Position numbers and translations under genes: made by a program. Positions 1 through 64,000 of a stretch of DNA of 64,000 bases are shown piece after piece (position 1 is the stretch's first letter; each line of letters starts with the position of its first letter). The stretch is taken from positions 20,584,001 to 20,648,000 of the forward strand of contig OZ024741.1 in assembly GCA_964016885.1 (NCBI GenBank). Direction: 5' to 3'. The stretch is from Eledone cirrhosa. Its lineage: Eukaryota. The notes under the pieces are model-generated. The model searched no databases. It saw nothing but the letters and a program-made list of their open reading frames with translations, and was not told the DNA's origin.

Positions 1-3000
1 ATATATGGTGTAATGTAAATGTTATGTGAGGTAAAGCCTTTACTGTGAAAATACAATACTATATATAGAGTAATGTAAATGTTATGTGAGGTAAAGCCTT
101 TACTGTGAAAATACAATAGTATATATAGAGTAATGTAAATGTTATGTGAGGTAAAGCCTTTACTGTGAAAATACAATAGTAAATATAGAGTAATGTAAAT
201 GTTATGTGAGGTAAAGCCTTTACTGTGAAAATACAATAGTAAATATAGAGTAATGTAAATTTTATATGAGGTAAAGCCTTTACTGTGAAAATATAATAGT
301 AAATATATAGTAATGTAAATGTTATGTGAGGTAAAGCCTTTACTGTGAAAATACAATACTATATATAGAGTAATATAAATGTTATGTGAGGTAAAGCCTT
401 TACTGTGAAAATACAATAGTATATATAGAGTAATGTAAATGTTATGTGAGGTAAAGCCTTTACTGTGAAAATACAATAGTATATATAGAGTAATGTAAAT
501 GTTATGTGAGGTAAAGCCTTTACTGTGAAAATATAATAGTAAATATAGAGTAATGTAAATGTTATGTGAGGTAAAGCCTTTACTGTGAACATACAATAGT
601 ATATATAGAGTAATGTAAATGCTATGTGAGGTAAAGCCTTTACTGTGAAAATACAATAGTATATATAGAGTAATGTAAATGTTATGTGAGGTAAAGCCTT
701 TACTGTGAAAATACAATAGTATATATAGAGTAATGTAAATGTTATGTGAGGTAAAGCCTTTACTGTGAAAATATAATAGTAAATATAGAGTAATGTAAAT
801 GTTATGTGAGGTAAAGCCTTTACTGTGAAAATACAATACTATATATAGAGTAATGTAAATGTTATGTGAGGTAAAGCCTTTACTGTGAAAATACAATAGT
901 ATATATAGAGTAATGTAAATGTTATGTGAGGTAAAGCCTTTACTTTGAAAATACAATACTATATATAGAGTAATGTAAATGTTATGTGAGGTAAAGCCTT
1001 TACTGTGAAAATACAATAGTATATATAGAGTAATGTAAATGTTATGTGAGGTAAAGCCTTTACTGTGAAAATATAATAGTAAATATAGAGTAATGTAAAT
1101 GTTATGTGAGGTAAAGCCTTTACTGTGAACATACAATAGTATATATACAGTAATGTAAATGCTATGTGAGGTAAAGCCTTTACTGTGAAAATACAATAGT
1201 ATATATAGAGTAATGTAAATGTTATGTGACGTAAAGCCTTTACTGTGAAAATACAATACTATATATAGAGTAATGTAAATGTTATGTGAGGTAAAGCCTT
1301 TACTGTGAAAATACAATACTATATATAGAGTAATGTAAATGTTATGTGAGGTAAAGCCTTTACTGTAAAAATACAATAGTATATATAGAGTAATGTAAAT
1401 GTTATGTGAGGTAAAGCCTTAACTGTGAAAATACAATAGTAAATATAGAGTAATGTAAATGTTATGTGAGGTAAAGCCTTTACTGTGAAAATACAATAGT
1501 ATATATAGAGTAATGTAAATGTTATGTGAGGTAAAGCCTTTACTGTGAAAATATAATAGTAAATATAGAGTAATGTAAATGTTATGTGAGGTAAAGCCTT
1601 TACTGTGAAAATACAATACTATATATAGAGTAATGTAAATGTTATGTGAGGTAAAGCCTTTACTGTGAAAATACAATAGTAAATATAGAGTAATGTAAAT
1701 GTTATGTGAGGTAAAGCCTTTACTGTGAAAATACAATAGTATATATAGAGTAATGTAAATGTTATGTGAGGTAAAGCCTTTACTGTGAAAATACAATAGT
1801 ATATATAGAGTAATGTAAATGTTATGTGAAGTAAAGCCTTTACTGTGAAAATACAATACTATATATAGAGTAATGTAAATCTTATGTGAGGTAAAGCCTT
1901 TACTGTGAAAATACAATAGTATATATAGAGTAATGTAAATGTTATGTGACGTAAAGCCTTTACTGTGAAAATACAATACTATATATAGAGTAATGTAAAT
2001 GTTATGTGAGGTAAAGCCTTTACTGTGAAAATACAATACTATATATAGAGTAATGTAAATGTTATGTGAGGTAAAGCCTTTACTGTAAAAATACAATAGT
2101 ATATATAGAGTAATGTAAATGTTATGTGAGGTAAAGCCTTAACTGTGAAAATACAATAGTAAATATAGAGTAATGTAAATGTTATGTGAGGTAAAGCCTT
2201 TACTGTGAAAATACAATAGTATATATAGAGTAATGTAAATGTTATGTGAGGTAAAGCCTTTACTGTGAAAATATAATAGTAAATATAGAGTAATGTAAAT
2301 GTTATGTGAGGTAAAGCCTTTACTGTGAAAATACAATACTATATATAGAGTAATGTAAATGTTATGTGAGGTAAAGCCTTTACTGTGAAAATACAATAGT
2401 AAATATAGAGTAATGTAAATGTTATGTGAGGTAAAGCCTTTACTGTGAAAATACAATAGTATATATAGAGTAATGTAAATGTTATGTGAGGTAAAGCCTT
2501 TACTGTGAAAATACAATACTATATATAGAGTAATGTAAATGTTATGTGAGGTAAAGCCTTTACTGTGAAAATACAATAGTATATATAGAGTAATGTAAAT
2601 GTTATGTGAGGTAAAGCCTTTACTGTGAAAATACAATACTATATATGGTGTAATGTAAATGTTACGTGAGGTAAAGCCTTTACTGTGAAAATATAATAGT
2701 AAATATAGAGTAATGTAAATGTTATGTGAGGTAAAGCCTTTACTGTGAACATACAATAGTATATATAGAGTAATGTAAATGCTATGTGAGGTAAAGCCTT
2801 TACTGTGAAAATACAATAGTATATATGTGACGTAAAGCCTTTACTGTGAAAATACAATAGTATATATAGAGTAATGTAAATGTTTTGTGAGATAAAGCCT
2901 TTACTGTGAAAATACAATAGTATATATAGAGTAATGTAAATGTTATGTGAGGTAAAGCCTTTACTGTGAAAATATAATAGTAAATATAGAGTAATGTAAA

Positions 3001-6000
3001 TGTTATGTGAGGTAAAGCCTTTACTGTGAACATACAATAGTATATATAGAGTAATGTAAATGCTATGTGAGGTAAAGCCTTTACTGTGAAAATACAATAG
3101 TATATATGTGACGTAAAGCCTTTACTGTGAAAATACAATAGTATATATAGAGTAATGTAAATGTTTTGTGAGATAAAGCCTTTACTGTGAAAATACAATA
3201 GTATATATAGAGTAATGTAAATGTTATGTGAGGTAAAGCCTTTACTGTGAAAATATAATAGTAAATATAGAGTAATGTAAATGTTATGTGAGGTAAAGCC
3301 TTTACTGTGAAAATACAATACTATATATAGAGTAATGTAAATGTTATGTGAGGTAAAGCCTTTACTGTGAAAATACAATAGTATATATAGAGTAATGTAA
3401 ATGTTATGTGAGGTAAAGCCTTTACTTTGAAAATACAATACTATATATAGAGTAATGTAAATGTTATGTGAGGTAAAGCCTTTACTGTGAAAATACAATA
3501 GTATATATAGAGTAATGTAAATGTTATATGAGGTAAAGCCTTTACTGTGAAAATACAATAGTATATATAGAGTAATGTAAATGTTATGTGAGGTAAAGCC
3601 TTTACTGTGAAAATATAATAGTAAATATAGAGTAATGTAAATGTTATGTGAGGTAAAGCCTTTACTGTGAACATACAATAGTATATATAGAGTAATGTAA
3701 ATGCTATGTGAGGTAAAGCCTTTACTGTGAAAATACAATAGTATATATGTGACGTAAAGCCTTTACTGTGAAAATACAATAGTATATATAGAGTAATGTA
3801 AATGTTTTGTGAGATAAAGCCTTTACTGTGAAAATACAATGGTATATATAGAGTAATGTAAATGTTATGTGAGGTAAAGCCTTTACTGTGAAAATATAAT
3901 AGTAAATATAGAGTAATGTAAATGTTATGTGAGGTAAAGCCTTTACTGTGAAAATACAATACTATATATAGAGTAATGTAAATGTTAAGTGAGATAAAGC
4001 CTTTACTGTGAAAATACAATACTATATATAGAGTAATGTAAATGCTATGTGAGGTAAAGCCTTTACTGTGAAAATACAATACTATATATAGAGTAATGTA
4101 AATGTTATGTGAGATAAAGCCTTTACTGTGAAAATACAATAGTATATATAGAGTAATGTAAATGTTATGTGAGGTAAAGCCTTTACTTTGAAAATACAAT
4201 ACTATATATAGAGTAATGTAAATGTTATGTGAGGTAAAGCCTTTACTGTGAAAATACAATAGTATATATAGAGTAATGTAAATGTTATGTGAGGTAAAGC
4301 CTTTACTGTGAAAATATAATAGTAAATATAGAGTAATGTAAATGTTATGTGAGGTAAAGCCTTTACTGTGAACATACAATAGTATATATAGAGTAATGTA
4401 AATGCTATGTGAGGTAAAGCCTTTACTGTGAAAATACAATAGTATATATAGAGTAATGTAAATGTTATGTGAGGTAAAGCCTTTACTGTGAAAATACAAT
4501 AGTATATATAGAGTAATGTAAATGTTATGTGAGGTAAAGCCTTTACTGTGAAAATATAATAGTAAATATAGAGTAATGTAAATGTTATGTGAGGTAAAGC
4601 CTTTACTGTGAAAATACAATACTATATATAGAGTAATGTAAATGTTATGTGAGGTAAAGCCTTTACTGTGAAAATACAATAGTATATATAGAGTAATGTA
4701 AATGTTATGTGAGGTAAAGCCTTTACTTTGAAAATACAATACTATATATAGAGTAATGTAAATGTTATGTGAGGTAAAGCCTTTACTGTGAAAATACAAT
4801 AGTATATATAGAGTAATGTAAATGTTATGTGAGGTAAAGCCTTTACTGTGAAAATATAATAGTAAATATAGAGTAATGTAAATGTTATGTGAGGTAAAGC
4901 CTTTACTGTGAACATACAATAGTATATATACAGTAATGTAAATGCTATGTGAGGTAAAGCCTTTACTGTGAAAATACAATAGTATATATAGAGTAATGTA
5001 AATGTTATGTGACGTAAAGCCTTTACTGTGAAAATACAATACTATATATAGAGTAATGTAAATGTTATGTGAGGTAAAGCCTTTACTGTGAAAATACAAT
5101 ACTATATATAGAGTAATGTAAATGTTATGTGAGGTAAAGCCTTTACTGTAAAAATACAATAGTATATATAGAGTAATGTAAATGTTATGTGAGGTAAAGC
5201 CTTAACTGTGAAAATACAATAGTAAATATAGAGTAATGTAAATGTTATGTGAGGTAAAGCCTTTACTGTGAAAATACAATAGTATATATAGAGTAATGTA
5301 AATGTTATGTGAGGTAAAGCCTTTACTGTGAAAATATAATAGTAAATATAGAGTAATGTAAATGTTATGTGAGGTAAAGCCTTTACTGTGAAAATACAAT
5401 ACTATATATAGAGTAATGTAAATGTTATGTGAGGTAAAGCCTTTACTGTGAAAATACAATAGTAAATATAGAGTAATGTAAATGTTATGTGAGGTAAAGC
5501 CTTTACTGTGAAAATACAATAGTATATATAGAGTAATGTAAATGTTATGTGAGGTAAAGCCTTTACTGTGAAAATACAATAGTATATATAGAGTAATGTA
5601 AATGTTATGTGAAGTAAAGCCTTTACTGTGAAAATACAATACTATATATAGAGTAATGTAAATCTTATGTGAGGTAAAGCCTTTACTGTGAAAATACAAT
5701 AGTATATATAGAGTAATGTAAATGTTATGTGACGTAAAGCCTTTACTGTGAAAATACAATACTATATATAGAGTAATGTAAATGTTATGTGAGGTAAAGC
5801 CTTTACTGTGAAAATACAATACTATATATAGAGTAATGTAAATGTTATGTGAGGTAAAGCCTTTACTGTAAAAATACAATAGTATATATAGAGTAATGTA
5901 AATGTTATGTGAGGTAAAGCCTTAACTGTGAAAATACAATAGTAAATATAGAGTAATGTAAATGTTATGTGAGGTAAAGCCTTTACTGTGAAAATACAAT

Positions 6001-8767
6001 AGTATATATAGAGTAATGTAAATGTTATGTGAGGTAAAGCCTTTACTGTGAAAATATAATAGTAAATATAGAGTAATGTAAATGTTATGTGAGGTAAAGC
6101 CTTTACTGTGAAAATACAATACTATATATAGAGTAATGTAAATGTTATGTGAGGTAAAGCCTTCACTGTGAAAATACAATAGTAAATATAGAGTAATGTA
6201 AATGTTATGTGAGGTAAAGCCTTTACTGTGAAAATACAATAGTATATATAGAGTAATGTAAATGTTATGTGAGGTAAAGCCTTTACTGTGAAAATACAAT
6301 ACTATATATAGAGTAATGTAAATGTTATGTGAGGTAAAGCCTTTACTGTGAAAATACAATAGTATATATAGAGTAATGTAAATGTTATGTGAGGTAAAGC
6401 CTTTACTGTGAAAATACAATACTATATATGGTGTAATGTAAATGTTACGTGAGGTAAAGCCTTTACTGTGAAAATATAATAGTAAATATAGAGTAATGTA
6501 AATGTTATGTGAGGTAAAGCCTTTACTGTGAACATACAATAGTATATATAGAGTAATGTAAATGCTATGTGAGGTAAAGCCTTTACTGTGAAAATACAAT
6601 AGTATATATGTGACGTAAAGCCTTTACTGTGAAAATACAATAGTATATATAGAGTAATGTAAATGTTTTGTGAGATAAAGCCTTTACTGTGAAAATACAA
6701 TAGTATATATAGAGTAATGTAAATGTTATGTGAGGTAAAGCCTTTACTGTGAAAATATAATAGTAAATATAGAGTAATGTAAATGTTATGTGAGGTAAAG
6801 CCTTTACTGTGAACATACAATAGTATATATAGAGTAATGTAAATGCTATGTGAGGTAAAGCCTTTACTGTGAAAATACAATAGTATATATGTGACGTAAA
6901 GCCTTTACTGTGAAAATACAATAGTATATATAGAGTAATGTAAATGTTTTGTGAGATAAAGCCTTTACTGTGAAAATACAATAGTATATATAGAGTAATG
7001 TAAATGTTATGTGAGGTAAAGCCTTTACTGTGAAAATATAATAGTAAATATAGAGTAATGTAAATGTTATGTGAGGTAAAGCCTTTACTGTGAAAATACA
7101 ATACTATATATAGAGTAATGTAAATGTTATGTGAGGTAAAGCCTTTACTGTGAAAATACAATAGTATATATAGAGTAATGTAAATGTTATGTGAGGTAAA
7201 GCCTTTACTTTGAAAATACAATACTATATATAGAGTAATGTAAATGTTATGTGAGGTAAAGCCTTTACTGTGAAAATACAATAGTATATATAGAGTAATG
7301 TAAATGTTATATGAGGTAAAGCCTTTACTGTGAAAATACAATAGTATATATAGAGTAATGTAAATGTTATGTGAGGTAAAGCCTTTACTGTGAAAATATA
7401 ATAGTAAATATAGAGTAATGTAAATGTTATGTGAGGTAAAGCCTTTACTGTGAACATACAATAGTATATATAGAGTAATGTAAATGCTATGTGAGGTAAA
7501 GCCTTTACTGTGAAAATACAATAGTATATATAGAGTAATGTAAATGTTTTGTGAGATAAAGCCTTTACTGTGAAAATACAATGGTATATATAGAGTAATG
7601 TAAATGTTATGTGAGGTAAAGCCTTTACTGTGAAAATATAATAGTAAATATAGAGTAATGTAAATGTTATGTGAGGTAAAGCCTTTACTGTGAAAATACA
7701 ATACTATATATAGAGTAATGTAAATGTTATGTGAGGTAAAGCCTTTACTGTGAACATACAATAGTATATATACAGTAATGTAAATGCTATGTGAGGTAAA
7801 GCCTTTACTGTGAAAATACAATAGTATATATAGAGTAATGTAAATGTTATGTGACGTAAAGCCTTTACTGTGAAAATACAATACTATATATAGAGTAATG
7901 TAAATGTTATGTGAGGTAAAGCCTTTACTGTGAAAATACAATACTATATATAGAGTAATGTAAATGTTATGTGAGGTAAAGCCTTTACTGTGAAAATACA
8001 ATAGTATATATAGAGTAATGTAAATGTTATGTGAGGTAAAGCCTTAACTGTGAAAATACAATAGTAAATATAGAGTAATGTAAATGTTATGTGAGGTAAA
8101 GCCTTTACTGTGAAGATACAATAGTATATATAGAGTAATGTAAATGTTATGTGAGGTAAAGCCTTTACTGTGAAAATACAATACTATATATAGAGTAATG
8201 TAAATGTTATGTGAGGTAAAGCCTTTACTGTGAAAATACAATAGTATATATAGAGTAATGTAAATGTTATGTGAGGTAAAGCCTTTACTGTGAAAATACA
8301 ATACTATATATGGTGTAATGTAAATGTTATGTGAGGTAAAGCCTTTACTGTGAAAATACAATACTATATATAGAGTAATGTAAATGTTATGTGAGGTAAA
8401 GCCTTTACTGTGAAAATACAATACTATATATAGAGTAATGTAAATGTTATGTGAGGTAAAGCCTTTACTGTGAAAATACAATAGTATATATAGAGTAATG
8501 TAAATGTTATATGAGGTAAAGCCTTTACTGTGAAAATACAATAGTATATATAGAGTAATGTAAATGTTATGTGAGGTAAAGCCTTTACTGTGAAAATATA
8601 ATAGTAAATATAGAGTAATGTAAATGTTATGTGAGGTAAAGCCTTTACTGTGAACATACAATAGTATATATAGAGTAATGTAAATGCTATGTGAGGTAAA
8701 GCCTTTACTGTGAAAATACAATAGTATATATGTGACGTAAAGCCTTTACTGTGAAAATACAATAGTA
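1..8767. repeat. 60-bp satellite, block 1 (unit ATATATAGAGTAATGTAAATGTTATGTGAGGTAAAGCCTTTACTGTGAAAATACAATAGT; occasional 41-bp deletion units)
   Basis: Direct 60-bp periodicity with few SNP variants; continues past the window start. Confidence 0.99.
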
Positions 8768-11270
8768 TCATCATCATCATCATCACCGTTTTACGTCCGT
8801 TCTTCCACGCTAGCATGGGTTAGACGGGTTGTCCTGTTGTGGGCAGTGTCTGGTCGGCTGACCATGCCTTGCTCATACAGGAACTGATCTGGCTTGATTT
8901 CTACAGCTGGATGCCCTTCCTAACACCAACCTCATTTACAGTGAGTGCTGGGTGCTTTTTCGTGGCGCCTACACGTCCACTTTACAGTGTGGGCTGGGTG
9001 CTTTTTTGCCGTGGCACCTCCACGACCACCTTGCGGTGGGGGGGGGGGGGCATATTGTTTATATGCTTCAGCATGTACCCATGGGAGGTCGGGTACCCTG
9101 TATTACTGCGTGACGCCAGAAGTCACGGTCGTGTGTCATTGACTTTGAGAGGTGTAGTTGGGTAAGGTCGGCTTTTATCACCTCATCCCAAGTCATCTTG
9201 GGTCTCCCCACTCCGCGGTTTCCATCAACTTCTAGTGCTCTGCACCTTTTTATGCAGCTGTCATCCTTCATACGCATCACATGTCCATACCAGCGTAACC
9301 GCCTCTCCTGCACGCAGCATTTGATTCCTCTTATGCTCAGTCTCTCTCTCAATTCATTTATGCTTTGTCGTTCACGTATATTACTGTTACACATCCATCG
9401 GAGCATGCAGGCTTCGTTTCTCTCTAATCTACGTAAGTCTTCCACCTTCAGCGCCCAGGTCTCACTACCATGCAACATCGCTGTTCGGATACACGCATCA
9501 TACAGTCTGCCTTTCATTCTGAGGGAGAAGCCTTTTGCAGCTAGCAGTGGTAGTAGTTCCCTAAACTTCTTCCATCCCGTTCTTACCCTAGTTATTGTAC
9601 TTTCTGAGCACCCACCTCCGTTGCTAATTCGGTCACCTAGGTAGCAGAAGCTGTCTACTGTTTCTACAGGGCCCTCCCAGAGATTGGTGGTACTTGTTTC
9701 CTGTGGCTGTTTGCTTGCTGTTTCAGCACAGCTGCTGCATGTGAATCCTACATTCTTAATTAAGCTTCCTGAGATCCCGCTACATCTCTTGTGTACCCAT
9801 TGTTTGCATTTGGGGCAGAGAATGGAGTTCCTACCTACACCTTTCCTACATACTGAGCAAGGCCATTTCCCTGAGGGGATCTGGGTTCTGTTTTCTCGTC
9901 TACTTATAAGGACCTTAGTCTTTGTCATGTTGACTTTGAGGCCCTTTCTCTCTAGTCCCTGCTTCCAGGTTTGGAATTTATTCTCTAGTTCTACCATAGA
10001 TTCAGCTATGAGTGCGAGGTCATCAGCATACAGGAGTTCCCATGGGCATCCGGTCTTAAACTCCTCCGTTATTGCCTGCAGGACTATGATGAACAGGAGA
10101 GGGCTAAGAACAGAGCCCTGGTGGACCCCAACCTGTACGCTAAATTCCTCGCTATACTCATTGCCAATCCTAACTTTGCTGACTGCTCCCCTATACATGG
10201 CTTGTACCGCTTTCACAAGCCATTCATCTACTCCTAGTTTTCTAAGAGCCCACCAGATTACTGCACGTGGAACTCTGTCAAAGGCTTTCTCAAGGTCGAC
10301 AAATGCCAAGTAGAGTGGCTTACTTTTAGCTAGGTACTTTTCCTGTAATTGCCTCACAAGGAAGAGCGCATCAGTGGTGCCTTTCCCTGGAACAAACCCA
10401 AATTGCATCTCGTCTATATTCACCCGGTCCCTAATCAGCTGTGCTATAACTCTTTCTGTTACTTTCATGACCTGGTCCATCAACTTTATACCTCTATAGT
10501 TTCCTCTATCTAGTGCATCGCCTTTACCTTTGTAGCAGTTGACAATGATGCTACTGCACCAATCTTTTGGTATGGCCCCCTCTAGTATTACCTGGTTAAC
10601 GATACGTGTGGTTATAGTGTGACCTACAGACCCAGATGCCTTCAGCATCTCGGCAGCTATACCCGATGGACCGGTTGCCTTCCCTATCTTCATATCTCTG
10701 ATTGCCTTACTTACTACGCTGCCGCTGACTTGTACTGCTGGTCCCTCTATAGGGTCTACGTGGGGTAGGGTCTCTTCTTCCCATGCATTCTCCTCATTTA
10801 GTAATCTATCATAATGACTCTTCCATGCATCTTTCTTCTCAGCACTTGTGAGGGCAAGCTCACCTTTATCATTCCGGATACACTTCTCTCCAATGACATC
10901 ACAACTATCTCTGACACACTGCCTCGCAATCTTGAATACCTCCTGTTTCTGGTCCTCACGTTGTAAAACATGCTTGAATTTTCTATCCTCTGCTTCCCTC
11001 CTAGCTAAGTATACTTGTCGCCTAGCTTCCCTCTTGGTCTCTATGTAATGTACCCTGCTCCCCCCGTTCTTCCATTCTTTCCATGCCTGTCTCTTGGCCT
11101 TGACTGCTTCATCTACCTTATTGTTCCACCACCAAGTCACTCTCCTCCTGCTTGAGGTCTTACTCCAGCCACAAACCTCATCCGTCGCCTCTAGTAAGTT
11201 ATTTTTTAGGAACTCCCAGTTCTCTTCTACGTTAAATGTCTCTATCTGTTCTTCTTTACTGTCGTAGGTT
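8768..11270 (-). mobile_element. 5'-truncated RTE-clade LINE inserted in the satellite, with (ATG)n 3' tail
   Basis: RT ORF, about 300-bp 3' UTR and (CAT)n on + at about 8768-8785; satellite resumes in register at 11271. Confidence 0.95.
9068..11269 (-). CDS. RTE reverse transcriptase, N-truncated (no endonuclease), with internal PHD finger
   Basis: Motifs NYRGIKL, QFGF, FVDLEKAFD, GVHQGSVLSP, YADD, FCYLG and RLRWYGHV. The frame stays open upstream of the called start (11140) to the truncation point (TYDSKEEQIETF...). Confidence 0.93.
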   Translation of the reverse strand, partial: TYDSKEEQIETFNVEENWEFLKNNLLEATDEVCGWSKTSSRRRVTWWWNNKVDEAVKAKRQAWKEWKNGGSRVHYIETKREARRQVYLARREAEDRKFKHVLQREDQKQEVFKIARQCVRDSCDVIGEKCIRNDKGELALTSAEKKDAWKSHYDRLLNEENAWEEETLPHVDPIEGPAVQVSGSVVSKAIRDMKIGKATGPSGIAAEMLKASGSVGHTITTRIVNQVILEGAIPKDWCSSIIVNCYKGKGDALDRGNYRGIKLMDQVMKVTERVIAQLIRDRVNIDEMQFGFVPGKGTTDALFLVRQLQEKYLAKSKPLYLAFVDLEKAFDRVPRAVIWWALRKLGVDEWLVKAVQAMYRGAVSKVRIGNEYSEEFSVQVGVHQGSVLSPLLFIIVLQAITEEFKTGCPWELLYADDLALIAESMVELENKFQTWKQGLERKGLKVNMTKTKVLISRRENRTQIPSGKWPCSVCRKGVGRNSILCPKCKQWVHKRCSGISGSLIKNVGFTCSSCAETASKQPQETSTTNLWEGPVETVDSFCYLGDRISNGGGCSESTITRVRTGWKKFRELLPLLAAKGFSLRMKGRLYDACIRTAMLHGSETWALKVEDLRRLERNEACMLRWMCNSNIRERQSINELRERLSIRGIKCCVQERRLRWYGHVMRMKDDSCIKRCRALEVDGNRGVGRPKMTWDEVIKADLTQLHLSKSMTHDRDFWRHAVIQGTRPPMGTC

Positions 11271-14200
11271 TATATAGAGTAATGTAAATGTTTTGTGAGA
11301 TAAAGCCTTTACTGTGAAAATACAATAGTATATATAGAGTAATGTAAATGTTATGTGAGGTAAAGCCTTTACTGTGAAAATACAATACTATATATAGAGT
11401 AATGTAAATGTTATGTGAGGTAAAGCCTTTACTGTGAAAATACAATACTATATATAGAGTAATGTAAATGTTATGTGAGGTAAAGCCTTTACTGTGAAAA
11501 TACAATAGTATATATAGAGTAATGTAAATGCTATGTGAGGTAAAGCCTTTACTTTGAAAATACAATACTATACATAGAGTAACGTAAATGTTATGTGAGG
11601 TAAAGCCTTTACTGTGAAAATACAATACTATATATAGAGTAATGTAAATGTTATGTGAGGTAAAGCCTTTACTGTGAAAATACAATACTATATATAGAGT
11701 AATGTAAATGTTATGTGAGGTAAAGCCTTTACTGTGAAAATACAATACTATATATAGAGTAATGTAAATGTTATGTGAGGTAAAGCCTTTACTGTGAAAA
11801 TACAATAGTATATATAGAGTAATGTAAATGTTTTGTGAGATAAAGCCTTTACTGTGAAAATACAATGGTATATATAGAGTAATGTAAATGTTATGTGAGG
11901 TAAAGCCTTTACTGTGAAAATATAATAGTAAATATAGAGTAATGTAAATGTTATGTGAGGTAAAGCCTTTACTGTGAAAATACAATACTATATATAGAGT
12001 AATGTAAATGTTAAGTGAGATAAAGCCTTTACTGTGAAAATACAATACTATATATAGAGTAATGTAAATGCTATGTGAGGTAAAGCCTTTACTGTGAAAA
12101 TACAATACTATATATAGAGTAATGTAAATGTTATGTGAGATAAAGCCTTTACTGTGAAAATACAATAGTATATATAGAGTAATGTAAATGTTATGTGAGG
12201 TAAAGCCTTTACTTTGAAAATACAATACTATATATAGAGTAATGTAAATGTTATGTGAGGTAAAGCCTTTACTGTGAACATACAATAGTATATATACAGT
12301 AATGTAAATGCTATGTGAAATAAAGCCTTTACTGTGAAAATACAATAGTATATATAGAGTAATGTAAATGTTATGTGACGTAAAGCCTTTACTGTGAAAA
12401 TACAATACTATATATAGAGTAATGTAAATGTTATGTGAGGTAAAGCCTTTACTGTGAAAATACAATACTATATATAGAGTAATGTAAATGTTATGTGAGG
12501 TAAAGCCTTTACTGTGAAAATACAATAGTATATATAGAGTAATGTAAATGTTATGTGAGGTAAAGCCTTAACTGTGAAAATACAATAGTAAATATAGAGT
12601 AATGTAAATGTTATGTGAGGTAAAGCCTTTACTGTGAAGATACAATAGTATATATAGAGTAATGTAAATGTTATGTGAGGTAAAGCCTTTACTGTGAAAA
12701 TACAATACTATATATAGAGTAATGTAAATGTTATGTGAGGTAAAGCCTTTACTGTGAAAATACAATAGTATATATAGAGTAATGTAAATGTTATGTGAGG
12801 TAAAGCCTTTACTGTGAAAATACAATACTATATATGGTGTAATGTAAATGTTATGTGAGGTAAAGCCTTTACTGTGAAAATACAATACTATATATAGAGT
12901 AATGTAAATGTTATGTGAGGTAAAGCCTTTACTGTGAAAATACAATAGTATATATAGAGTAATGTAAATGTTATGTGAGGTAAAGCCTTTACTGTGAAAA
13001 TATAATAGTAAATATAGAGTAATGTAAATGTTATGTGAGGTAAAGCCTTTACTGTGAACATACAATAGTATATATAGAGTAATGTAAATGCTATGTGAGG
13101 TAAAGCCTTTACTGTGAAAATACAATAGTATATATGTGACGTAAAGCCTTTACTGTGAAAATACAATAGTATATATAGAGTAATGTAAATGTTTTGTGAG
13201 ATAAAGCCTTTACTGTGAAAATACAATAGTATATATAGAGTAATGTAAATGTTATGTGAGGTAAAGCCTTTACTGTGAAAATACAATACTATATATAGAG
13301 TAATGTAAATGTTATGTGAGGTAAAGCCTTTACTGTGAAAATACAATACTATATATAGAGTAATGTAAATGTTATGTGAGGTAAAGCCTTTACTGTGAAA
13401 ATACAATAGTATATATAGAGTAATGTAAATGCTATGTGAGGTAAAGCCTTTACTTTGAAAATACAATACTATACATAGAGTAACGTAAATGTTATGTGAG
13501 GTAAAGCCTTTACTGTGAAAATACAATACTATATATAGAGTAATGTAAATGTTATGTGAGGTAAAGCCTTTACTGTGAAAATACAATACTATATATAGAG
13601 TAATGTAAATGTTATGTGAGGTAAAGCCTTTACTGTGAAAATACAATACTATATATAGAGTAATGTAAATGTTATGTGAGGTAAAGCCTTTACTGTGAAA
13701 ATACAATAGTATATATAGAGTAATGTAAATGTTATATGAGGTAAAGCCTTTACTGTGAAAATACAATAGTATATATAGAGTAATGTAAATGTTATGTGAG
13801 GTAAAGCCTTTACTGTGAAAATATAATAGTAAATATAGAGTAATGTAAATGTTATGTGAGGTAAAGCCTTTACTGTGAACATACAATAGTATATATAGAG
13901 TAATGTAAATGCTATGTGAGGTAAAGCCTTTACTGTGAAAATACAATAGTATATATGTGACGTAAAGCCTTTACTGTGAAAATACAATAGTATATATAGA
14001 GTAATGTAAATGTTTTGTGAGATAAAGCCTTTACTGTGAAAATACAATAGTATATATAGAGTAATGTAAATGTTATGTGAGGTAAAGCCTTTACTGTGAA
14101 AATATAATAGTAAATATAGAGTAATGTAAATGTTATGTGAGGTAAAGCCTTTACTGTGAAAATACAATACTATATATAGAGTAATGTAAATGTTATGTGA

Positions 14201-17200
14201 GGTAAAGCCTTTACTGTGAAAATACAATAGTATATATAGAGTAATGTAAATGTTATGTGAGGTAAAGCCTTTACTTTGAAAATACAATACTATATATAGA
14301 GTAATGTAAATGTTATGTGAGGTAAAGCCTTTACTGTGAAAATACAATAGTATATATAGAGTAATGTAAATGTTATATGAGGTAAAGCCTTTACTGTGAA
14401 AATACAATAGTATATATAGAGTAATGTAAATGTTATGTGAGGTAAAGCCTTTACTGTGAAAATATAATAGTAAATATAGAGTAATGTAAATGTTATGTGA
14501 GGTAAAGCCTTTACTGTGAACATACAATAGTATATATAGAGTAATGTAAATGCTATGTGAGGTAAAGCCTTTACTGTGAAAATACAATAGTATATATGTG
14601 ACGTAAAGCCTTTACTGTGAAAATACAATAGTATATATAGAGTAATGTAAATGTTTTGTGAGATAAAGCCTTTACTGTGAAAATACAATAGTATATATAG
14701 AGTAATGTAAATGTTATGTGAGGTAAAGCCTTTACTGTGAAAATATAATAGTAAATATAGAGTAATGTAAATGTTATGTGAGGTAAAGCCTTTACTGTGA
14801 AAATACAATACTATATATAGAGTAATGTAAATGTTAAGTGAGATAAAGCCTTTACTGTGAAAATACAATACTATATATAGAGTAATGTAAATGCTATGTG
14901 AGGTAAAGCCTTTGCTGTGAAAATACAATACTATATATAGAGTAATGTAAATGTTATGTGAGATAAAGCCTTTACTGTGAAAATACAATAGTATATATAG
15001 AGTAATGTAAATGTTATGTGAGGTAAAGCCTTTACTTTGAAAATACAATACTATATATAGAGTAATGTAAATGTTATGTGAGGTAAAGCCTTTACTGTGA
15101 AAATACAATAGTATATATAGAGTAATGTAAATGTTATGTGAGATAAAGCCTTTACTGTGAAAATATAATAGTAAATATAGAGTAATGTAAATGTTATGTG
15201 AGGTAAAGCCTTTACTGTGAACATACAATAGTATATATACAGTAATGTAAATGCTATGAGGTAAAGCCTTTACTGTGAAAATACAATAGTATATATAGAG
15301 TAATGTAAATGTTATGTGACGTAAAGCCTTTACTGTGAAAATACAATACTATATATAGAGTAATGTAAATGTTATGTGAGGTAAAGCCTTTACTGTGAAA
15401 ATACAATACTATATATAGAGTAATGTAAATGTTATGTGAGGTAAAGCCTTTACTGTGAAAATACAATAGTATATATAGAGTAATGTAAATGTTATGTGAG
15501 GTAAAGCCTTAACTGTGAAAATACAATAGTAAATATAGAGTAATGTAAATGTTATGTGAGGTAAAGCCTTTACTGTGAAGATACAATAGTATATATAGAG
15601 TAATGTAAATGTTATGTGAGGTAAAGCCTTTACTGTGAAAATACAATACTATATATAGAGTAATGTAAATGTTATGTGAGGTAAAGCCTTTACTGTGAAA
15701 ATACAATAGTATATATAGAGTAATGTAAATGTTATGTGAGGTAAAGCCTTTACTGTGAAAATACAATACTATATATGGTGTAATGTAAATGTTATGTGAG
15801 GTAAAGCCTTTACTGTGAAAATACAATACTATATATAGAGTAATGTAAATGTTATGTGAGGTAAAGCCTTTACTGTGAAAATACAATACTATATATAGAG
15901 TAATGTAAATGTTATGTGAGGTAAAGCCTTTACTGTGAAAATACAATAGTATATATAGAGTAATGTAAATGTTATATGAGGTAAAGCCTTTACTGTGAAA
16001 ATACAATAGTATATATAGAGTAATGTAAATGTTATGTGAGGTAAAGCCTTTACTGTGAAAATATAATAGTAAATATAGAGTAATGTAAATGTTATGTGAG
16101 GTAAAGCCTTTACTGTGAACATACAATAGTATATATAGAGTAATGTAAATGCTATGTGAGGTAAAGCCTTTACTGTGAAAATACAATAGTATATATGTGA
16201 CGTAAAGCCTTTACTGTGAAAATACAATAGTATATATAGAGTAATGTAAATGTTTTGTGAGATAAAGCCTTTACTGTGAAAATACAATAGTATATATAGA
16301 GTAATGTAAATGTTATGTGAGGTAAAGCCTTTACTGTGAAAATACAATACTATATATAGAGTAATGTAAATGTTATGTGAGGTAAAGCCTTTACTGTGAA
16401 AATACAATACTATATATAGAGTAATGTAAATGTTATGTGAGGTAAAGCCTTTACTGTGAAAATACAATAGTATATATAGAGTAATGTAAATGTTATATGA
16501 GGTAAAGCCTTTACTGTGAAAATACAATAGTATATATAGAGTAATGTAAATGTTATGTGAGGTAAAGCCTTTACTGTGAAAATATAATAGTAAATATAGA
16601 GTAATGTAAATGTTATGTGAGGTAAAGCCTTTACTGTGAACATACAATAGTATATATAGAGTAATGTAAATGCTATGTGAGGTAAAGCCTTTACTGTGAA
16701 AATACAATAGTATATATAGAGTAATGTAAATGTTTTGTGAGATAAAGCCTTTACTGTGAAAATACAATAGTATATATAGAGTAATGTAAATGTTATGTGA
16801 GGTAAAGCCTTTACTGTGAAAATATAATAGTAAATATAGAGTAATGTAAATGTTATGTGAGGTAAAGCCTTTACTGTGAAAATACAATACTATATATAGA
16901 GTAATGTAAATGTTAAGTGAGATAAAGCCTTTACTGTGAAAATACAATACTATATATAGAGTAATGTAAATGCTATGTGAGGTAAAGCCTTTACTGTGAA
17001 AATACAATAGTAAATATAGAGTAATGTAAATGTTATGTGAGGTAAAGCCTTTACTGTGAAAATACAATAGTATATATAGAGTAATGTAAATGTTATGTGA
17101 GGTAAAGCCTTTACTGTGAAAATACAATACTATATATAGAGTAATGTAAATGTTATGTGAGGTAAAGCCTTTACTGTGAAAATATAATACTATATATAGA

Positions 17201-17562
17201 GTAATGTAAATGTTATGTGAGGTAAAGCCTTTACTGTGAAAATACAATACTATATATAGAGTAATGTAAATGTTATGTGAGGTAAAGCCTTTACTGTGAA
17301 AATACAATACTATATATAGAGTAATGTAAATGTTATGTGAGGTAAAGCCTTTACTGTGAAAATACAATAGTATATATAGAGTAATGTAAATGCTATGTGA
17401 GGTAAAGCCTTTACTTTGAAAATACAATACTATATATAGAGTAATGTAAATGTTATGTGAGGTAAAGCCTTTACTGTGAAAATACAATACTATATATAGA
17501 GTAATGTAAATGTTATGTGAGGTAAAGCCTTTACTGTGAAAATACAATACTATATATAGAGT
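11271..17562. repeat. 60-bp satellite, block 2
   Basis: Same unit and variants as block 1. Confidence 0.99.
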
Positions 17563-17799
17563 GGTTTCTTTATTTGCCACTAGGGCACAAAAGGTAGGGA
17601 CAGATACAAGGGGGGAAGTTTACATATAATTAACGAGTACAAAAATATAACAATGAAATAACAACAACAAACGAAGTCCTCAATAGGGAGGGGGCATTAA
17701 CATGGGTCGCACACACCCCGGAAAAAATGTGTAACCCTTCTCCTCAGGAGCACAAAGAGTAGGTGCTTCCCTCGTCTCCGCTTTTTCCTCTTCTTTCAC

Positions 17800-20700
17800 C
17801 TACAGGCTGATATAGAGAGAAGACCCATTCACTCTGGCCATTCTCCCTACTTTCACCCACCTTTCATAAAACTTGCTGGGGTAGAGCACCTCTCTCTCCA
17901 TTCTGATCCTTCTTTTAAAATGGTATTTGAAAAAGGGGACCAGTTGTTGGCCGGAGAGAAAGGTGTCTGACCTCAGCCCTTTCAGCCTCGTCCACCATAC
18001 AACTTCTTTAGCCATGGCTACCACACAGAGAAAAACCGCCTCTCCTTCGTTTTTGAAAGGGGGAGGCGGTTTGATCGTGACAATGGACTCGGTGGTCAAC
18101 CGGATTGGTCCCACCCTCGACAGTAGTCGTTCCACATAGCCCCACAGGTCAGCAATGCCTGGGCAGTGTACGAATGCGTGCGCAACGGTTTCGTCATCAT
18201 GCACGCATCTCGGACAGATCTTATTCAAAGGATCTCTACCCAGGCTCCCATGTCTGTGGAGCTTGTCTCGAACGGGTAGAGCCCCTCGGTAGCACTGCCA
18301 AGCCAGGGACTTTTGGAAGTTGTCCATCGGTCCAGGGCCAAACGTCCTACCGAACAGACTGGCCAGTTCATCTTCCTCCATGCCTAGAGCTTCTCCGAGA
18401 GCATCGTCGCACCTGCTGCGTACCAACCCTCTATAGAATGTCGAGGTGGAGTCTCCACTGATTGCCGGGTCCGCTTTCCAGAGGGCCGTGAGCGCCTGGG
18501 CACATTCAATGTGCCAGTCGCCCACTTTTCTCGGTCTTTGCTTGACCCAGGATTGCAGCTCGGTGAGCGAGACGAGTCTGGGAAAGGCTCGCCTCACAAA
18601 CGGGGCCCACACCGGTTGACCGGTGAGGAATACCTGGAGGTGCCGTAGCCTTAATGCGTGTTTACGCATCTGTAGCCACGGCATCCCCAGCCCTCCTTTC
18701 GAAGGGTGTTGACAGCAGATGGATCTCCTCACCAAAGGGGTCCGCTTGTTCCAAAGAAATTGGAACAGCGCGCACTCCATTTTGGCGAGTCTTTTCACTG
18801 GGCAAGGCACGACGGTCAAGCGGTAGTAGATGACGGATGCTATATAAGTATTCGCCACCTCCGCTCGACCTTTCAGGGATAGTTTGCACTGGGCCCACTT
18901 CTGGGTGAGTGCAAACACCCTGGCCGTTACCTCGTTCCAGTTTTTCTCCACCTGGAGGTCTGGTCCGAACCAGACCCCAAGCAGCTTCACCGGGCCCTCC
19001 GTCCAGCGTCCGACGACGTCGTTGGAGGGCATCGGTTTGCCTCTCCATGTTCCGAGTTGCAAACCGACGGACTTGTCCCGGTTCAGCTTGGCTCCTGTAA
19101 ACCTTTCATATTCCTCCAGTAAGGTGCCGATCTCACCGATTTGCGAGGTTTTCGACACCATTACTGTCACGTCATCGGCGTAGGCCGACGCCGCTTTCTG
19201 CAATCCCGGTTCCAAAGGGATGCCCTGCAACCGCTCCAACTTCCGCAGTAGTGGCTCAAGAGCCAGCACATACAGTAGGGAGGAGAGAGGGCATCCCTGT
19301 CGGATGGATCGCATGATTTGGAACGGCTCCGAGAGGTGGCCGTTCACCTTGACCCTTGAGCAGACGTTGCTGCTGTGCATCGCAGCAATCCAACCCCTGA
19401 AAACGGGTCCGAAGCCTGCCGCCGCGAGCACCGCATCCAGGTAACGATGGTCAACCCTATCGAAAGCTTTAGATTGATCCAAGTTGATCAGGGCCCCACC
19501 AAAGCCGGGTTCATTCCCTACCCTCTCTATGATGTATCGCATAAGGTGGAGATTGTCGTGAATGGACCTGGACGGGATTGCGCATGTCTGCGCTTCTCCC
19601 ACCAGGTTTCCAACGACAAGCGCCAACCTCTTCGCTAACACCTTGGCCAAAATCTTTAACTCTGTATTTAGCAGAGTTATGGGCCTGAAGTTACTTATGT
19701 CATCCCCCTTGTTCTCATCCTTCCTCACCAGCGTAACTACGCCCTTGGTCACAGAACTGGGAATTCTCCCGTTCTGCTGCCAGTTGCAGTAGACCGCTTC
19801 GAGGATATCGGAGAACAAGTCCGGCATCGCTACATATAGCTCGTATGGTAGACCATCGAGACCCGGGGATTTGCGTTTGCCGCATTGGCTCAGCGCCGCC
19901 CCTATCTCAGCAGCTGAAATCGTCCTTTCGCAGGACTTCGCCTCCGCGTCCGAGAGGCGCGGCAGACCGTCGAGGTATGGATTGAAATCCATAGTCTCAC
20001 CCGGCGCGCCGCCCCTCTCGAACAGTCGTGCAAAGTGCCGCTGAAAGGCCGCACACATCTGCCCAGGTTCAAGGATCACACGCCCATCCTGGTTCTTCAA
20101 AGACCGAATCGTGGACTTGTTCCCACTTTTTGCCTCTGTCACTCGGGCCCAGCTTACAGCTTTGGCTCCCTCATTACCCAGAGCACGTATTTTACTCCTG
20201 ACAACGCAGCCTTCATGCTTCACCTCAAAGAACTGGTCTAAGGCCATTCTTGATGCCAGCACGCCGGCTACATTGCCACTCCTAATCGCCTCTTCTACTC
20301 TATCTACTAATTCCCTTTCCGTCTTGTTCCTATCCCTTGCTAATTCCTGACTAAAACCTATCGATTCTATTCTAATTGCTCTCTTAAGAGAGCTCCACCA
20401 CCTGTTGTTGACAATTGCCCCTGTCAAACTCTGCTTAACTAACGTGCTAATCCGTTTACTGTAAGCTTTGCTTCTCGGTAAGGACAAGTTCAGCTTCCAG
20501 TAACCGGGTCCCTGTCTATGGGTTCTATCAAGGTTGGCTATGCAGGTCACTAACTTGTGATCCGAATAGTCAACCATGAACATTTTTGGACAGCTAAATG
20601 TGTCCCTATCGTTCTCTCTAACTAGGACCCTATCTAGGTACGACCTAGATGTTCCACTGCGATTGGTCCACGTCCATAGTGGTACAGTCGGAAAATCTAG

Positions 20701-21237
20701 TCGATATCTATCGGCCAGGTCAAATCGGCCGATTAACCTTTTGAGGCTTTTACACCCCCCTCTATTGGCACATGCCCCTACATAGTCCCAACGTGCATCC
20801 AGGATACCATTCCAGTCCCCCACTAAAAGCAAGGAGCGGGACGTTCCCAGAAAAGTTTCCAGACGTTGGAAGTATTCCGGCCGCGCTGCCCAAAAAGGGG
20901 CGTACACAGCTATTAGTCTAAGGGCTCCACTTTCACTACTGCCGACGTCTAAAACCACCAGTCGACCCTCCGGGTCCAGGTGCACCTTCTGTATGGCGAG
21001 GCCCAGGTGTTTTCGCAGCAGAACGACAACTCCACCCCCACCCCCCGGTTGACAGAGAGATGCGAAGATCTCAAAGTCGTCGAAGAGGGGCGCCAGTTGG
21101 TGCTCGCTGCTGATCCTGGACTCGCAAATAGCCATTACATCCATTCTATGTGACCTGAGATCGTTTAAAAGTTTGCCTTGTTTCCAAGACAGTCCCAGGC
21201 CACGTACATTCAGACACCCAACTCTTATATCAGCCAT
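17800..21237 (-). CDS. Tx1/L1-type ORF2: APE endonuclease, reverse transcriptase and C-terminal zinc motif (1145 aa)
   Basis: APE motifs CLNVRG, GDWN, YLDR and SDH; GPGYWKLN; KSPGLDG, NFRPITLLN, LDQSKAFD, IRQGCPLS, YADD; GGLG; CPRC..ETVAHAFVHC. No stops. Confidence 0.96.
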   Translation of the reverse strand: MADIRVGCLNVRGLGLSWKQGKLLNDLRSHRMDVMAICESRISSEHQLAPLFDDFEIFASLCQPGGGGGVVVLLRKHLGLAIQKVHLDPEGRLVVLDVGSSESGALRLIAVYAPFWAARPEYFQRLETFLGTSRSLLLVGDWNGILDARWDYVGACANRGGCKSLKRLIGRFDLADRYRLDFPTVPLWTWTNRSGTSRSYLDRVLVRENDRDTFSCPKMFMVDYSDHKLVTCIANLDRTHRQGPGYWKLNLSLPRSKAYSKRISTLVKQSLTGAIVNNRWWSSLKRAIRIESIGFSQELARDRNKTERELVDRVEEAIRSGNVAGVLASRMALDQFFEVKHEGCVVRSKIRALGNEGAKAVSWARVTEAKSGNKSTIRSLKNQDGRVILEPGQMCAAFQRHFARLFERGGAPGETMDFNPYLDGLPRLSDAEAKSCERTISAAEIGAALSQCGKRKSPGLDGLPYELYVAMPDLFSDILEAVYCNWQQNGRIPSSVTKGVVTLVRKDENKGDDISNFRPITLLNTELKILAKVLAKRLALVVGNLVGEAQTCAIPSRSIHDNLHLMRYIIERVGNEPGFGGALINLDQSKAFDRVDHRYLDAVLAAAGFGPVFRGWIAAMHSSNVCSRVKVNGHLSEPFQIMRSIRQGCPLSSLLYVLALEPLLRKLERLQGIPLEPGLQKAASAYADDVTVMVSKTSQIGEIGTLLEEYERFTGAKLNRDKSVGLQLGTWRGKPMPSNDVVGRWTEGPVKLLGVWFGPDLQVEKNWNEVTARVFALTQKWAQCKLSLKGRAEVANTYIASVIYYRLTVVPCPVKRLAKMECALFQFLWNKRTPLVRRSICCQHPSKGGLGMPWLQMRKHALRLRHLQVFLTGQPVWAPFVRRAFPRLVSLTELQSWVKQRPRKVGDWHIECAQALTALWKADPAISGDSTSTFYRGLVRSRCDDALGEALGMEEDELASLFGRTFGPGPMDNFQKSLAWQCYRGALPVRDKLHRHGSLGRDPLNKICPRCVHDDETVAHAFVHCPGIADLWGYVERLLSRVGPIRLTTESIVTIKPPPPFKNEGEAVFLCVVAMAKEVVWWTRLKGLRSDTFLSGQQLVPFFKYHFKRRIRMEREVLYPSKFYERWVKVGRMARVNGSSLYISL

Positions 21238-21258
21238 GTTGGTTAAAAGAGGAAGGAC

Positions 21259-22998
21259 CTACCTGTTCGGCTCCTGAGGAGCAGGTTGCACAATATCCAT
21301 GGGCGTATTGGAGGGGTTGTTTGGTGGGGTGTTGTTCTGTGGTGGAGTGGGGGTGTTTGGTGAGGTGTGGGTGGGGAAACGTTTCAAGAGGACGCGGTTA
21401 TAGGGTCGAGTACATGTTTTCCCCACGTCCTCAGGAAAGTTCTCTCTTAGTTTTGCATAGGTGTCCATTGGGAGTCTTATCATTTTTAAATGCGGTTTGT
21501 TGGCCGCGCTTGCAAAGAATTGCCCTTCAGTTTCCACCAAAGGGTCTTTGTGTATTGTTTTTACTAGTTCTTTGTTATTTGTGTTAATGTATGTATACTG
21601 TTTTATTTGTGTTGTGTTTGTTTGTTGTTCTTGTGTGTGCTTACGTTTTGTTGTATGTGTTATGTTTTGGGGTGGGGCGGATTTTGTTTGTTCTGTTTGT
21701 TTTGTTTTTGTTGGTGGTTGTGTGTTTGTTTCGTTTATGTTCGAGTGGTGCTTTCTTTTTTTCCTTTTTACAGGTTGGAAGGGTTCCCCCTCTTCGTCAC
21801 TAGGTGCCGTTTCCGCTGGGTCCTCGTCCGTGCTGTCGGGTAGTGGTGTATTTTGGGGTTTTGTTGTATTTGTGTGTGTTTTGGGAGTTGTTTTGGGTGG
21901 GGCCGTGTCTTGTGTTATTTTTCCCTGTTGTTTTTGTTGTTGTTGTGGTGGTGGTGGTGGAGGTGGTGGTGGTGGTGGTGGTGGTGGTGGTGTGTGGGGT
22001 GTAGGCAAAAGAGCCTTTTTTTTTGTCAATTGAGGACAAGCAGCCCTTAGATGACCCCTGCTTGAACAGTAGTAACATATGGGCCTCCTACCCTCGGCTG
22101 AAATATATATAAATGTTTCTCCATCGAGGGACACCCTCTGTGGTATTCTAGCGATTCGTTCTGGTCTCATTTGGACCAGAACCTCCACGCTCAAACCGCC
22201 GAAAACGTCTGTGGTGACTTCTCCTACTGAGAGGATTCCGTCCTCGTCTTCTAAAAATCCTGTTAGTACCCAGGAAATGCATGCATTTGGCCGGATTCCG
22301 GAGACCCTTATCTTCTGCGTTCTTTTCCCTAAATATGTGGGGAAAAATGTATATATCTTGGAAACAATTGGTGCCACAGAGTATTTCCTGGCCGTCAATT
22401 GATCCTTCATTAGGACCGTTATATTCCCATAGAGTGGCCCTTTTTGTATGAACGATATATCACTCCACACATTTTTTAGGACCAGCTCAATCTCTTTTTG
22501 GGATAATTGAGTTGGTTTCCTTGTTATGTTGAAAATTGTTCTGAAAGATATCGTTCTTAGCGTCGTGTCTCTTTTGATTTCTTGTGGGGAGGTGATTGTG
22601 AAGTCTCCTCCTTCTTTGAAAGTTACATACTGTTTCGCTTCCTTCATCTTTTCTCTCAGAGTTGTAATGTCCAGTTGCTTGCAGGTTTGTGTTTTCCGGA
22701 CCGCCTGTGCAAAGGAGGTACCAGTAGTGGGTTCACTTTGTTTGGTGTTATCGTTATTTTTTCCTTGGTTGGTGTTGTGACTATTGCTGTTATTGTCGTT
22801 GATGTTTTTGTCTGCGTTTATGTGACTTTCTGGGTTTTCACCCATTTCTACAAATTTTTCTTTTAATTCCGTGTTCCATGTTTCTTTTGCAGAAGTGAGG
22901 AGGGAAGACTTAGAGCCTTGTGCTTCTAGCTTCTCTGTATCACCTTTCTTAGGGGGCGTGGCTTTCACGTTAGGATGAGATGTGAAAATTCCGTCCAT
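21259..22998 (-). CDS. Tx1-type ORF1 (gag-like) with CCHC zinc knuckle
   Basis: CYYCSSRGHLRAAC (C-x2-C-x4-H-x4-C), poly-Pro/Gln tract and basic KRKKRK. First ATG is at 22998 (the track starts at TTG 23091). Confidence 0.88.
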   Translation of the reverse strand: MDGIFTSHPNVKATPPKKGDTEKLEAQGSKSSLLTSAKETWNTELKEKFVEMGENPESHINADKNINDNNSNSHNTNQGKNNDNTKQSEPTTGTSFAQAVRKTQTCKQLDITTLREKMKEAKQYVTFKEGGDFTITSPQEIKRDTTLRTISFRTIFNITRKPTQLSQKEIELVLKNVWSDISFIQKGPLYGNITVLMKDQLTARKYSVAPIVSKIYTFFPTYLGKRTQKIRVSGIRPNACISWVLTGFLEDEDGILSVGEVTTDVFGGLSVEVLVQMRPERIARIPQRVSLDGETFIYISAEGRRPICYYCSSRGHLRAACPQLTKKKALLPTPHTPPPPPPPPPPPPPPPQQQQKQQGKITQDTAPPKTTPKTHTNTTKPQNTPLPDSTDEDPAETAPSDEEGEPFQPVKRKKRKHHSNINETNTQPPTKTKQTEQTKSAPPQNITHTTKRKHTQEQQTNTTQIKQYTYINTNNKELVKTIHKDPLVETEGQFFASAANKPHLKMIRLPMDTYAKLRENFPEDVGKTCTRPYNRVLLKRFPTHTSPNTPTPPQNNTPPNNPSNTPMDIVQPAPQEPNR

Positions 22999-23210
22999 TT
23001 CTATTAGTTTGCCGTAATAAATTTTTAACTGGAAAATTCGCCCCAAAAAGGGGCGAAAATAAATAAACTCGAAGTTTGACGACCAAGGCAAGGGGTTAAC
23101 GTATATTACAGTATAAAAAAATTAATCAAAACTCACTTTTTGAGTAAGTAAATCCGACTCGGTAGCCGAGCTTGTTCACACACGTCAACACACGTCTCTC
23201 GTATACGAGA

Positions 23211-26200
23211 TGTTATGTGAGATATTATGTGAGGTAAAGCCTTTACTGTGAAAATACAATAGTAAATATAGAGTAATGTAAATGTTATGTGAGGTAAAGC
23301 CTTTACTGTGAAAATATAATAGTAAATATAGAGTAATGTAAATGTTATGTGAGGTAAAGCCTTTACTGTGAAAATACAATAGTATATATAGAGTAATGTA
23401 AATGTTATGTGAGGTAAAGCCTTTACTGTGAAAATATAATAGTAAATATAGAGTAATGTAAATGTTATGTGAGGTAAAGCCTTTACTGTGAACATACAAT
23501 AGTATATATACAGTAATGTAAATGCTATGTGAGGTAAAGCCTTTACTGTGAAAATACAATAGTATATATAGAGTAATGTAAATGTTATATGAGGTAAAGC
23601 CTTTACTGTGAAAATACAATAGTATATATAGAGTAATGTAAATGTTATATGAGGTAAAGCCTTTACTGTGAAAATACAATAGTATATATAGAGTAATGTA
23701 AATGTTATGTGAGGTAAAGCCTTTACTGTGAAAATATAATAGTAAATATAGAGTAATGTAAATGTTATGTGAGGTAAAGCCTTTACTGTGAACATACAAT
23801 AGTATATATAGAGTAATGTAAATGCTATGTGAGGTAAAGCCTTTACTGTGAAAATACAATAGTATATATAGAGTAATGTAAATGTTATGTGAGGTAAAGC
23901 CTTTACTGTGAAAATACAATACTATATATAGAGTAATGTAAATGTTATGTGAGGTAAAGCCTTTACTGTGAAAATACAATAGTATATATAGAGTAATGTA
24001 AATGTTATATGAGGTAAAGCCTTTACTGTGAAAATACAATAGTATATATAGAGTAATGTAAATGTTATGTGTGGTAAAGCCTTTACTGTGAAAATACAAT
24101 ACTATATATAGAGTAATGTAAATGTTATGTGAGGTAAAGCCTTTACTGTGAAAATACAATAGTATATATAGAGTAATGTAAATGTTATATGAGGTAAAGC
24201 CTTTACTGTGAAAATACAATAGTATATATAGAGTAATGTAAATGTTATGTGAGGTAAAGCCTTTACTGTGAAAATACAATAGTATATATAGAGTAATGTA
24301 AATGTTATATGAGGTAAAGCCTTTACTGTGAAAATACAATAGTATATATAGAGTAATGTAAATGTTATGTGAGGTAAAGCCTTTACTGTGAACATACAAT
24401 AGTATATATAGAGTATTGTAAATGCTATGTGAGGTAAAGCCTTTACTGTGAAAATACAATAGTATATATGTGACGTAAAGCCTTTACTGTGAAAATACAA
24501 TAGTATATATAGAGTAATGTAAATGTTATGTGAGGTAAAGCCTTTACTGTGAAAATACAATACTATATATAGAGTAATGTAAATGTTATGTGAGGTAAAG
24601 CCTTTACTGTGAAAATACAATACTATATATAGAGTAATGTAAATGTTATGTGAGGTAAAGCCTTTACTGTGAAAATACAATAGTATATATAGAGTAATGT
24701 AAATGCTATGTGAGGTAAAGCCTTTACTTTGAAAATACAATACTATATATAGAGTAATGTAAATGTTATGTGAGGTAAAGCCTTTACTGTGAAAATACAA
24801 TACTATATATAGAGTAATGTAAATGTTATGTGAGGTAAAGCCTTTACTGTGAAAATACAATAGTATATATAGAGTAATGTAAATGTTATATGAGGTAAAG
24901 CCTTTACTGTGAAAATACAATAGTATATATAGAGTAATGTAAATGTTATGTGAGGTAAAGCCTTTACTGTGAAAATATAATAGTAAATATAGAGTAATGT
25001 AAATGTTATGTGAGGTAAAGCCTTTACTGTGAACATACAATAGTATATATAGAGTAATGTAAATGCTATGTGAGGTAAAGCCTTTACTGTGAAAATACAA
25101 TAGTATATATGGTGTAATGTAAATGTTATGTGAGGTAAAGCCTTTACTGTGAAAATACAATACTATATATGGTGTAATGTAAATGTTATGTGAGGTAAAG
25201 CCTTTACTGTGAAAATACAATACTATATATAGAGTAATGTAAATGTTATATGAGGTAAAGCCTTTACTGTGAAAATACAATAGTATATATAGAGTAATGT
25301 AAATGTTATGTGAGGTAAAGCCTTTACTGTGAAAATACAATACTATATATAGAGTAATGTAAATGCTATGTGAGGTAAAGCCTTTACTGTGAAAATACAA
25401 TAGTATATATGTGACGTAAAGCCTTTACTGTGAAAATACAATAGTATATATAGAGTAATGTAAATGTTATGTGAGGTAAAGCCTTTACTGTGAAAATACA
25501 ATAGTATATATAGAGTAATGTAAATGTTATGTGAGGTAAAGCCTTTACTGTGAAAATACAATAGTATATATAGAGTAATGTAAATGTTATGTGAGGTAAA
25601 GCCTTTACTGTGAAAATACAATACTATATATAGAGTAATGTAAATGTTATGTGAGGTAAAGCCTTTACTGTGAAAATACAATAGTATATATAGAGTAATG
25701 TAAATGTTATGTGAGGTAAAGCCTTTACTGTGAAAATACACTAGTATTTATAGAGTAATGTAAATGTTATGTGAGGTAAAGCCTTTACTGTGAAAATACA
25801 CTAGTATATATAGAGTAATGTAAATGTTATGTGAGGTAAAGCCTTTACTGTGAAAATACACTAGTATATATAGAGTAATGTAAATGTTATGTGAGGTAAA
25901 GCCTTTACTGTTAAAATACACTAGTATATATAGAGTAATGTAAATGTTATGTGAGGTAAAGCCTTTACTGTGAAAATACACTAGTATATATAGAGTAATG
26001 TAAATGTTATGTGAGGTAAAGCCTTTACTGTGAAAATACAATAGTATATATAGAGTAATGTAAATGTTATGTGAGGTAAAGCCTTTACTGTGAAAATACA
26101 ATAGTATATATAGAGTAATGTAAATGTTATGTGAGGTAAAGCCTTTACTGTGAAAATACAATAGTAAATATAGAGTAATGTAAATGTTATGTGAGGTAAA

Positions 26201-27675
26201 GCCTTTACTGTGAAAATACAATAGTAAATATAGAGTAATGTAAATGTTATGTGAGGTAAAGCCTTTACTGTGAAAATACAATAGTATATATGGTGTAATG
26301 TAAATGTTATGTGAGGTAAAGCCTTTACTGTGAAAATACAATACTATATATGGTGTAATGTAAATGTTATGTGAGGTAAAGCCTTTACTGTGAAAATACA
26401 ATACTATATATAGAGTAATGTAAATGTTATATGAGGTAAAGCCTTTACTGTGAAAATACAATAGTATATATAGAGTAATGTAAATGTTATGTGAGGTAAA
26501 GCCTTTACTGTGAAAATACAATACTATATATAGAGTAATGTAAATGCTATGTGAGGTAAAGCCTTTACTGTGAAAATACAATAGTATATATGTGACGTAA
26601 AGCCTTTACTGTGAAAATACAATAGTATATATAGAGTAATGTAAATGTTATGTGAGGTAAAGCCTTTACTGTGAAAATACAATAGTATATATAGAGTAAT
26701 GTAAATGTTATGTGAGGTAAAGCCTTTACTGTGAAAATACAATAGTATATATAGAGTAATGTAAATGTTATGTGAGGTAAAGCCTTTACTGTGAAAATAC
26801 AATACTATATATAGAGTAATGTAAATGTTATGTGAGGTAAAGCCTTTACTGTGAAAATACAATAGTATATATAGAGTAATGTAAATGTTATGTGAGGTAA
26901 AGCCTTTACTGTGAAAATACACTAGTATTTATAGAGTAATGTAAATGTTATGTGAGGTAAAGCCTTTACTGTGAAAATACACTAGTATATATAGAGTAAT
27001 GTAAATGTTATGTGAGGTAAAGCCTTTACTGTGAAAATACACTAGTATATATAGAGTAATGTAAATGTTATGTGAGGTAAAGCCTTTACTGTTAAAATAC
27101 ACTAGTATATATAGAGTAATGTAAATGTTATGTGAGGTAAAGCCTTTACTGTGAAAATACACTAGTATATATAGAGTAATGTAAATGTTATGTGAGGTAA
27201 AGCCTTTACTGTGAAAATACAATAGTATATATAGAGTAATGTAAATGTTATGTGAGGTAAAGCCTTTACTGTGAAAATACAATAGTATATATAGAGTAAT
27301 GTAAATGTTATGTGAGGTAAAGCCTTTACTGTGAAAATACAATAGTAAATATAGAGTAATGTAAATGTTATGTGAGGTAAAGCCTTTACTGTGAAAATAC
27401 AATACTATATATAGAGTAATGTAAATGTTATGTGAGGTAAAGCCTTTACTGTGAAAATACACTAGTATATATAGAGTAATGTAAATGTTATGTGAGGTAA
27501 AGCCTTTACTGTGAAAATACAATAGTATATATAGAGTAATGTAAATGTTATGTGAGGTGAAGCCTTTACTGTGAAAATACAATACTATATATAGAGTAAT
27601 GTAAATGTTATGTGAGGTAAAGCCTTTACTGTGAAAATACAATACTATATATGGAGTAATGTAAATGCTAAAGGG
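23211..27675. repeat. 60-bp satellite, block 3, ending in the MITE terminal inverted repeat ...GTAAATGCTAAAGGG
   Basis: Same unit; the last unit runs into TAAATGCTAAAGGG at 27662-27675. Confidence 0.98.
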
Positions 27676-27969
27676 TGATGCCAACTTTGTGAGTGAAACA
27701 CGTGTATTGAGAATAAACTTTTACTTTTTTTTTTATGTTTTTAAAAAAAGTTAATAAAAAGAAACAACTAAATATTCATCATGTCCAGTTTTGTAGGATT
27801 TGAAACTCATAACATTGAAATAGCCACTTAATGTAATATGAAAGCTACTTCTCAATACTTCGTTCTTTTCATACTAAATCACTTGTGTTCCTATTATTCT
27901 AAACTTCCAGTCATTTCTATACACCAACACACTTCTCCTTGACCTTCTCCTCTTACAATCGTTTCTATA

Positions 27970-28120
27970 TTTCATCTGTCACCCACCTTGTGGATTGTCT
28001 CTCTGTTGACCACTGGCCACTGGTCTCTGTCCTCTGAGACATATATCATCTGCCTGTCACCCACTTTGTGGAGTGTCTCTCTGTTGACCACTGGTCACTA
28101 GTCTCTGTCCTTTGAGGCAT
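27970..28120. repeat. Two-copy diverged tandem duplication (about 75-80 bp)
   Basis: CTGTCACCCAC..TGTGGA.TGTCTCTCTGTTGACCACTGG..TCTCTGTCCT occurs twice. Confidence 0.8.
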
Positions 28121-28203
28121 TTTTGCCCATCACTGTCATTGACAGCATTTGGCTGTTTTTGCAATGAGTCTTCTAATTTTTATATGTATATTCTAAAGTA
28201 TTT

Positions 28204-28375
28204 ATCATCATCATCACACATCTACACTAACATGGGTTAGACGAGTTGTCCCATTGTGAAACAAGCCAGATCAGATGACCATGCTTTGTTCATACAGAAC
28301 TGTTTCTGGCTTGGTTTCTATGGCTGGATGCCCTTCCTAATGCCAACCACACAGTCAGGAATCACATTTACAGTG
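28204..28375 (-). mobile_element. RTE 3'-tail fragment or RTE-tailed SINE
   Basis: (CAT)n, CATGGGTTAGACG and GGCTGGATGCCCTTCCTAA..CCAACC, homologous to 8768-8945. Confidence 0.75.
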
Positions 28376-28576
28376 GTTTACCTAAAAACCTTTCATCATA
28401 ATTAATTACTTATATAACAAATTCTCTCTAAAATATGTTAATTATTTTCAAAAGCATAATATCGTTCATTAGGAATATTTTAACAAAAATGTTAAACTTT
28501 AGCATTTGTATCAACCTCACCCTTTACAGCTATATCCCATACTTGCATGGGTCAGGCAGGTTGTCACATTCTAGGA

Positions 28577-29414
28577 CAGAGGTTCTGAAACTTTTTGGAC
28601 CACCTCACGGCCACATTATATACCCCCAACCCTATTTCCATGCAAATTGTAAATAATATAAATAATATAAATTGTAAATTGTAAATAATATAAATAATAA
28701 TAAATAAAATTGTTAGTCTATATATAATAAATAATATAATATATGCTATGTATAAATGAATATTATATTTTATTTTACTATATTTATCTATATATATAAA
28801 ATTGTATTCCTGTTTGTTTGTTTGTTCACAAACTCCTATGGTTTTGGAGATAGACCCCCATAACCATATATATTCTGAAACTACATTGTCCACAGTACTT
28901 GGATAAGTATATTTCATTTTAATCAAAGGGTTCTCTGGGGGCACAAAACCCCCGCTAAAAATTGTTTCCCTTCGGTTTATATGAAATTTAAACCATAGCT
29001 AAATGACAAGATTTTATGCCTATTCACAAAAGTTTTGAATTGATATTATGAAAAAAATGATTTACAAGAAACAAAATAAGAATAAGATTTAATAATGTAA
29101 TTTTGATTTGATATATTACAAAAAAATAATGTTTTCCAATTTTTCATGCATTACATTTTACATTGAGTAATATTGAAATGCAGAGTTTTTCTCCATAAAT
29201 TATATCACTGATTTAAAATCAATCATCATTTTCTTACAAAAAAAATGTGTGAAATGCAGCAAGGCGCTGGTAATTCGGCTATATATAATATGTATCATTT
29301 TATATTTAATATACTATTATATCATCTCTACTGCCCCCTTAGGCCCCAGCGACCCCTGGGCCTACCCCCCCCCCCCTCCCGCAGGGGGCAGTAGTCCCAC
29401 TTTGAGAACCTCTG
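28577..29414. mobile_element. Non-autonomous hAT (Charlie/Buster-type) element
   Basis: TIRs CAGAGGTTCTGAAA / TTTGAGAACCTCTG; 8-bp TSD TTCTAGGA (28569-28576) / TTCTAGGG (29415-29422). Confidence 0.88.
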
Positions 29415-29482
29415 TTCTAGGGCTTGACATAACAGCTGACCACATCTTATTCATATATTTTGTTATATATAATCTAATCTAA

Positions 29483-29817
29483 TGTCAATGTGCGTGAACG
29501 ACCAAGCATAGATGAGTTGAGAGAGAAACTGTGTATAAGAGGGATAAGGTTGTGGTGTGCAGGAGAGGAGACTACGATGGTATGGACATGTGAAGCACAT
29601 GGAGGATGACCACTGCGTAAAGAAGTGCCAAGAAATCCCAGCAGAAGGAAGACAACAAAAAACATGGGTGGAGGTGGTGAGAGCTGACTCCAGATCGCTG
29701 AAGCTCACGGAGGAGATAAGGAAGGACCATGACAAGTGGAGAGATGATTGCTGAATAGGATCTGTCCCACCCTTGAAAGCAGGAAAAAGCAGACATATAA
29801 TGATGATGACGATGATG
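29483..29817 (+). mobile_element. Degraded RTE 3' end
   Basis: QERRLRWYGHVKHMEDDHCVKKC followed by an (ATG)n tail. Confidence 0.8.
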
Positions 29818-29853
29818 AAGCTAATCTATGATTCCTATTTTTTCTTATTTTAG

Positions 29854-29914
29854 GACAACCAAGTAATTGGTATTGGCAGTGGCTCAACCATAGCTTTTGC
29901 AGTAGAAAGACTTG
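29854..29914 (+). CDS. RPIA: Ribose-5-phosphate isomerase A, internal exon ([20 protein letters not shown] + 1 nt)
   Basis: Polypyrimidine tract and TAG acceptor, GTAAGT donor; GIGSGST is the RpiA signature. Confidence 0.93.
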
Positions 29915-29975
29915 GTAAGTCTTAAACATTTTATTTTTTATTTTTTATCAGTTATCAGTTGTTAATGTATTCTGG

Positions 29976-30535
29976 TCATTTACCCCAGCCTCACGTTGAC
30001 TCTGAGATCTTGGGCAAGTATCATTTACCCCAGCCTCATGTTGACCCTGACCCTTGGGGCAAGTATCAGTTACCCCAGCCCCAGGTTGACCCTGACCTCT
30101 TGGGTAACACTTACCCCAGTCTCACGTTGACCCTGACCTCTTGTGCAAGTGTCAGTTACCCCAGACCCAGGTTGATCCTGACCTCTGGGGCAAGTATCAG
30201 TTACCCCAGCCTCACATTGACCCTGACATCTTGGGTAACATTTACCCCAGCTTCACGTTGAGCCTGACCTCTGGTGCAAGTGTCATTTAACCTCAGGCTC
30301 ACGTTGACCCTGACATCTTGGGTAACATTTACCCCAGTCACATGATGACCCTGGCATCTTGGGTAACACTTACCCCAGCCTCACGTTGATCCTGACCTCT
30401 GGGGCAAGTATCAGTTAACCCAGCCTCATGTTGACCCTGACATCTTGGGTAACACTTACCCCAGCTTCACATTGACCCTGACCTCTGGGGCAAGTATCAG
30501 TTACCCCAGCCTCATGTTGGCCCTGACATCTTGGG
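29976..30535. repeat. 41/45-bp minisatellite, about 13 copies
   Basis: TTACCCCAGCCTCACGTTGACCCTGACCTCTGGGGCAAGTATCAG-like units. Confidence 0.92.
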
Positions 30536-30767
30536 AGTGAAATTGGATAGATGTAAACTATTTGCAAGTCAAGAACCATGTCACACATTGTGTTCAGGCT
30601 GAAATTTCCTAGAGAATTAGAGAATTATGTTATGGATACATGTGTCTGTGGAATACTCAGCCATTCCTTTATTAATTTCATGATCAGGCTGTTCCATTGA
30701 TTTATCAACTAGAACACTTATTGTCAAAACCGTTTGAATATAGGGTAGCTTCGAAATTTATTCTTTC

Positions 30768-30990
30768 TTAACCCTTTAGCATTTACATTACTCTATATTT
30801 ACTATTATATTTTCACAGTAAACGATTTATCTCAATTAATTATCCTCACATAATATCGAATCTATCAGATTTTGATATTATTTATTTTGAGAACAATATC
30901 TTTACATAAGTATGAGTAGCCAGTTACAGCTGGTTTGAACAGAAAGGGGGGAGACAATTCTGGCCGGATACAGCCGGTTTAAAGGGTTAA
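30768..30990 (+). mobile_element. piggyBac-type MITE, copy 1
   Basis: TTAA-CCCTTTAGCATTTA ... TTTAAAGGG-TTAA (small deletion in right TIR). Confidence 0.9.
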
Positions 30991-31146
30991 GGTATTATAG
31001 TTTGCTTAAAACATTGTGGAATATGAGATACAAATACGACTATGAAATAAGTTTGATTATTTGAAAGCTCGACAATGCATGTTAGGTAAAAATGTCAAGG
31101 TAATAAACTTATTTTCTGCTCTGAATAATTTGACTTTATATTACAG

Positions 31147-31202
31147 CTCAACGTGTTGAAGAAGAGAAACTGACTGTAAAATGTGTTCCAACATCTTTCC
31201 AG
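31147..31202 (+). CDS. RPIA: RPIA internal exon ((A)[18 protein letters not shown])
   Basis: TTACAG acceptor and GT donor; phase 1 joins the previous exon (G+CT = Ala); conserved PTS motif. Confidence 0.92.
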
Positions 31203-31204
31203 GT

Positions 31205-31419
31205 TTAACCCTTTACCATTTACATTACTCTATATATACTATTGTATTTTCACAGTAAACACTTTATCTCACATAATATCGAATCTACAAGATTTTGATA
31301 TTATTTATTTTGAGAACAATACCTTCACATAAGTATGAGTGGCTAGTTACGGCTGGTTTGAATAGAAAGAGATGAGAGAATTCTGGCCGGATATGCTGGT
31401 TTAAATGCTAAAAGGTTAA
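31205..31419 (+). mobile_element. piggyBac-type MITE, copy 2, inserted in the splice-donor TTAA
   Basis: TTAA-CCCTTTACCATTTA ... TAAATGCTAAAAGG-TTAA. Confidence 0.9.
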
Positions 31420-31469
31420 ATTACTTTTCTTGTTCCATATCAACAGTAGTTTCATCTATAGTGGTTTCT

Positions 31470-31665
31470 GAGTTAGGCACAAGGCCAACAATTTTGGGTA
31501 GGGATGTCAATTAATTCAACCCCAGTGTATCACTGGTACTTTATTTTATCAACCCAGTAAGGATGAAAGGTAAAGCTAATCTCAGCTGGATTTGAACTCA
31601 GAATGTAAAGGGCCGTAACTCTATGCTGCAAAGCATTTTGTTTGATGCTTTACTGATACTGCCAA
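31470..31665 (-). mobile_element. tRNA-derived SINE
   Basis: B-box GAGTTCAAATCC and TTTCATCC..GGGTTGATAAAATAAAGTACCAG on the minus strand. Confidence 0.7.
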
Positions 31666-31744
31666 TCTACCACACTAGTGTCATCAATACTGTTGAATAT
31701 ATTTCATTGTTGGAGCCCAGGATTGCTATGCCATATATACCAAC

Positions 31745-31955
31745 AGTATTGGTAGAGGGTCGGACGTCCTGTTTGCAGCAAAGAGTTACGTCCCTTTACG
31801 ATTTGAGTTCAATTTCCGCCATTGTTAACTTTGCCTTTCATCCTTAGAGGGTCGATAAAATAAAGTAGCAGTAATGCACTGGGGTCAATTTAATCGATTT
31901 TCCCCTCCTCCAAAATTGCTGGCCTTGTGCCTATAGGAGGAAAAATTATTATTAT
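31745..31955 (+). mobile_element. tRNA-derived SINE (same family, opposite orientation)
   Basis: GAGTTCAATTTCC..CTTTGCCTTTCATCC..GGGTCGATAAAATAAAGTAGCAG. Confidence 0.7.
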
Positions 31956-32138
31956 TACTAACTTTGCCATATGCGGATACATGCAAACACATGTAGACTC
32001 ACACAGACACACAATGGACGGAGGCAATTGGTGGCCTTGAGCCAAAAGTAGAAACAATTATTGGTATGTATGGCACACCATACATACTGAAATTTGTTTA
32101 TGTAAATTTTAAAAAGTTACAGTCTAATATATAAAGCG

Positions 32139-32595
32139 TCAGATTGGCAGGGTCATTAGAACATCAGATTGGCAGGGTCATTAGAACATCAGATTGGCAG
32201 GGTCATTAGAACATCAGATTGGCAGGGTCATTAGAACATCAGATTGGCAGGGTCATTAGAACATCAGATTGGCAGGGTCATTAGAACATCAGATTGGCAG
32301 GGTCATTAGAACATCAGATTGGCAGGGTCATTAGAACATCAGATAGGCAGGGTCATTAGAACATCAGATTGGCAGGGTCATTAGAACATCAGATTGGCAG
32401 GGTCATTAGAACATCAGATTGGCAGGGTCATTAGAACATCAGATTGGCAGGGTCATTAGAACATCAGATTGGCAGGGTCATTAGAACATCAGATTGGCAG
32501 GGTCATTAGAACATCAGATAGGCAGGGTCATTAGAACATCAGATTGGCAGGGTCATTAGAACATCAGATTGGCAGGGTCATTAGAACATCAGATA
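32139..32595 (+). repeat. 25-bp minisatellite (CATCAGATTGGCAGGGTCATTAGAA), about 18 copies, forming the head of a SINE that continues to about 32700
   Basis: Near-perfect periodicity, followed by GAGTTCAAATCC..CTTTACCTTTCATCC. Confidence 0.93.
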
Positions 32596-33169
32596 GAATG
32601 ATTTATGGTATTTGTTCCGGCTCTCTGAGTTCAAATCCTGTCGAGGTCAGCTTTACCTTTCATCCTTTTGAGTCGATCAGTCAAGTACTGGGGTCGATTC
32701 TTCCTTTATATCTTTTTCTCACTTCCTTTCTCTACTTTCTATCCTTCTCTGGAAGAAATCTGCTACATTCAGACCAGGAGAGGAAGGGGCTCAGCCAGGC
32801 ATAAAATGTCCAAGTAATGGCGTATATCAATATGGCACCCCTATGACTCCATCAGGAGTTACAGGACCATACCATATATATAAATATACAAACACACACG
32901 GCATATTTTAGCTGTATATGGTTTCATAGTTTTCCAACGAACCTAAATCTGCAGACAGGATGTTGCATTGGACTAGAAACTCACAGGTTGTGAATTCAAA
33001 TTTATTACAAATGTTTTATTGTGTTTCTTGACAAGTTACTTATATTATATTACCTCTATTCACGCAACTCTGAAATAGTCACCAGATTTATTTTTTTCCT
33101 GATGGCAAGTCGACTGATTTTTACACCCACCAGTCCTGATACCGCTTCCAACCTAGCTGTGCATGTCAA

Positions 33170-33890
33170 TCCTGCTATTTTCAGATGACATGGTGTTATT
33201 AAACTTAACAGATGATGATCTCCAACTTGCACTTAGTAGGTTTGACGCTAAGTGCTGCATGGTTTGAATTGCTGCAAAAACTGAGGTACTTGTCCTCTCA
33301 AGGAAGCCTGCACAATGCACTCTACATGTGAATGGAGTTCTACTGATTCAGGTGGAGAGGTTCAAATAGCTCAGGGCCATATTCATGGGTGATGGAAGGC
33401 AGCAGGCTGAATTAAGTGCAAGAATTGCAGGAGCTGGTGCAGTAAAGTGCCAGCTACAGTAATCAGGAGGGAGGTAGGTGTAAAAGCCAAATTTGCTATC
33501 TTCAATTCAGTATTTGTGCCACTCCTACCTATGGTCATGAATCTTGGGTAATGACCAATAGAATATGATCATGAATACAAGTGGCCAGAATGGAGTTCCT
33601 CCAAAGGATCATTGGAGTAACATTTTACTTGATAGAGTGCGTAGCTTGGAGATCAGGATACTATGGGCATGTAGTTAGAATGTCTCAGGAAAGAATCAAT
33701 GGACAGATTTTACAGGCAAAACTAACTGGCAGGAGACCAAGGGGTAGACCTCAAACAAGATGGTTGGATAACATCCATGAGCTTGGCTGGTCTTGCTTGG
33801 AGATCCAGCTGGACACGGTTGTTTCTGACAGGACCTGCTGGAAGGAGTTTTTGAGGACTGTACCTCCATGTCCCTCTCAGGAATAAGTTG
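33170..33890 (+). pseudogene. Degraded RTE-like RT C-terminal fragment (different family)
   Basis: KTEVLVLSRKP, YGHESW, YYGHVVRM and RPRGRPQTRW with stops and frameshifts. Confidence 0.75.
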
Positions 33891-34059
33891 CTAGTTCTAA
33901 ATCTAAAGTCTGTCTCAAGCCAGGATTTCCCCTGGACAGGACACCAGTCCATCACAGGGTTAAAGTCTGCCTCAAGCCAGGAGGCTCATCAGGCCAGTCT
34001 TTATCCTGGTTTCCGTGGTGTGAAGCAGCTGAGAGGACAAATTAAACTCCCAGCTATTG

Positions 34060-34220
34060 CAGGTATTCGGTGGATTGGCAGTATCGGTAGAAGGTCGGAT
34101 TCCATGCTTTGAGGCATAGATTTACGGCCCTTGACTTTCATCCTTACAGGGTCGATAAAATAAAGTACCAGTAATACACTGGGTACTTGCTGGCCTTGTT
34201 CCAAAAGTAGAAACAATTAT
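34060..34220 (+). mobile_element. SINE fragment
   Basis: CTTTCATCC..GGGTCGATAAAATAAAGTACCAG. Confidence 0.6.
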
Positions 34221-34508
34221 TAGTTGAGTATACTGGAGCAATGTGAGATGAAATGTTTTGCTCAAGAATAGTACCAGAAATCGAACCCTTACCAAATCAC
34301 TAGTTGGTAAGTTCATAAAAAGCAAACGGCTGACTCTGTTTATCTCATTCAATGCTGGAAAGAGGGTACTCATTTGTTGGGGACAAGATGTCCTCTCTAA
34401 TGCAGGTGCCAAAATAAAAGGCTTCAGGTACATTCTGTAAAGGGCGAAGGAACTCCTGAGTCAATGACCATCCAATAGTGAGTGAAAAGCCACATCCTAC
34501 AAATGGTG

Positions 34509-37500
34509 CCTCTGATATGGCTATCATAAGATAGTCTAGCAGAACAGGTCACATCTAGAGTCTCTTATATGGCTATCATAAGATAGTCTAGCAGAACAGG
34601 CCGGATCTAGAGTCTCTGATATGGCTATCATAAGATAGTCTAGCAGAACAGGTCACATCAAGAGTCTCTAATATGGCTATCATAAGATAGTCTAGCAGAA
34701 CAGGCCAGATCTAGAGTCTCTGATATGGCTATCATAAGATAGTCTAGCAGAACAGGTCACATCAAGAGTCTCTGATATGGCTATCATAAGATAGTCTAGC
34801 AGAACAGGTCACATCAAGAGTCTCTTATATGGCTATCATAAGATAGTCTAGCAGAACAGGCCAGATCTAGAGTATCTGATATGGCTATCATAAGATAGTC
34901 TAGCAGAACAGGTCACATCTAGAGTCTCTGATATGGCTATCATAGGATAGTCTAGCAGAACAGGTCACATCAAGAGTCTCTTATATGGCTATCATAAGAT
35001 AGTCTAGCAGAACAGGTCACATCAAGAGTCTCTGATATGGCTATCATAAGATAGTCTAGCAGAACAGGTCACATCAAGAGTCTCTTATATGGCTATCATA
35101 AGATAGTCTAGCAGAACAGGTCACATCAAGAGTCTCTGATATGGCTATCATAAGATAGTCTAGCAGAACAGGTCACATCAAGAGTCTCTGATACAGCTAT
35201 CATAAGATAGTCTAGCAGAACAGGTCACATCTAAAGTCTCTGATATGGCTATCATAAGATAGTCTAGCAGAACAGGTCACATCTAGAGTCTCTGATACAG
35301 CTATCATAAGATAGTCTAGCAGAACAGGCCAGATCTAGAGTCTCTGATATGGCTATCATAGGATAGTCTAGCAGAACAGGTCACATCTAGAGTCTCTGAT
35401 ATGGCTATCATAAAATAGTCTAGCAGAACAGGCCAGATCTAGAGTCTCTGATATGGCTATCATAAGATAGTCTAGCAGAACAGGTCACATCTAGAGTCTC
35501 TTATATGGCTATCATAGGATAGTCTAGCAGAACAGGTCAGATCTAGAGTCTCTGATGCAGCTATCATAAGATAGTCTAGCAGAACAGGCCAGATCTAGAG
35601 TCCCTGATTTGACTATCATAAGATAGTCTAGCAGAACAGGTCACATCTAGAGTCTCTGATATGGCTATCATAAGATAGTCTAGCAGAACAGGTCAGATCT
35701 AGAGTCTCTGATACAGCTATCATAAGATAGTCTAGCAGAACAGGTCACATCAAGAGTCTCTGATACAGCTATCATAGGATAGTCTAGCAGAACAGGCCAC
35801 ATCTAGAGTCTCTGATATGGCTATCATAAGATAGTCTAGCAGAACAGGCCAGATCTAGAGTCTCTGATATGGCTATCATAAGATAGTCTAGCAGAACAGG
35901 TCACATCAACAGTCTCTAATATGGCTATCATAAGATAGTCTAGCAGAACAGGCCAGATCTAGAGTCTCTGATATGGCTATCATAAGATAGTCTAGCAGAA
36001 CAGGTCACATCTAGAGTCTCTGATATGGCTATCATAAGATAGTCTAGCAGAACAGGCCACATCTAGAGTCTCTGATATGGCTATCATAAGATAGTCTAGC
36101 AGAACAGGTCACATCTAGAGTCTCTGATACAGCTATCATAAGATAGCCTAGCAGAACAGGTCACATCTAGAGTCTCTGATATGGCTATCATAAGATAGTC
36201 TAGCAGAACAGGCCTGATCTAGAGTCTCTGATGTGGCTATCATAAGATAGTCTAGCAGAACAGGCCAGATCTAGAGTCCCTGATATGGCTATCATAAGAT
36301 AGTCTAGCAGAACAGGCCAGATCTAGAGTCTCTGATATGGCTATCATAAGATAGTCTAGCAGAACAGGTCACATCAAGAGTCTCTGATATGGCTATCATA
36401 AGATAGTCTAGCAGAACAGGTCACATCAAGAGTCTCTAATATGGCTATCATAAGATAGTCTAGCAGAACAGGCCAGATCTAGAGTCTCTGATATGGCTAT
36501 CATAAGATAGTCTAGCAGAACAGGTCACATCTAGAGTCTAAGATATGACTATCATTAGATAGTCTAGCAGAACAGGTCACATCTAGAGTCTCTGATACAG
36601 CTATCATAAGATAGTCTAGCAGAACAGGTCACATCAAAAGTCTCTGATACAGCTACCATAGGATAGTCTAGCAGAACAGGTCACATCTAGAGTCTCTTAT
36701 ATGGCTATCATAAGATAGTCTAGCAGAACAGGTCACATCTAGAGTCTCTTATATGGCTATCATAAGATAGTCTAGCAGAACAGGTCAGATCTAGAGTCTC
36801 TGATACAGCTATCATAAGATAGTCTAGCAGAACAGGTCACATCTAGAGTCTCTTATATGGCTATCATAAGATAGTCTAGCAGAACAGGTCACATCAAGAG
36901 TCTCTGATATGGCTATCATAAGATAGTCTAGCAGAACAGGTCACATCTAGAGTCTCAGATATGACTATCATAAGATAGTCTAGCAGAACAGGTCACATCT
37001 AGAGTCTCTCATATGGCTATCATAAGATAGTCTAGCAGAACAAGTCTTATCTAGAGTCTCTTATGTGGCTATCATAGGATAGTCTAGCAGAACAGGCCAG
37101 ATCTAGAGTCTCTGATACAGCTATCATAAGATAGTCTAGCAGAACAGGTCACATCTAGAGTCTCTGATACAGCTATCATAAGATAGTCTAGCAGAACAGG
37201 TCACATCTAGAGTCTCTGATACAGCTATCATAGAATAGTCTAGCAGAACAGGTCACATCTAGAGTCTCTTATATGGCTATGATAGGATAGTCTAGCAGAA
37301 CAGGCCAGATCTAGAGTCTCTGATGTGGCTATCATAAGATAGTCTAGCAGAACAGGCCAGATCTAGAGTCTCTGATATGGCTATCATAAGATAGTCTAGC
37401 AGAACAGGCCAGATCTAGAGTCTCTGATATGGCTATCATAGGATAGTCTAGCAGAACAGGCCACATCTAGAGTCCCTGATGTAGCTATCATAAGATAGTC

Positions 37501-40500
37501 TAGCAGAACAGGCCAGATCTAGAGTCTCTGATATGGCTATCATAAGATAGTCTAGCAGAACAGGTCACATCAAGAGTCTCTAATATGGCTATCATAGGAT
37601 AGTCTAGCAGAACAGGCCAGATCTAGAGTCCCTGATATGGCTATCATAAGATAGTCTAGCAGAACAGGCCAGATCTAGAGTCTCTGATATGGCTATCATA
37701 AGATAGTCTAGCAGAACAGGTCACATCAAGAGTCTCTGATATGGCTATCATAAGATAGTCTAGCAGAACAGGTCACATCAAGAGTCTCTTATATGGCTAT
37801 CATAGGATAGTCTAGCAGAACAGGCCAGATCTAGAGTCCCTGATATGGCTATCATAAGATAGTCTAGCAGAACAGGCCAGATCTAGAGTCTCTGATATGG
37901 CTATCATAAGATAGTCTAGCAGAACAGGTCACATCAAGAGTCTCTGATATGGCTATCATAAGATAGTCTAGCAGAACAGGTCACATCAAGAGTCTCTTAT
38001 ATGGCTATCATAAGATAGTCTAGCAGAACAGGCCAGATCTAGAGTATCTGATATGGCTATCATAAGATAGTCTAGCAGAGCAGGTCACATCTAGAGTCTC
38101 AGATATGACTATCATAAGATAGTCTAGCAGAACAGGCCAGATCTAGAGTCTCTTATATGGCTATCATAAGATAGTCTAGCAGAACAGGTCACATCAAGAG
38201 TCTCTAATATGGCTATCATAAGATAGTCTAGCAGAACAGGCCAGATCTAGAGTCTCTGATATGGCTATCATAAGATAGTCTAGCAGAACAGGTCACATCA
38301 AGAGTCTCTGATATGGCTATCATAAGATAGTCTAGCAGAACAGGTCACATCAAGAGTCTCTTATATGGCTATCATAGGATAGTCTAGCAGAACAGGCCAG
38401 ATCTAGAGTCCCTGATATGGCTATCATAAGATAGTCTAGCAGAACAGGCCAGATCTAGAGTCTCTGATATGGCTATCATAAGATAGTCTAGCAGAACAGG
38501 TCACATCAAGAGTCTCTGATATGGCTATCATAAGATAGTCTAGCAGAACAGGTCACATCAAGAGTCTCTTATATGGCTATCATAAGATAGTCTAGCAGAA
38601 CAGGCCAGATCTAGAGTATCTGATATGGCTATCATAAGATAGTCTAGCAGAGCAGGTCACATCTAGAGTCTCAGATATGACTATCATAAGATAGTCTAGC
38701 AGAACAGGCCAGATCTAGAGTCTCTTATATGGCTATCATAAGATAGTCTAGCAGAACAGGTCACATCAAGAGTCTCTAATATGGCTATCATAAGATAGTC
38801 TAGCAGAACAGGCCAGATCTAGAGTCTCTGATATGGCTATCATAAGATAGTCTAGCAGAACAGGTCACATCTAGAGTCTCTGATATGGCTATCATAAGAT
38901 AGTCTAGCAGAACAGCCCACATCTAGAGTCTCTGATATGGCTATCATAAGATAGTCTAGCAGAACAGGTCACATCTAGAGTCTCTGATACAGCTATCATA
39001 AGATAGTCTAGCAGAACAGGCCTGATCTAGAGTCTCTGATGTGGCTATCATAAGATAGTCTAGCAGAACAGGCCAGATCTAGAGTCTCTGATACAGCTAT
39101 CATAAGATAGTCTAGCAGAACAGGTCTTATCTAGAGTCTCTTATGTGGCTATCATAGGATAGTCTAGCAGAACAGGTCAGATCTAGAGTCTCTGATACAG
39201 CTATCATAAGATAGTCTAGCAGAACAGGCCAGATCTAGAGTCTCTGATATGGCTATCATAAGATAGTCTAGCAGAACAGGTCACATCTAGAGTCTCTGAT
39301 ATGGCTATCATAAGATAGTCTAGCAGAACAGGCCACATCTAGAGTCTCTGATACAGCTATCATAAGATAGTCTAGCAGAACAGGTCACATCTAGAGTCTC
39401 TTGTATGGCTATCATAAGATAGTCTAGCAGAACAGGCCACATCTAGAGTCTCTTATATGGCTATCATAGGATAGTCTAGCAGAACAGGTCAGATCTAGAG
39501 TCTCTGATACAGCTATCATAAGATAGTCTAGCAGAACAGGCCAGATCTAGAGTCCCTGATTTGACTATCATAAGATAGTCTAGCAGAACAGGTCACATCT
39601 AGAGTCTCTGATATGGCTATCATAAGATAGTCTAGCAGAACAGGTCAGATCTAGAGTCTCTGATACAGCTATCATAAGATAGTCTAGCAGAACAGGTCAC
39701 ATCAAGAGTCTCTGATACAGCTATCATAGGATAGTCTAGCAGAACAGGTCACATCCAGAGTCTCTGATATGGCTATCATAAGATAGTCTAGCAGAACAGG
39801 TCACATCAAGAGTCTCTGATATGGCTATCATAAGATAGTCTAGCAGAACAGGTCACATCTAGAGTCTCTGATACAGCTATCATAAGATAGTCTAGCAGAA
39901 CAGGTCTTATCTAGAGTCTCTTATGTGGCTATCATAAGATAGTCCAGCAGAACAGGCCACATCTAGAGTCTCTGATACAGCTATCATAAGATAGTCTAGC
40001 AGAACAGGTCACATCTAGAGTCTCTTATATGGCTATCATAAGATAGTCTAGCAGAACAGGTCACATCAAGAGTCTCTGATATGGCTATCATAAGATAGTC
40101 TAGCAGAACAGGTCACATCAAGAGTCTCTTATATGGCTATCATAAGATAGTCTAGCAGAACAGGCCAGATCTAGAGTATCTGATATGGCTATCATAAGAT
40201 AGTCTAGCAGAACAGGTCACATCTAGAGTCTCAGATATGACTATCATAAGATAGTCTAGCAGAACAGGTCACATCTAGAGTCTCTGATATGGCTATCATA
40301 GGATAGTCTAGTAGAACAGGTCACATCTAGAGTCTCTTATATGGCTATCATAAGATAGTCTAGCAGAACAGGTCACATCAAGAGTCTCTTATATGGCTAT
40401 CATAAGATAGTCTAGCAGAACAGGCCAGATCTAGAGTATCTGATATGGCTATCATAAGATAGTCTAGCAGAACAGGTCACATCTAGAGTCTCTGATATGG

Positions 40501-43500
40501 CTATCATAAGATAGTCTAGCAGAACAGGTCACATCTAGAGTCTCTTATATGGCTATCATAAGATAGTCTAGCAGAACAGGTCACATCTAGAGTCTCTTAT
40601 ATGGCTATCATAAGATAGTCTAGCAGAACAGGCCAGATCTAGAGTCTCTGATATGGCTATCATAAGATAGTCTAGCAGAACAGGTCACATCTAGAGTCTC
40701 AGATATGACTATCATAAGATAGTCTAGCAGAACAGGTCACATCTAGAGTCTCTGATATGGCTATCATAAGATAGTCTAGCAGAACAGGTCACATCAAGAG
40801 TCTCTGATACAGCTATCGTAAGATAGTCTAGCAGAACAGGTCACATCTAGAGTCTCTGATATGGCTATCATAAGATAGTCTAGCAGAACAGGTCACATCT
40901 AGAGTCTCTGATACAGCTATCATAAGATAGTCTGGCAGAACAGGCCAGATCTAGAGTCTCTGATATGGCTATCATAGGATAGTCTAGCAGAACAGGTCAC
41001 ATCAAGAGTCTCTGATATGGCTATCATAAGATAGTCTAGCAGAACAGGTCAGATCTAGAGTCTCTGATACAGCTATCATAAGATAGTCTAGCAGAACAGT
41101 TCTTATCTAGAGTCTCTTATGTGGCTATCATAAGATAGTCCAGCAGAACAGGCCACATCTAGAGTCTCTGATACAGCTATCATAAGATAGTCTAGCAGAA
41201 CAGGTCACATCTAGAGTCTCTTATATGGCTATCATAAGATAGTCTAGCAGAACAGGTCACATCAAGAGTCTCTGATATGGCTATCATAAGATAGTCTAGC
41301 AGAACAGGTCACATCAAGAGTCTCTTATATGGCTATCATAAGATAGTCTAGCAGAACAGGCCAGATCTAGAGTATCTGATATGGCTATCATAAGATAGTC
41401 TAGCAGAACAGGTCACATCTAGAGTCTCTGATATGGCTATCATAGGATAGTCTAGCAGAACAGGTCACATCAAGAGTCTCTTATATGGCTATCATAAGAT
41501 AGTCTAGCAGAACAGGTCACATCAAGAGTCTCTGATATGGCTATCATAAGATAGTCTAGCAGAACAGGTCACATCAAGAGTCTCTTATATGGCTATCATA
41601 AGATAGTCTAGCAGAACAGGTCACATCAAGAGTCTCTGATATGGCTATCATAAGATAGTCTAGCAGAACAGGTCACATCAAGAGTCTCTGATACAGCTAT
41701 CATAAGATAGTCTAGCAGAACAGGTCACATCTAAAGTCTCTGATATGGCTATCATAAGATAGTCTAGCAGAACAGGTCACATCTAGAGTCTCTGATACAG
41801 CTATCATAAGATAGTCTAGCAGAACAGGCCAGATCTAGAGTCCCTGATTTGACTATCATAAGATAGTCTAGCAGAACAGGTCACATCTAGAGTCTCTGAT
41901 ATGGCTATCATAAGATAGTCTAGCAGAACAGGTCAGATCTAGAGTCTCTGATACAGCTATCATAAGATAGTCTAGCAGAACAGGTCACATCAAGAGTCTC
42001 TGATACAGCTATCATAGGATAGTCTAGCAGAACAGGCCACATCTAGAGTCTCTGATATGGCTATCATAAGATAGTCTAGCAGAACAGGTCACATCTAGAG
42101 TCTCTGATACAGCTATCATAAGATAGCCTAGCAGAACAGGTCACATCTAGAGTCTCTGATATGGCTATCATAAGATAGTCTAGCAGAACAGGCCTGATCT
42201 AGAGTCTCTGATGTGGCTATCATAAGATAGTCTAGCAGAACAGGCCAGATCTAGAGTCCCTGATATGGCTATCATAAGATAGTCTAGCAGAACAGGCCAG
42301 ATCTAGAGTCTCTGATATGGCTATCATAAGATAGTCTAGCAGAACAGGTCACATCAAGAGTCTCTGATATGGCTATCATAAGATAGTCTAGCAGAACAGG
42401 TCACATCAAGAGTCTCTAATATGGCTATCATAAGATAGTCTAGCAGAACAGGCCAGATCTAGAGTCTCTGATATGGCTATCATAAGATAGTCTAGCAGAA
42501 CAGGTCACATCTAGAGTCTAAGATATGACTATCATTAGATAGTCTAGCAGAACAGGTCACATCTAGAGTCTCTGATACAGCTATCATAAGATAGTCTAGC
42601 AGAACAGGTCACATCAAAAGTCTCTGATACAGCTACCATAGGATAGTCTAGCAGAACAGGTCACATCGAGAGTCTCTTATATGGCTATCATAAGATAGTC
42701 TAGCAGAACAGGTCACATCTAGAGTCTCTTATATGGCTATCATAAGATAGTCTAGCAGAACAGGTCAGATCTAGAGTCTCTGATACAGCTATCATAAGAT
42801 AGTCTAGCAGAACAGGTCACATCTAGAGTCTCTTATATGGCTATCATAAGATAGTCTAGCAGAACAGGTCACATCAAGAGTCTCTGATATGGCTATCATA
42901 AGATAGTCTAGCAGAACAGGTCACATCTAGAGTCTCAGATATGACTATCATAAGATAGTCTAGCAGAACAGGTCACATCTAGAGTCTCTCATATGGCTAT
43001 CATAAGATAGTCTAGCAGAACAAGTCTTATCTAGAGTCTCTTATGTGGCTATCATAGGATAGTCTAGCAGAACAGGCCAGATCTAGTGTCTCTGATACAG
43101 CTATCATAAGATAGTCTAGCAGAACAGGTCACATCTAGAGTCTCTGATATGGCTATCATAAGATAGTCTAGCAGAACAGGCCACATCTAGAGTCTCTGAT
43201 ACAGCTATCATAAGATAGTCTAGCAGAACAGGTCACATCTAGAGTCTCTCATATGGCTATCATAAGATAGTCTAGCAGAACAGGTCACATCAAGAGTCTC
43301 TGATTTGGCTATCATAAGATAGTCTAGCAGAACAGGTCACATCTAGAGTCTCTGATATGGCTATCATAAGATAGTCTAGCAGAACAGGCCACATCTAGAG
43401 TCTCTGATACAGCTATCATAAGATAGTCTAGCAGAACAGGTCACATCTAGAGTCTCTAATATGGCTATCATAGGATTGTCTAGCAGAGCAGGCCAGATCT

Positions 43501-44473
43501 AGAGTCCCTGATATGGCTATCATAAGATAGTCTAGCAGAACAGGTCACATCAAGAGTCTCTAATATGGCTATCATAAGATAGTCTAGCAGAACAGGGCAG
43601 ATCTAGAGTCTCTGATACAGCTATCATAAGATAGTCTAGCAGAACAGGCCAGATCTAGAGTCTCTGATATGGCTATCATAAGATAGTCTAGCAGAACAGG
43701 TCACATCTAGAGTCTCTGATACAGCTATCATAAGATAGCCTAGCAGAACAGGTCACATCTAGAGTCTCTGATATAGCTATCATAGGATAGTCTAGCAGAA
43801 CAGGTCAGATCTAGAGTCTCTGATACAGCTATCATAAGATAGTCTAGCAGAACAGGCCAGATCTAGAGTCTCTGATATGGCTATCATAAGATAGTCTAGC
43901 AGAACAGGTCACATCAAGAGTCTCTGATACAGCTATCATAGGATAGTCTAGCAGAACAGGTCACATCTAGAGTCTCTGATATGGCTATCATAAGATAGTC
44001 TAGCAGAACAGGCCACATCTAGAGTCTCTGATATGGCTATCATAAGATAGTCTAGCAGAACATGCCAGATCTATAGTCTCTGATATGGCTATCATAAGAT
44101 AGTCTAGCAGAACAGGTTACATCAAGAGTCTCTGATATGGCTATCATAAGATAGTCTAGCAGAACAGGTCACATCTAGAGTCCCTGATGTGGCTATCATA
44201 AGATAGTCTAGCAGAACAGGTCACATCTAGAGTCCCTGATATGGCTATCATAAGATAGTCTAGCAGAACAGGCCAGATCTAGAGTCTCTGATGTGGCTAT
44301 CATAAGATAGTCTAGCAGAACAGGCCAGATCTAGAGTCTCTGATGTGGCTATCATAAGATAGTCTAGCAGAACAGGCCAGATCTAGAGTCTCTGATGTGG
44401 CTATCATAAGATAGTCTAGCAGAACAGGCCAGATCTAGAGTCTCTGATATGACTATCATAGGATAGTCTAGCA
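34509..44473. repeat. 52-bp satellite, about 190 units (TCTCTGATATGGCTATCATAAGATAGTCTAGCAGAACAGGTCACATCTAGAG)
   Basis: Direct periodicity; about 1.5 more units at 55741-55818. Confidence 0.99.
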
Positions 44474-45084
44474 CAAAGGTTCTCAACCCATTTCGGCCAA
44501 ATGCTCCCGTTTTCCCTTTGAAATCACGAAACGCCCCCTACCCTATTTTTCCATTTATCAATATACTACTGATTTTGATATCAGTAGATTACTAAAAAAT
44601 TGATTAACGATATTCCAAAGATACCATTGCAGGCAGCTGAGAGTATAAATACATTCCTTGAAAGGAAGTATATAGATTTCAAAAAAAGGAACATAAATGT
44701 TCTATTTCATGAATTAGGACCAGTTGAATTTGTTATATTCCCACCAGGCGATAGCAGCTATTTTGAACATTTATACAAGAGCAACTCTGTCTATCCAAAG
44801 AGTGCTCTTATCTGGAAGAAAGTGGCAATTGTATTATTTCAAAGCTTTCCAATTTTCCCTTTAATGAAACGGACAGAATAAACGTTGATATCTAACTTGA
44901 TGTCCCCTCTGCTTTGTAAGCTTAGAGACCACGCAAGAGGGTTTTCATGACCACGTAAGAGGGTATATTCATTAGTAAACTGTAAAATATATACAACAAA
45001 TGAGTAAGTGAATTGTGGTAGATGGTTTCCAGTCCAGTGAGACTGCAACTACAAATAAAAAAATCGACTTACTTTGACCTCGTA

Positions 45085-46844
45085 TCAATGGGACCCTTGA
45101 GCTTCATGGAGTTAACTCTTTCACGTCAGGCTGGATTTTCGTGAGCTGTAGCCGGAGATCTCCACGTGCAATCACATTGTAGCGGTTGCAAGCCTTACTA
45201 TGCAGTCTGGAAACAACGCCAAACCCCCTCTCAACTAAGTATGAGCTAGGAAAAGGCAAAGCAAATCTCTTAGCCTCTGCATGTAGGAGTGGAAATCGAC
45301 GCTGAATTTACTCTTGCATCCCATAAAGAGGTTCACCTATTTTGGAAAATTTTATTTTGATAATGTCATCTGTCTGAAGTTCAATTAATTCTTCCTGAAA
45401 TTTAACGTTGAAATCGTCGACGTTGGCTATGAAGGGATCTGCTATCCACATTGGGATGTCCATCTGCAAAAGGTCGACAAACCGTTCTCTCATGTTGTCT
45501 TGTAGTGCACGGAGGTGCGCGGTATAAATTTGCAGTTGGTCATCGCTCACAATGTTTTGAACATTGGCGACATTAGGAAAATTATAGAATTCCCGTCGAC
45601 AAAGATTCCTTTCGATGACTTTCAATTTGGCCAGGAATATTTTTACAGCATTCCTTGCTTTAAACAAGGTGATCTTCTCCCCCTGCAAAGCCATACTGAG
45701 GCTATTGCATTTGTCAAAGATGTCCGCGAGGTAGGCGCAGTCTTGCCTCACATCGAGGGTTTTTTTTATATAGTTCTGTGTTGCGTCCTCGAAGAAACTC
45801 AATGATAGAGTTGAACAGTTCAAAGAAGCGAGTAAGGCACTTGCCCTTTGAAAGCCACCTCACTTCAGTATGAAGGAGCAACTCGACGAATTCTTCGTCA
45901 TTATCTTCGCACAGTTGCCGGAAAATTCGTTCATTGAGGGCATGGCGTTTGATATAATTGATGACATCAATGGCTACCTGCAAAGACTTGCTCAGCGGCT
46001 CGCTGAGTTTCTTCGCAGCCAAGTGTTGTCGATGAATGACACAATTAACAACAAATACAGATGGATTTTCCCTCTTCAGAAGAGAGACGAAACCCTTATG
46101 TTGGCCGACAATTGCTCTTGCGCCGTCCATAGCACATGATGCAATATTGTTAAGAGGTATCCCTTGACAGATTCAAAGATCGTGGCACCTTTAGTATCTG
46201 TGGCTAGATTCAGAGTGAAGAGAAGCTCCTCGTGCATTTCGTTTTGGTGGAAAAATCGCACGTATCCCAGTAGTAAGGACTGATTCCCGGAAAGTGTGCT
46301 TTCATCAAGTTGTAAAACAAATTGTGTCGATTTCAAGATGTTGCATAATTTTTGTTCAACATTTTCCGCCATTTCGTCGATGCGTCTTTTTATTGAGTCG
46401 TTACTCAACGGAATACATTTCAAGGTCTTTAACGGGTTCTGACGTAGTACTGTTGAAAGAACTTCTGAGATGACAGGGGCTACCAATGCTTCACCCAAGG
46501 AATGGGGCTTGCCACACTTTGAGATTATGTTGGCAATATTGTAAGATGTGACAAGTCCATCAACATTTGAAGCTTCAACTTTTGAAAAGGAAGAAGAAAT
46601 TAGTGTTGTTATCTGGAATTGGTCCCTAAGAGACTGAAAGTATGCTAAATCTTTATATCTCTTATCGGGGTGCCTCACCTCCAGGTGTCTACTCAAACGC
46701 GATGGCTTCATCGCCTCATTTGAAAAGGACTCCTTGCAAATTAAACACATGGGTAACAGGTGGTTCGACGGCGATGGGATGAATCCGAACCGTAAGTAAT
46801 CAACGCTGTACTGCCTGCATATTTTTCTTCATTGCTGAGGCCAT
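45085..46844 (-). pseudogene. Frameshifted Buster/Charlie (ZBED5/ZBED8-like) hAT transposase
   Basis: RQYSVDYLRFGF, CLIC..MKPSRLSRHL, QLDEST, DGA, CVIHRQHL, HTEVRWLS and FPSSYLVERGF, split over several frames. Confidence 0.92.
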
Positions 46845-47829
46845 TTTCTGTTTAGCGAATGTGTTTGGTAAAGTTACGCAAAGATTTGCCTATATAAGCC
46901 TATAAAATTATGTATAAGGAACTTACTATAATGAGTCCTGTTCCAGTATGATAAAGTTTCAAGTAATGTTCTGGAATAACACTTTGTAATAAACACAACT
47001 GCAATGAAAAAGACAAATACTGTCATTAATTAACCAAGTCGAGACAAGTTATATATGAAGATTAACCAGTCTTTCATGTAGGAATAGTAATAACTTAGCT
47101 TGAGGGAATTATGGTGGCAGACTCAATAAAGGATCAACGAGGCAACGAGTTCAAGAGAACTTAATGCAAGAATGACTAGTAATGTGCTATTTTGAAATGG
47201 AATTCATCAATTAAGCACGTAGTGATAAGACGCGATAATACTAAGTTAAGACATTACTTATTAGTCAGAGTTACTCAAATTATCGCCCTTACCTTAATGC
47301 ATCACTGTGATATTCTTGTAATGGTGCTGCAATTATAATGGATAACTGTTGAAGACTACAAAAGCATTTCCTTAAACCCAAGGCTATAACAAGACTTGAT
47401 CGTAGTATAAACAGTCAGTTTATATAGGAATAGCAACAACCTAGTTATAGAATAAATGATGTGGAAATGCAATGAAGATAAGATGGGGTCAAGCAAACCG
47501 AATGTTAGTAAGAATGAGCTGAAGTATCGAGGTCAAGCCGAACACGGTGATGAACGGGTCAGTGAATAATGTTGCTCTTTTCCAGGAGCCTCGTTTGCCT
47601 TAAAAATGTGAGGGGGACAAACCAACATTTGTTGGAGCATTTTAGTATTACTTATGGTGTCTTTCCTGAACCCTATCACATAAGTAAAAATTTCTTTACG
47701 CTAATTAAATTTTATATATTCAAATGAAGTTCAGATATAAAAAAAAATAAGCTTAAAAAGTATTTATTATATCAAATAAACAAAAAATAAAACATAGACG
47801 TTTGAATGAAAATCATATAAAGTAAATTT

Positions 47830-48850
47830 GTCTTTTAGAACTTTCCAGATGTATCATATCTTGCATCATTGCTGTCAATAAATAATTTAGCAACTTCTTC
47901 ACAACTAATCTTTTTCAAAACATCTTTATGAACGTCTCATATTAGAATATGATTCAACCTTTGCTAAGTCATGGTCGATCGCAGCCAAGTTTTGAGTCTC
48001 TGCAGAGCGCTAAAAGATCTTTCAGCTTCACAAGAACTGGTTGGAAACATTAAAAGTAGCCTGAAAAATCGCACATCATTTAGAAACGGACTTCTGGTTG
48101 CATTTCACCGAATATTTTACGATGATCCTCGAGAGATGATCCACTATGATGATTTCTATAAAATAGTATTTTGTTCCTTAAAGAAAATTCATCAAGCTCT
48201 GGATACTGTATGATCACTTCAGCACAAACATTTCCTTCCTGGTATCTTTTAGGAACTTTTCATTGCCTGGGTAGCTCCAAAGGAGAGATATCGAGTTGAT
48301 AAATCATTTTTTCTGCTGTATTGAACAGCTCCTGAAATTTTTCTTCACTGCGTAGATTTTTCTTTAGCTCCTCCTGCACCAGTTTGACACTATGCAACAT
48401 GCTACCTAGATTGAAGGTGGTACTTTGAAAATATTTGTTCAATCCTTCAAAGAATTGAAGTAATGGAACTACAACATGCAATCCAAGAACATGGCCCGGA
48501 GAGTGACACGTAAGAATAACATTAGCTCTGGATGCAATGTTGGTGCCAAACTCATTTGTTGCCTCTTGTAAAGAAATAGGGACATCTGAATAATTGTCAA
48601 GAAGGGCTTTGACTGCAGAAAGTCATGTTAGCCATCGAGTAGGGCACACAGGTGTTAAGGAGCGTGGTGACGATACTTCATTTTCTTCATCATGTTGTGA
48701 TAAATACACTTGCTTAAATTTCCCTGATGTACTATATAGTTTCCGCAATTCATTCACGCAACCTAGAACATTTTTGATAAGTGAAGCTTGTTATACAGAC
48801 TTAGTTATAATAAGTTGAGCAATATGAATGCCGCAGTGCACGTAATGGGC
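47830..48850 (-). pseudogene. Degraded second hAT transposase (ZMYM1/Tip100-like C-terminal half)
   Basis: YVHC, CPTRW, FPTSSCEAERSFSALQRLKTWLRSTM (hAT dimerisation region); stops present. Confidence 0.8.
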
Positions 48851-49769
48851 CAAATCAAGTTATGTTAGAATCTTTAAAAAGATCTTTAAAAAATACCCGT
48901 ACGAATTAAATACGAAAAAAGTTTCAATCCAAAACAAAAGCAAACTATTTCAAATTACATATTTTTGAAAAGTAGACGTGAATGTTCTCAAAGACTTGAT
49001 TTCAGTCGAAAAAGCTTCTTTTTTAAAATTCTATATTTCACTGTTAGCTATTGTAATATTTTGATTGGATAAACAATTCTACAATTCAAACTGTAAAGTC
49101 AAAATACAAAAGATGTAAAATATGAAAAATTTCTTACCTTTCTCTGAAATCACAAAATCACGGGGAAAATAGTACCTTGCAAAATAAAATACTTAGCAAC
49201 GAATGAAGCTTGGGGACAGTGAGAAAGTAGTATTTGTATCCCATATATATATATATACATAGATAGATACACAGACATACACACACACACACACAAGTGT
49301 TTGTGGGTGTCTGTGTATCTATGTATATATATATTGGTTTGGGTACAGAAAGAATTTTGTCTACAGTTTTTTATTGCCAGGTCAAAGGCCACTGCTCTTT
49401 TCAACAACGCCAAATAACAACGCTCCACACACACACACACAGACATATATATATATATATATATATAAATGAAGAGAGAAAGAGGGAGGGACAGAGAGAG
49501 TAAGAAATGTGTGTGTGTTTGGTACACATCTATCTATCTCCAACAGGGGGCTCACACATGCGGCCCGCAAACTACTTATCTGTGGCCCGTGGTAGAACCA
49601 ATATTTCATACCGCATTATGACTGGTGAAAATTTTCACCCACCACCACGTTTGGCCTCGTGCCTCTCCTCCAGGACGTAATAGCCCTTTTGTGTCCTTGG
49701 GTTTGAGAGCCCCCTTCTACACACACACAGACATATTTTACTTTTTTTTCTGTCTCTGGACTACGCCAT

Positions 49770-49975
49770 GCTGGAGCATCACCTTGGCATGTTATGGGGA
49801 CGTCAACAAACTAACAAGCATTGGTGGGAGGGCAAAGACACACACAGACATATATACATATATACGACAGGCTTCTTTTAGTTTCGATCTATCAAATCCA
49901 CTCACAGGGCTTTGGTCGGCCCGGGCAGTGGGACTGAACCCGGAAATATGTGGTTGGGAAACAAGCTTCTTGTCA
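49770..49975 (-). mobile_element. tRNA-derived SINE
   Basis: Minus-strand GGGTTCAGTCCC B-box-like motif and TGAGTGGATTTG..AACTAAAAGAAGCC. Confidence 0.6.
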
Positions 49976-49978
49976 CAC

Positions 49979-50011
<33 letters not shown>

Positions 50012-50678
50012 CCTTACACACTTAAATATTAATGCATGTATATATACAAATATATAAATGCATAGCTATATACATACGTAAATGTATGTATGTAGATTTA
50101 TATATATATATATATGTATGTATGAATGTAGATTTATATATATATATATATATATATGTATGTAGATATTTATTTATATATATATATGTATGTAGATTTA
50201 TATATATATGGATGAAGATTTATATATATATATATATGTGTAGATTTATATATATATGTATGTAGATTTATATATATATGTATGTATGTAGATTTATGTA
50301 TATATATATATGTATGTATATATATATATGTATATATATATATATGTATGTATCATCATCGTCCATCTTCCACGCTAGCATGGGTCTGGACGGGAATTGT
50401 CCCACTTGAGGCAAGATTGGTTGTCTTGCTCAGGACTGTCTGGCGGGTTTTCTACGGCTGGATGCCCTTCCTAACACCAACCACGTTTACAGTGTGGACT
50501 GGGAGGTTTTTACCGTGTTACCTACACGGCCACATTACAGCATGGACTGTGTGTTTTTTTGTCGTGACACCTACACGTCTGGCGGGTTTTCTATGGCTGG
50601 ATGCCCTTCCCAACACCAACCACGTTTACAGTATGTATATATATATGTATATGTATATATATGTATGTATGTATATAT

Positions 50679-51930
50679 ATCATCATCATCATCATCACCG
50701 TTTTACGTCCGTTCTTCCACGCTAGCATGGGTTAGATGGGTTGTCCTGTTGTGGGCAGTGTCTGGTCGGTTGACCATGCGTTGCTCATACAGGAACTGAT
50801 TTGGCTTGATTTCTACAGCTGGATGCCCTTCCTAACACCAACCTCATTTACAGTGAGTGCTGGGTGCTTTTTCGTGGCGCCTACACGTCCACTTTACAGT
50901 GTGGGCTGGGTGCTTTTTTTGCCGTGGCACCTCCACGGCCACCTTGCGGTGGGGAGTGTGGGGGCATATTGTCTATATGCTTCAGCTTGTACCCATGGGA
51001 GGTCGGGTACTCTGTATTACTGCGTGACGCCAGAAGTCACGGTCGTGTGTCATTGCCTTTGAGAGGTGTAATTGGGTAAGGTCGGCTTTTATCACCTCAT
51101 CCCAGGTCATCTTGGGTCTCCCCACTGCGCGGTTTCCATCAACTTCTAGTGCTCTGCACCTTTTTATGCAGCTGTCATCCTTCATACGCATCACATGTCC
51201 ATACCAGCGCAATTGCCTCTCCTGCACACAGCATTTGATACCTCTTATGCTCAGTCTCTCTCTCAATTCATTTATGCTTTGTCGTTCACGTATATTACTG
51301 TTACACATCCATCGGAGCATGCAGGCTTCGTTTCTCTCTAATCTACGTAAGTCTTCCACCTTCAGCGCCCAGGTCTCACTACCATGCAACATTGCTGTTC
51401 GGATACATGCATCATACAGTCTGCCTTTCATTCTGAGGGAGAAGCCTTTTGCAGCTAGCAGTGGTAGTAGTTCCCTAAACTTCTTCCATCCCGTTGTTAC
51501 CCTAGTTATTGTACTTTCTGAACACCGACCTCCGCTGCTAATTCGGTCACCTAGGTAGCAGAAGCTGTCTACTGTTTCTACAGGGCCCTCCCAGAGATTG
51601 GTGGTTCTTGTTTCCTGTGGCTGTTTGCTGCTTGCTGTCTCAGCACAGCTGCTGCACGTGAAGCCTACATTCTTAATTAAGCTTCCTGAGATCCCGCTAC
51701 ATCTCTTGTGTACCCATTGTTTGCATTTGGGGCAGAGAATGGAGTTCCTACCTACACCTTTCCTACATACTGAGCAAGGCCATTTCCCTGAGAGGATCTG
51801 GGTTCTGTTTTCTCGTCTACTTACAAGGACCTTAGTCTTTGTCATGTTTGGAATTTATTCTCTAGTTCTACCATAGATTCAGCTATGAGTGCGAGGTCAT
51901 CAGCATACAGGAGTTCCCATGGGCATCCGG
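50679..51930 (-). mobile_element. Second 5'-truncated copy of the RTE at 8768-11270 (small internal deletion at about 51848)
   Basis: Highly similar to 8768-10052 including the PHD finger and 3' UTR; the deletion joins at a GTT microhomology. Confidence 0.93.
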
Positions 51931-51940
51931 TGTATGTATG

Positions 51941-52003
<63 letters not shown>

Positions 52004-52034
52004 GTATATATATATATGTATGTATATATATGTA

Positions 52035-52199
52035 TCCACACTGTAAATGTGGTTGGTGTTAGGAAGGGTATCCAACCGTAGAAAACCCGCCAGACAGTCC
52101 TATGCGAGCAAGACAACCACTCTTACCTCAAGTGGGAAAACTCCCGTCCAAACCCATGCGAGCGTGGAATATGGACGTTAAACGATGATGATGATGATA
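52035..52199 (+). mobile_element. RTE subfamily B 3' tail, inverted relative to its neighbours
   Basis: Reverse-complement similarity to 50351-50497; ends in (ATG)n. Confidence 0.8.
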
Positions 52200-52312
52200 T
52201 ATATATGTATGTATGTATATTTATGTATGTATATTTATATATATATGTATATATATATAAATTTATATATATATAGAGTTCACAAGAATCAAAGCTATGT
52301 TCAAAGATTTAT

Positions 52313-52360
52313 TCACTTACAATTGTTTCATCCAAACCTAGGCTTGGATTTTTCAGAGCA
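52313..52360 (-). ncRNA. Degenerate minimal type I hammerhead ribozyme (PLE-type)
   Basis: UGCU-CUGAAAA-AUCCAAGC(CUAG)GUUUGGAU-GAAAC-AAUU-GUA-AGUG; core G8 is replaced by A. Confidence 0.6.
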
Positions 52361-53884
52361 TTTTTCAATGCTTGTACATATAATTGACCTCCTATCCAAC
52401 GCAAGAGACATACAGATACATATATATATATATTGATGTACAGTGGAGTGACATATATTATACTATACTATATTTGTACAGCAATTCAAATTCAAAGTCA
52501 AAATTAAAATTAAAATACATGCGGCAGATAACACAGATAATGCAAGAGGATAGTTCGATAATCAGATCTAGTAGATAGTGTATGCGTTAGTCATACATGG
52601 AGCATGCAAGTGTGTCTCATTTATATACGAGTATTGTGTGGCAAGGTATTACATGTAATACAAGCACTTTAAGCGGGTAAGCAAGAGTATTATGGTGGTT
52701 TTAGTGGGAGGGTATTTTTTGTATAGATCAAAAAAGTATGTGTGCAGAAAAATAAAAATAAAAAGAAAGTTATAGTTTTCTCATCCCCCACCATTTTCAG
52801 ATTCAGAAAAGGGAAGTTATAGTTTTTACATCCATCACATAAGTTACGATGAATTTGTATTGAATGTTTGATGTAGTAAATGATTGTAACGTATTGAGGC
52901 TCAGTGTTATTTAATCCATATTTATAGAATAAGTTCTTTCTGCTGCGAGAATTTACAGTGGTTTATTATCCGGAAGTAGGTGTGTAATTAAGGGGAGGTA
53001 ATTGGCTGATTCTCATAACTAAATTCATTGTTCTAACATACATTATATGGTGCCTCAATTGAGTCCCTTATATAAAAGGTTATATATTTATATCTAATTT
53101 TAAATACAGTCTACTCTATCATAATGTATTAAAGGTATCTATAGGAAGTTGATTACTCCTTATTATATAGGGCTACAATTGAATTTCCCACACAAAGTGC
53201 TATATCTTTATATCAAAGTTCACTGTAAATACAGTCTACTCTCAAAACATATCAGAGGACCAATTAGAATTTTGTCTACATAACCCCCGGTAAGCTATGG
53301 AGTAGCGTACGGCTTTTTTGCATGATAAAACCAAATACACTCTTGGGTAAACAAATACATCCCTCATTTACAATGTCATTAATCTATCCATCAAGTTATA
53401 CATGCATATATAATTCATATATAATTCATTGCACCACCCTACATATAAGTTAGACAGATCCCTTATGTTAATAAATTAATCCTATATATATCTGATGTTA
53501 TTACTCTATACATTTAATTACAATTGCATATACAATTCACTGCCGTATCTAGTATTTAAAGTTTATATAGACTGTATAATATTTCTATCCCTATATAATT
53601 ATAAGTAATTTAAATTATATTAAAAGTTGGTGTTTATTGGGGATATTTCTAGGGTATAAAGTTATAGATAGATAGAATGATTTGTGTCGAGGGAAGGGTG
53701 GATCAGAGAGTGTGGTGTAGTGGTGTAAGGCATGCCCTTGAGGTGTGGTGTTAGAAGCGGTGATGGGTTCAAGTCTGACATTGTTATATATTGGGTTTAA
53801 AGCTTTGGAAGGAGAGCTGGAAGCGGTGCTGGCATGATGCAAACACTTCCAATTTTTTTATTAAGGAGGTTAAGGTTCTAAAAC

Positions 53885-54215
53885 ATTATAGTATGGGTCT
53901 CTAGTAGACAGGTTACAGAATTTATTAGGTGGTTTGTACGATGCCGCCTTACCTATCACTCATTGAAGTGTATATGATCTATTTCTAGTTTTCAGATAGT
54001 GTATGTAGCTAGATAGTGAAGTGGAGTTGGCTAGGCTGTGTTTTTTTAAAGAATGGAGATGTGAGTTGTATCTGGTTTTGAAGCAGTTCGAAGTAGAGCT
54101 TATATAGGTTTCAGAAGAGTTGCTAGTTCTGACCGTGCATGAGTAGATGATGTCCTTGATTAAGCAGTTTTTTTCCTAAAGGGCAGGTTCTATTAGATCT
54201 ACAGTTACAATTATT
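53885..54215 (-). pseudogene. Penelope-like GIY-YIG endonuclease remnant
   Basis: Hand translation across a frameshift: CNCRSNRTCPL.GKNCLIKDIIYSCTV..ETYISST..FKTRYNSH..NSTSLSSYIHYLK..FCNL. Confidence 0.8.
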
Positions 54216-54666
54216 TTGGATGTAAACCTGTCGGTTATTATGTTGTGTAGGAGTCTGGTTGTTAGGTACTGCATTATGGCTATGGGGGTTGTCGTTCCTA
54301 ATGTTATTGATTTCATTAGTGTTATTACTATTATTACTATTGATATTAGGGTTTGCAGATATTACGTTGTTCTGAAAGTTTACTCCCTGTGTTTTAGTTT
54401 GTTGAAAGTAAGTATTAATCTTTCTTTTATTGCTACTAGCTATGTGGTATGCTATGTTAGGCGTGGTAGAGTAGGAGATTTTAATGGTGTTTTTATTATA
54501 AGACTATGGTACTTGTGGTCAGATGGGAAGATTTATATATATATATATATGTGTAGATTTATATATATATGTATGTAGATTTATATATATATGTATGTAT
54601 GTAGATTTATGTATGTATATATATATATGTATGTATATATATATGTATATATATATATATGTATGT

Positions 54667-55305
54667 ATCATCATCGTCCATCTTCCACGCTAGCATGGGT
54701 CTGGACGGGAATTGTCCCACTTGAGGCAAGATTGGTTGTCTTGCTCAGGACTGTCTGGCGGGTTTTCTACGGCTGGATGCCCTTCCTAACACCAACCACG
54801 TTTACAGTGTGGAACTGGGAGGTTTTTACCGTGTTACCTACACGGCCACATTACAGCGTGGACTGTGTGTTTTTTTGTTGTGACACCTACACAACCTCAT
54901 TTGTTTCGGCCTGGATGTTGTGGTACCAACATAACTTTACATTGAAAGGGGTGGTGTGGATGGGGTGGGGGTAGTGGGACGAGGGGTGTATTTTGTTAGA
55001 GGTGCCTACTGACTGTAGTAGGTTTTACTTTGTATTTAGGTAAGGCGGGTCTTCTCTATTACTGTGTAGCGCCAAAGATCTCGGTCCAGTGACATTGTCT
55101 TGGAGAGGTGTAAGTGTGTGAGGTCGGAATTTATCAAGTCGTCCCAGGTTTTTCTGGGTCTGCCTACTCTGTGGCTACCGTCTATTTTTATTGCCCTGCA
55201 ATTTTTTATACAGCTGTCGTCTTTCATGCGCATCACGTGACCATACCAACGTAGTCTTCTCTCGAGTAAACAACATCTGATCCCTCTTATTTCTAATTTT
55301 TCCCT
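54667..55305 (-). mobile_element. RTE subfamily B, 5'-truncated (ORF end, 3' UTR and ATG tail)
   Basis: REKLEIRGIRCCLLERRLRWYGHVMRMKDD..GRPRKTW; 3' UTR differs from subfamily A. Confidence 0.85.
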
Positions 55306-55349
55306 GTATGTATATTTATATATATATATATATATGTATGTAGATTTAT

Positions 55350-55385
<36 letters not shown>

Positions 55386-55598
55386 CATACATACTTATAT
55401 ACATACATTTATATTTAAGTGTGTAAGGATGTTGATATGATCTATGTCTTCTTTTTTTGGTAAGGAGAAAATTTTTGTCGCCAGATTTTATTACCTAGGG
55501 AGATTAAATACCACACTTCTGGCTGATCAGGTTCTCAACCTCATCAAACACTAATGCCGGCCTGTGTGTGTATATATGTCTGTGTATGTATGTATGTG

Positions 55599-55649
<51 letters not shown>

Positions 55650-55959
55650 TCACCACCATTGCTTCTCATTTCTGTTGAAGAAGTCCTTACTTTCATTCTC
55701 TTTTGATATGCCCCCCCCCCCTCCCCGTTGAGATCCTTTAGTCTAGCAGAACAGGCCAGATCTAGAGTCTCTGATACGACTATCATAGGATAGTCTAACA
55801 TAACAGGTCACATCTAGAGGAGTAAGACTCGATAAAGATCCTGCTTGTCTCATAGTAAACAGTAGCTCATGTGATGATCATCAGTTTAATTAGATGACAT
55901 TGGTGTCATGAACACCTGTGGCTTCACAGATAATCAGCTATTAATTCAACTATCCAGTG

Positions 55960-56789
55960 CAACCTGGCCTCAGACAGGCTCACGCGCCAGCCCGACCAGC
56001 ACCGCCTTGCTTGTTTTCGTGCGGCCTCCAAACCCCACAGTGGTGCCTGGCTCCATGCTCTGCCCTCCTTCTCCACTGGCATGCAGCTAGACAACTATAG
56101 CCTGCGAATCGGCGTTTCCCTGAGGCTCGGCCTCCAGATCTGCCAGCCACACCAATGTCACTGCAGTTCCACCGTGGACTCTTTCGGCCTCCACCCGCTT
56201 TCCTGTCGCCACAGTGCCGGCCGCATTCCACGCCATGCTGCCTTCAATGAGGTCATTAAGCATGGCTTGGACGCTGCAGGCTTCCCTTCCCAGCTCGAGC
56301 CGGTGGGGCTGGATCGAGGGGACGGCAAAAGGCCAGATGGCATGACCATCTTCCTGTTCCGCGGTGGCAAACCCCTCGTCTGGGATGCCACTTACACCAA
56401 CACTTTCTGCAGCCGCAACCTGGTGCAGTCTGCGACTGACCCAGGTTCTGCTGCACGTCGGGCTGAGGGGGGCCAAACTCCTCAAATACTGGTCGCTCCC
56501 CGACAGGTTTGCGGTCGTTCCCCTGGCAGTGGAGACTTCTGGTGTCCTCGGCCCCAGGGCTACCTCCTTACTCACCGCCATAGGCCCTGAGCTGGCCAGC
56601 CGCAGGTGTGAGCCCCGCGAGTTGGTGTGGCTTTTCCAGCGCGTCTCCCTTGCCGTCCTCCAGGGAAACGCCTTCTCCATTCTGTCTGCCGGGGCTGTGG
56701 GTGAGCCCCATCGTGTACCAATGCATTAGTTAAATATCATTCTTTCATCTGATACAACACAATAAAGACTAAAGTGTTTAAAAAAAAAA
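55960..56789 (+). mobile_element. CRE-like non-LTR retrotransposon 3' fragment with restriction-like endonuclease
   Basis: LRLG..CHC..HPLSC..RH..RPDG..WDAT..PLAVETSG..QRVSLAVLQGNA with one frameshift in a G-run at about 56470; AATAAA and poly(A); GC-rich. Confidence 0.82.
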
Positions 56790-56801
56790 TTTATTTTGAA
56801 T

Positions 56802-57071
56802 TCAACAATGGGTTGGCACAACTGCTCCAGTTATTGGGGAAATCTATGAGTAAGCAGGTGTGGTGAACTGTATACTAGCTATTATTGAAAACAAAATGAA
56901 TGCTTCACCTTTGATGGAGGGATGACTCATAAAGACTCAACAATGGGTTGACACAACTGCTCCAGTTATTGGGGAAATCTATGAGTAAGCAGGTGTGGTG
57001 AACTGCATACTAGCTATTATTGAAAACAAAATGAATGCTTCACCTTTGATGGAGGGATGACTCATAAAGAC
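56802..57071. repeat. 135-bp tandem duplication, 2 copies
   Basis: TCAACAATGGGTTG..CTCATAAAGAC at 56802 and 56937, nearly identical. Confidence 0.92.
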
Positions 57072-57946
57072 ATTCTTATGCTAGCATAGAAAATGGACAT
57101 TAAATGATGATGATGACGAAGAAGACGGTGGCTTTGAGTAGAACCGGTTCTAGCCTTCCCTTGTTGATGATGATGGTTGTGGTGGTGGTGGTGGTGGTGG
57201 TGGTGGTGGTGGTGGTGGGTGGTGACTTTTGAGTGGAAATACTTCTAGCCTTTCCTTGAGTTAAATCTTTATAGTTGCTACACACAGTAATGCAGTGTCT
57301 GATAGGTCAAAATATCTCTAAAACTAAAACATAAATAGTATTTTAATGGGACAATATAAAGAAATGTTTCAGTTGCCTTCCATTGTAGAATCCTTTCTTT
57401 GTTGAGCTGAAACATGTGTATATGTGCACTTGCATGGATAGGTTGATACGTACACAGACACACGTACACACAGGCAGAGAGAGAGAGAGAGACACACACA
57501 CCCATGTATGTGTGAATTTGCATGGATAGATTGATATGCAGAGAGAGAGACACACACACATACATGCGCACACAGGCATACCATTGATATGCACAGAGAA
57601 AGAGACACAAACAGACACATGTACACAGATATTATATTGTTTTAATAGCTAGTCATAATTCTGCTTTTATAAATACACAGTATTAATTTCTATTTAAATA
57701 CCAAAGACCATTGTGCTTCTTCCATTTTTATGTAAGAATCACAATATATTGGTATGTTTCACTTAGTATAAAAATGTAAATGTATTTCACATTTAATTCT
57801 TTATAAAAATAACTGCTGGCACTGTTATTAAAATTTATTCATAAAAATAAATTGTATTTTATTGTATAACACACAACGCCTTTGTTTCATTAATACAGTT
57901 GTTTATTTTAATGTGTTATTTATTTCTTATGTTATCTTAATTACAG

Positions 57947-58006
57947 TCTCGTCAGTTAATTATGCAAGCAAACTTACCTCTAAGTGACTTAGAGAGAACA
58001 CCACAG
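57947..58006 (+). CDS. RPIA: RPIA internal exon ([20 protein letters not shown])
   Basis: TTACAG acceptor and GTAATA donor, phase 0; continues PTSFQ into the RQLI..LSDL..P segment of animal RPIA. Confidence 0.88.
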
Positions 58007-58084
58007 GTAATATTTTAATTTCATTTTAGATTTTAGCTTTATAAAATGATAAATTATGTTTGTTTTTATTTCTTCTTTTTGTTC

Positions 58085-58390
58085 TTCTTCTTGTCGTCCT
58101 CCTCCTTCTTAGAGGGTTGTGGAAGCTAAATCCTCAAAAACTCCTTCCAGTGGGTCCTGTCAGAAACAACCGACTCCGGCTGGATCCCCAAGCAAGACCA
58201 GCTCAGCTCATAGATATTATCCAACCCTTTTGCTCGGGGTTTACACCTAGGCCTACCGGTTGGTTTTGCTCATAAAATTTCTCCGGCGATTCTTTCCTGA
58301 GACACTCTAACCACATGTACATAGTATCGGAGCTGTGATCTCTCAATTTGGAGAAGTAGCGGCTCTACCTGGAGTGATTCTCTGATGTGT
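58085..58390 (-). mobile_element. RTE-like 3' fragment (family of 33170-33890)
   Basis: Similar to 33620-33880 on the opposite strand (QLRYYVHVVRVSQER..RPRCKP). Confidence 0.65.
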
Positions 58391-59161
58391 TATATATCAT
58401 CATCATCACCATCATTTTTACATCCACTTTTCGATATTGGCATGGGTTGGATGGGATGTTTTGTGACACTGTTTTAAAGTCAGATGTCCTTCATGATTCC
58501 AACCCTTTTAGTTTTATATATTGTGGGAATAAAATGCCAATAAAGCTAAGCTAATGTCTGCCTCAAGCCTGAAGGCTTGTTAGGCCAGTGCCTTTTCCAG
58601 TTTTGTGGTGTGAAATGAGAGTACAATGCCTTTCCTAATGCCAACCACATTTACTGTGAGTACTGGGTGCTTTTTGTTGTGACACTTACATGACCACTTA
58701 CAATGTGGGCTTGGCACTTTTTGTCATGTCGCCATCACTATTTTATAATTTAGTCATGGGTTAAAAGACTTCAAATAGATTGCTTTCCAATTATTCTGTC
58801 TATTTCCAAAACAATAATTTCTTCAGCTACAATATCTTCAATATCCTTCAACTAATTTTGAAAATCATCAAAAAATATGGAGAGTTTTAATAAAATAATT
58901 AACCTTTTCATTAGTAAGCTGGTGTTTGGACTATTACTTAATAAAATCTTCTTTTTCATCGAAGCTTTTGATATGAATATTTTTAATTACAAAATCAGGA
59001 CAATTTCAATCAGTTTGATATAAAAGGGTTGTGTTGTATTTCTTAAAAGCAGTACCAGATTCCTCTCATTCTAAGCAACTTTAAATTATCTGAACTCAAT
59101 CTAACTAAACTAGAAAATTGATAAATTAATGACTAAGATAAGGACTATTAATTCAAATGTC

Positions 59162-59376
59162 TTAACCCTTTAGCATTTAAACCGGCCGTATCCGGCCTGA
59201 ATTCTCTCACTTCTTTCTGTTCAAACTGGCTTTATCCAGCCACTTATACAGATGTTAAGGTATAGTTAAGGTATAAATAATATGAAAATCTCATAGATTT
59301 GATATTATGTGAGGTAAAGCCTTTAGTGTCAAAATAGAATAGCATATATCGAATAATGTAAATGCTAAAGGGTTAA
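59162..59376 (-). mobile_element. piggyBac-type MITE, copy 3 (same orientation as the satellite)
   Basis: TTAA-CCCTTTAGCATTTA ... GATATTATGTGAGGTAAAGCCTTTA..TAATGTAAATGCTAAAGGG-TTAA. Confidence 0.92.
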
Positions 59377-59479
59377 ACTCAAGCTGACATATAATATTAG
59401 ACCTTTGAATTGAAATCAAATTTTACACAAAGATGGTGACATCACAGAAAATATCTTTGTAAACTGAGCCTTAGAGATC

Positions 59480-60050
59480 TGTCTTTAACAGTAAGTCATA
59501 AGAGGCAGATCACCATTATGTTCCTGCAATATTCTCCGTCATGCATAGAAGGGTCTCGGTGTTGTAACCTGTCCAGTCCAGTCTTTGATGTTGTCAGATT
59601 AATAATTTCTTTGTCTGCTTTTTCATCTCCCTCCGTTGACTGTGCCCTGAAGGATGGTTTTGGACAAGGAGTTGTAGCGGGATATATGACCATAAGAGGC
59701 AAGCTTCTGTCTTTTCACCATCTTAACCCTTTAGCATTTACATTACTCTATATTTACTATTATCTTTTCATATAAAAGGCTTTGCCTCACATAATTATCT
59801 CACATAATATCGAATCTATGAGATTTTGATATTATTTATGTTGAGAACAATACCTTAACATCAGAATGAGCAGCCAGTTACAGCCGGTTTGAACAGAAAG
59901 AGGAGAGAAAATTCTGGCTGGATATGGCCAGTTTAAATGCTAAAGGGTTAAGGAGTGGTTCCTGTCTGCCAGCATATTTGTTAACTTGCTGCCTGACAAA
60001 GCTGTTTTGTGTTCCATGTATGAGATGTGTAACACAAATGACAATATTGT
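59480..60050 (-). pseudogene. Degraded RTE-like fragment interrupted by MITE copy 4
   Basis: RKLASYGHI..SKTILQGTVNGG..NIKDWTG-like residues; sequence continues past the MITE. Confidence 0.6.
59723..59951 (+). mobile_element. piggyBac-type MITE, copy 4
   Basis: TTAA-CCCTTTAGCATTTA ... TAAATGCTAAAGGG-TTAA with perfect 14-bp TIRs. Confidence 0.93.
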
Positions 60051-60227
60051 ATAATTGCTTTTATTGAATCTGACAACACTGCAACCTTTGGTGGTCTTAT
60101 TCTGCACCAGTCTCTAATTTGATTATTTTCTCAGACTTGCAAAAACTAGGCTTTTTTAGAGGCAGCCTTTATTGCTTCATTGAAACTACATCACTGGGTT
60201 GTGAGTGTTTTTTTTGAGAGCTAACAG

Positions 60228-60394
60228 CAGACCTGCCAACCTATAAAAATCTAAACTGGGAGTACCATGAAAGAAAGTGCTCCAAAACAGAGAAATGAAG
60301 CAAAATGGGAGATTTTACATAATGAAAACTATACCCATTTTCACCAAAGTGGGTGGGAGATCTCCTTGTCAGACAGGGAGAGTTGACAGGTCTG
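60228..60394. mobile_element. 167-bp MITE with 6-bp TSD (probably hAT)
   Basis: TIRs CAGACCTGCCAAC / GTTGACAGGTCTG; TAACAG on both sides. Confidence 0.8.
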
Positions 60395-60734
60395 TAACAG
60401 TATCATCCATTACTCCATCTCCCTAAGTAGTTTACCACTGTTGGTCCAGGGTTGCTTATTCATCCAGGAGAAGCCCACTTTTGTCACAACTGACCATCAT
60501 TTTGGATGGCCATATCAATGTCTAACAGGATAAGTTTTTAACAATTGTTGAAAGACACTTAAATAAATAGATCTCAGTACTCTGCTCTATAAAGAAACAC
60601 CCTTTGATGGATCCAACTAGATTGTATGACGATAAGCAGCTTTTTTTTTTATGAAGTCTTTGCATTCATATTCATACTCTTTCTCTCCCACGAGACTCTT
60701 AGTCTTCCACTACCCCCTACCACATTTCTTTGTT

Positions 60735-60782
<48 letters not shown>

Positions 60783-61059
60783 GTCATGACACACCTCTGT
60801 TTCTTAACTGCCTCCTACCAACACCCAGCATATAACTACCATTGTCCTCCCTCTCTCTCCCCCATCATTTTCCCCTGCTTTCCTCTTTGCACTCATTAAT
60901 ATCCTCTCCTCATTTCACTTCTTGGCCAGCACTCCCTTTCAGATTATACTCACCTTAAAAGAACCGTCAACATAATGTAAGAGGTGAGGGCTGTTTTACT
61001 ATGTAAGGGTAAGGCAACCTCTGCAGTGATGACACAATATAATACATTCAGTTCCCTCA

Positions 61060-61625
61060 CTAAAGTCAGAAAACAGCACAGGTCCCATGACTTTCAGAAA
61101 CATTTTTTCACATTCAGAGTTGCTGAAGCATGGAACAAACTACCTGCATCAGTTGTTAGCTGCCGAGACACTGCATCCTTTAAAACCTTCATGGAACAAA
61201 CTACCTGCATCAGTTGTTAGCTGCCGAGACACTGCATCCTTTAAAACCTCCATGGAACAAACTACCTGCATCAGTTGTTAGCTGCCGAGACACTGCATCC
61301 TTTAAAACCTCCATGGAACAAACTACCTGCATCAGTTGTTAGCTGCCGAGACACTGCATCCTTTAAAACCCCCATGGAACAAACTACCTGCATCAGTTGT
61401 TAGCTGTCGAGACATTGCATCCTTTAAAACCTCCATGCTTCCTGAGATTCGCCAACACTACACCTAACATTCCCCCTCCATACACACAGACACATGTATA
61501 TCATGACTCATACACTGTTCACTTCCCTGACATTTGTACATTATTCTATGTACTATATATGCACCTTTGATGAGTTGTAGTGCACCCGAGCACTGTACAC
61601 AATAATTTCATCATTATTATTTATT
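61060..61625 (+). mobile_element. CR1/L2-type LINE 3' end containing a 61-bp x5 tandem expansion (61129-61437)
   Basis: RKQH..FFTFRVAEAWNKLPASVVSCRDTASFK (typical ORF2 C-terminus); ATT-rich tail at about 61610. Confidence 0.8.
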
Positions 61626-62389
61626 ATATTATATGTTATGAAACAACTAGTGCAGTGTAGAGAGGGTTCTTTAGTCTTGTTGATGGTTCAACAACTTTCC
61701 TCTATAACTCCTGTTGAGTAGCTGGTGTCAATTGGAACATATAAGCAACATGTAGTCCTCTCACTTGCCTAGAAGTGTAGTTGCTCTGAAGAAATGACTT
61801 TGACTGCAACAACCTGTCAGCCCATGCTAACCTAGAAAATAGATATAGAATAGTAATGACAGTGGTGCTGACTTTCACAGAAAGCAAGTGTTTTTTCCTA
61901 CTATATCAAGCGTTAAACTAATATATTTTCCACTATACTGTGTTCATTCCACTGTAAATGCTGTTGGTGTTTGGAAGAACATCTAGCCGTACAGATCCCA
62001 GCCAAATTTCTAATCCCATCTGAGCAAGGTATGGCGCGGCCAATTCTGGCCAGACTTGTCTCTTGATGTGGATGACCCGTCTAACCCATGCAAGCATGGA
62101 AAATGGATGTTAAATGATGATGATGATGATGTGTTTACTTTTCACATGGAAGGGCATCCAGCTGTAGAAAGCTCGTCAACCAAAGGGTTGGGAGGACCCT
62201 TCAGTTGTGTTAACAACATGATAGAAAAGGGGAGAGGGGTTTAGAAATTCTATCCTTTGTCCCAAATGTAAACTATGGGATCTCAGGCTAACTAGGAAAG
62301 AATGTAGGTTTTTACACGTGGTTGATGCACAGTGGGCAGTAAGCAGCAAGTGCTCACAGGAACAAGCTCTATCAAATTCTTAGAGGGTT

Positions 62390-63010
62390 CTGTAGAAGCA
62401 GTGGACGGCCTCTGTTACCTAGGTGACCAAATTAGCAATAGAGAGGGGAGGGGGTGTTCCAAAAGTTCAGGAAGCTACTACTGTTGCTAACTTCAGAATG
62501 TTTTTCTCTCAAAATGAACGGCAAATTGTATGATGTGCTGCATGGTAGTGAGGCCTGGGCACTGTGCAGAGGATCTACCTCCCACAACTGATACACCTCT
62601 CTTGTCCAACCTATGCATACAAGCATGGAAATCTGGACATGCTCTCCCACAATATTGCTAAAATAGTTAAAACCCCACAGTTCACCCTCTAAGGTGGTCA
62701 TGCTAGTGACACAACAAAGGTCCCTAGTTCACTATGTAAGGTGCTAAAATGCTGGTGTCACAACAAAAAGTGCCCAATCTACACTGTAAAGTGATTGTTT
62801 TGGTGCCATGATAAAAAGGACCGAGTCCACACTGTAATTGTGAATGGCATTAGGAGGGGCATCTAGTCGTAGAAAATAAGCCAGAAACAGTTCTGTATGA
62901 GCAATACACAGTCATTTGATCTGACTTGTCTCATTGTCTTACAATAGAACAACTTATCTAACCCATGCTACTGTGGAACAATGGATGTTAAACCATGATG
63001 ATAATGATGT
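62390..63010 (+). mobile_element. Degraded RTE fragments and RTE 3' tail
   Basis: YLGDQISN, KFRKLLLLL and LHGSEAWAL; 3' UTR similarity; (ATG)n. Confidence 0.65.
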
Positions 63011-63235
63011 GTGTGCATGTATATATATATATATCATTTCATCATCATCATTTCATTTTACATCCGCTTTTTCCCTGCTTGCAAGGGTGGGATGGGAACT
63101 GATGCTGGCTTGATTTCTACAGCTGGATGCCCTTCCTAACACCAACCTCATTTACAGTGAGTGCTGGGTGCTTTTTTGCCGTGGCACCTCCACGACCACT
63201 TTACAGTGGAATGATAGGGACACCAGTCCCTATCA

Positions 63236-63380
63236 TCTCATTTCTACAGCTGAGTAAACTGGAGCAATGTGAAATAAAGTGCCTTGCTCAAGGAAACAAC
63301 ACATCACCCGGTCTGAGAATTGAACTCACAACCTTTCGATTGCAAGGCCAATGCTCTAACCACTAAGCCATGTGCCTCCA
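63236..63380 (-). mobile_element. tRNA-derived CORE-type SINE 5' part
   Basis: A box TGGCTTAGTGG and B box GAGTTCAATTC, then CCTTGAGCAAGGCACTTTATTTCACATTGCTCCAG. Confidence 0.75.
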
Positions 63381-63818
63381 TATATATATATTTTTTTTTT
63401 TTTTTATTTTATAGCAAACCCTTTAAAAAAAAAATTTAAATAAGTATTTAAAATTTATCTAGCATCTAAATTTAACGGATCTTTTCAGTTTTAACGTTAT
63501 CCTCATTAGCATATTTCCCTTGAGTTTTTTAACAATTCAATTCACTATCTTCACTGGACTTAGACCATTAAGTTCACATGAACATGTGTCACTATCTTAA
63601 CACCAAATATTATATTTTATCTGACGAAAGCGTACTTAAATATTGGTACCCTTGAAGTACGTATAATAACAAATATGGTTTTATAAAGATATTTTCCATT
63701 TATTATTATTAATGATACTAATGATACTTCGGATAAAATCCATTGAGTGCTTCTAATCTGTTGTAAAATTAACTTTGTTGAATAATCAACAAACCATATA
63801 ACTCATTATATATATATA

Positions 63819-64000
63819 TCATCATCATCATCATCGTTTAACGTCCATTTTCCACGCTAGCATGGGTCTGGGCGGGAATTGTCCCACTTGAGGCAAGATT
63901 GGTTGTCTTGCTCAGGACTGTCAGGCAGGTTTTCTACGGCTGGATGCCCTTCCTAACACCAACCACATTTACAGTGTGGACTGGGAGGTATTTACCGTAT
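63819..64000 (-). mobile_element. RTE subfamily B 3' tail, running off the window end
   Basis: Near-identical to 54667-54830. Confidence 0.85.

Follow-up and report, generated by a model that had tools for sequence, protein, structure and literature searches.

A satellite array of Eledone cirrhosa apparently derived from the end of a piggyBac-type MITE

Satellites born from DNA transposons

Satellites born from MITEs are already known, and their starting point is mostly blurred. The best reading of the array described here, which lies in a 64,000-nucleotide stretch of Eledone cirrhosa DNA (the window, taken as a whole), is that it is a MITE-derived satellite of the same kind as Xstir, miDNA4 and Tetris. 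In the Xstir/Xmix T2-MITE of Xenopus an internal segment of a TTAA-targeting MITE has likewise been tandemly amplified, the MITE, the array and composite forms are reported side by side, and an origin from a hybrid element made of two copies has been proposed, which agrees with the mixed alleles seen here (PMC6004289, PMC12628747, PMC9659126). Xmix differs in having AGGRR ends and a presumed Kolobok affiliation, whereas the MITE here has C-rich ends of piggyBac type; furthermore, compared with Xstir, the present unit overlaps the inner TIR and ends 8 nt from the terminus, and its sister lengths share that breakpoint. For miDNA4 of Xenopus tropicalis the likeness is that the monomer occurs singly or in multiple copies inside a MITE and that intact termini are lost in long arrays, although its parent belongs to Tc1/mariner and capture of a pre-existing repeat together with flanking microhomology has been proposed (PMC9659126, PMC12628747), whereas at the majority junction here, which sits in a 6-bp stretch of partial match, 0-1 letters are shared. 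Tetris TIR-220 of Drosophila virilis is comparable in that the terminal repeats of a non-autonomous DNA transposon have given rise to kilobase arrays of up to 66 copies with disruption of the element, but it is a foldback element with the repeats pre-built into long TIRs (PMC4079207), whereas here a single occurrence of the segment in the parent stands against at least 329 in the array.

A further likeness concerns one of the LINEs within the array. Tx1L in Tx1D of Xenopus laevis is a Tx1-clade LINE inserted in a non-autonomous piggyBac element, and co-transcribed target sequence is said there to strengthen targeting, as for R2 and SINEU (PMC4494074); here, by contrast, the landing site is a MITE-derived satellite, and the one insertion seen is of a LINE that is presumably Tx1-like. 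Searches of the open literature, a scope that excludes Repbase and the repeat library made for O. vulgaris (PMC13282606), and judged from listings and the openings of abstracts, gave no account of this MITE family, nor of any cephalopod satellite built from a piggyBac MITE.

The array and its parent MITE family

The array has 329 unit anchors (148, 106 and 75 by block) over 19,525 bp of the window, which bears out the claim of a first-pass annotation that a satellite of more than 19 kb and about 325 units is present. That annotation treated positions 1-27675 as a single satellite; the array is there, but as three blocks with LINEs at 8769-11270 and 17563-23209 between them.

1-8768, + strand: satellite block 1, 148 unit anchors, running off the window edge
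8769-11270, - strand: 5'-truncated LINE with RT and PHD, at unit position p32, with a 1-3 nt duplication
11271-17562, + strand: satellite block 2, 106 anchors, last position unit p41
17563-23209, - strand: apparently full-length LINE with open ORF1 and ORF2; unit p42-48 missing at the insertion site
23210-27675, + strand: satellite block 3, 75 anchors
23210-23233, + strand: junction of the 72-bp type where the LINE has its 5' end, with 12 extra bases identical to the MITE interior
27617-27675, + strand: terminal unit, with the full 14-bp TIR at 27662-27675 and array-type changes at p29 and p37
27676-27679, + strand: expected TTAA target duplication absent, 2 of 4 bases differing

Positions within the unit, p1-p60, are counted from window position 91. 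Nearly all of the 326 unit spacings are 60 bp (312, with 13 of 41 bp and 1 of 58 bp), and pairwise divergence among units is 3.6%. There are 43 unit types arranged in ordered higher-order patterns, with variants specific to blocks (p26 in block 3 only, p1 and p54 in blocks 1-2 only) and with exact duplications of 1,961 nt in block 1 (offset 3,783) and of 1,157 nt in block 3 (offset 1,181). A coding reading of the long open frames spanning the array was dropped, as the 60-bp unit is stop-free and the frames are a by-product of this.

Four dispersed MITE copies of 207-221 bp with 14-bp TIRs are present in the window, and all four have TTAA on both sides.

30768-30992, - strand: MITE copy, 217 bp between TTAAs, with a 14-bp internal duplication and the far TIR lacking 7 nt
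31205-31419, - strand: MITE copy, 207 bp, nearest to the unit, from which it differs at 4 of 54 positions
59162-59376, + strand: MITE copy, 207 bp, with perfect 14-bp TIRs, oriented as the array
59723-59951, - strand: MITE copy, 221 bp, with perfect TIRs and an internal duplication

The earlier statements that the unit matches the subterminal region of four TTAA-flanked MITEs, and that 31217-31259 is a 43-nt perfect reverse complement of it, are both upheld, with the qualification that the far TIR of the 30768 copy is shortened; the 43-nt match is exact, and in a shuffle control (n=100) the longest unit match had a mean of 11.5 and a maximum of 14. The commonest unit shows 4-8 differences from the MITE copies over 54 positions, the last five bases at the array end recur in the copies, and identity between copies is 79-86%.

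These elements are short and non-coding, with TIRs, target duplication and a high copy number, as MITEs should be. Their TIRs start with three C then three T, which fits the six-base motif expected of piggyBac elements, for which a TIR of about 12-19 bp with C as first base is also asked (PMC5381638); the TTAA target duplication of all four copies likewise fits this superfamily. Membership of Kolobok or the T2-MITEs, defined in PMC6004289 by a terminal AG or AGGRR motif, is rejected as the MITE ends start with C. The superfamily would further call for a cognate autonomous element with a DDD transposase and matching ends. Six recently active piggyBac families are described from O. vulgaris (PMC13282606); Pfam gave no piggyBac domain in 7 of the 40 listed long frames of the window. 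As to subterminal repeats, an optional piggyBac feature, the unit has a dyad at p1-13, and in the two copies compared no motif of at least 6 nt recurred consistently between the two ends inward of the TIRs.

The unit is a MITE segment ending 8 nt short of the element terminus, and the last unit, as the first-pass annotation had it, continues into the whole TIR. The monomer is thus homologous to part of a MITE and the array edge is continuous with the element, which is what defines a MITE-derived satellite, and from these comparisons an origin of the array from the MITE end appears well supported; the same matches and terminal TIR bear out the earlier view of the satellite as an amplified piggyBac-type MITE end. 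Two details of that view fared less well. It gave each unit a TIR without its terminal AAGGG plus a dyad, and the dyad at p1-13 is indeed perfect in 294 of 326 units, but 9 contiguous TIR bases are kept in only 32 of 312 (6 are kept in 277 and 5 in 3). It also placed the monomer junction at a TA microhomology, which fits those 32 units only, whereas at the majority junction p51 is joined to p52, 8 nt inside the end, a call that may be biased as the reference copy used for read placement carries a private base at the junction site. Units retaining the additional TIR bases, 22 of which have a second change in common at p20, are more likely derived, because p51-p52 is both the majority junction and the one supported by reads. 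The TA microhomology is accordingly the less likely ancestral state, being found in a minority of units while the other junction is found in reads of three organisms.

Divergence and TIR content favour the MITE as older than the array, which looks younger because its units diverge by 3.6% whereas the MITE copies are 79-86% identical, notwithstanding that low unit divergence could equally reflect homogenisation rather than youth.

At the visible array end an intact piggyBac-type element should have a TIR and an adjoining TTAA; the TIR is present and the TTAA is not, the first one downstream being at 27741. Excision of piggyBac elements requires flanking TTAA, and its absence at the sole visible end argues against the array as an intact mobile element.

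Alleles common to at least two of the local MITE copies are found in the array in three of four cases, in 22, 37 and 54 of 312 units, whereas none of the 13 alleles private to a single copy occurs there (permutation p 0.0016 in a post hoc test, a value that is overstated because p24 and p32 are linked in 36 of 37 units). The allele at p8, shared among MITE copies, is absent from the array, and none of the four copies has the commonest array variant, which is at p29 and occurs in 98 units. The family is itself dimorphic in the reads of run X7, at p32 (6,585 of 13,356) and at p1 (3,984 of 15,714). Together these patterns suggest that the array was seeded from, or converted by, several MITE copies. 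Recurrent mutation is a possible alternative source of the shared alleles.

The MITE family is very abundant, with 34,588 records placed in run X1 (which may be the source sample), 29,173 in X7 (a reduced-representation library), 50,516 in X5 and 248 in X6 (248 contigs of organism C, possibly a mixed sample and given low weight). Flanks past the TTAA are unrelated among records (agreement 0.36-0.38 in X1, X7 and X5), and loose ends of MITE reads begin at 31204-31205, outside the TTAA. A joint going back 60 bp is seen in all four runs (3 contigs in X1, 27 reads with 9 starts in X7, 5 contigs in X5 and 1 contig in X6), and the 60-bp junction is present in reads of three labelled organisms. Sister junctions of 64 and 72 bp have a breakpoint identical to that of the 60-bp type, and unit lengths of 36, 60, 64 and 72 all stop at one TIR-side point. 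In X1 the junction depth of 124, against about 2 on an exon, is far below 329-fold, and depth is not to be taken as a copy number. The reads support the junction itself and not the array length.

LINE insertions and the host gene

The LINE at 8769-11270, which we take to be RTE-like, has a second copy at 50681-51931, with which it shares 94% identity. The LINE at 17563-23209 is presumably Tx1-like. Its ORF1 has 579 aa counted from the first Met and its ORF2 has 1,145 aa with an APE endonuclease, RT and zf-RVT, so that the ORF pair and the two enzyme domains asked of the target-specific Tx1 clade, APE endonuclease and RT, are present; a homologue search with ORF2 gave 89 matches, the best at 70% identity, and the clade is not given by close matches. 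The 72-bp-type junction at the 5' end of this LINE is unique in the array, and its arrangement matches 108 raw X7 reads. It is likely that the LINE brought into the array a remnant of the site where it had inserted before. PMC4494074 takes a family as target-specific when a single type of target holds over 20% of its copies; the window has one copy of this LINE.

The array probably lies inside an intron of the housekeeping gene for ribose-5-phosphate isomerase.

29854-29914, + strand: RpiA-like exon, probably exon 2, with AG/GT flanks; 12 of 12 matches are RpiA, best E 0.013
31147-31202, + strand: RpiA-like exon, in frame with the exon at 29854-29914
57947-58006, + strand: RpiA-like exon with AG/GT flanks, in frame

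The latter two are putative, assigned to RpiA by a motif. The MITE copy at 31205 has its TTAA at intron bases +3 to +6. The host intron is likely RPIA intron 1; exon 1 itself was looked for by short motifs and by eye in 79 frames over 27676-29860 and was not found there.

Proposed history and its alternatives

We propose that the array, of at least 19.5 kb, probably arose by head-to-tail duplication of a subterminal MITE segment and grew by unequal exchange, and that it is probably an immobile by-product in an RPIA intron. Short tandem versions would predate the array, one of them being the seed here; this seed may have mixed units from different MITE lineages, or units may have been converted later by dispersed copies. 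The higher-order repeats and the exact duplications of 1.2-2.0 kb would come from recent unequal exchange or slippage. Both LINEs inserted after the array had formed; the Tx1-like one would be a site-seeking element whose RNA brought along part of its former target, of the 72-bp type. Loss of the flanking TTAA would have left the structure stranded. Birth inside a MITE at the present locus we infer from one array end, itself without target duplication.

The absent TTAA could also be explained if recombination or rearrangement, rather than transposition, had brought in a complete array, for instance from a DNA circle or from an array elsewhere. The break directly after the TIR without target duplication and the 60-bp junction in organisms B and C are consistent with this, but it is unlikely, as a random break would seldom land precisely on the last TIR base and the p29 and p37 changes of the terminal unit are also in inner units, with which it must then have exchanged. 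The strong form of the first-pass reading, in which the array would be a single giant MITE that is complete at both ends, has its target duplications and can still move as a unit, is improbable: a full TIR does close the array and composite MITE-plus-array forms are reported for Xstir (PMC12628747), but the TTAA found in all four dispersed copies is lacking at 27676, and the structure would be longer than 27 kb with two LINEs within it. It is also quite unlikely that the array has been retained because it would restrain the family by acting as a sponge for transposase or as a source of small RNAs. There are some 330 copies of the dyad-bearing segment, transposase binds at subterminal sites, which can be inhibitory in piggyBat (PMC11707139), and transcription within a housekeeping pre-mRNA is likely; however, 280 of 312 units keep at most 6 contiguous TIR bases, the two MITE ends have no consistent motif in common inside the TIRs, and with thousands of dispersed complete ends already in existence 330 partial ends would contribute little.

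An older satellite, one unit of which was captured by the MITE, has been proposed for miDNA4 (PMC12628747), and concerted evolution may give an old satellite a young look. We consider this very unlikely here, as the unit includes inner TIR bases with a mirror counterpart at the opposite MITE end, the four unit lengths share their TIR-side endpoint, and tandem joints are rare (27 among the 29,173 records of the reduced-representation library X7). Least likely of all is that the array length is an artefact of assembly: long exact duplications and a junction depth below 329-fold might suggest as much, but the ordered patterns of 43 unit types, the block-specific variants and the clean junctions of both LINEs argue otherwise.

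Beyond the history proposed above, we tentatively put forward, as a possibility that may well not hold, that the end of this MITE serves repeatedly as a nursery of satellites, with a fixed break 8 nt inside made by transposase or gap repair, for families of 36, 60, 64 and 72 bp, and that arrays trade alleles with dispersed MITEs and serve as landing pads for a site-specific Tx1-like LINE, whose RNA includes its target and which thereby rewrites the 60-bp unit to the 72-bp type. As parent copies, terminal TIR, sister junctions and family alleles can all be read here, models of satellite birth (hybrid seed, conversion, slippage) become directly testable. Beside the LINE, the 72-type scrap offers a mismatch set up by nature, against which one can ask whether LINEs with specific targets carry the upstream target along and copy it. 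If the nursery reading is true, a DNA transposon would be linked with its satellites and with a retrotransposon in a single system that keeps a readable record of each step.

Relation of the array to a dispersed MITE family

The 60-bp satellite at 1-27675 contains 329 unit anchors and totals 19,525 bp; the first-pass annotation gave about 325 units. Two LINEs that it did not mention, both on the minus strand, interrupt the interval and leave blocks of 148, 106 and 75 units. The left window edge cuts the array, which continues beyond. Among 326 unit spacings, 60 bp is found in 312, 41 bp in 13 and 58 bp in one, with 43 types in all. Divergence is 2.1% from the commonest unit type and 3.6% between units, higher-order repeats are visible in the order of unit types, and certain unit variants are restricted to particular blocks. 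Two stretches are duplicated exactly, one of 1,961 nt at offset 3,783 and one of 1,157 nt at offset 1,181. The 13 41-bp units (for example at 2783-2867) fuse p1-36 to p56-60, with unit positions numbered from window 91. They are invariably preceded by a unit whose p52 holds the TIR-type base, and tag a higher-order repeat found in all three blocks.

Features of the window referred to in the text
8769-11270, minus strand: 5'-truncated LINE, RT and PHD domains (Pfam)
17563-23209, minus strand: LINE with open ORF1 (579 aa) and ORF2 (1,145 aa); APE endonuclease, RT, zf-RVT
29854-29914: RpiA-like exon, AG/GT flanks
29976-30535: 45-bp minisatellite, within or near the RpiA-like gene
31147-31202: RpiA-like exon, AG/GT flanks
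32139-32594: 25-bp minisatellite, within or near the RpiA-like gene
34510-44480: another large satellite, with about 192 copies of a 52-bp unit, in the next intron
57947-58006: RpiA-like exon, AG/GT flanks
61129-61437: 61-bp minisatellite, within or near the RpiA-like gene

The four MITE copies in the window (30768, 31205, 59162 and 59723, named by position) are 207-221 bp long, all lie between TTAAs, carry 14-bp TIRs and show pairwise identities of 79-86%. Compared over 54 positions, their ends show 4-8 differences from the commonest unit. The longest exact match, 43 nt where 100 shuffles gave no more than 14, upholds the earlier identification of the unit with the MITE subterminal region. 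Alignment of four of the nine listed sequencing runs to the 31205 copy placed 34,588 contigs of X1 (organism A, which may be the source sample), 29,173 raw reads of X7 (organism A, separate study), 50,516 contigs of X5 (organism B) and 248 contigs of X6 (organism C). These alignments extend through the TTAA, and the flanks beyond are unrelated. In target site, TIR length and the opening six bases of the TIR, the MITE agrees with the account of piggyBac in an excerpt of PMC5381638; Kolobok/T2 membership was rejected, as the termini do not fit the description in an excerpt of PMC6004289. No transposase was found for the MITE, 7 of the 40 long frames listed having given no piggyBac domain in Pfam, so we keep its label at piggyBac-like. 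Among the matches listed, literature searches gave no description of the family; the supplements and repeat library of PMC13282606 may contain it. Copies 30768 and 59723 belong to a subfamily with 12-14 duplicated bp immediately upstream of p1, and many family reads carry different sequence around p4-p18, with loose ends at 31250 and 31264; there are therefore several MITE subfamilies at this end.

Unit junctions and shared alleles

At the right edge the last unit does run into the full TIR, as had been proposed, 27662-27675 being the whole of it. TTAA is absent directly after it, the nearest being at 27741. The array-type changes at p29 and p37 are present in this terminal unit too, which has therefore taken part in exchange with units further in.

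At the usual junction p51, which lies 8 nt inside the element end, meets interior p52 in a 6-bp stretch with four matching bases. Six contiguous TIR bases are kept in 277 of 312 units, nine in 32 and five in three, so the TA-microhomology junction proposed earlier fits just the 32. We read these TIR-base units as derived, from few events, because a p20 change is common to 22 of them and 13 are followed by the 41-bp unit. Every one of the four runs contains the usual junction, as a joint stepping back 60 bases with 0-1 letters shared (3 contigs in X1, 27 reads from 9 starts in X7, 5 contigs in X5, 1 contig in X6). Three other forms stop at its end base: one of 72 bp, with 108 X7 reads; a go-back-36 joint; and a go-back-64 joint that X7 shows in 122 reads from 20 starts and that X1 and X5 also contain. 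Among the rows listed, 3 of 15 joints and 5 of 12 inserted-letter rows end at this base (there are 195 and 292 further rows), and the reference 31205 copy has a private base beside the breakpoint which may draw breakpoints there.

Within p1-51, three of the four alleles common to at least two local MITE copies are found in the array (in 22, 37 and 54 of 312 units), and none of the 13 single-copy alleles is; the permutation p of 0.0016 comes from a post hoc test, against which counts the linkage of p24 and p32 in 36 of 37 units. Among the rows listed, two of these shared-allele sites, p32 and p1, are dimorphic family-wide (6,585 of 13,356 and 3,984 of 15,714 X7 reads respectively). The likeliest explanation is a seed of at least two MITE lineages, or later conversion by dispersed copies. 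Counting against mixed ancestry are the p8 MITE allele, which the array does not share, and p29, the array's most frequent variant with 98 units, which no local MITE carries; recurrent mutation is a possible source of the shared alleles.

Insertions, host gene and neighbouring repeats

The LINE at 8769-11270, presumably RTE-like, entered at p32, where a duplication of 1-3 nt is present, and shares 94% identity with another copy in the window. We take the LINE at 17563-23209 to be Tx1-like; close matches in a homologue search with its ORF2 carried no names. At its insertion site p42-48 are absent, and its 5' flank (23210-23233) holds 12 additional bases identical to MITE interior, a stretch with a single occurrence in the array and one in each of the four MITE copies. 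The resulting 24-nt arrangement is the 72-bp-type junction found in reads, and none of the 326 array spacings is 72 bp. On the simplest reading of this sequence, the LINE would have come from a 72-bp array, its RNA carrying upstream target. Alternatively, it may have picked a solitary pre-existing 72-type unit, or junction repair may have made the 12-bp duplication. Excerpts of PMC4494074 describe Tx1 as inserting in Tx1D, a non-autonomous piggyBac, and targeting that can be strengthened by a co-transcribed target.

The three RpiA-like exons share a single reading frame. All 12 homologue matches of exon 29854-29914 are ribose-5-phosphate isomerases (best E 0.013), and 31147-31202 and 57947-58006, found by motif, are probably RpiA as well. 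No upstream RpiA exon was seen in 27676-29853, and the array therefore likely lies within the first intron of this putative host gene. The insertion TTAA of the 31205 MITE forms intron bases +3 to +6 (window 31203-31208), and because this target was duplicated the splice donor of the RpiA-like exon is unaltered. On the gene's sense strand, array units (27608-27675) are complementary to the inverted MITE ends 30768, 31205 and 59723, with duplexes predicted at -74 to -86 kcal/mol, where shuffles give about -17. Two such ends follow closely on the exons of 61 and 56 nt, which are in frame and add up to 117 nt. The modelled pairing could favour editing, exon skipping or circles.

The 52-bp satellite has a dispersed 81-nt homologue at 55739-55819 and abuts what resembles a hAT-type element at 44474-46828, its apparent transposase broken across three frames, which gave no Pfam match. 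No parents of the 45-, 25- and 61-bp minisatellites were found within the window. A 218-aa frame at 55934-56590 resembles the end of another retroelement ORF and had no Pfam match.

Origin and standing of the array

We observe the sequence match, the junctions, the shared alleles, the insertions and the missing TTAA; the order of events, the repair route and the neutrality of the array are what we infer. A MITE end would have been duplicated head-to-tail close to the terminus, through slippage or gap repair, giving a short array, already mixed, at the present site, which unequal exchange would then have expanded to more than 19 kb before the two LINEs inserted; loss of the TTAA at some point would have stranded the structure. 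The roles suggested earlier for the array, as a transposase sponge or small-RNA source, are hypothetical. PiggyBat can be bound and inhibited at subterminal sites (excerpt of PMC11707139), but the dispersed family dwarfs the array's 330 partial ends.

The array is a genuine MITE-derived satellite, unusually legible and of a known kind, the same as Xstir from Xmix (PMC9659126, PMC12628747, PMC6004289), miDNA4 (PMC9659126, PMC12628747) and Tetris TIR-220 (PMC4079207), as excerpts of those papers describe them. Follow-up is merited by the shared breakpoint, the mixture of alleles and the 72-type fragment beside the LINE.

What the first reader, a model, noticed from the sequence alone, without database searches (positions are those of the whole stretch)
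17563..23240. Intact Tx1-clade LINE sitting in tandem repeats of a TTAA DNA transposon: possible parallel to the Xenopus Tx1L/Tx1D system
Seen: both ORFs are open, the 5' UTR is present, the 3' end is AATAAAGAAACC with no poly(A), and the element lies in the MITE-derived array. Established: many Tx1-clade elements are target-sequence specific, and Xenopus Tx1L inserts into internal tandem repeats of the TTAA-flanked, TIR-bounded Tx1D element. Inference: this may be an active LINE that targets the MITE or its satellite, giving a three-tier system (piggyBac, MITE/satellite, LINE). Caveats: there is one insertion only, and the junction lacks a clean TSD (about 7 nt of the unit missing, plus extra GATATTATGTGA).
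Basis: partly seen in the sequence, partly recalled or inferred. Interest (0 to 1): 0.7.

Follow-up and report, generated by a model that had tools for sequence, protein, structure and literature searches.

The report
Intact LINE inside a MITE-derived satellite
An intact LINE retrotransposon, likely from an octopus, sits in a satellite array whose unit matches the end of a small TTAA-flanked DNA transposon, but most of its likely several hundred sister copies appear to lie elsewhere, so this is likely an ordinary landing rather than a targeted one.

Summary
The anatomy is real. A 5.65-kb two-ORF L1/Tx1-type LINE (17563-23209, minus strand, catalytic residues intact, no poly(A), 7-nt target deletion) lies in a 60-bp satellite whose unit matches nt 13-72 of a TTAA/CCCTTT MITE with four dispersed copies in the window. 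The 'extra' 12 nt at the 5' junction match the MITE's own internal duplication and are not a TSD.

Targeting is not shown. An unrelated RTE LINE sits in the same array. Reads from one public run imply about 340 ORF1-bearing copies and at least 1,100 reads from 3' junctions with an SphI site in the flank, which the satellite lacks. The one other 3' junction displayed joins LINE sequence. In favour of targeting, contigs under two other organism labels cross the same satellite junction while carrying alleles unlike the window copy; orthology or a preference explains this.

Best reading: an ordinary, probably old insertion of a multi-copy family (0.55). A preference for the MITE or satellite remains open (0.3). 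Tx1 families that target non-autonomous DNA transposons are already known (Xenopus, crocodilians), so even then it is a new member of a known kind.

The parts
17563..23209 (-). Full-length L1/Tx1-type LINE, 5647 bp, no poly(A), no TSD
22999..23209 (-). 5' leader, 211 nt; begins with a 12-nt palindrome; folds better than shuffles (z -2.85, 2 of 200)
21259..22998 (-). ORF1, 579 aa, one CCHC knuckle (aa 307-323), likely RRM-like part before it, Pro/Thr-rich tail
17800..21237 (-). ORF2, 1145 aa: APE endonuclease (N10, E39, Y112, D141, N143, D202, H227), RT (YADD 686-689), C-terminal CCHC-type finger
17563..17799 (-). 3' UTR, 237 nt, ends AATAAAGAAA plus CC; two other records stop at 17565, so the CC is likely not part of every copy
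23210..23233 (-). 5' flank: a 72-nt variant of the satellite unit with a 12-nt internal duplication (1 of 328 units in the window), matching the 13-nt duplication of the long MITE variant
1..27676 (-). 60-bp satellite array (with 41-bp deletion units and higher-order blocks); unit matches MITE nt 13-72; ends in the MITE's CCCTTT terminus without TTAA; runs off the window's left edge
8769..11268 (-). 5'-truncated RTE-type LINE with (CAT)n tail in the same array at another position of the unit (clade name from recall; RVT_1 and PHD by Pfam)
30768..30990 (+). MITE copy, long variant (internal duplication), TTAA at both ends
31205..31419 (+). MITE copy, short variant, inserted at a GTTTAA splice donor
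59162..59376 (-). MITE copy, short variant
59723..59951 (+). MITE copy, long variant

Best explanation
This is an intact two-ORF L1/Tx1-type LINE inside a satellite whose unit matches a TTAA-flanked MITE; it likely belongs to a young family of several hundred copies that likely inserts without a strong preference for this repeat, and this copy is likely one older insertion shared by related genomes. Mechanism (established for APE-type LINEs, inferred here): ORF2p nicks the bottom strand at 5'-GAGT/AATG-3', a T/A step as in the L1 consensus TTTT/AA. It primes reverse transcription on an RNA that ends AAUAAAGAAA without poly(A), likely adding two untemplated bases. Second-strand joining lost 7 nt of target instead of making a duplication. 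The 5' flank was likely already a 72-nt variant unit. The satellite itself likely arose by tandem amplification of nt 13-72 of the MITE.
For: (1) An unrelated RTE LINE sits in the same 19.5 kb of array at another unit position. (2) Run X11 behaves as an SphI + MluCI double digest: 36,972 molecules run from 22283 to 22028, matching the window's sites. Against a median of 110 reads in the 11 one-start joint rows (of 15 shown; 343 hidden), that is about 340 ORF1-bearing loci. (3) In X11 the first bin holds 145,400 read-bases from pairs whose SphI mate lies beyond the 3' end, while depth at 17690 and 17732 is only 30 and 21. At least about 1,120 and more likely about 2,000 reads must lie on the last 69 nt, or 10-18 loci. 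Random flanks predict 13-18 loci for about 1,350 ends (7-10 for 700 ends). The array has 0 SphI sites in 19,529 nt and no 6-mer within two changes of one in the unit tested, and all 4 MITE copies have an MluCI site and no SphI site. (4) The one other 3' junction shown (X11, 18319 to 17565, 119 reads, 1 start) joins LINE sequence; the X2 contig stops at 17565. (5) X1 and X2 share junction details that look like one event: same 5' breakpoint, same rare 72-nt unit, no gaps, and in X1 the same 3' breakpoint (records 1, 8, 16), at 0.6-0.7% divergence.
Against: (1) Every shown contig that crosses a junction enters the satellite at the same site: 2 of 2 in X1 and 1 of 1 in X2 (only 24 of 32,808 pieces are shown). 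(2) The window copy shares alleles with many X11 loci (G22153 in 29% of 73,926 reads; C22848 in 52 of 52), while the X1 and X2 contigs running into the same junction carry the other alleles. Simple orthology then needs chimeric contigs, gene conversion or a source-copy role. (3) If most copies are young, a sampled copy is unlikely to be one of the few old shared ones. (4) The X11 argument is bookkeeping on bin means; loose ends at 17563-17565 are not among the 24 rows shown (3,496 hidden). MITE copies that lost their MluCI site would also yield some such reads. (5) The LINE-to-LINE joint has only 29 letters on its short side and may be a template-jump dimer, which says nothing about targets. 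(6) X11 depth at 23137 is only 8, so no full-length 5' junction with an SphI flank was seen where 3-5 were expected.
Confidence: 0.55

Rival explanations
1. The family prefers the left end of the MITE and its satellite, as Tx1L prefers Tx1D. Copies transcribed from inside the array would carry a short target-derived 5' extension (the 72-nt unit's duplication) and reproduce the same junction; other copies insert in tandem or off target.
For: Same junction under the window and two other organism labels, on two allele sets. The 72-nt variant is 1 of 328 units and is the one at the junction. Tx1 families that target non-autonomous DNA transposons are known, and a target-derived 5' extension is described for SINEU-2B (PMC4494074). 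The target is abundant: 4 MITE copies in 36 kb.
Against: At least about 1,120 X11 reads come from 3' ends with an SphI site in the flank. The X2 3' contig stops at the element end. None of the 4 dispersed MITE copies in the window holds an insertion, and no other piece of the LINE is in the window. A shared CC and 7-nt deletion fit one event better than several. The endonuclease hairpin loop has L1 length (9 residues, T189-S199), not the 11 of Tx1L-EN; this is weak evidence.
Confidence: 0.3
2. The family has some other preference (a microsatellite, another repeat or its own copies), or many copies are passive duplicates of a LINE-plus-satellite block spread by array recombination, and the satellite is not the nicked target.
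For: One 3' end abuts LINE ORF2 sequence. Allele classes of roughly 100 loci each in X11 (22105 and 22153) could be block duplicates. Microsatellite-targeting Tx1 lineages exist.
Against: Only one copy lies in 27.6 kb of array. X4 depth is four times higher at the 3' UTR (8,078) than in ORF1 (about 2,000), as expected from 5' truncation during retrotransposition rather than from block duplication.
Confidence: 0.15

Closest known systems
Xenopus laevis Tx1L inserted in Tx1D (non-autonomous piggyBac)
   Same: Two-ORF APE-type LINE lying in repeats that belong to a TTAA-type non-autonomous DNA transposon (Tx1D described as non-autonomous piggyBac in PMC4494074).
   Different: Tx1L's specificity is shown genome-wide and by nicking assays; here it is not. 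This junction has a 7-nt deletion, whereas Tx1L makes a duplication (recalled as 23 bp, not checked; PMC85248 was not held). The array here is a 20-kb-plus satellite with no intact TTAA end in view. The endonuclease loop is 9, not 11, residues.
Crocodilian Tx1-Mar and Tx1-9_AMi (targets Mariner-N4_AMi and Harbinger)
   Same: Tx1-type LINEs in non-autonomous DNA transposons; target-site deletions and target-derived 5' extensions occur in their partner SINEU.
   Different: There the preference was counted over many copies (more than 20% of flanks) and checked on truncated copies; here 1 copy is read in full.
Recently active L1-Tx1 families of Octopus vulgaris (PMC13282606)
   Same: 13 families, 421 near-full-length young insertions, about 5.4 kb each. 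Named relatives of this element are cephalopod: ORF1 in Octopus sinensis and Argonauta hians, ORF2 in Acanthosepion pharaonis.
   Different: That paper gives no target analysis in the parts read; whether this family is among the 13 was not testable (library on Zenodo).
Human LINE-1 ORF2p
   Same: Best solved-structure match, E 1e-53 over aa 4-857; same catalytic residues and loop length; nick at a T/A step.
   Different: No poly(A), no TSD, and ORF1 is a CCHC-knuckle (type I) protein, not Transposase_22.

Membership tests
L1/Tx1 group of non-LTR retrotransposons | ORF2 with APE endonuclease, RT and C-terminal zinc finger, most like L1 ORF2p | tested here: met
L1/Tx1 group of non-LTR retrotransposons | Two non-overlapping ORFs, no LTRs | tested here: met
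Tx1 clade | RT phylogeny groups with named Tx1 elements (Tx1L, Keno, Kibi) | not testable with these tools
   The quick tree (27 unnamed rows, careful search unfinished) only shows a well-supported clade with the 38-70% relatives.
Tx1 clade | ORF1 of RRM/CCHC type rather than Transposase_22 | tested here: met
   CCHC knuckle weak in the element; a knuckle family hit in 10 of 18 relatives scanned, 6 above the curated cut-off; RRM/ZCCHC3-like look-alikes at 0.90; criterion from PMC5203782
Target-specific Tx1 family (Tx1L-like) | More than 20% of flanks are one repeat type at one position | tested here: inconclusive
   3 of 3 shown junction-crossing contigs are satellite; 1 shown read joint is not; bookkeeping suggests 10-18 non-satellite loci in X11
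Target-specific Tx1 family (Tx1L-like) | Endonuclease nicks the target sequence specifically | not testable with these tools
   needs a nicking assay
Tx1L/Tx1D-like system | Target repeats are internal to an intact TTAA-flanked, TIR-bounded element | tested here: inconclusive
   Visible array end has the TIR start but ATCA for TTAA; the other end is outside the window and no genome is held
piggyBac-type MITE | TTAA at both ends and TIRs starting CCC | tested here: met
   4 of 4 dispersed copies have TTAA at both ends; 7 of 8 ends start CCC, one CCT
piggyBac-type MITE | Autonomous piggyBac partner with the same ends | not testable with these tools
   No transposase family hit in 65 window ORFs outside the arrays; no genome held

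The most novel reading that the evidence does not exclude
A cephalopod Tx1-type LINE has independently evolved to target the left end of a piggyBac-type MITE and the satellite built from it, and carries a piece of that target as its own 5' end: a mollusc counterpart of Xenopus Tx1L/Tx1D in which a TE-born satellite serves as a safe harbour.
Probability: 0.25. Interest if true: 0.5.

Novelty: new member of a known kind. Interest (0 to 1): 0.28.

Why it matters
As best read, this is an ordinary but well-preserved LINE from a young family, and a clean case of a satellite born from a MITE end. If the preference is real, it would extend transposon-targeting Tx1 elements from vertebrates to a cephalopod and add a sequence-selective APE endonuclease with an L1-length loop. 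That would help study how targeting evolves, and the intact copy makes it directly testable. The category itself is known.

Tried and rejected
No genome is held, so flanks could not be counted directly. The 3' end motif found 0 matches in viral contigs and 0 in genome contigs. ORF2 relatives: 0 loci in viral contigs (81 candidates) and 71 in metagenome contigs (of 157 candidates). The best 8 of these are 27-31% identical over long stretches and none carries the MITE, the unit or the UTRs (two short chance-level hits), so they say nothing about targets. The ORF1 word search found 0 of 1,263 candidates; the HMMER search found 136 hits, some only through the proline run. Rfam over 17400-32000 gave one sub-threshold hit (MIR5638, 33 of 500 bits) on an inverted repeat outside the element; rejected. 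The 3' UTR does not fold better than shuffles (z +0.41). A fold-back origin of the 5' end from the flank was considered (z -3.6 with flank) and rejected, because the leader is not a reverse-complement copy of the flank and folds nearly as well without it. The extra 12 nt as a TSD or insertion scar was rejected. Depth ratios between runs were not used as copy numbers, since overlapping short contigs inflate the sums. Four look-ups of earlier findings returned nothing.
Full report
OBSERVATION. The element lies on the minus strand at 17563-23209. ORF1 (22998-21259, 579 aa) and ORF2 (21237-17800, 1145 aa) are open. ORF2 has APE, RT and zf-RVT domains, matches human L1 ORF2p best among solved structures (E 1e-53, aa 4-857), and keeps N10, E39, D141, N143, D202, H227 and YADD. 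ORF1 has one CCHC knuckle. Its relatives carry knuckles too (10 of 18 scanned), and its look-alikes include RRM/ZCCHC3-type clusters. This fits the type I ORF1 that PMC5203782 links to Tx1 (passages). The Tx1 label itself could not be tested by phylogeny, because no named reference came from any call. The named relatives are all cephalopod: ORF1 in Octopus sinensis (32%) and Argonauta hians, ORF2 in a cuttlefish (53%). The host is therefore likely an octopod (inference).

THE ARRAY. It fills 1-27667 apart from two insertions; 312 of 328 anchored units are 60 bp and 97.9% alike. The unit matches nt 13-72 of a 215-229-bp MITE with TTAA at both ends and CCCTTT termini, present four times in the 36 kb to the right. 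The visible array end keeps the MITE terminus but not TTAA. No transposase family hit any of 65 ORFs outside the arrays. A 5'-truncated RTE-type LINE lies in the same array at about 8769-11268, at another position of the unit, so the array takes in unrelated LINEs.

THE JUNCTION. Seven nt of the unit are missing and there is no TSD. The extra 12 nt on the 5' side are not a scar. Two of four MITE copies carry a 13-nt duplication at the same place. In run X4, 32 contigs match from 23210 onward and are preceded by plain satellite (table 7). The X1 and X2 junction contigs both end at 23239, exactly 30 nt past the element; a contig entering plain satellite would run to 23254. Logan contigs are built from distinct 31-mers (PMC12424806, passages), so the next 31-mer likely also exists without the LINE (inference). 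The 5' flank is thus a natural 72-nt variant unit, though it is 1 of 328 in this window. The 3' end is likely AATAAAGAAA: the X2 contig and the X11 joint both stop at 17565. The implied bottom-strand nick, GAGT/AATG, shares the T/A step of the L1 consensus TTTT/AA (PMC1950540, passages).

OTHER COPIES. No genome is held. One search listed 13 runs, of which 4 were laid on 17530-23240 at 85% likeness. For targeting or orthology: X1 contigs cross both junctions into satellite at the same sites (17541-17878, depth 12.2; 22637-23239, depth 10.2), and X2 crosses the 5' one (depth 4.6). X1 and X2 bear organism labels different from each other and from X4/X11. Divergence from the window copy is 0.64% (17 of 2,646), 0.72% (10 of 1,385) and, for X4, 0.55% (5 of 913). 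At 22153 and 22848 the window's letter is shared by many X11 reads (29% of 73,926; 52 of 52), while X1, X2 and the X4 majority have the other letter. Contigs are simplified majority paths (SPAdes-type heuristics; tip and bubble removal recalled). A single satellite copy can therefore capture the path while unique low-depth flanks are pruned, and alleles can be mixed.

AGAINST STRICT TARGETING. X11 behaves as a double digest with SphI on mate 1 and MluCI on mate 2: 36,972 molecules run from 22283 to 22028, where the window has these sites. One-start joints carry 87-143 reads (11 of 15 rows shown), giving about 340 ORF1-bearing loci. X4 depth is about four times higher in the distal 3' UTR than in ORF1, suggesting on the order of 1,000 3' ends. 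An MluCI site lies 66 nt inside the 3' end. Pairs with mate 1 on the plus strand need an SphI site beyond that end, and they give 145,400 read-bases in the first bin. Even if all 1,982 reads that run over the stretch's ends were flank-only, about 1,120 reads must lie on the element's last 69 nt; the likelier figure is about 2,000. That equals 10-18 loci, against 13-18 expected for 1,350 random flanks (7-10 for 700). The array has no SphI site, and each MITE copy has an MluCI site and no SphI site. ORF1 bins without such a site pair have depth 0.6-13, so leakage is too small to explain it.

LIMITS OF THAT ARGUMENT. It rests on bin means, an assumed size window and how the tool counts run-overs. 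Related subfamilies above 85% are included. MITE copies that lost their MluCI site, or tandem LINE copies, would contribute. The loose ends themselves were not displayed (3,496 rows hidden). At the 5' end, depth 8 at 23137 shows no full-length junction with an SphI flank where 3-5 were expected. The single displayed non-satellite joint (18319 to 17565) may be a template-jump dimer.

MECHANISM. Shown: intact ORFs, end structure, junction geometry, MITE match of the unit, a second LINE in the array, and the same junction in other runs. Established for APE-type LINEs: target-primed reverse transcription with target choice set mainly by the endonuclease (PMC1919474 and PMC4494074, passages). Inferred: copy number, non-satellite flanks, two untemplated bases, a pre-existing 72-nt unit, orthology. 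I put an ordinary, likely older insertion of a family without strong preference at 0.55, a preference for the MITE or satellite at 0.3, and another target or passive block duplication at 0.15. These odds are judgement, not a computed result.

WHAT IS KNOWN. Tx1 of Xenopus inserts into Tx1D, a non-autonomous piggyBac. Crocodilian Tx1-Mar families prefer Mariner-N4_AMi, Tx1-9_AMi prefers Harbinger elements, and satellites appear among Tx1 targets in the figure legend (PMC4494074; passages and part 3 of 5 read; supplements not seen). Octopus vulgaris has 13 recently active L1-Tx1 families with 421 near-full-length copies and 6 active piggyBac families (PMC13282606, parts 1-2 of 3). Its supplement was listed but not read and, like the Zenodo library, may name this family. 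L1-Tx1 is an expanded coleoid family (PMC8967140, passages). PMC1635306 was seen as passages. I found no report of a target-specific Tx1 family in a cephalopod in the listings of searches; Repbase Reports and subscription papers are not covered. The Tx1L duplication length, and the names RTE, Charlie/hAT, CRE and RPIA used here, are recalled and come from no call.

VERDICT. Observation confirmed; targeting unproven and somewhat disfavoured. It is a new member of a known kind whichever way the test falls. Interest 0.28; 0.5 if the preference is real (probability 0.25 for the full novel reading).

Noticed in passing
window 8769-11268 (-): 5'-truncated RTE-type LINE with an open 541-aa RT+PHD frame and (CAT)n tail inside the satellite; a close sister fragment lies at about 50700-51850. 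Higher-order satellite blocks recur on both sides of it.
   Followed up: partly
window 29853-29915 and 31148-31203 (+): Two likely exons translating as DNQVIGIGSGSTIAFAVERL and QRVEEEKLTVKCVPTSFQ, recalled as ribose-5-phosphate isomerase; the MITE at 31205 sits in the GTTTAA splice donor of the second and keeps the GT. The satellite would lie upstream of these exons or in an intron of the gene.
   Followed up: partly
window 34510-44480 and 44472-46850: A second large satellite (52-bp unit, 192 copies) abuts a broken hAT-like transposase (frames 45308-46828, minus; Charlie/Buster type by recall, no Pfam hit). The unit contains TCTAGA, recalled as the Charlie target motif.
   Followed up: no
window about 28574-29413: About 840-bp element with CAGAGGTTCT-type inverted ends and a near-perfect 8-bp flanking repeat: likely a non-autonomous hAT.
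   Followed up: no
window 56081-56729: GC-rich stretch whose plus frame reads like the restriction-like endonuclease end of a CRE-type non-LTR element (recall; no Pfam hit).
   Followed up: no
window 23225-27667 versus 1-17562: Several unit variants occur only right of the LINE and others only left of it, so the two parts of the array homogenise somewhat apart.
   Followed up: partly
window 22999-23209 (-): The LINE leader has several compact hairpins and starts with a 12-nt palindrome at the junction; role unknown.
   Followed up: partly
window 29976-30535, 32139-32594, 61129-61437: Further minisatellites (45, 25 and 61 bp units); the window is unusually rich in tandem arrays.
   Followed up: no
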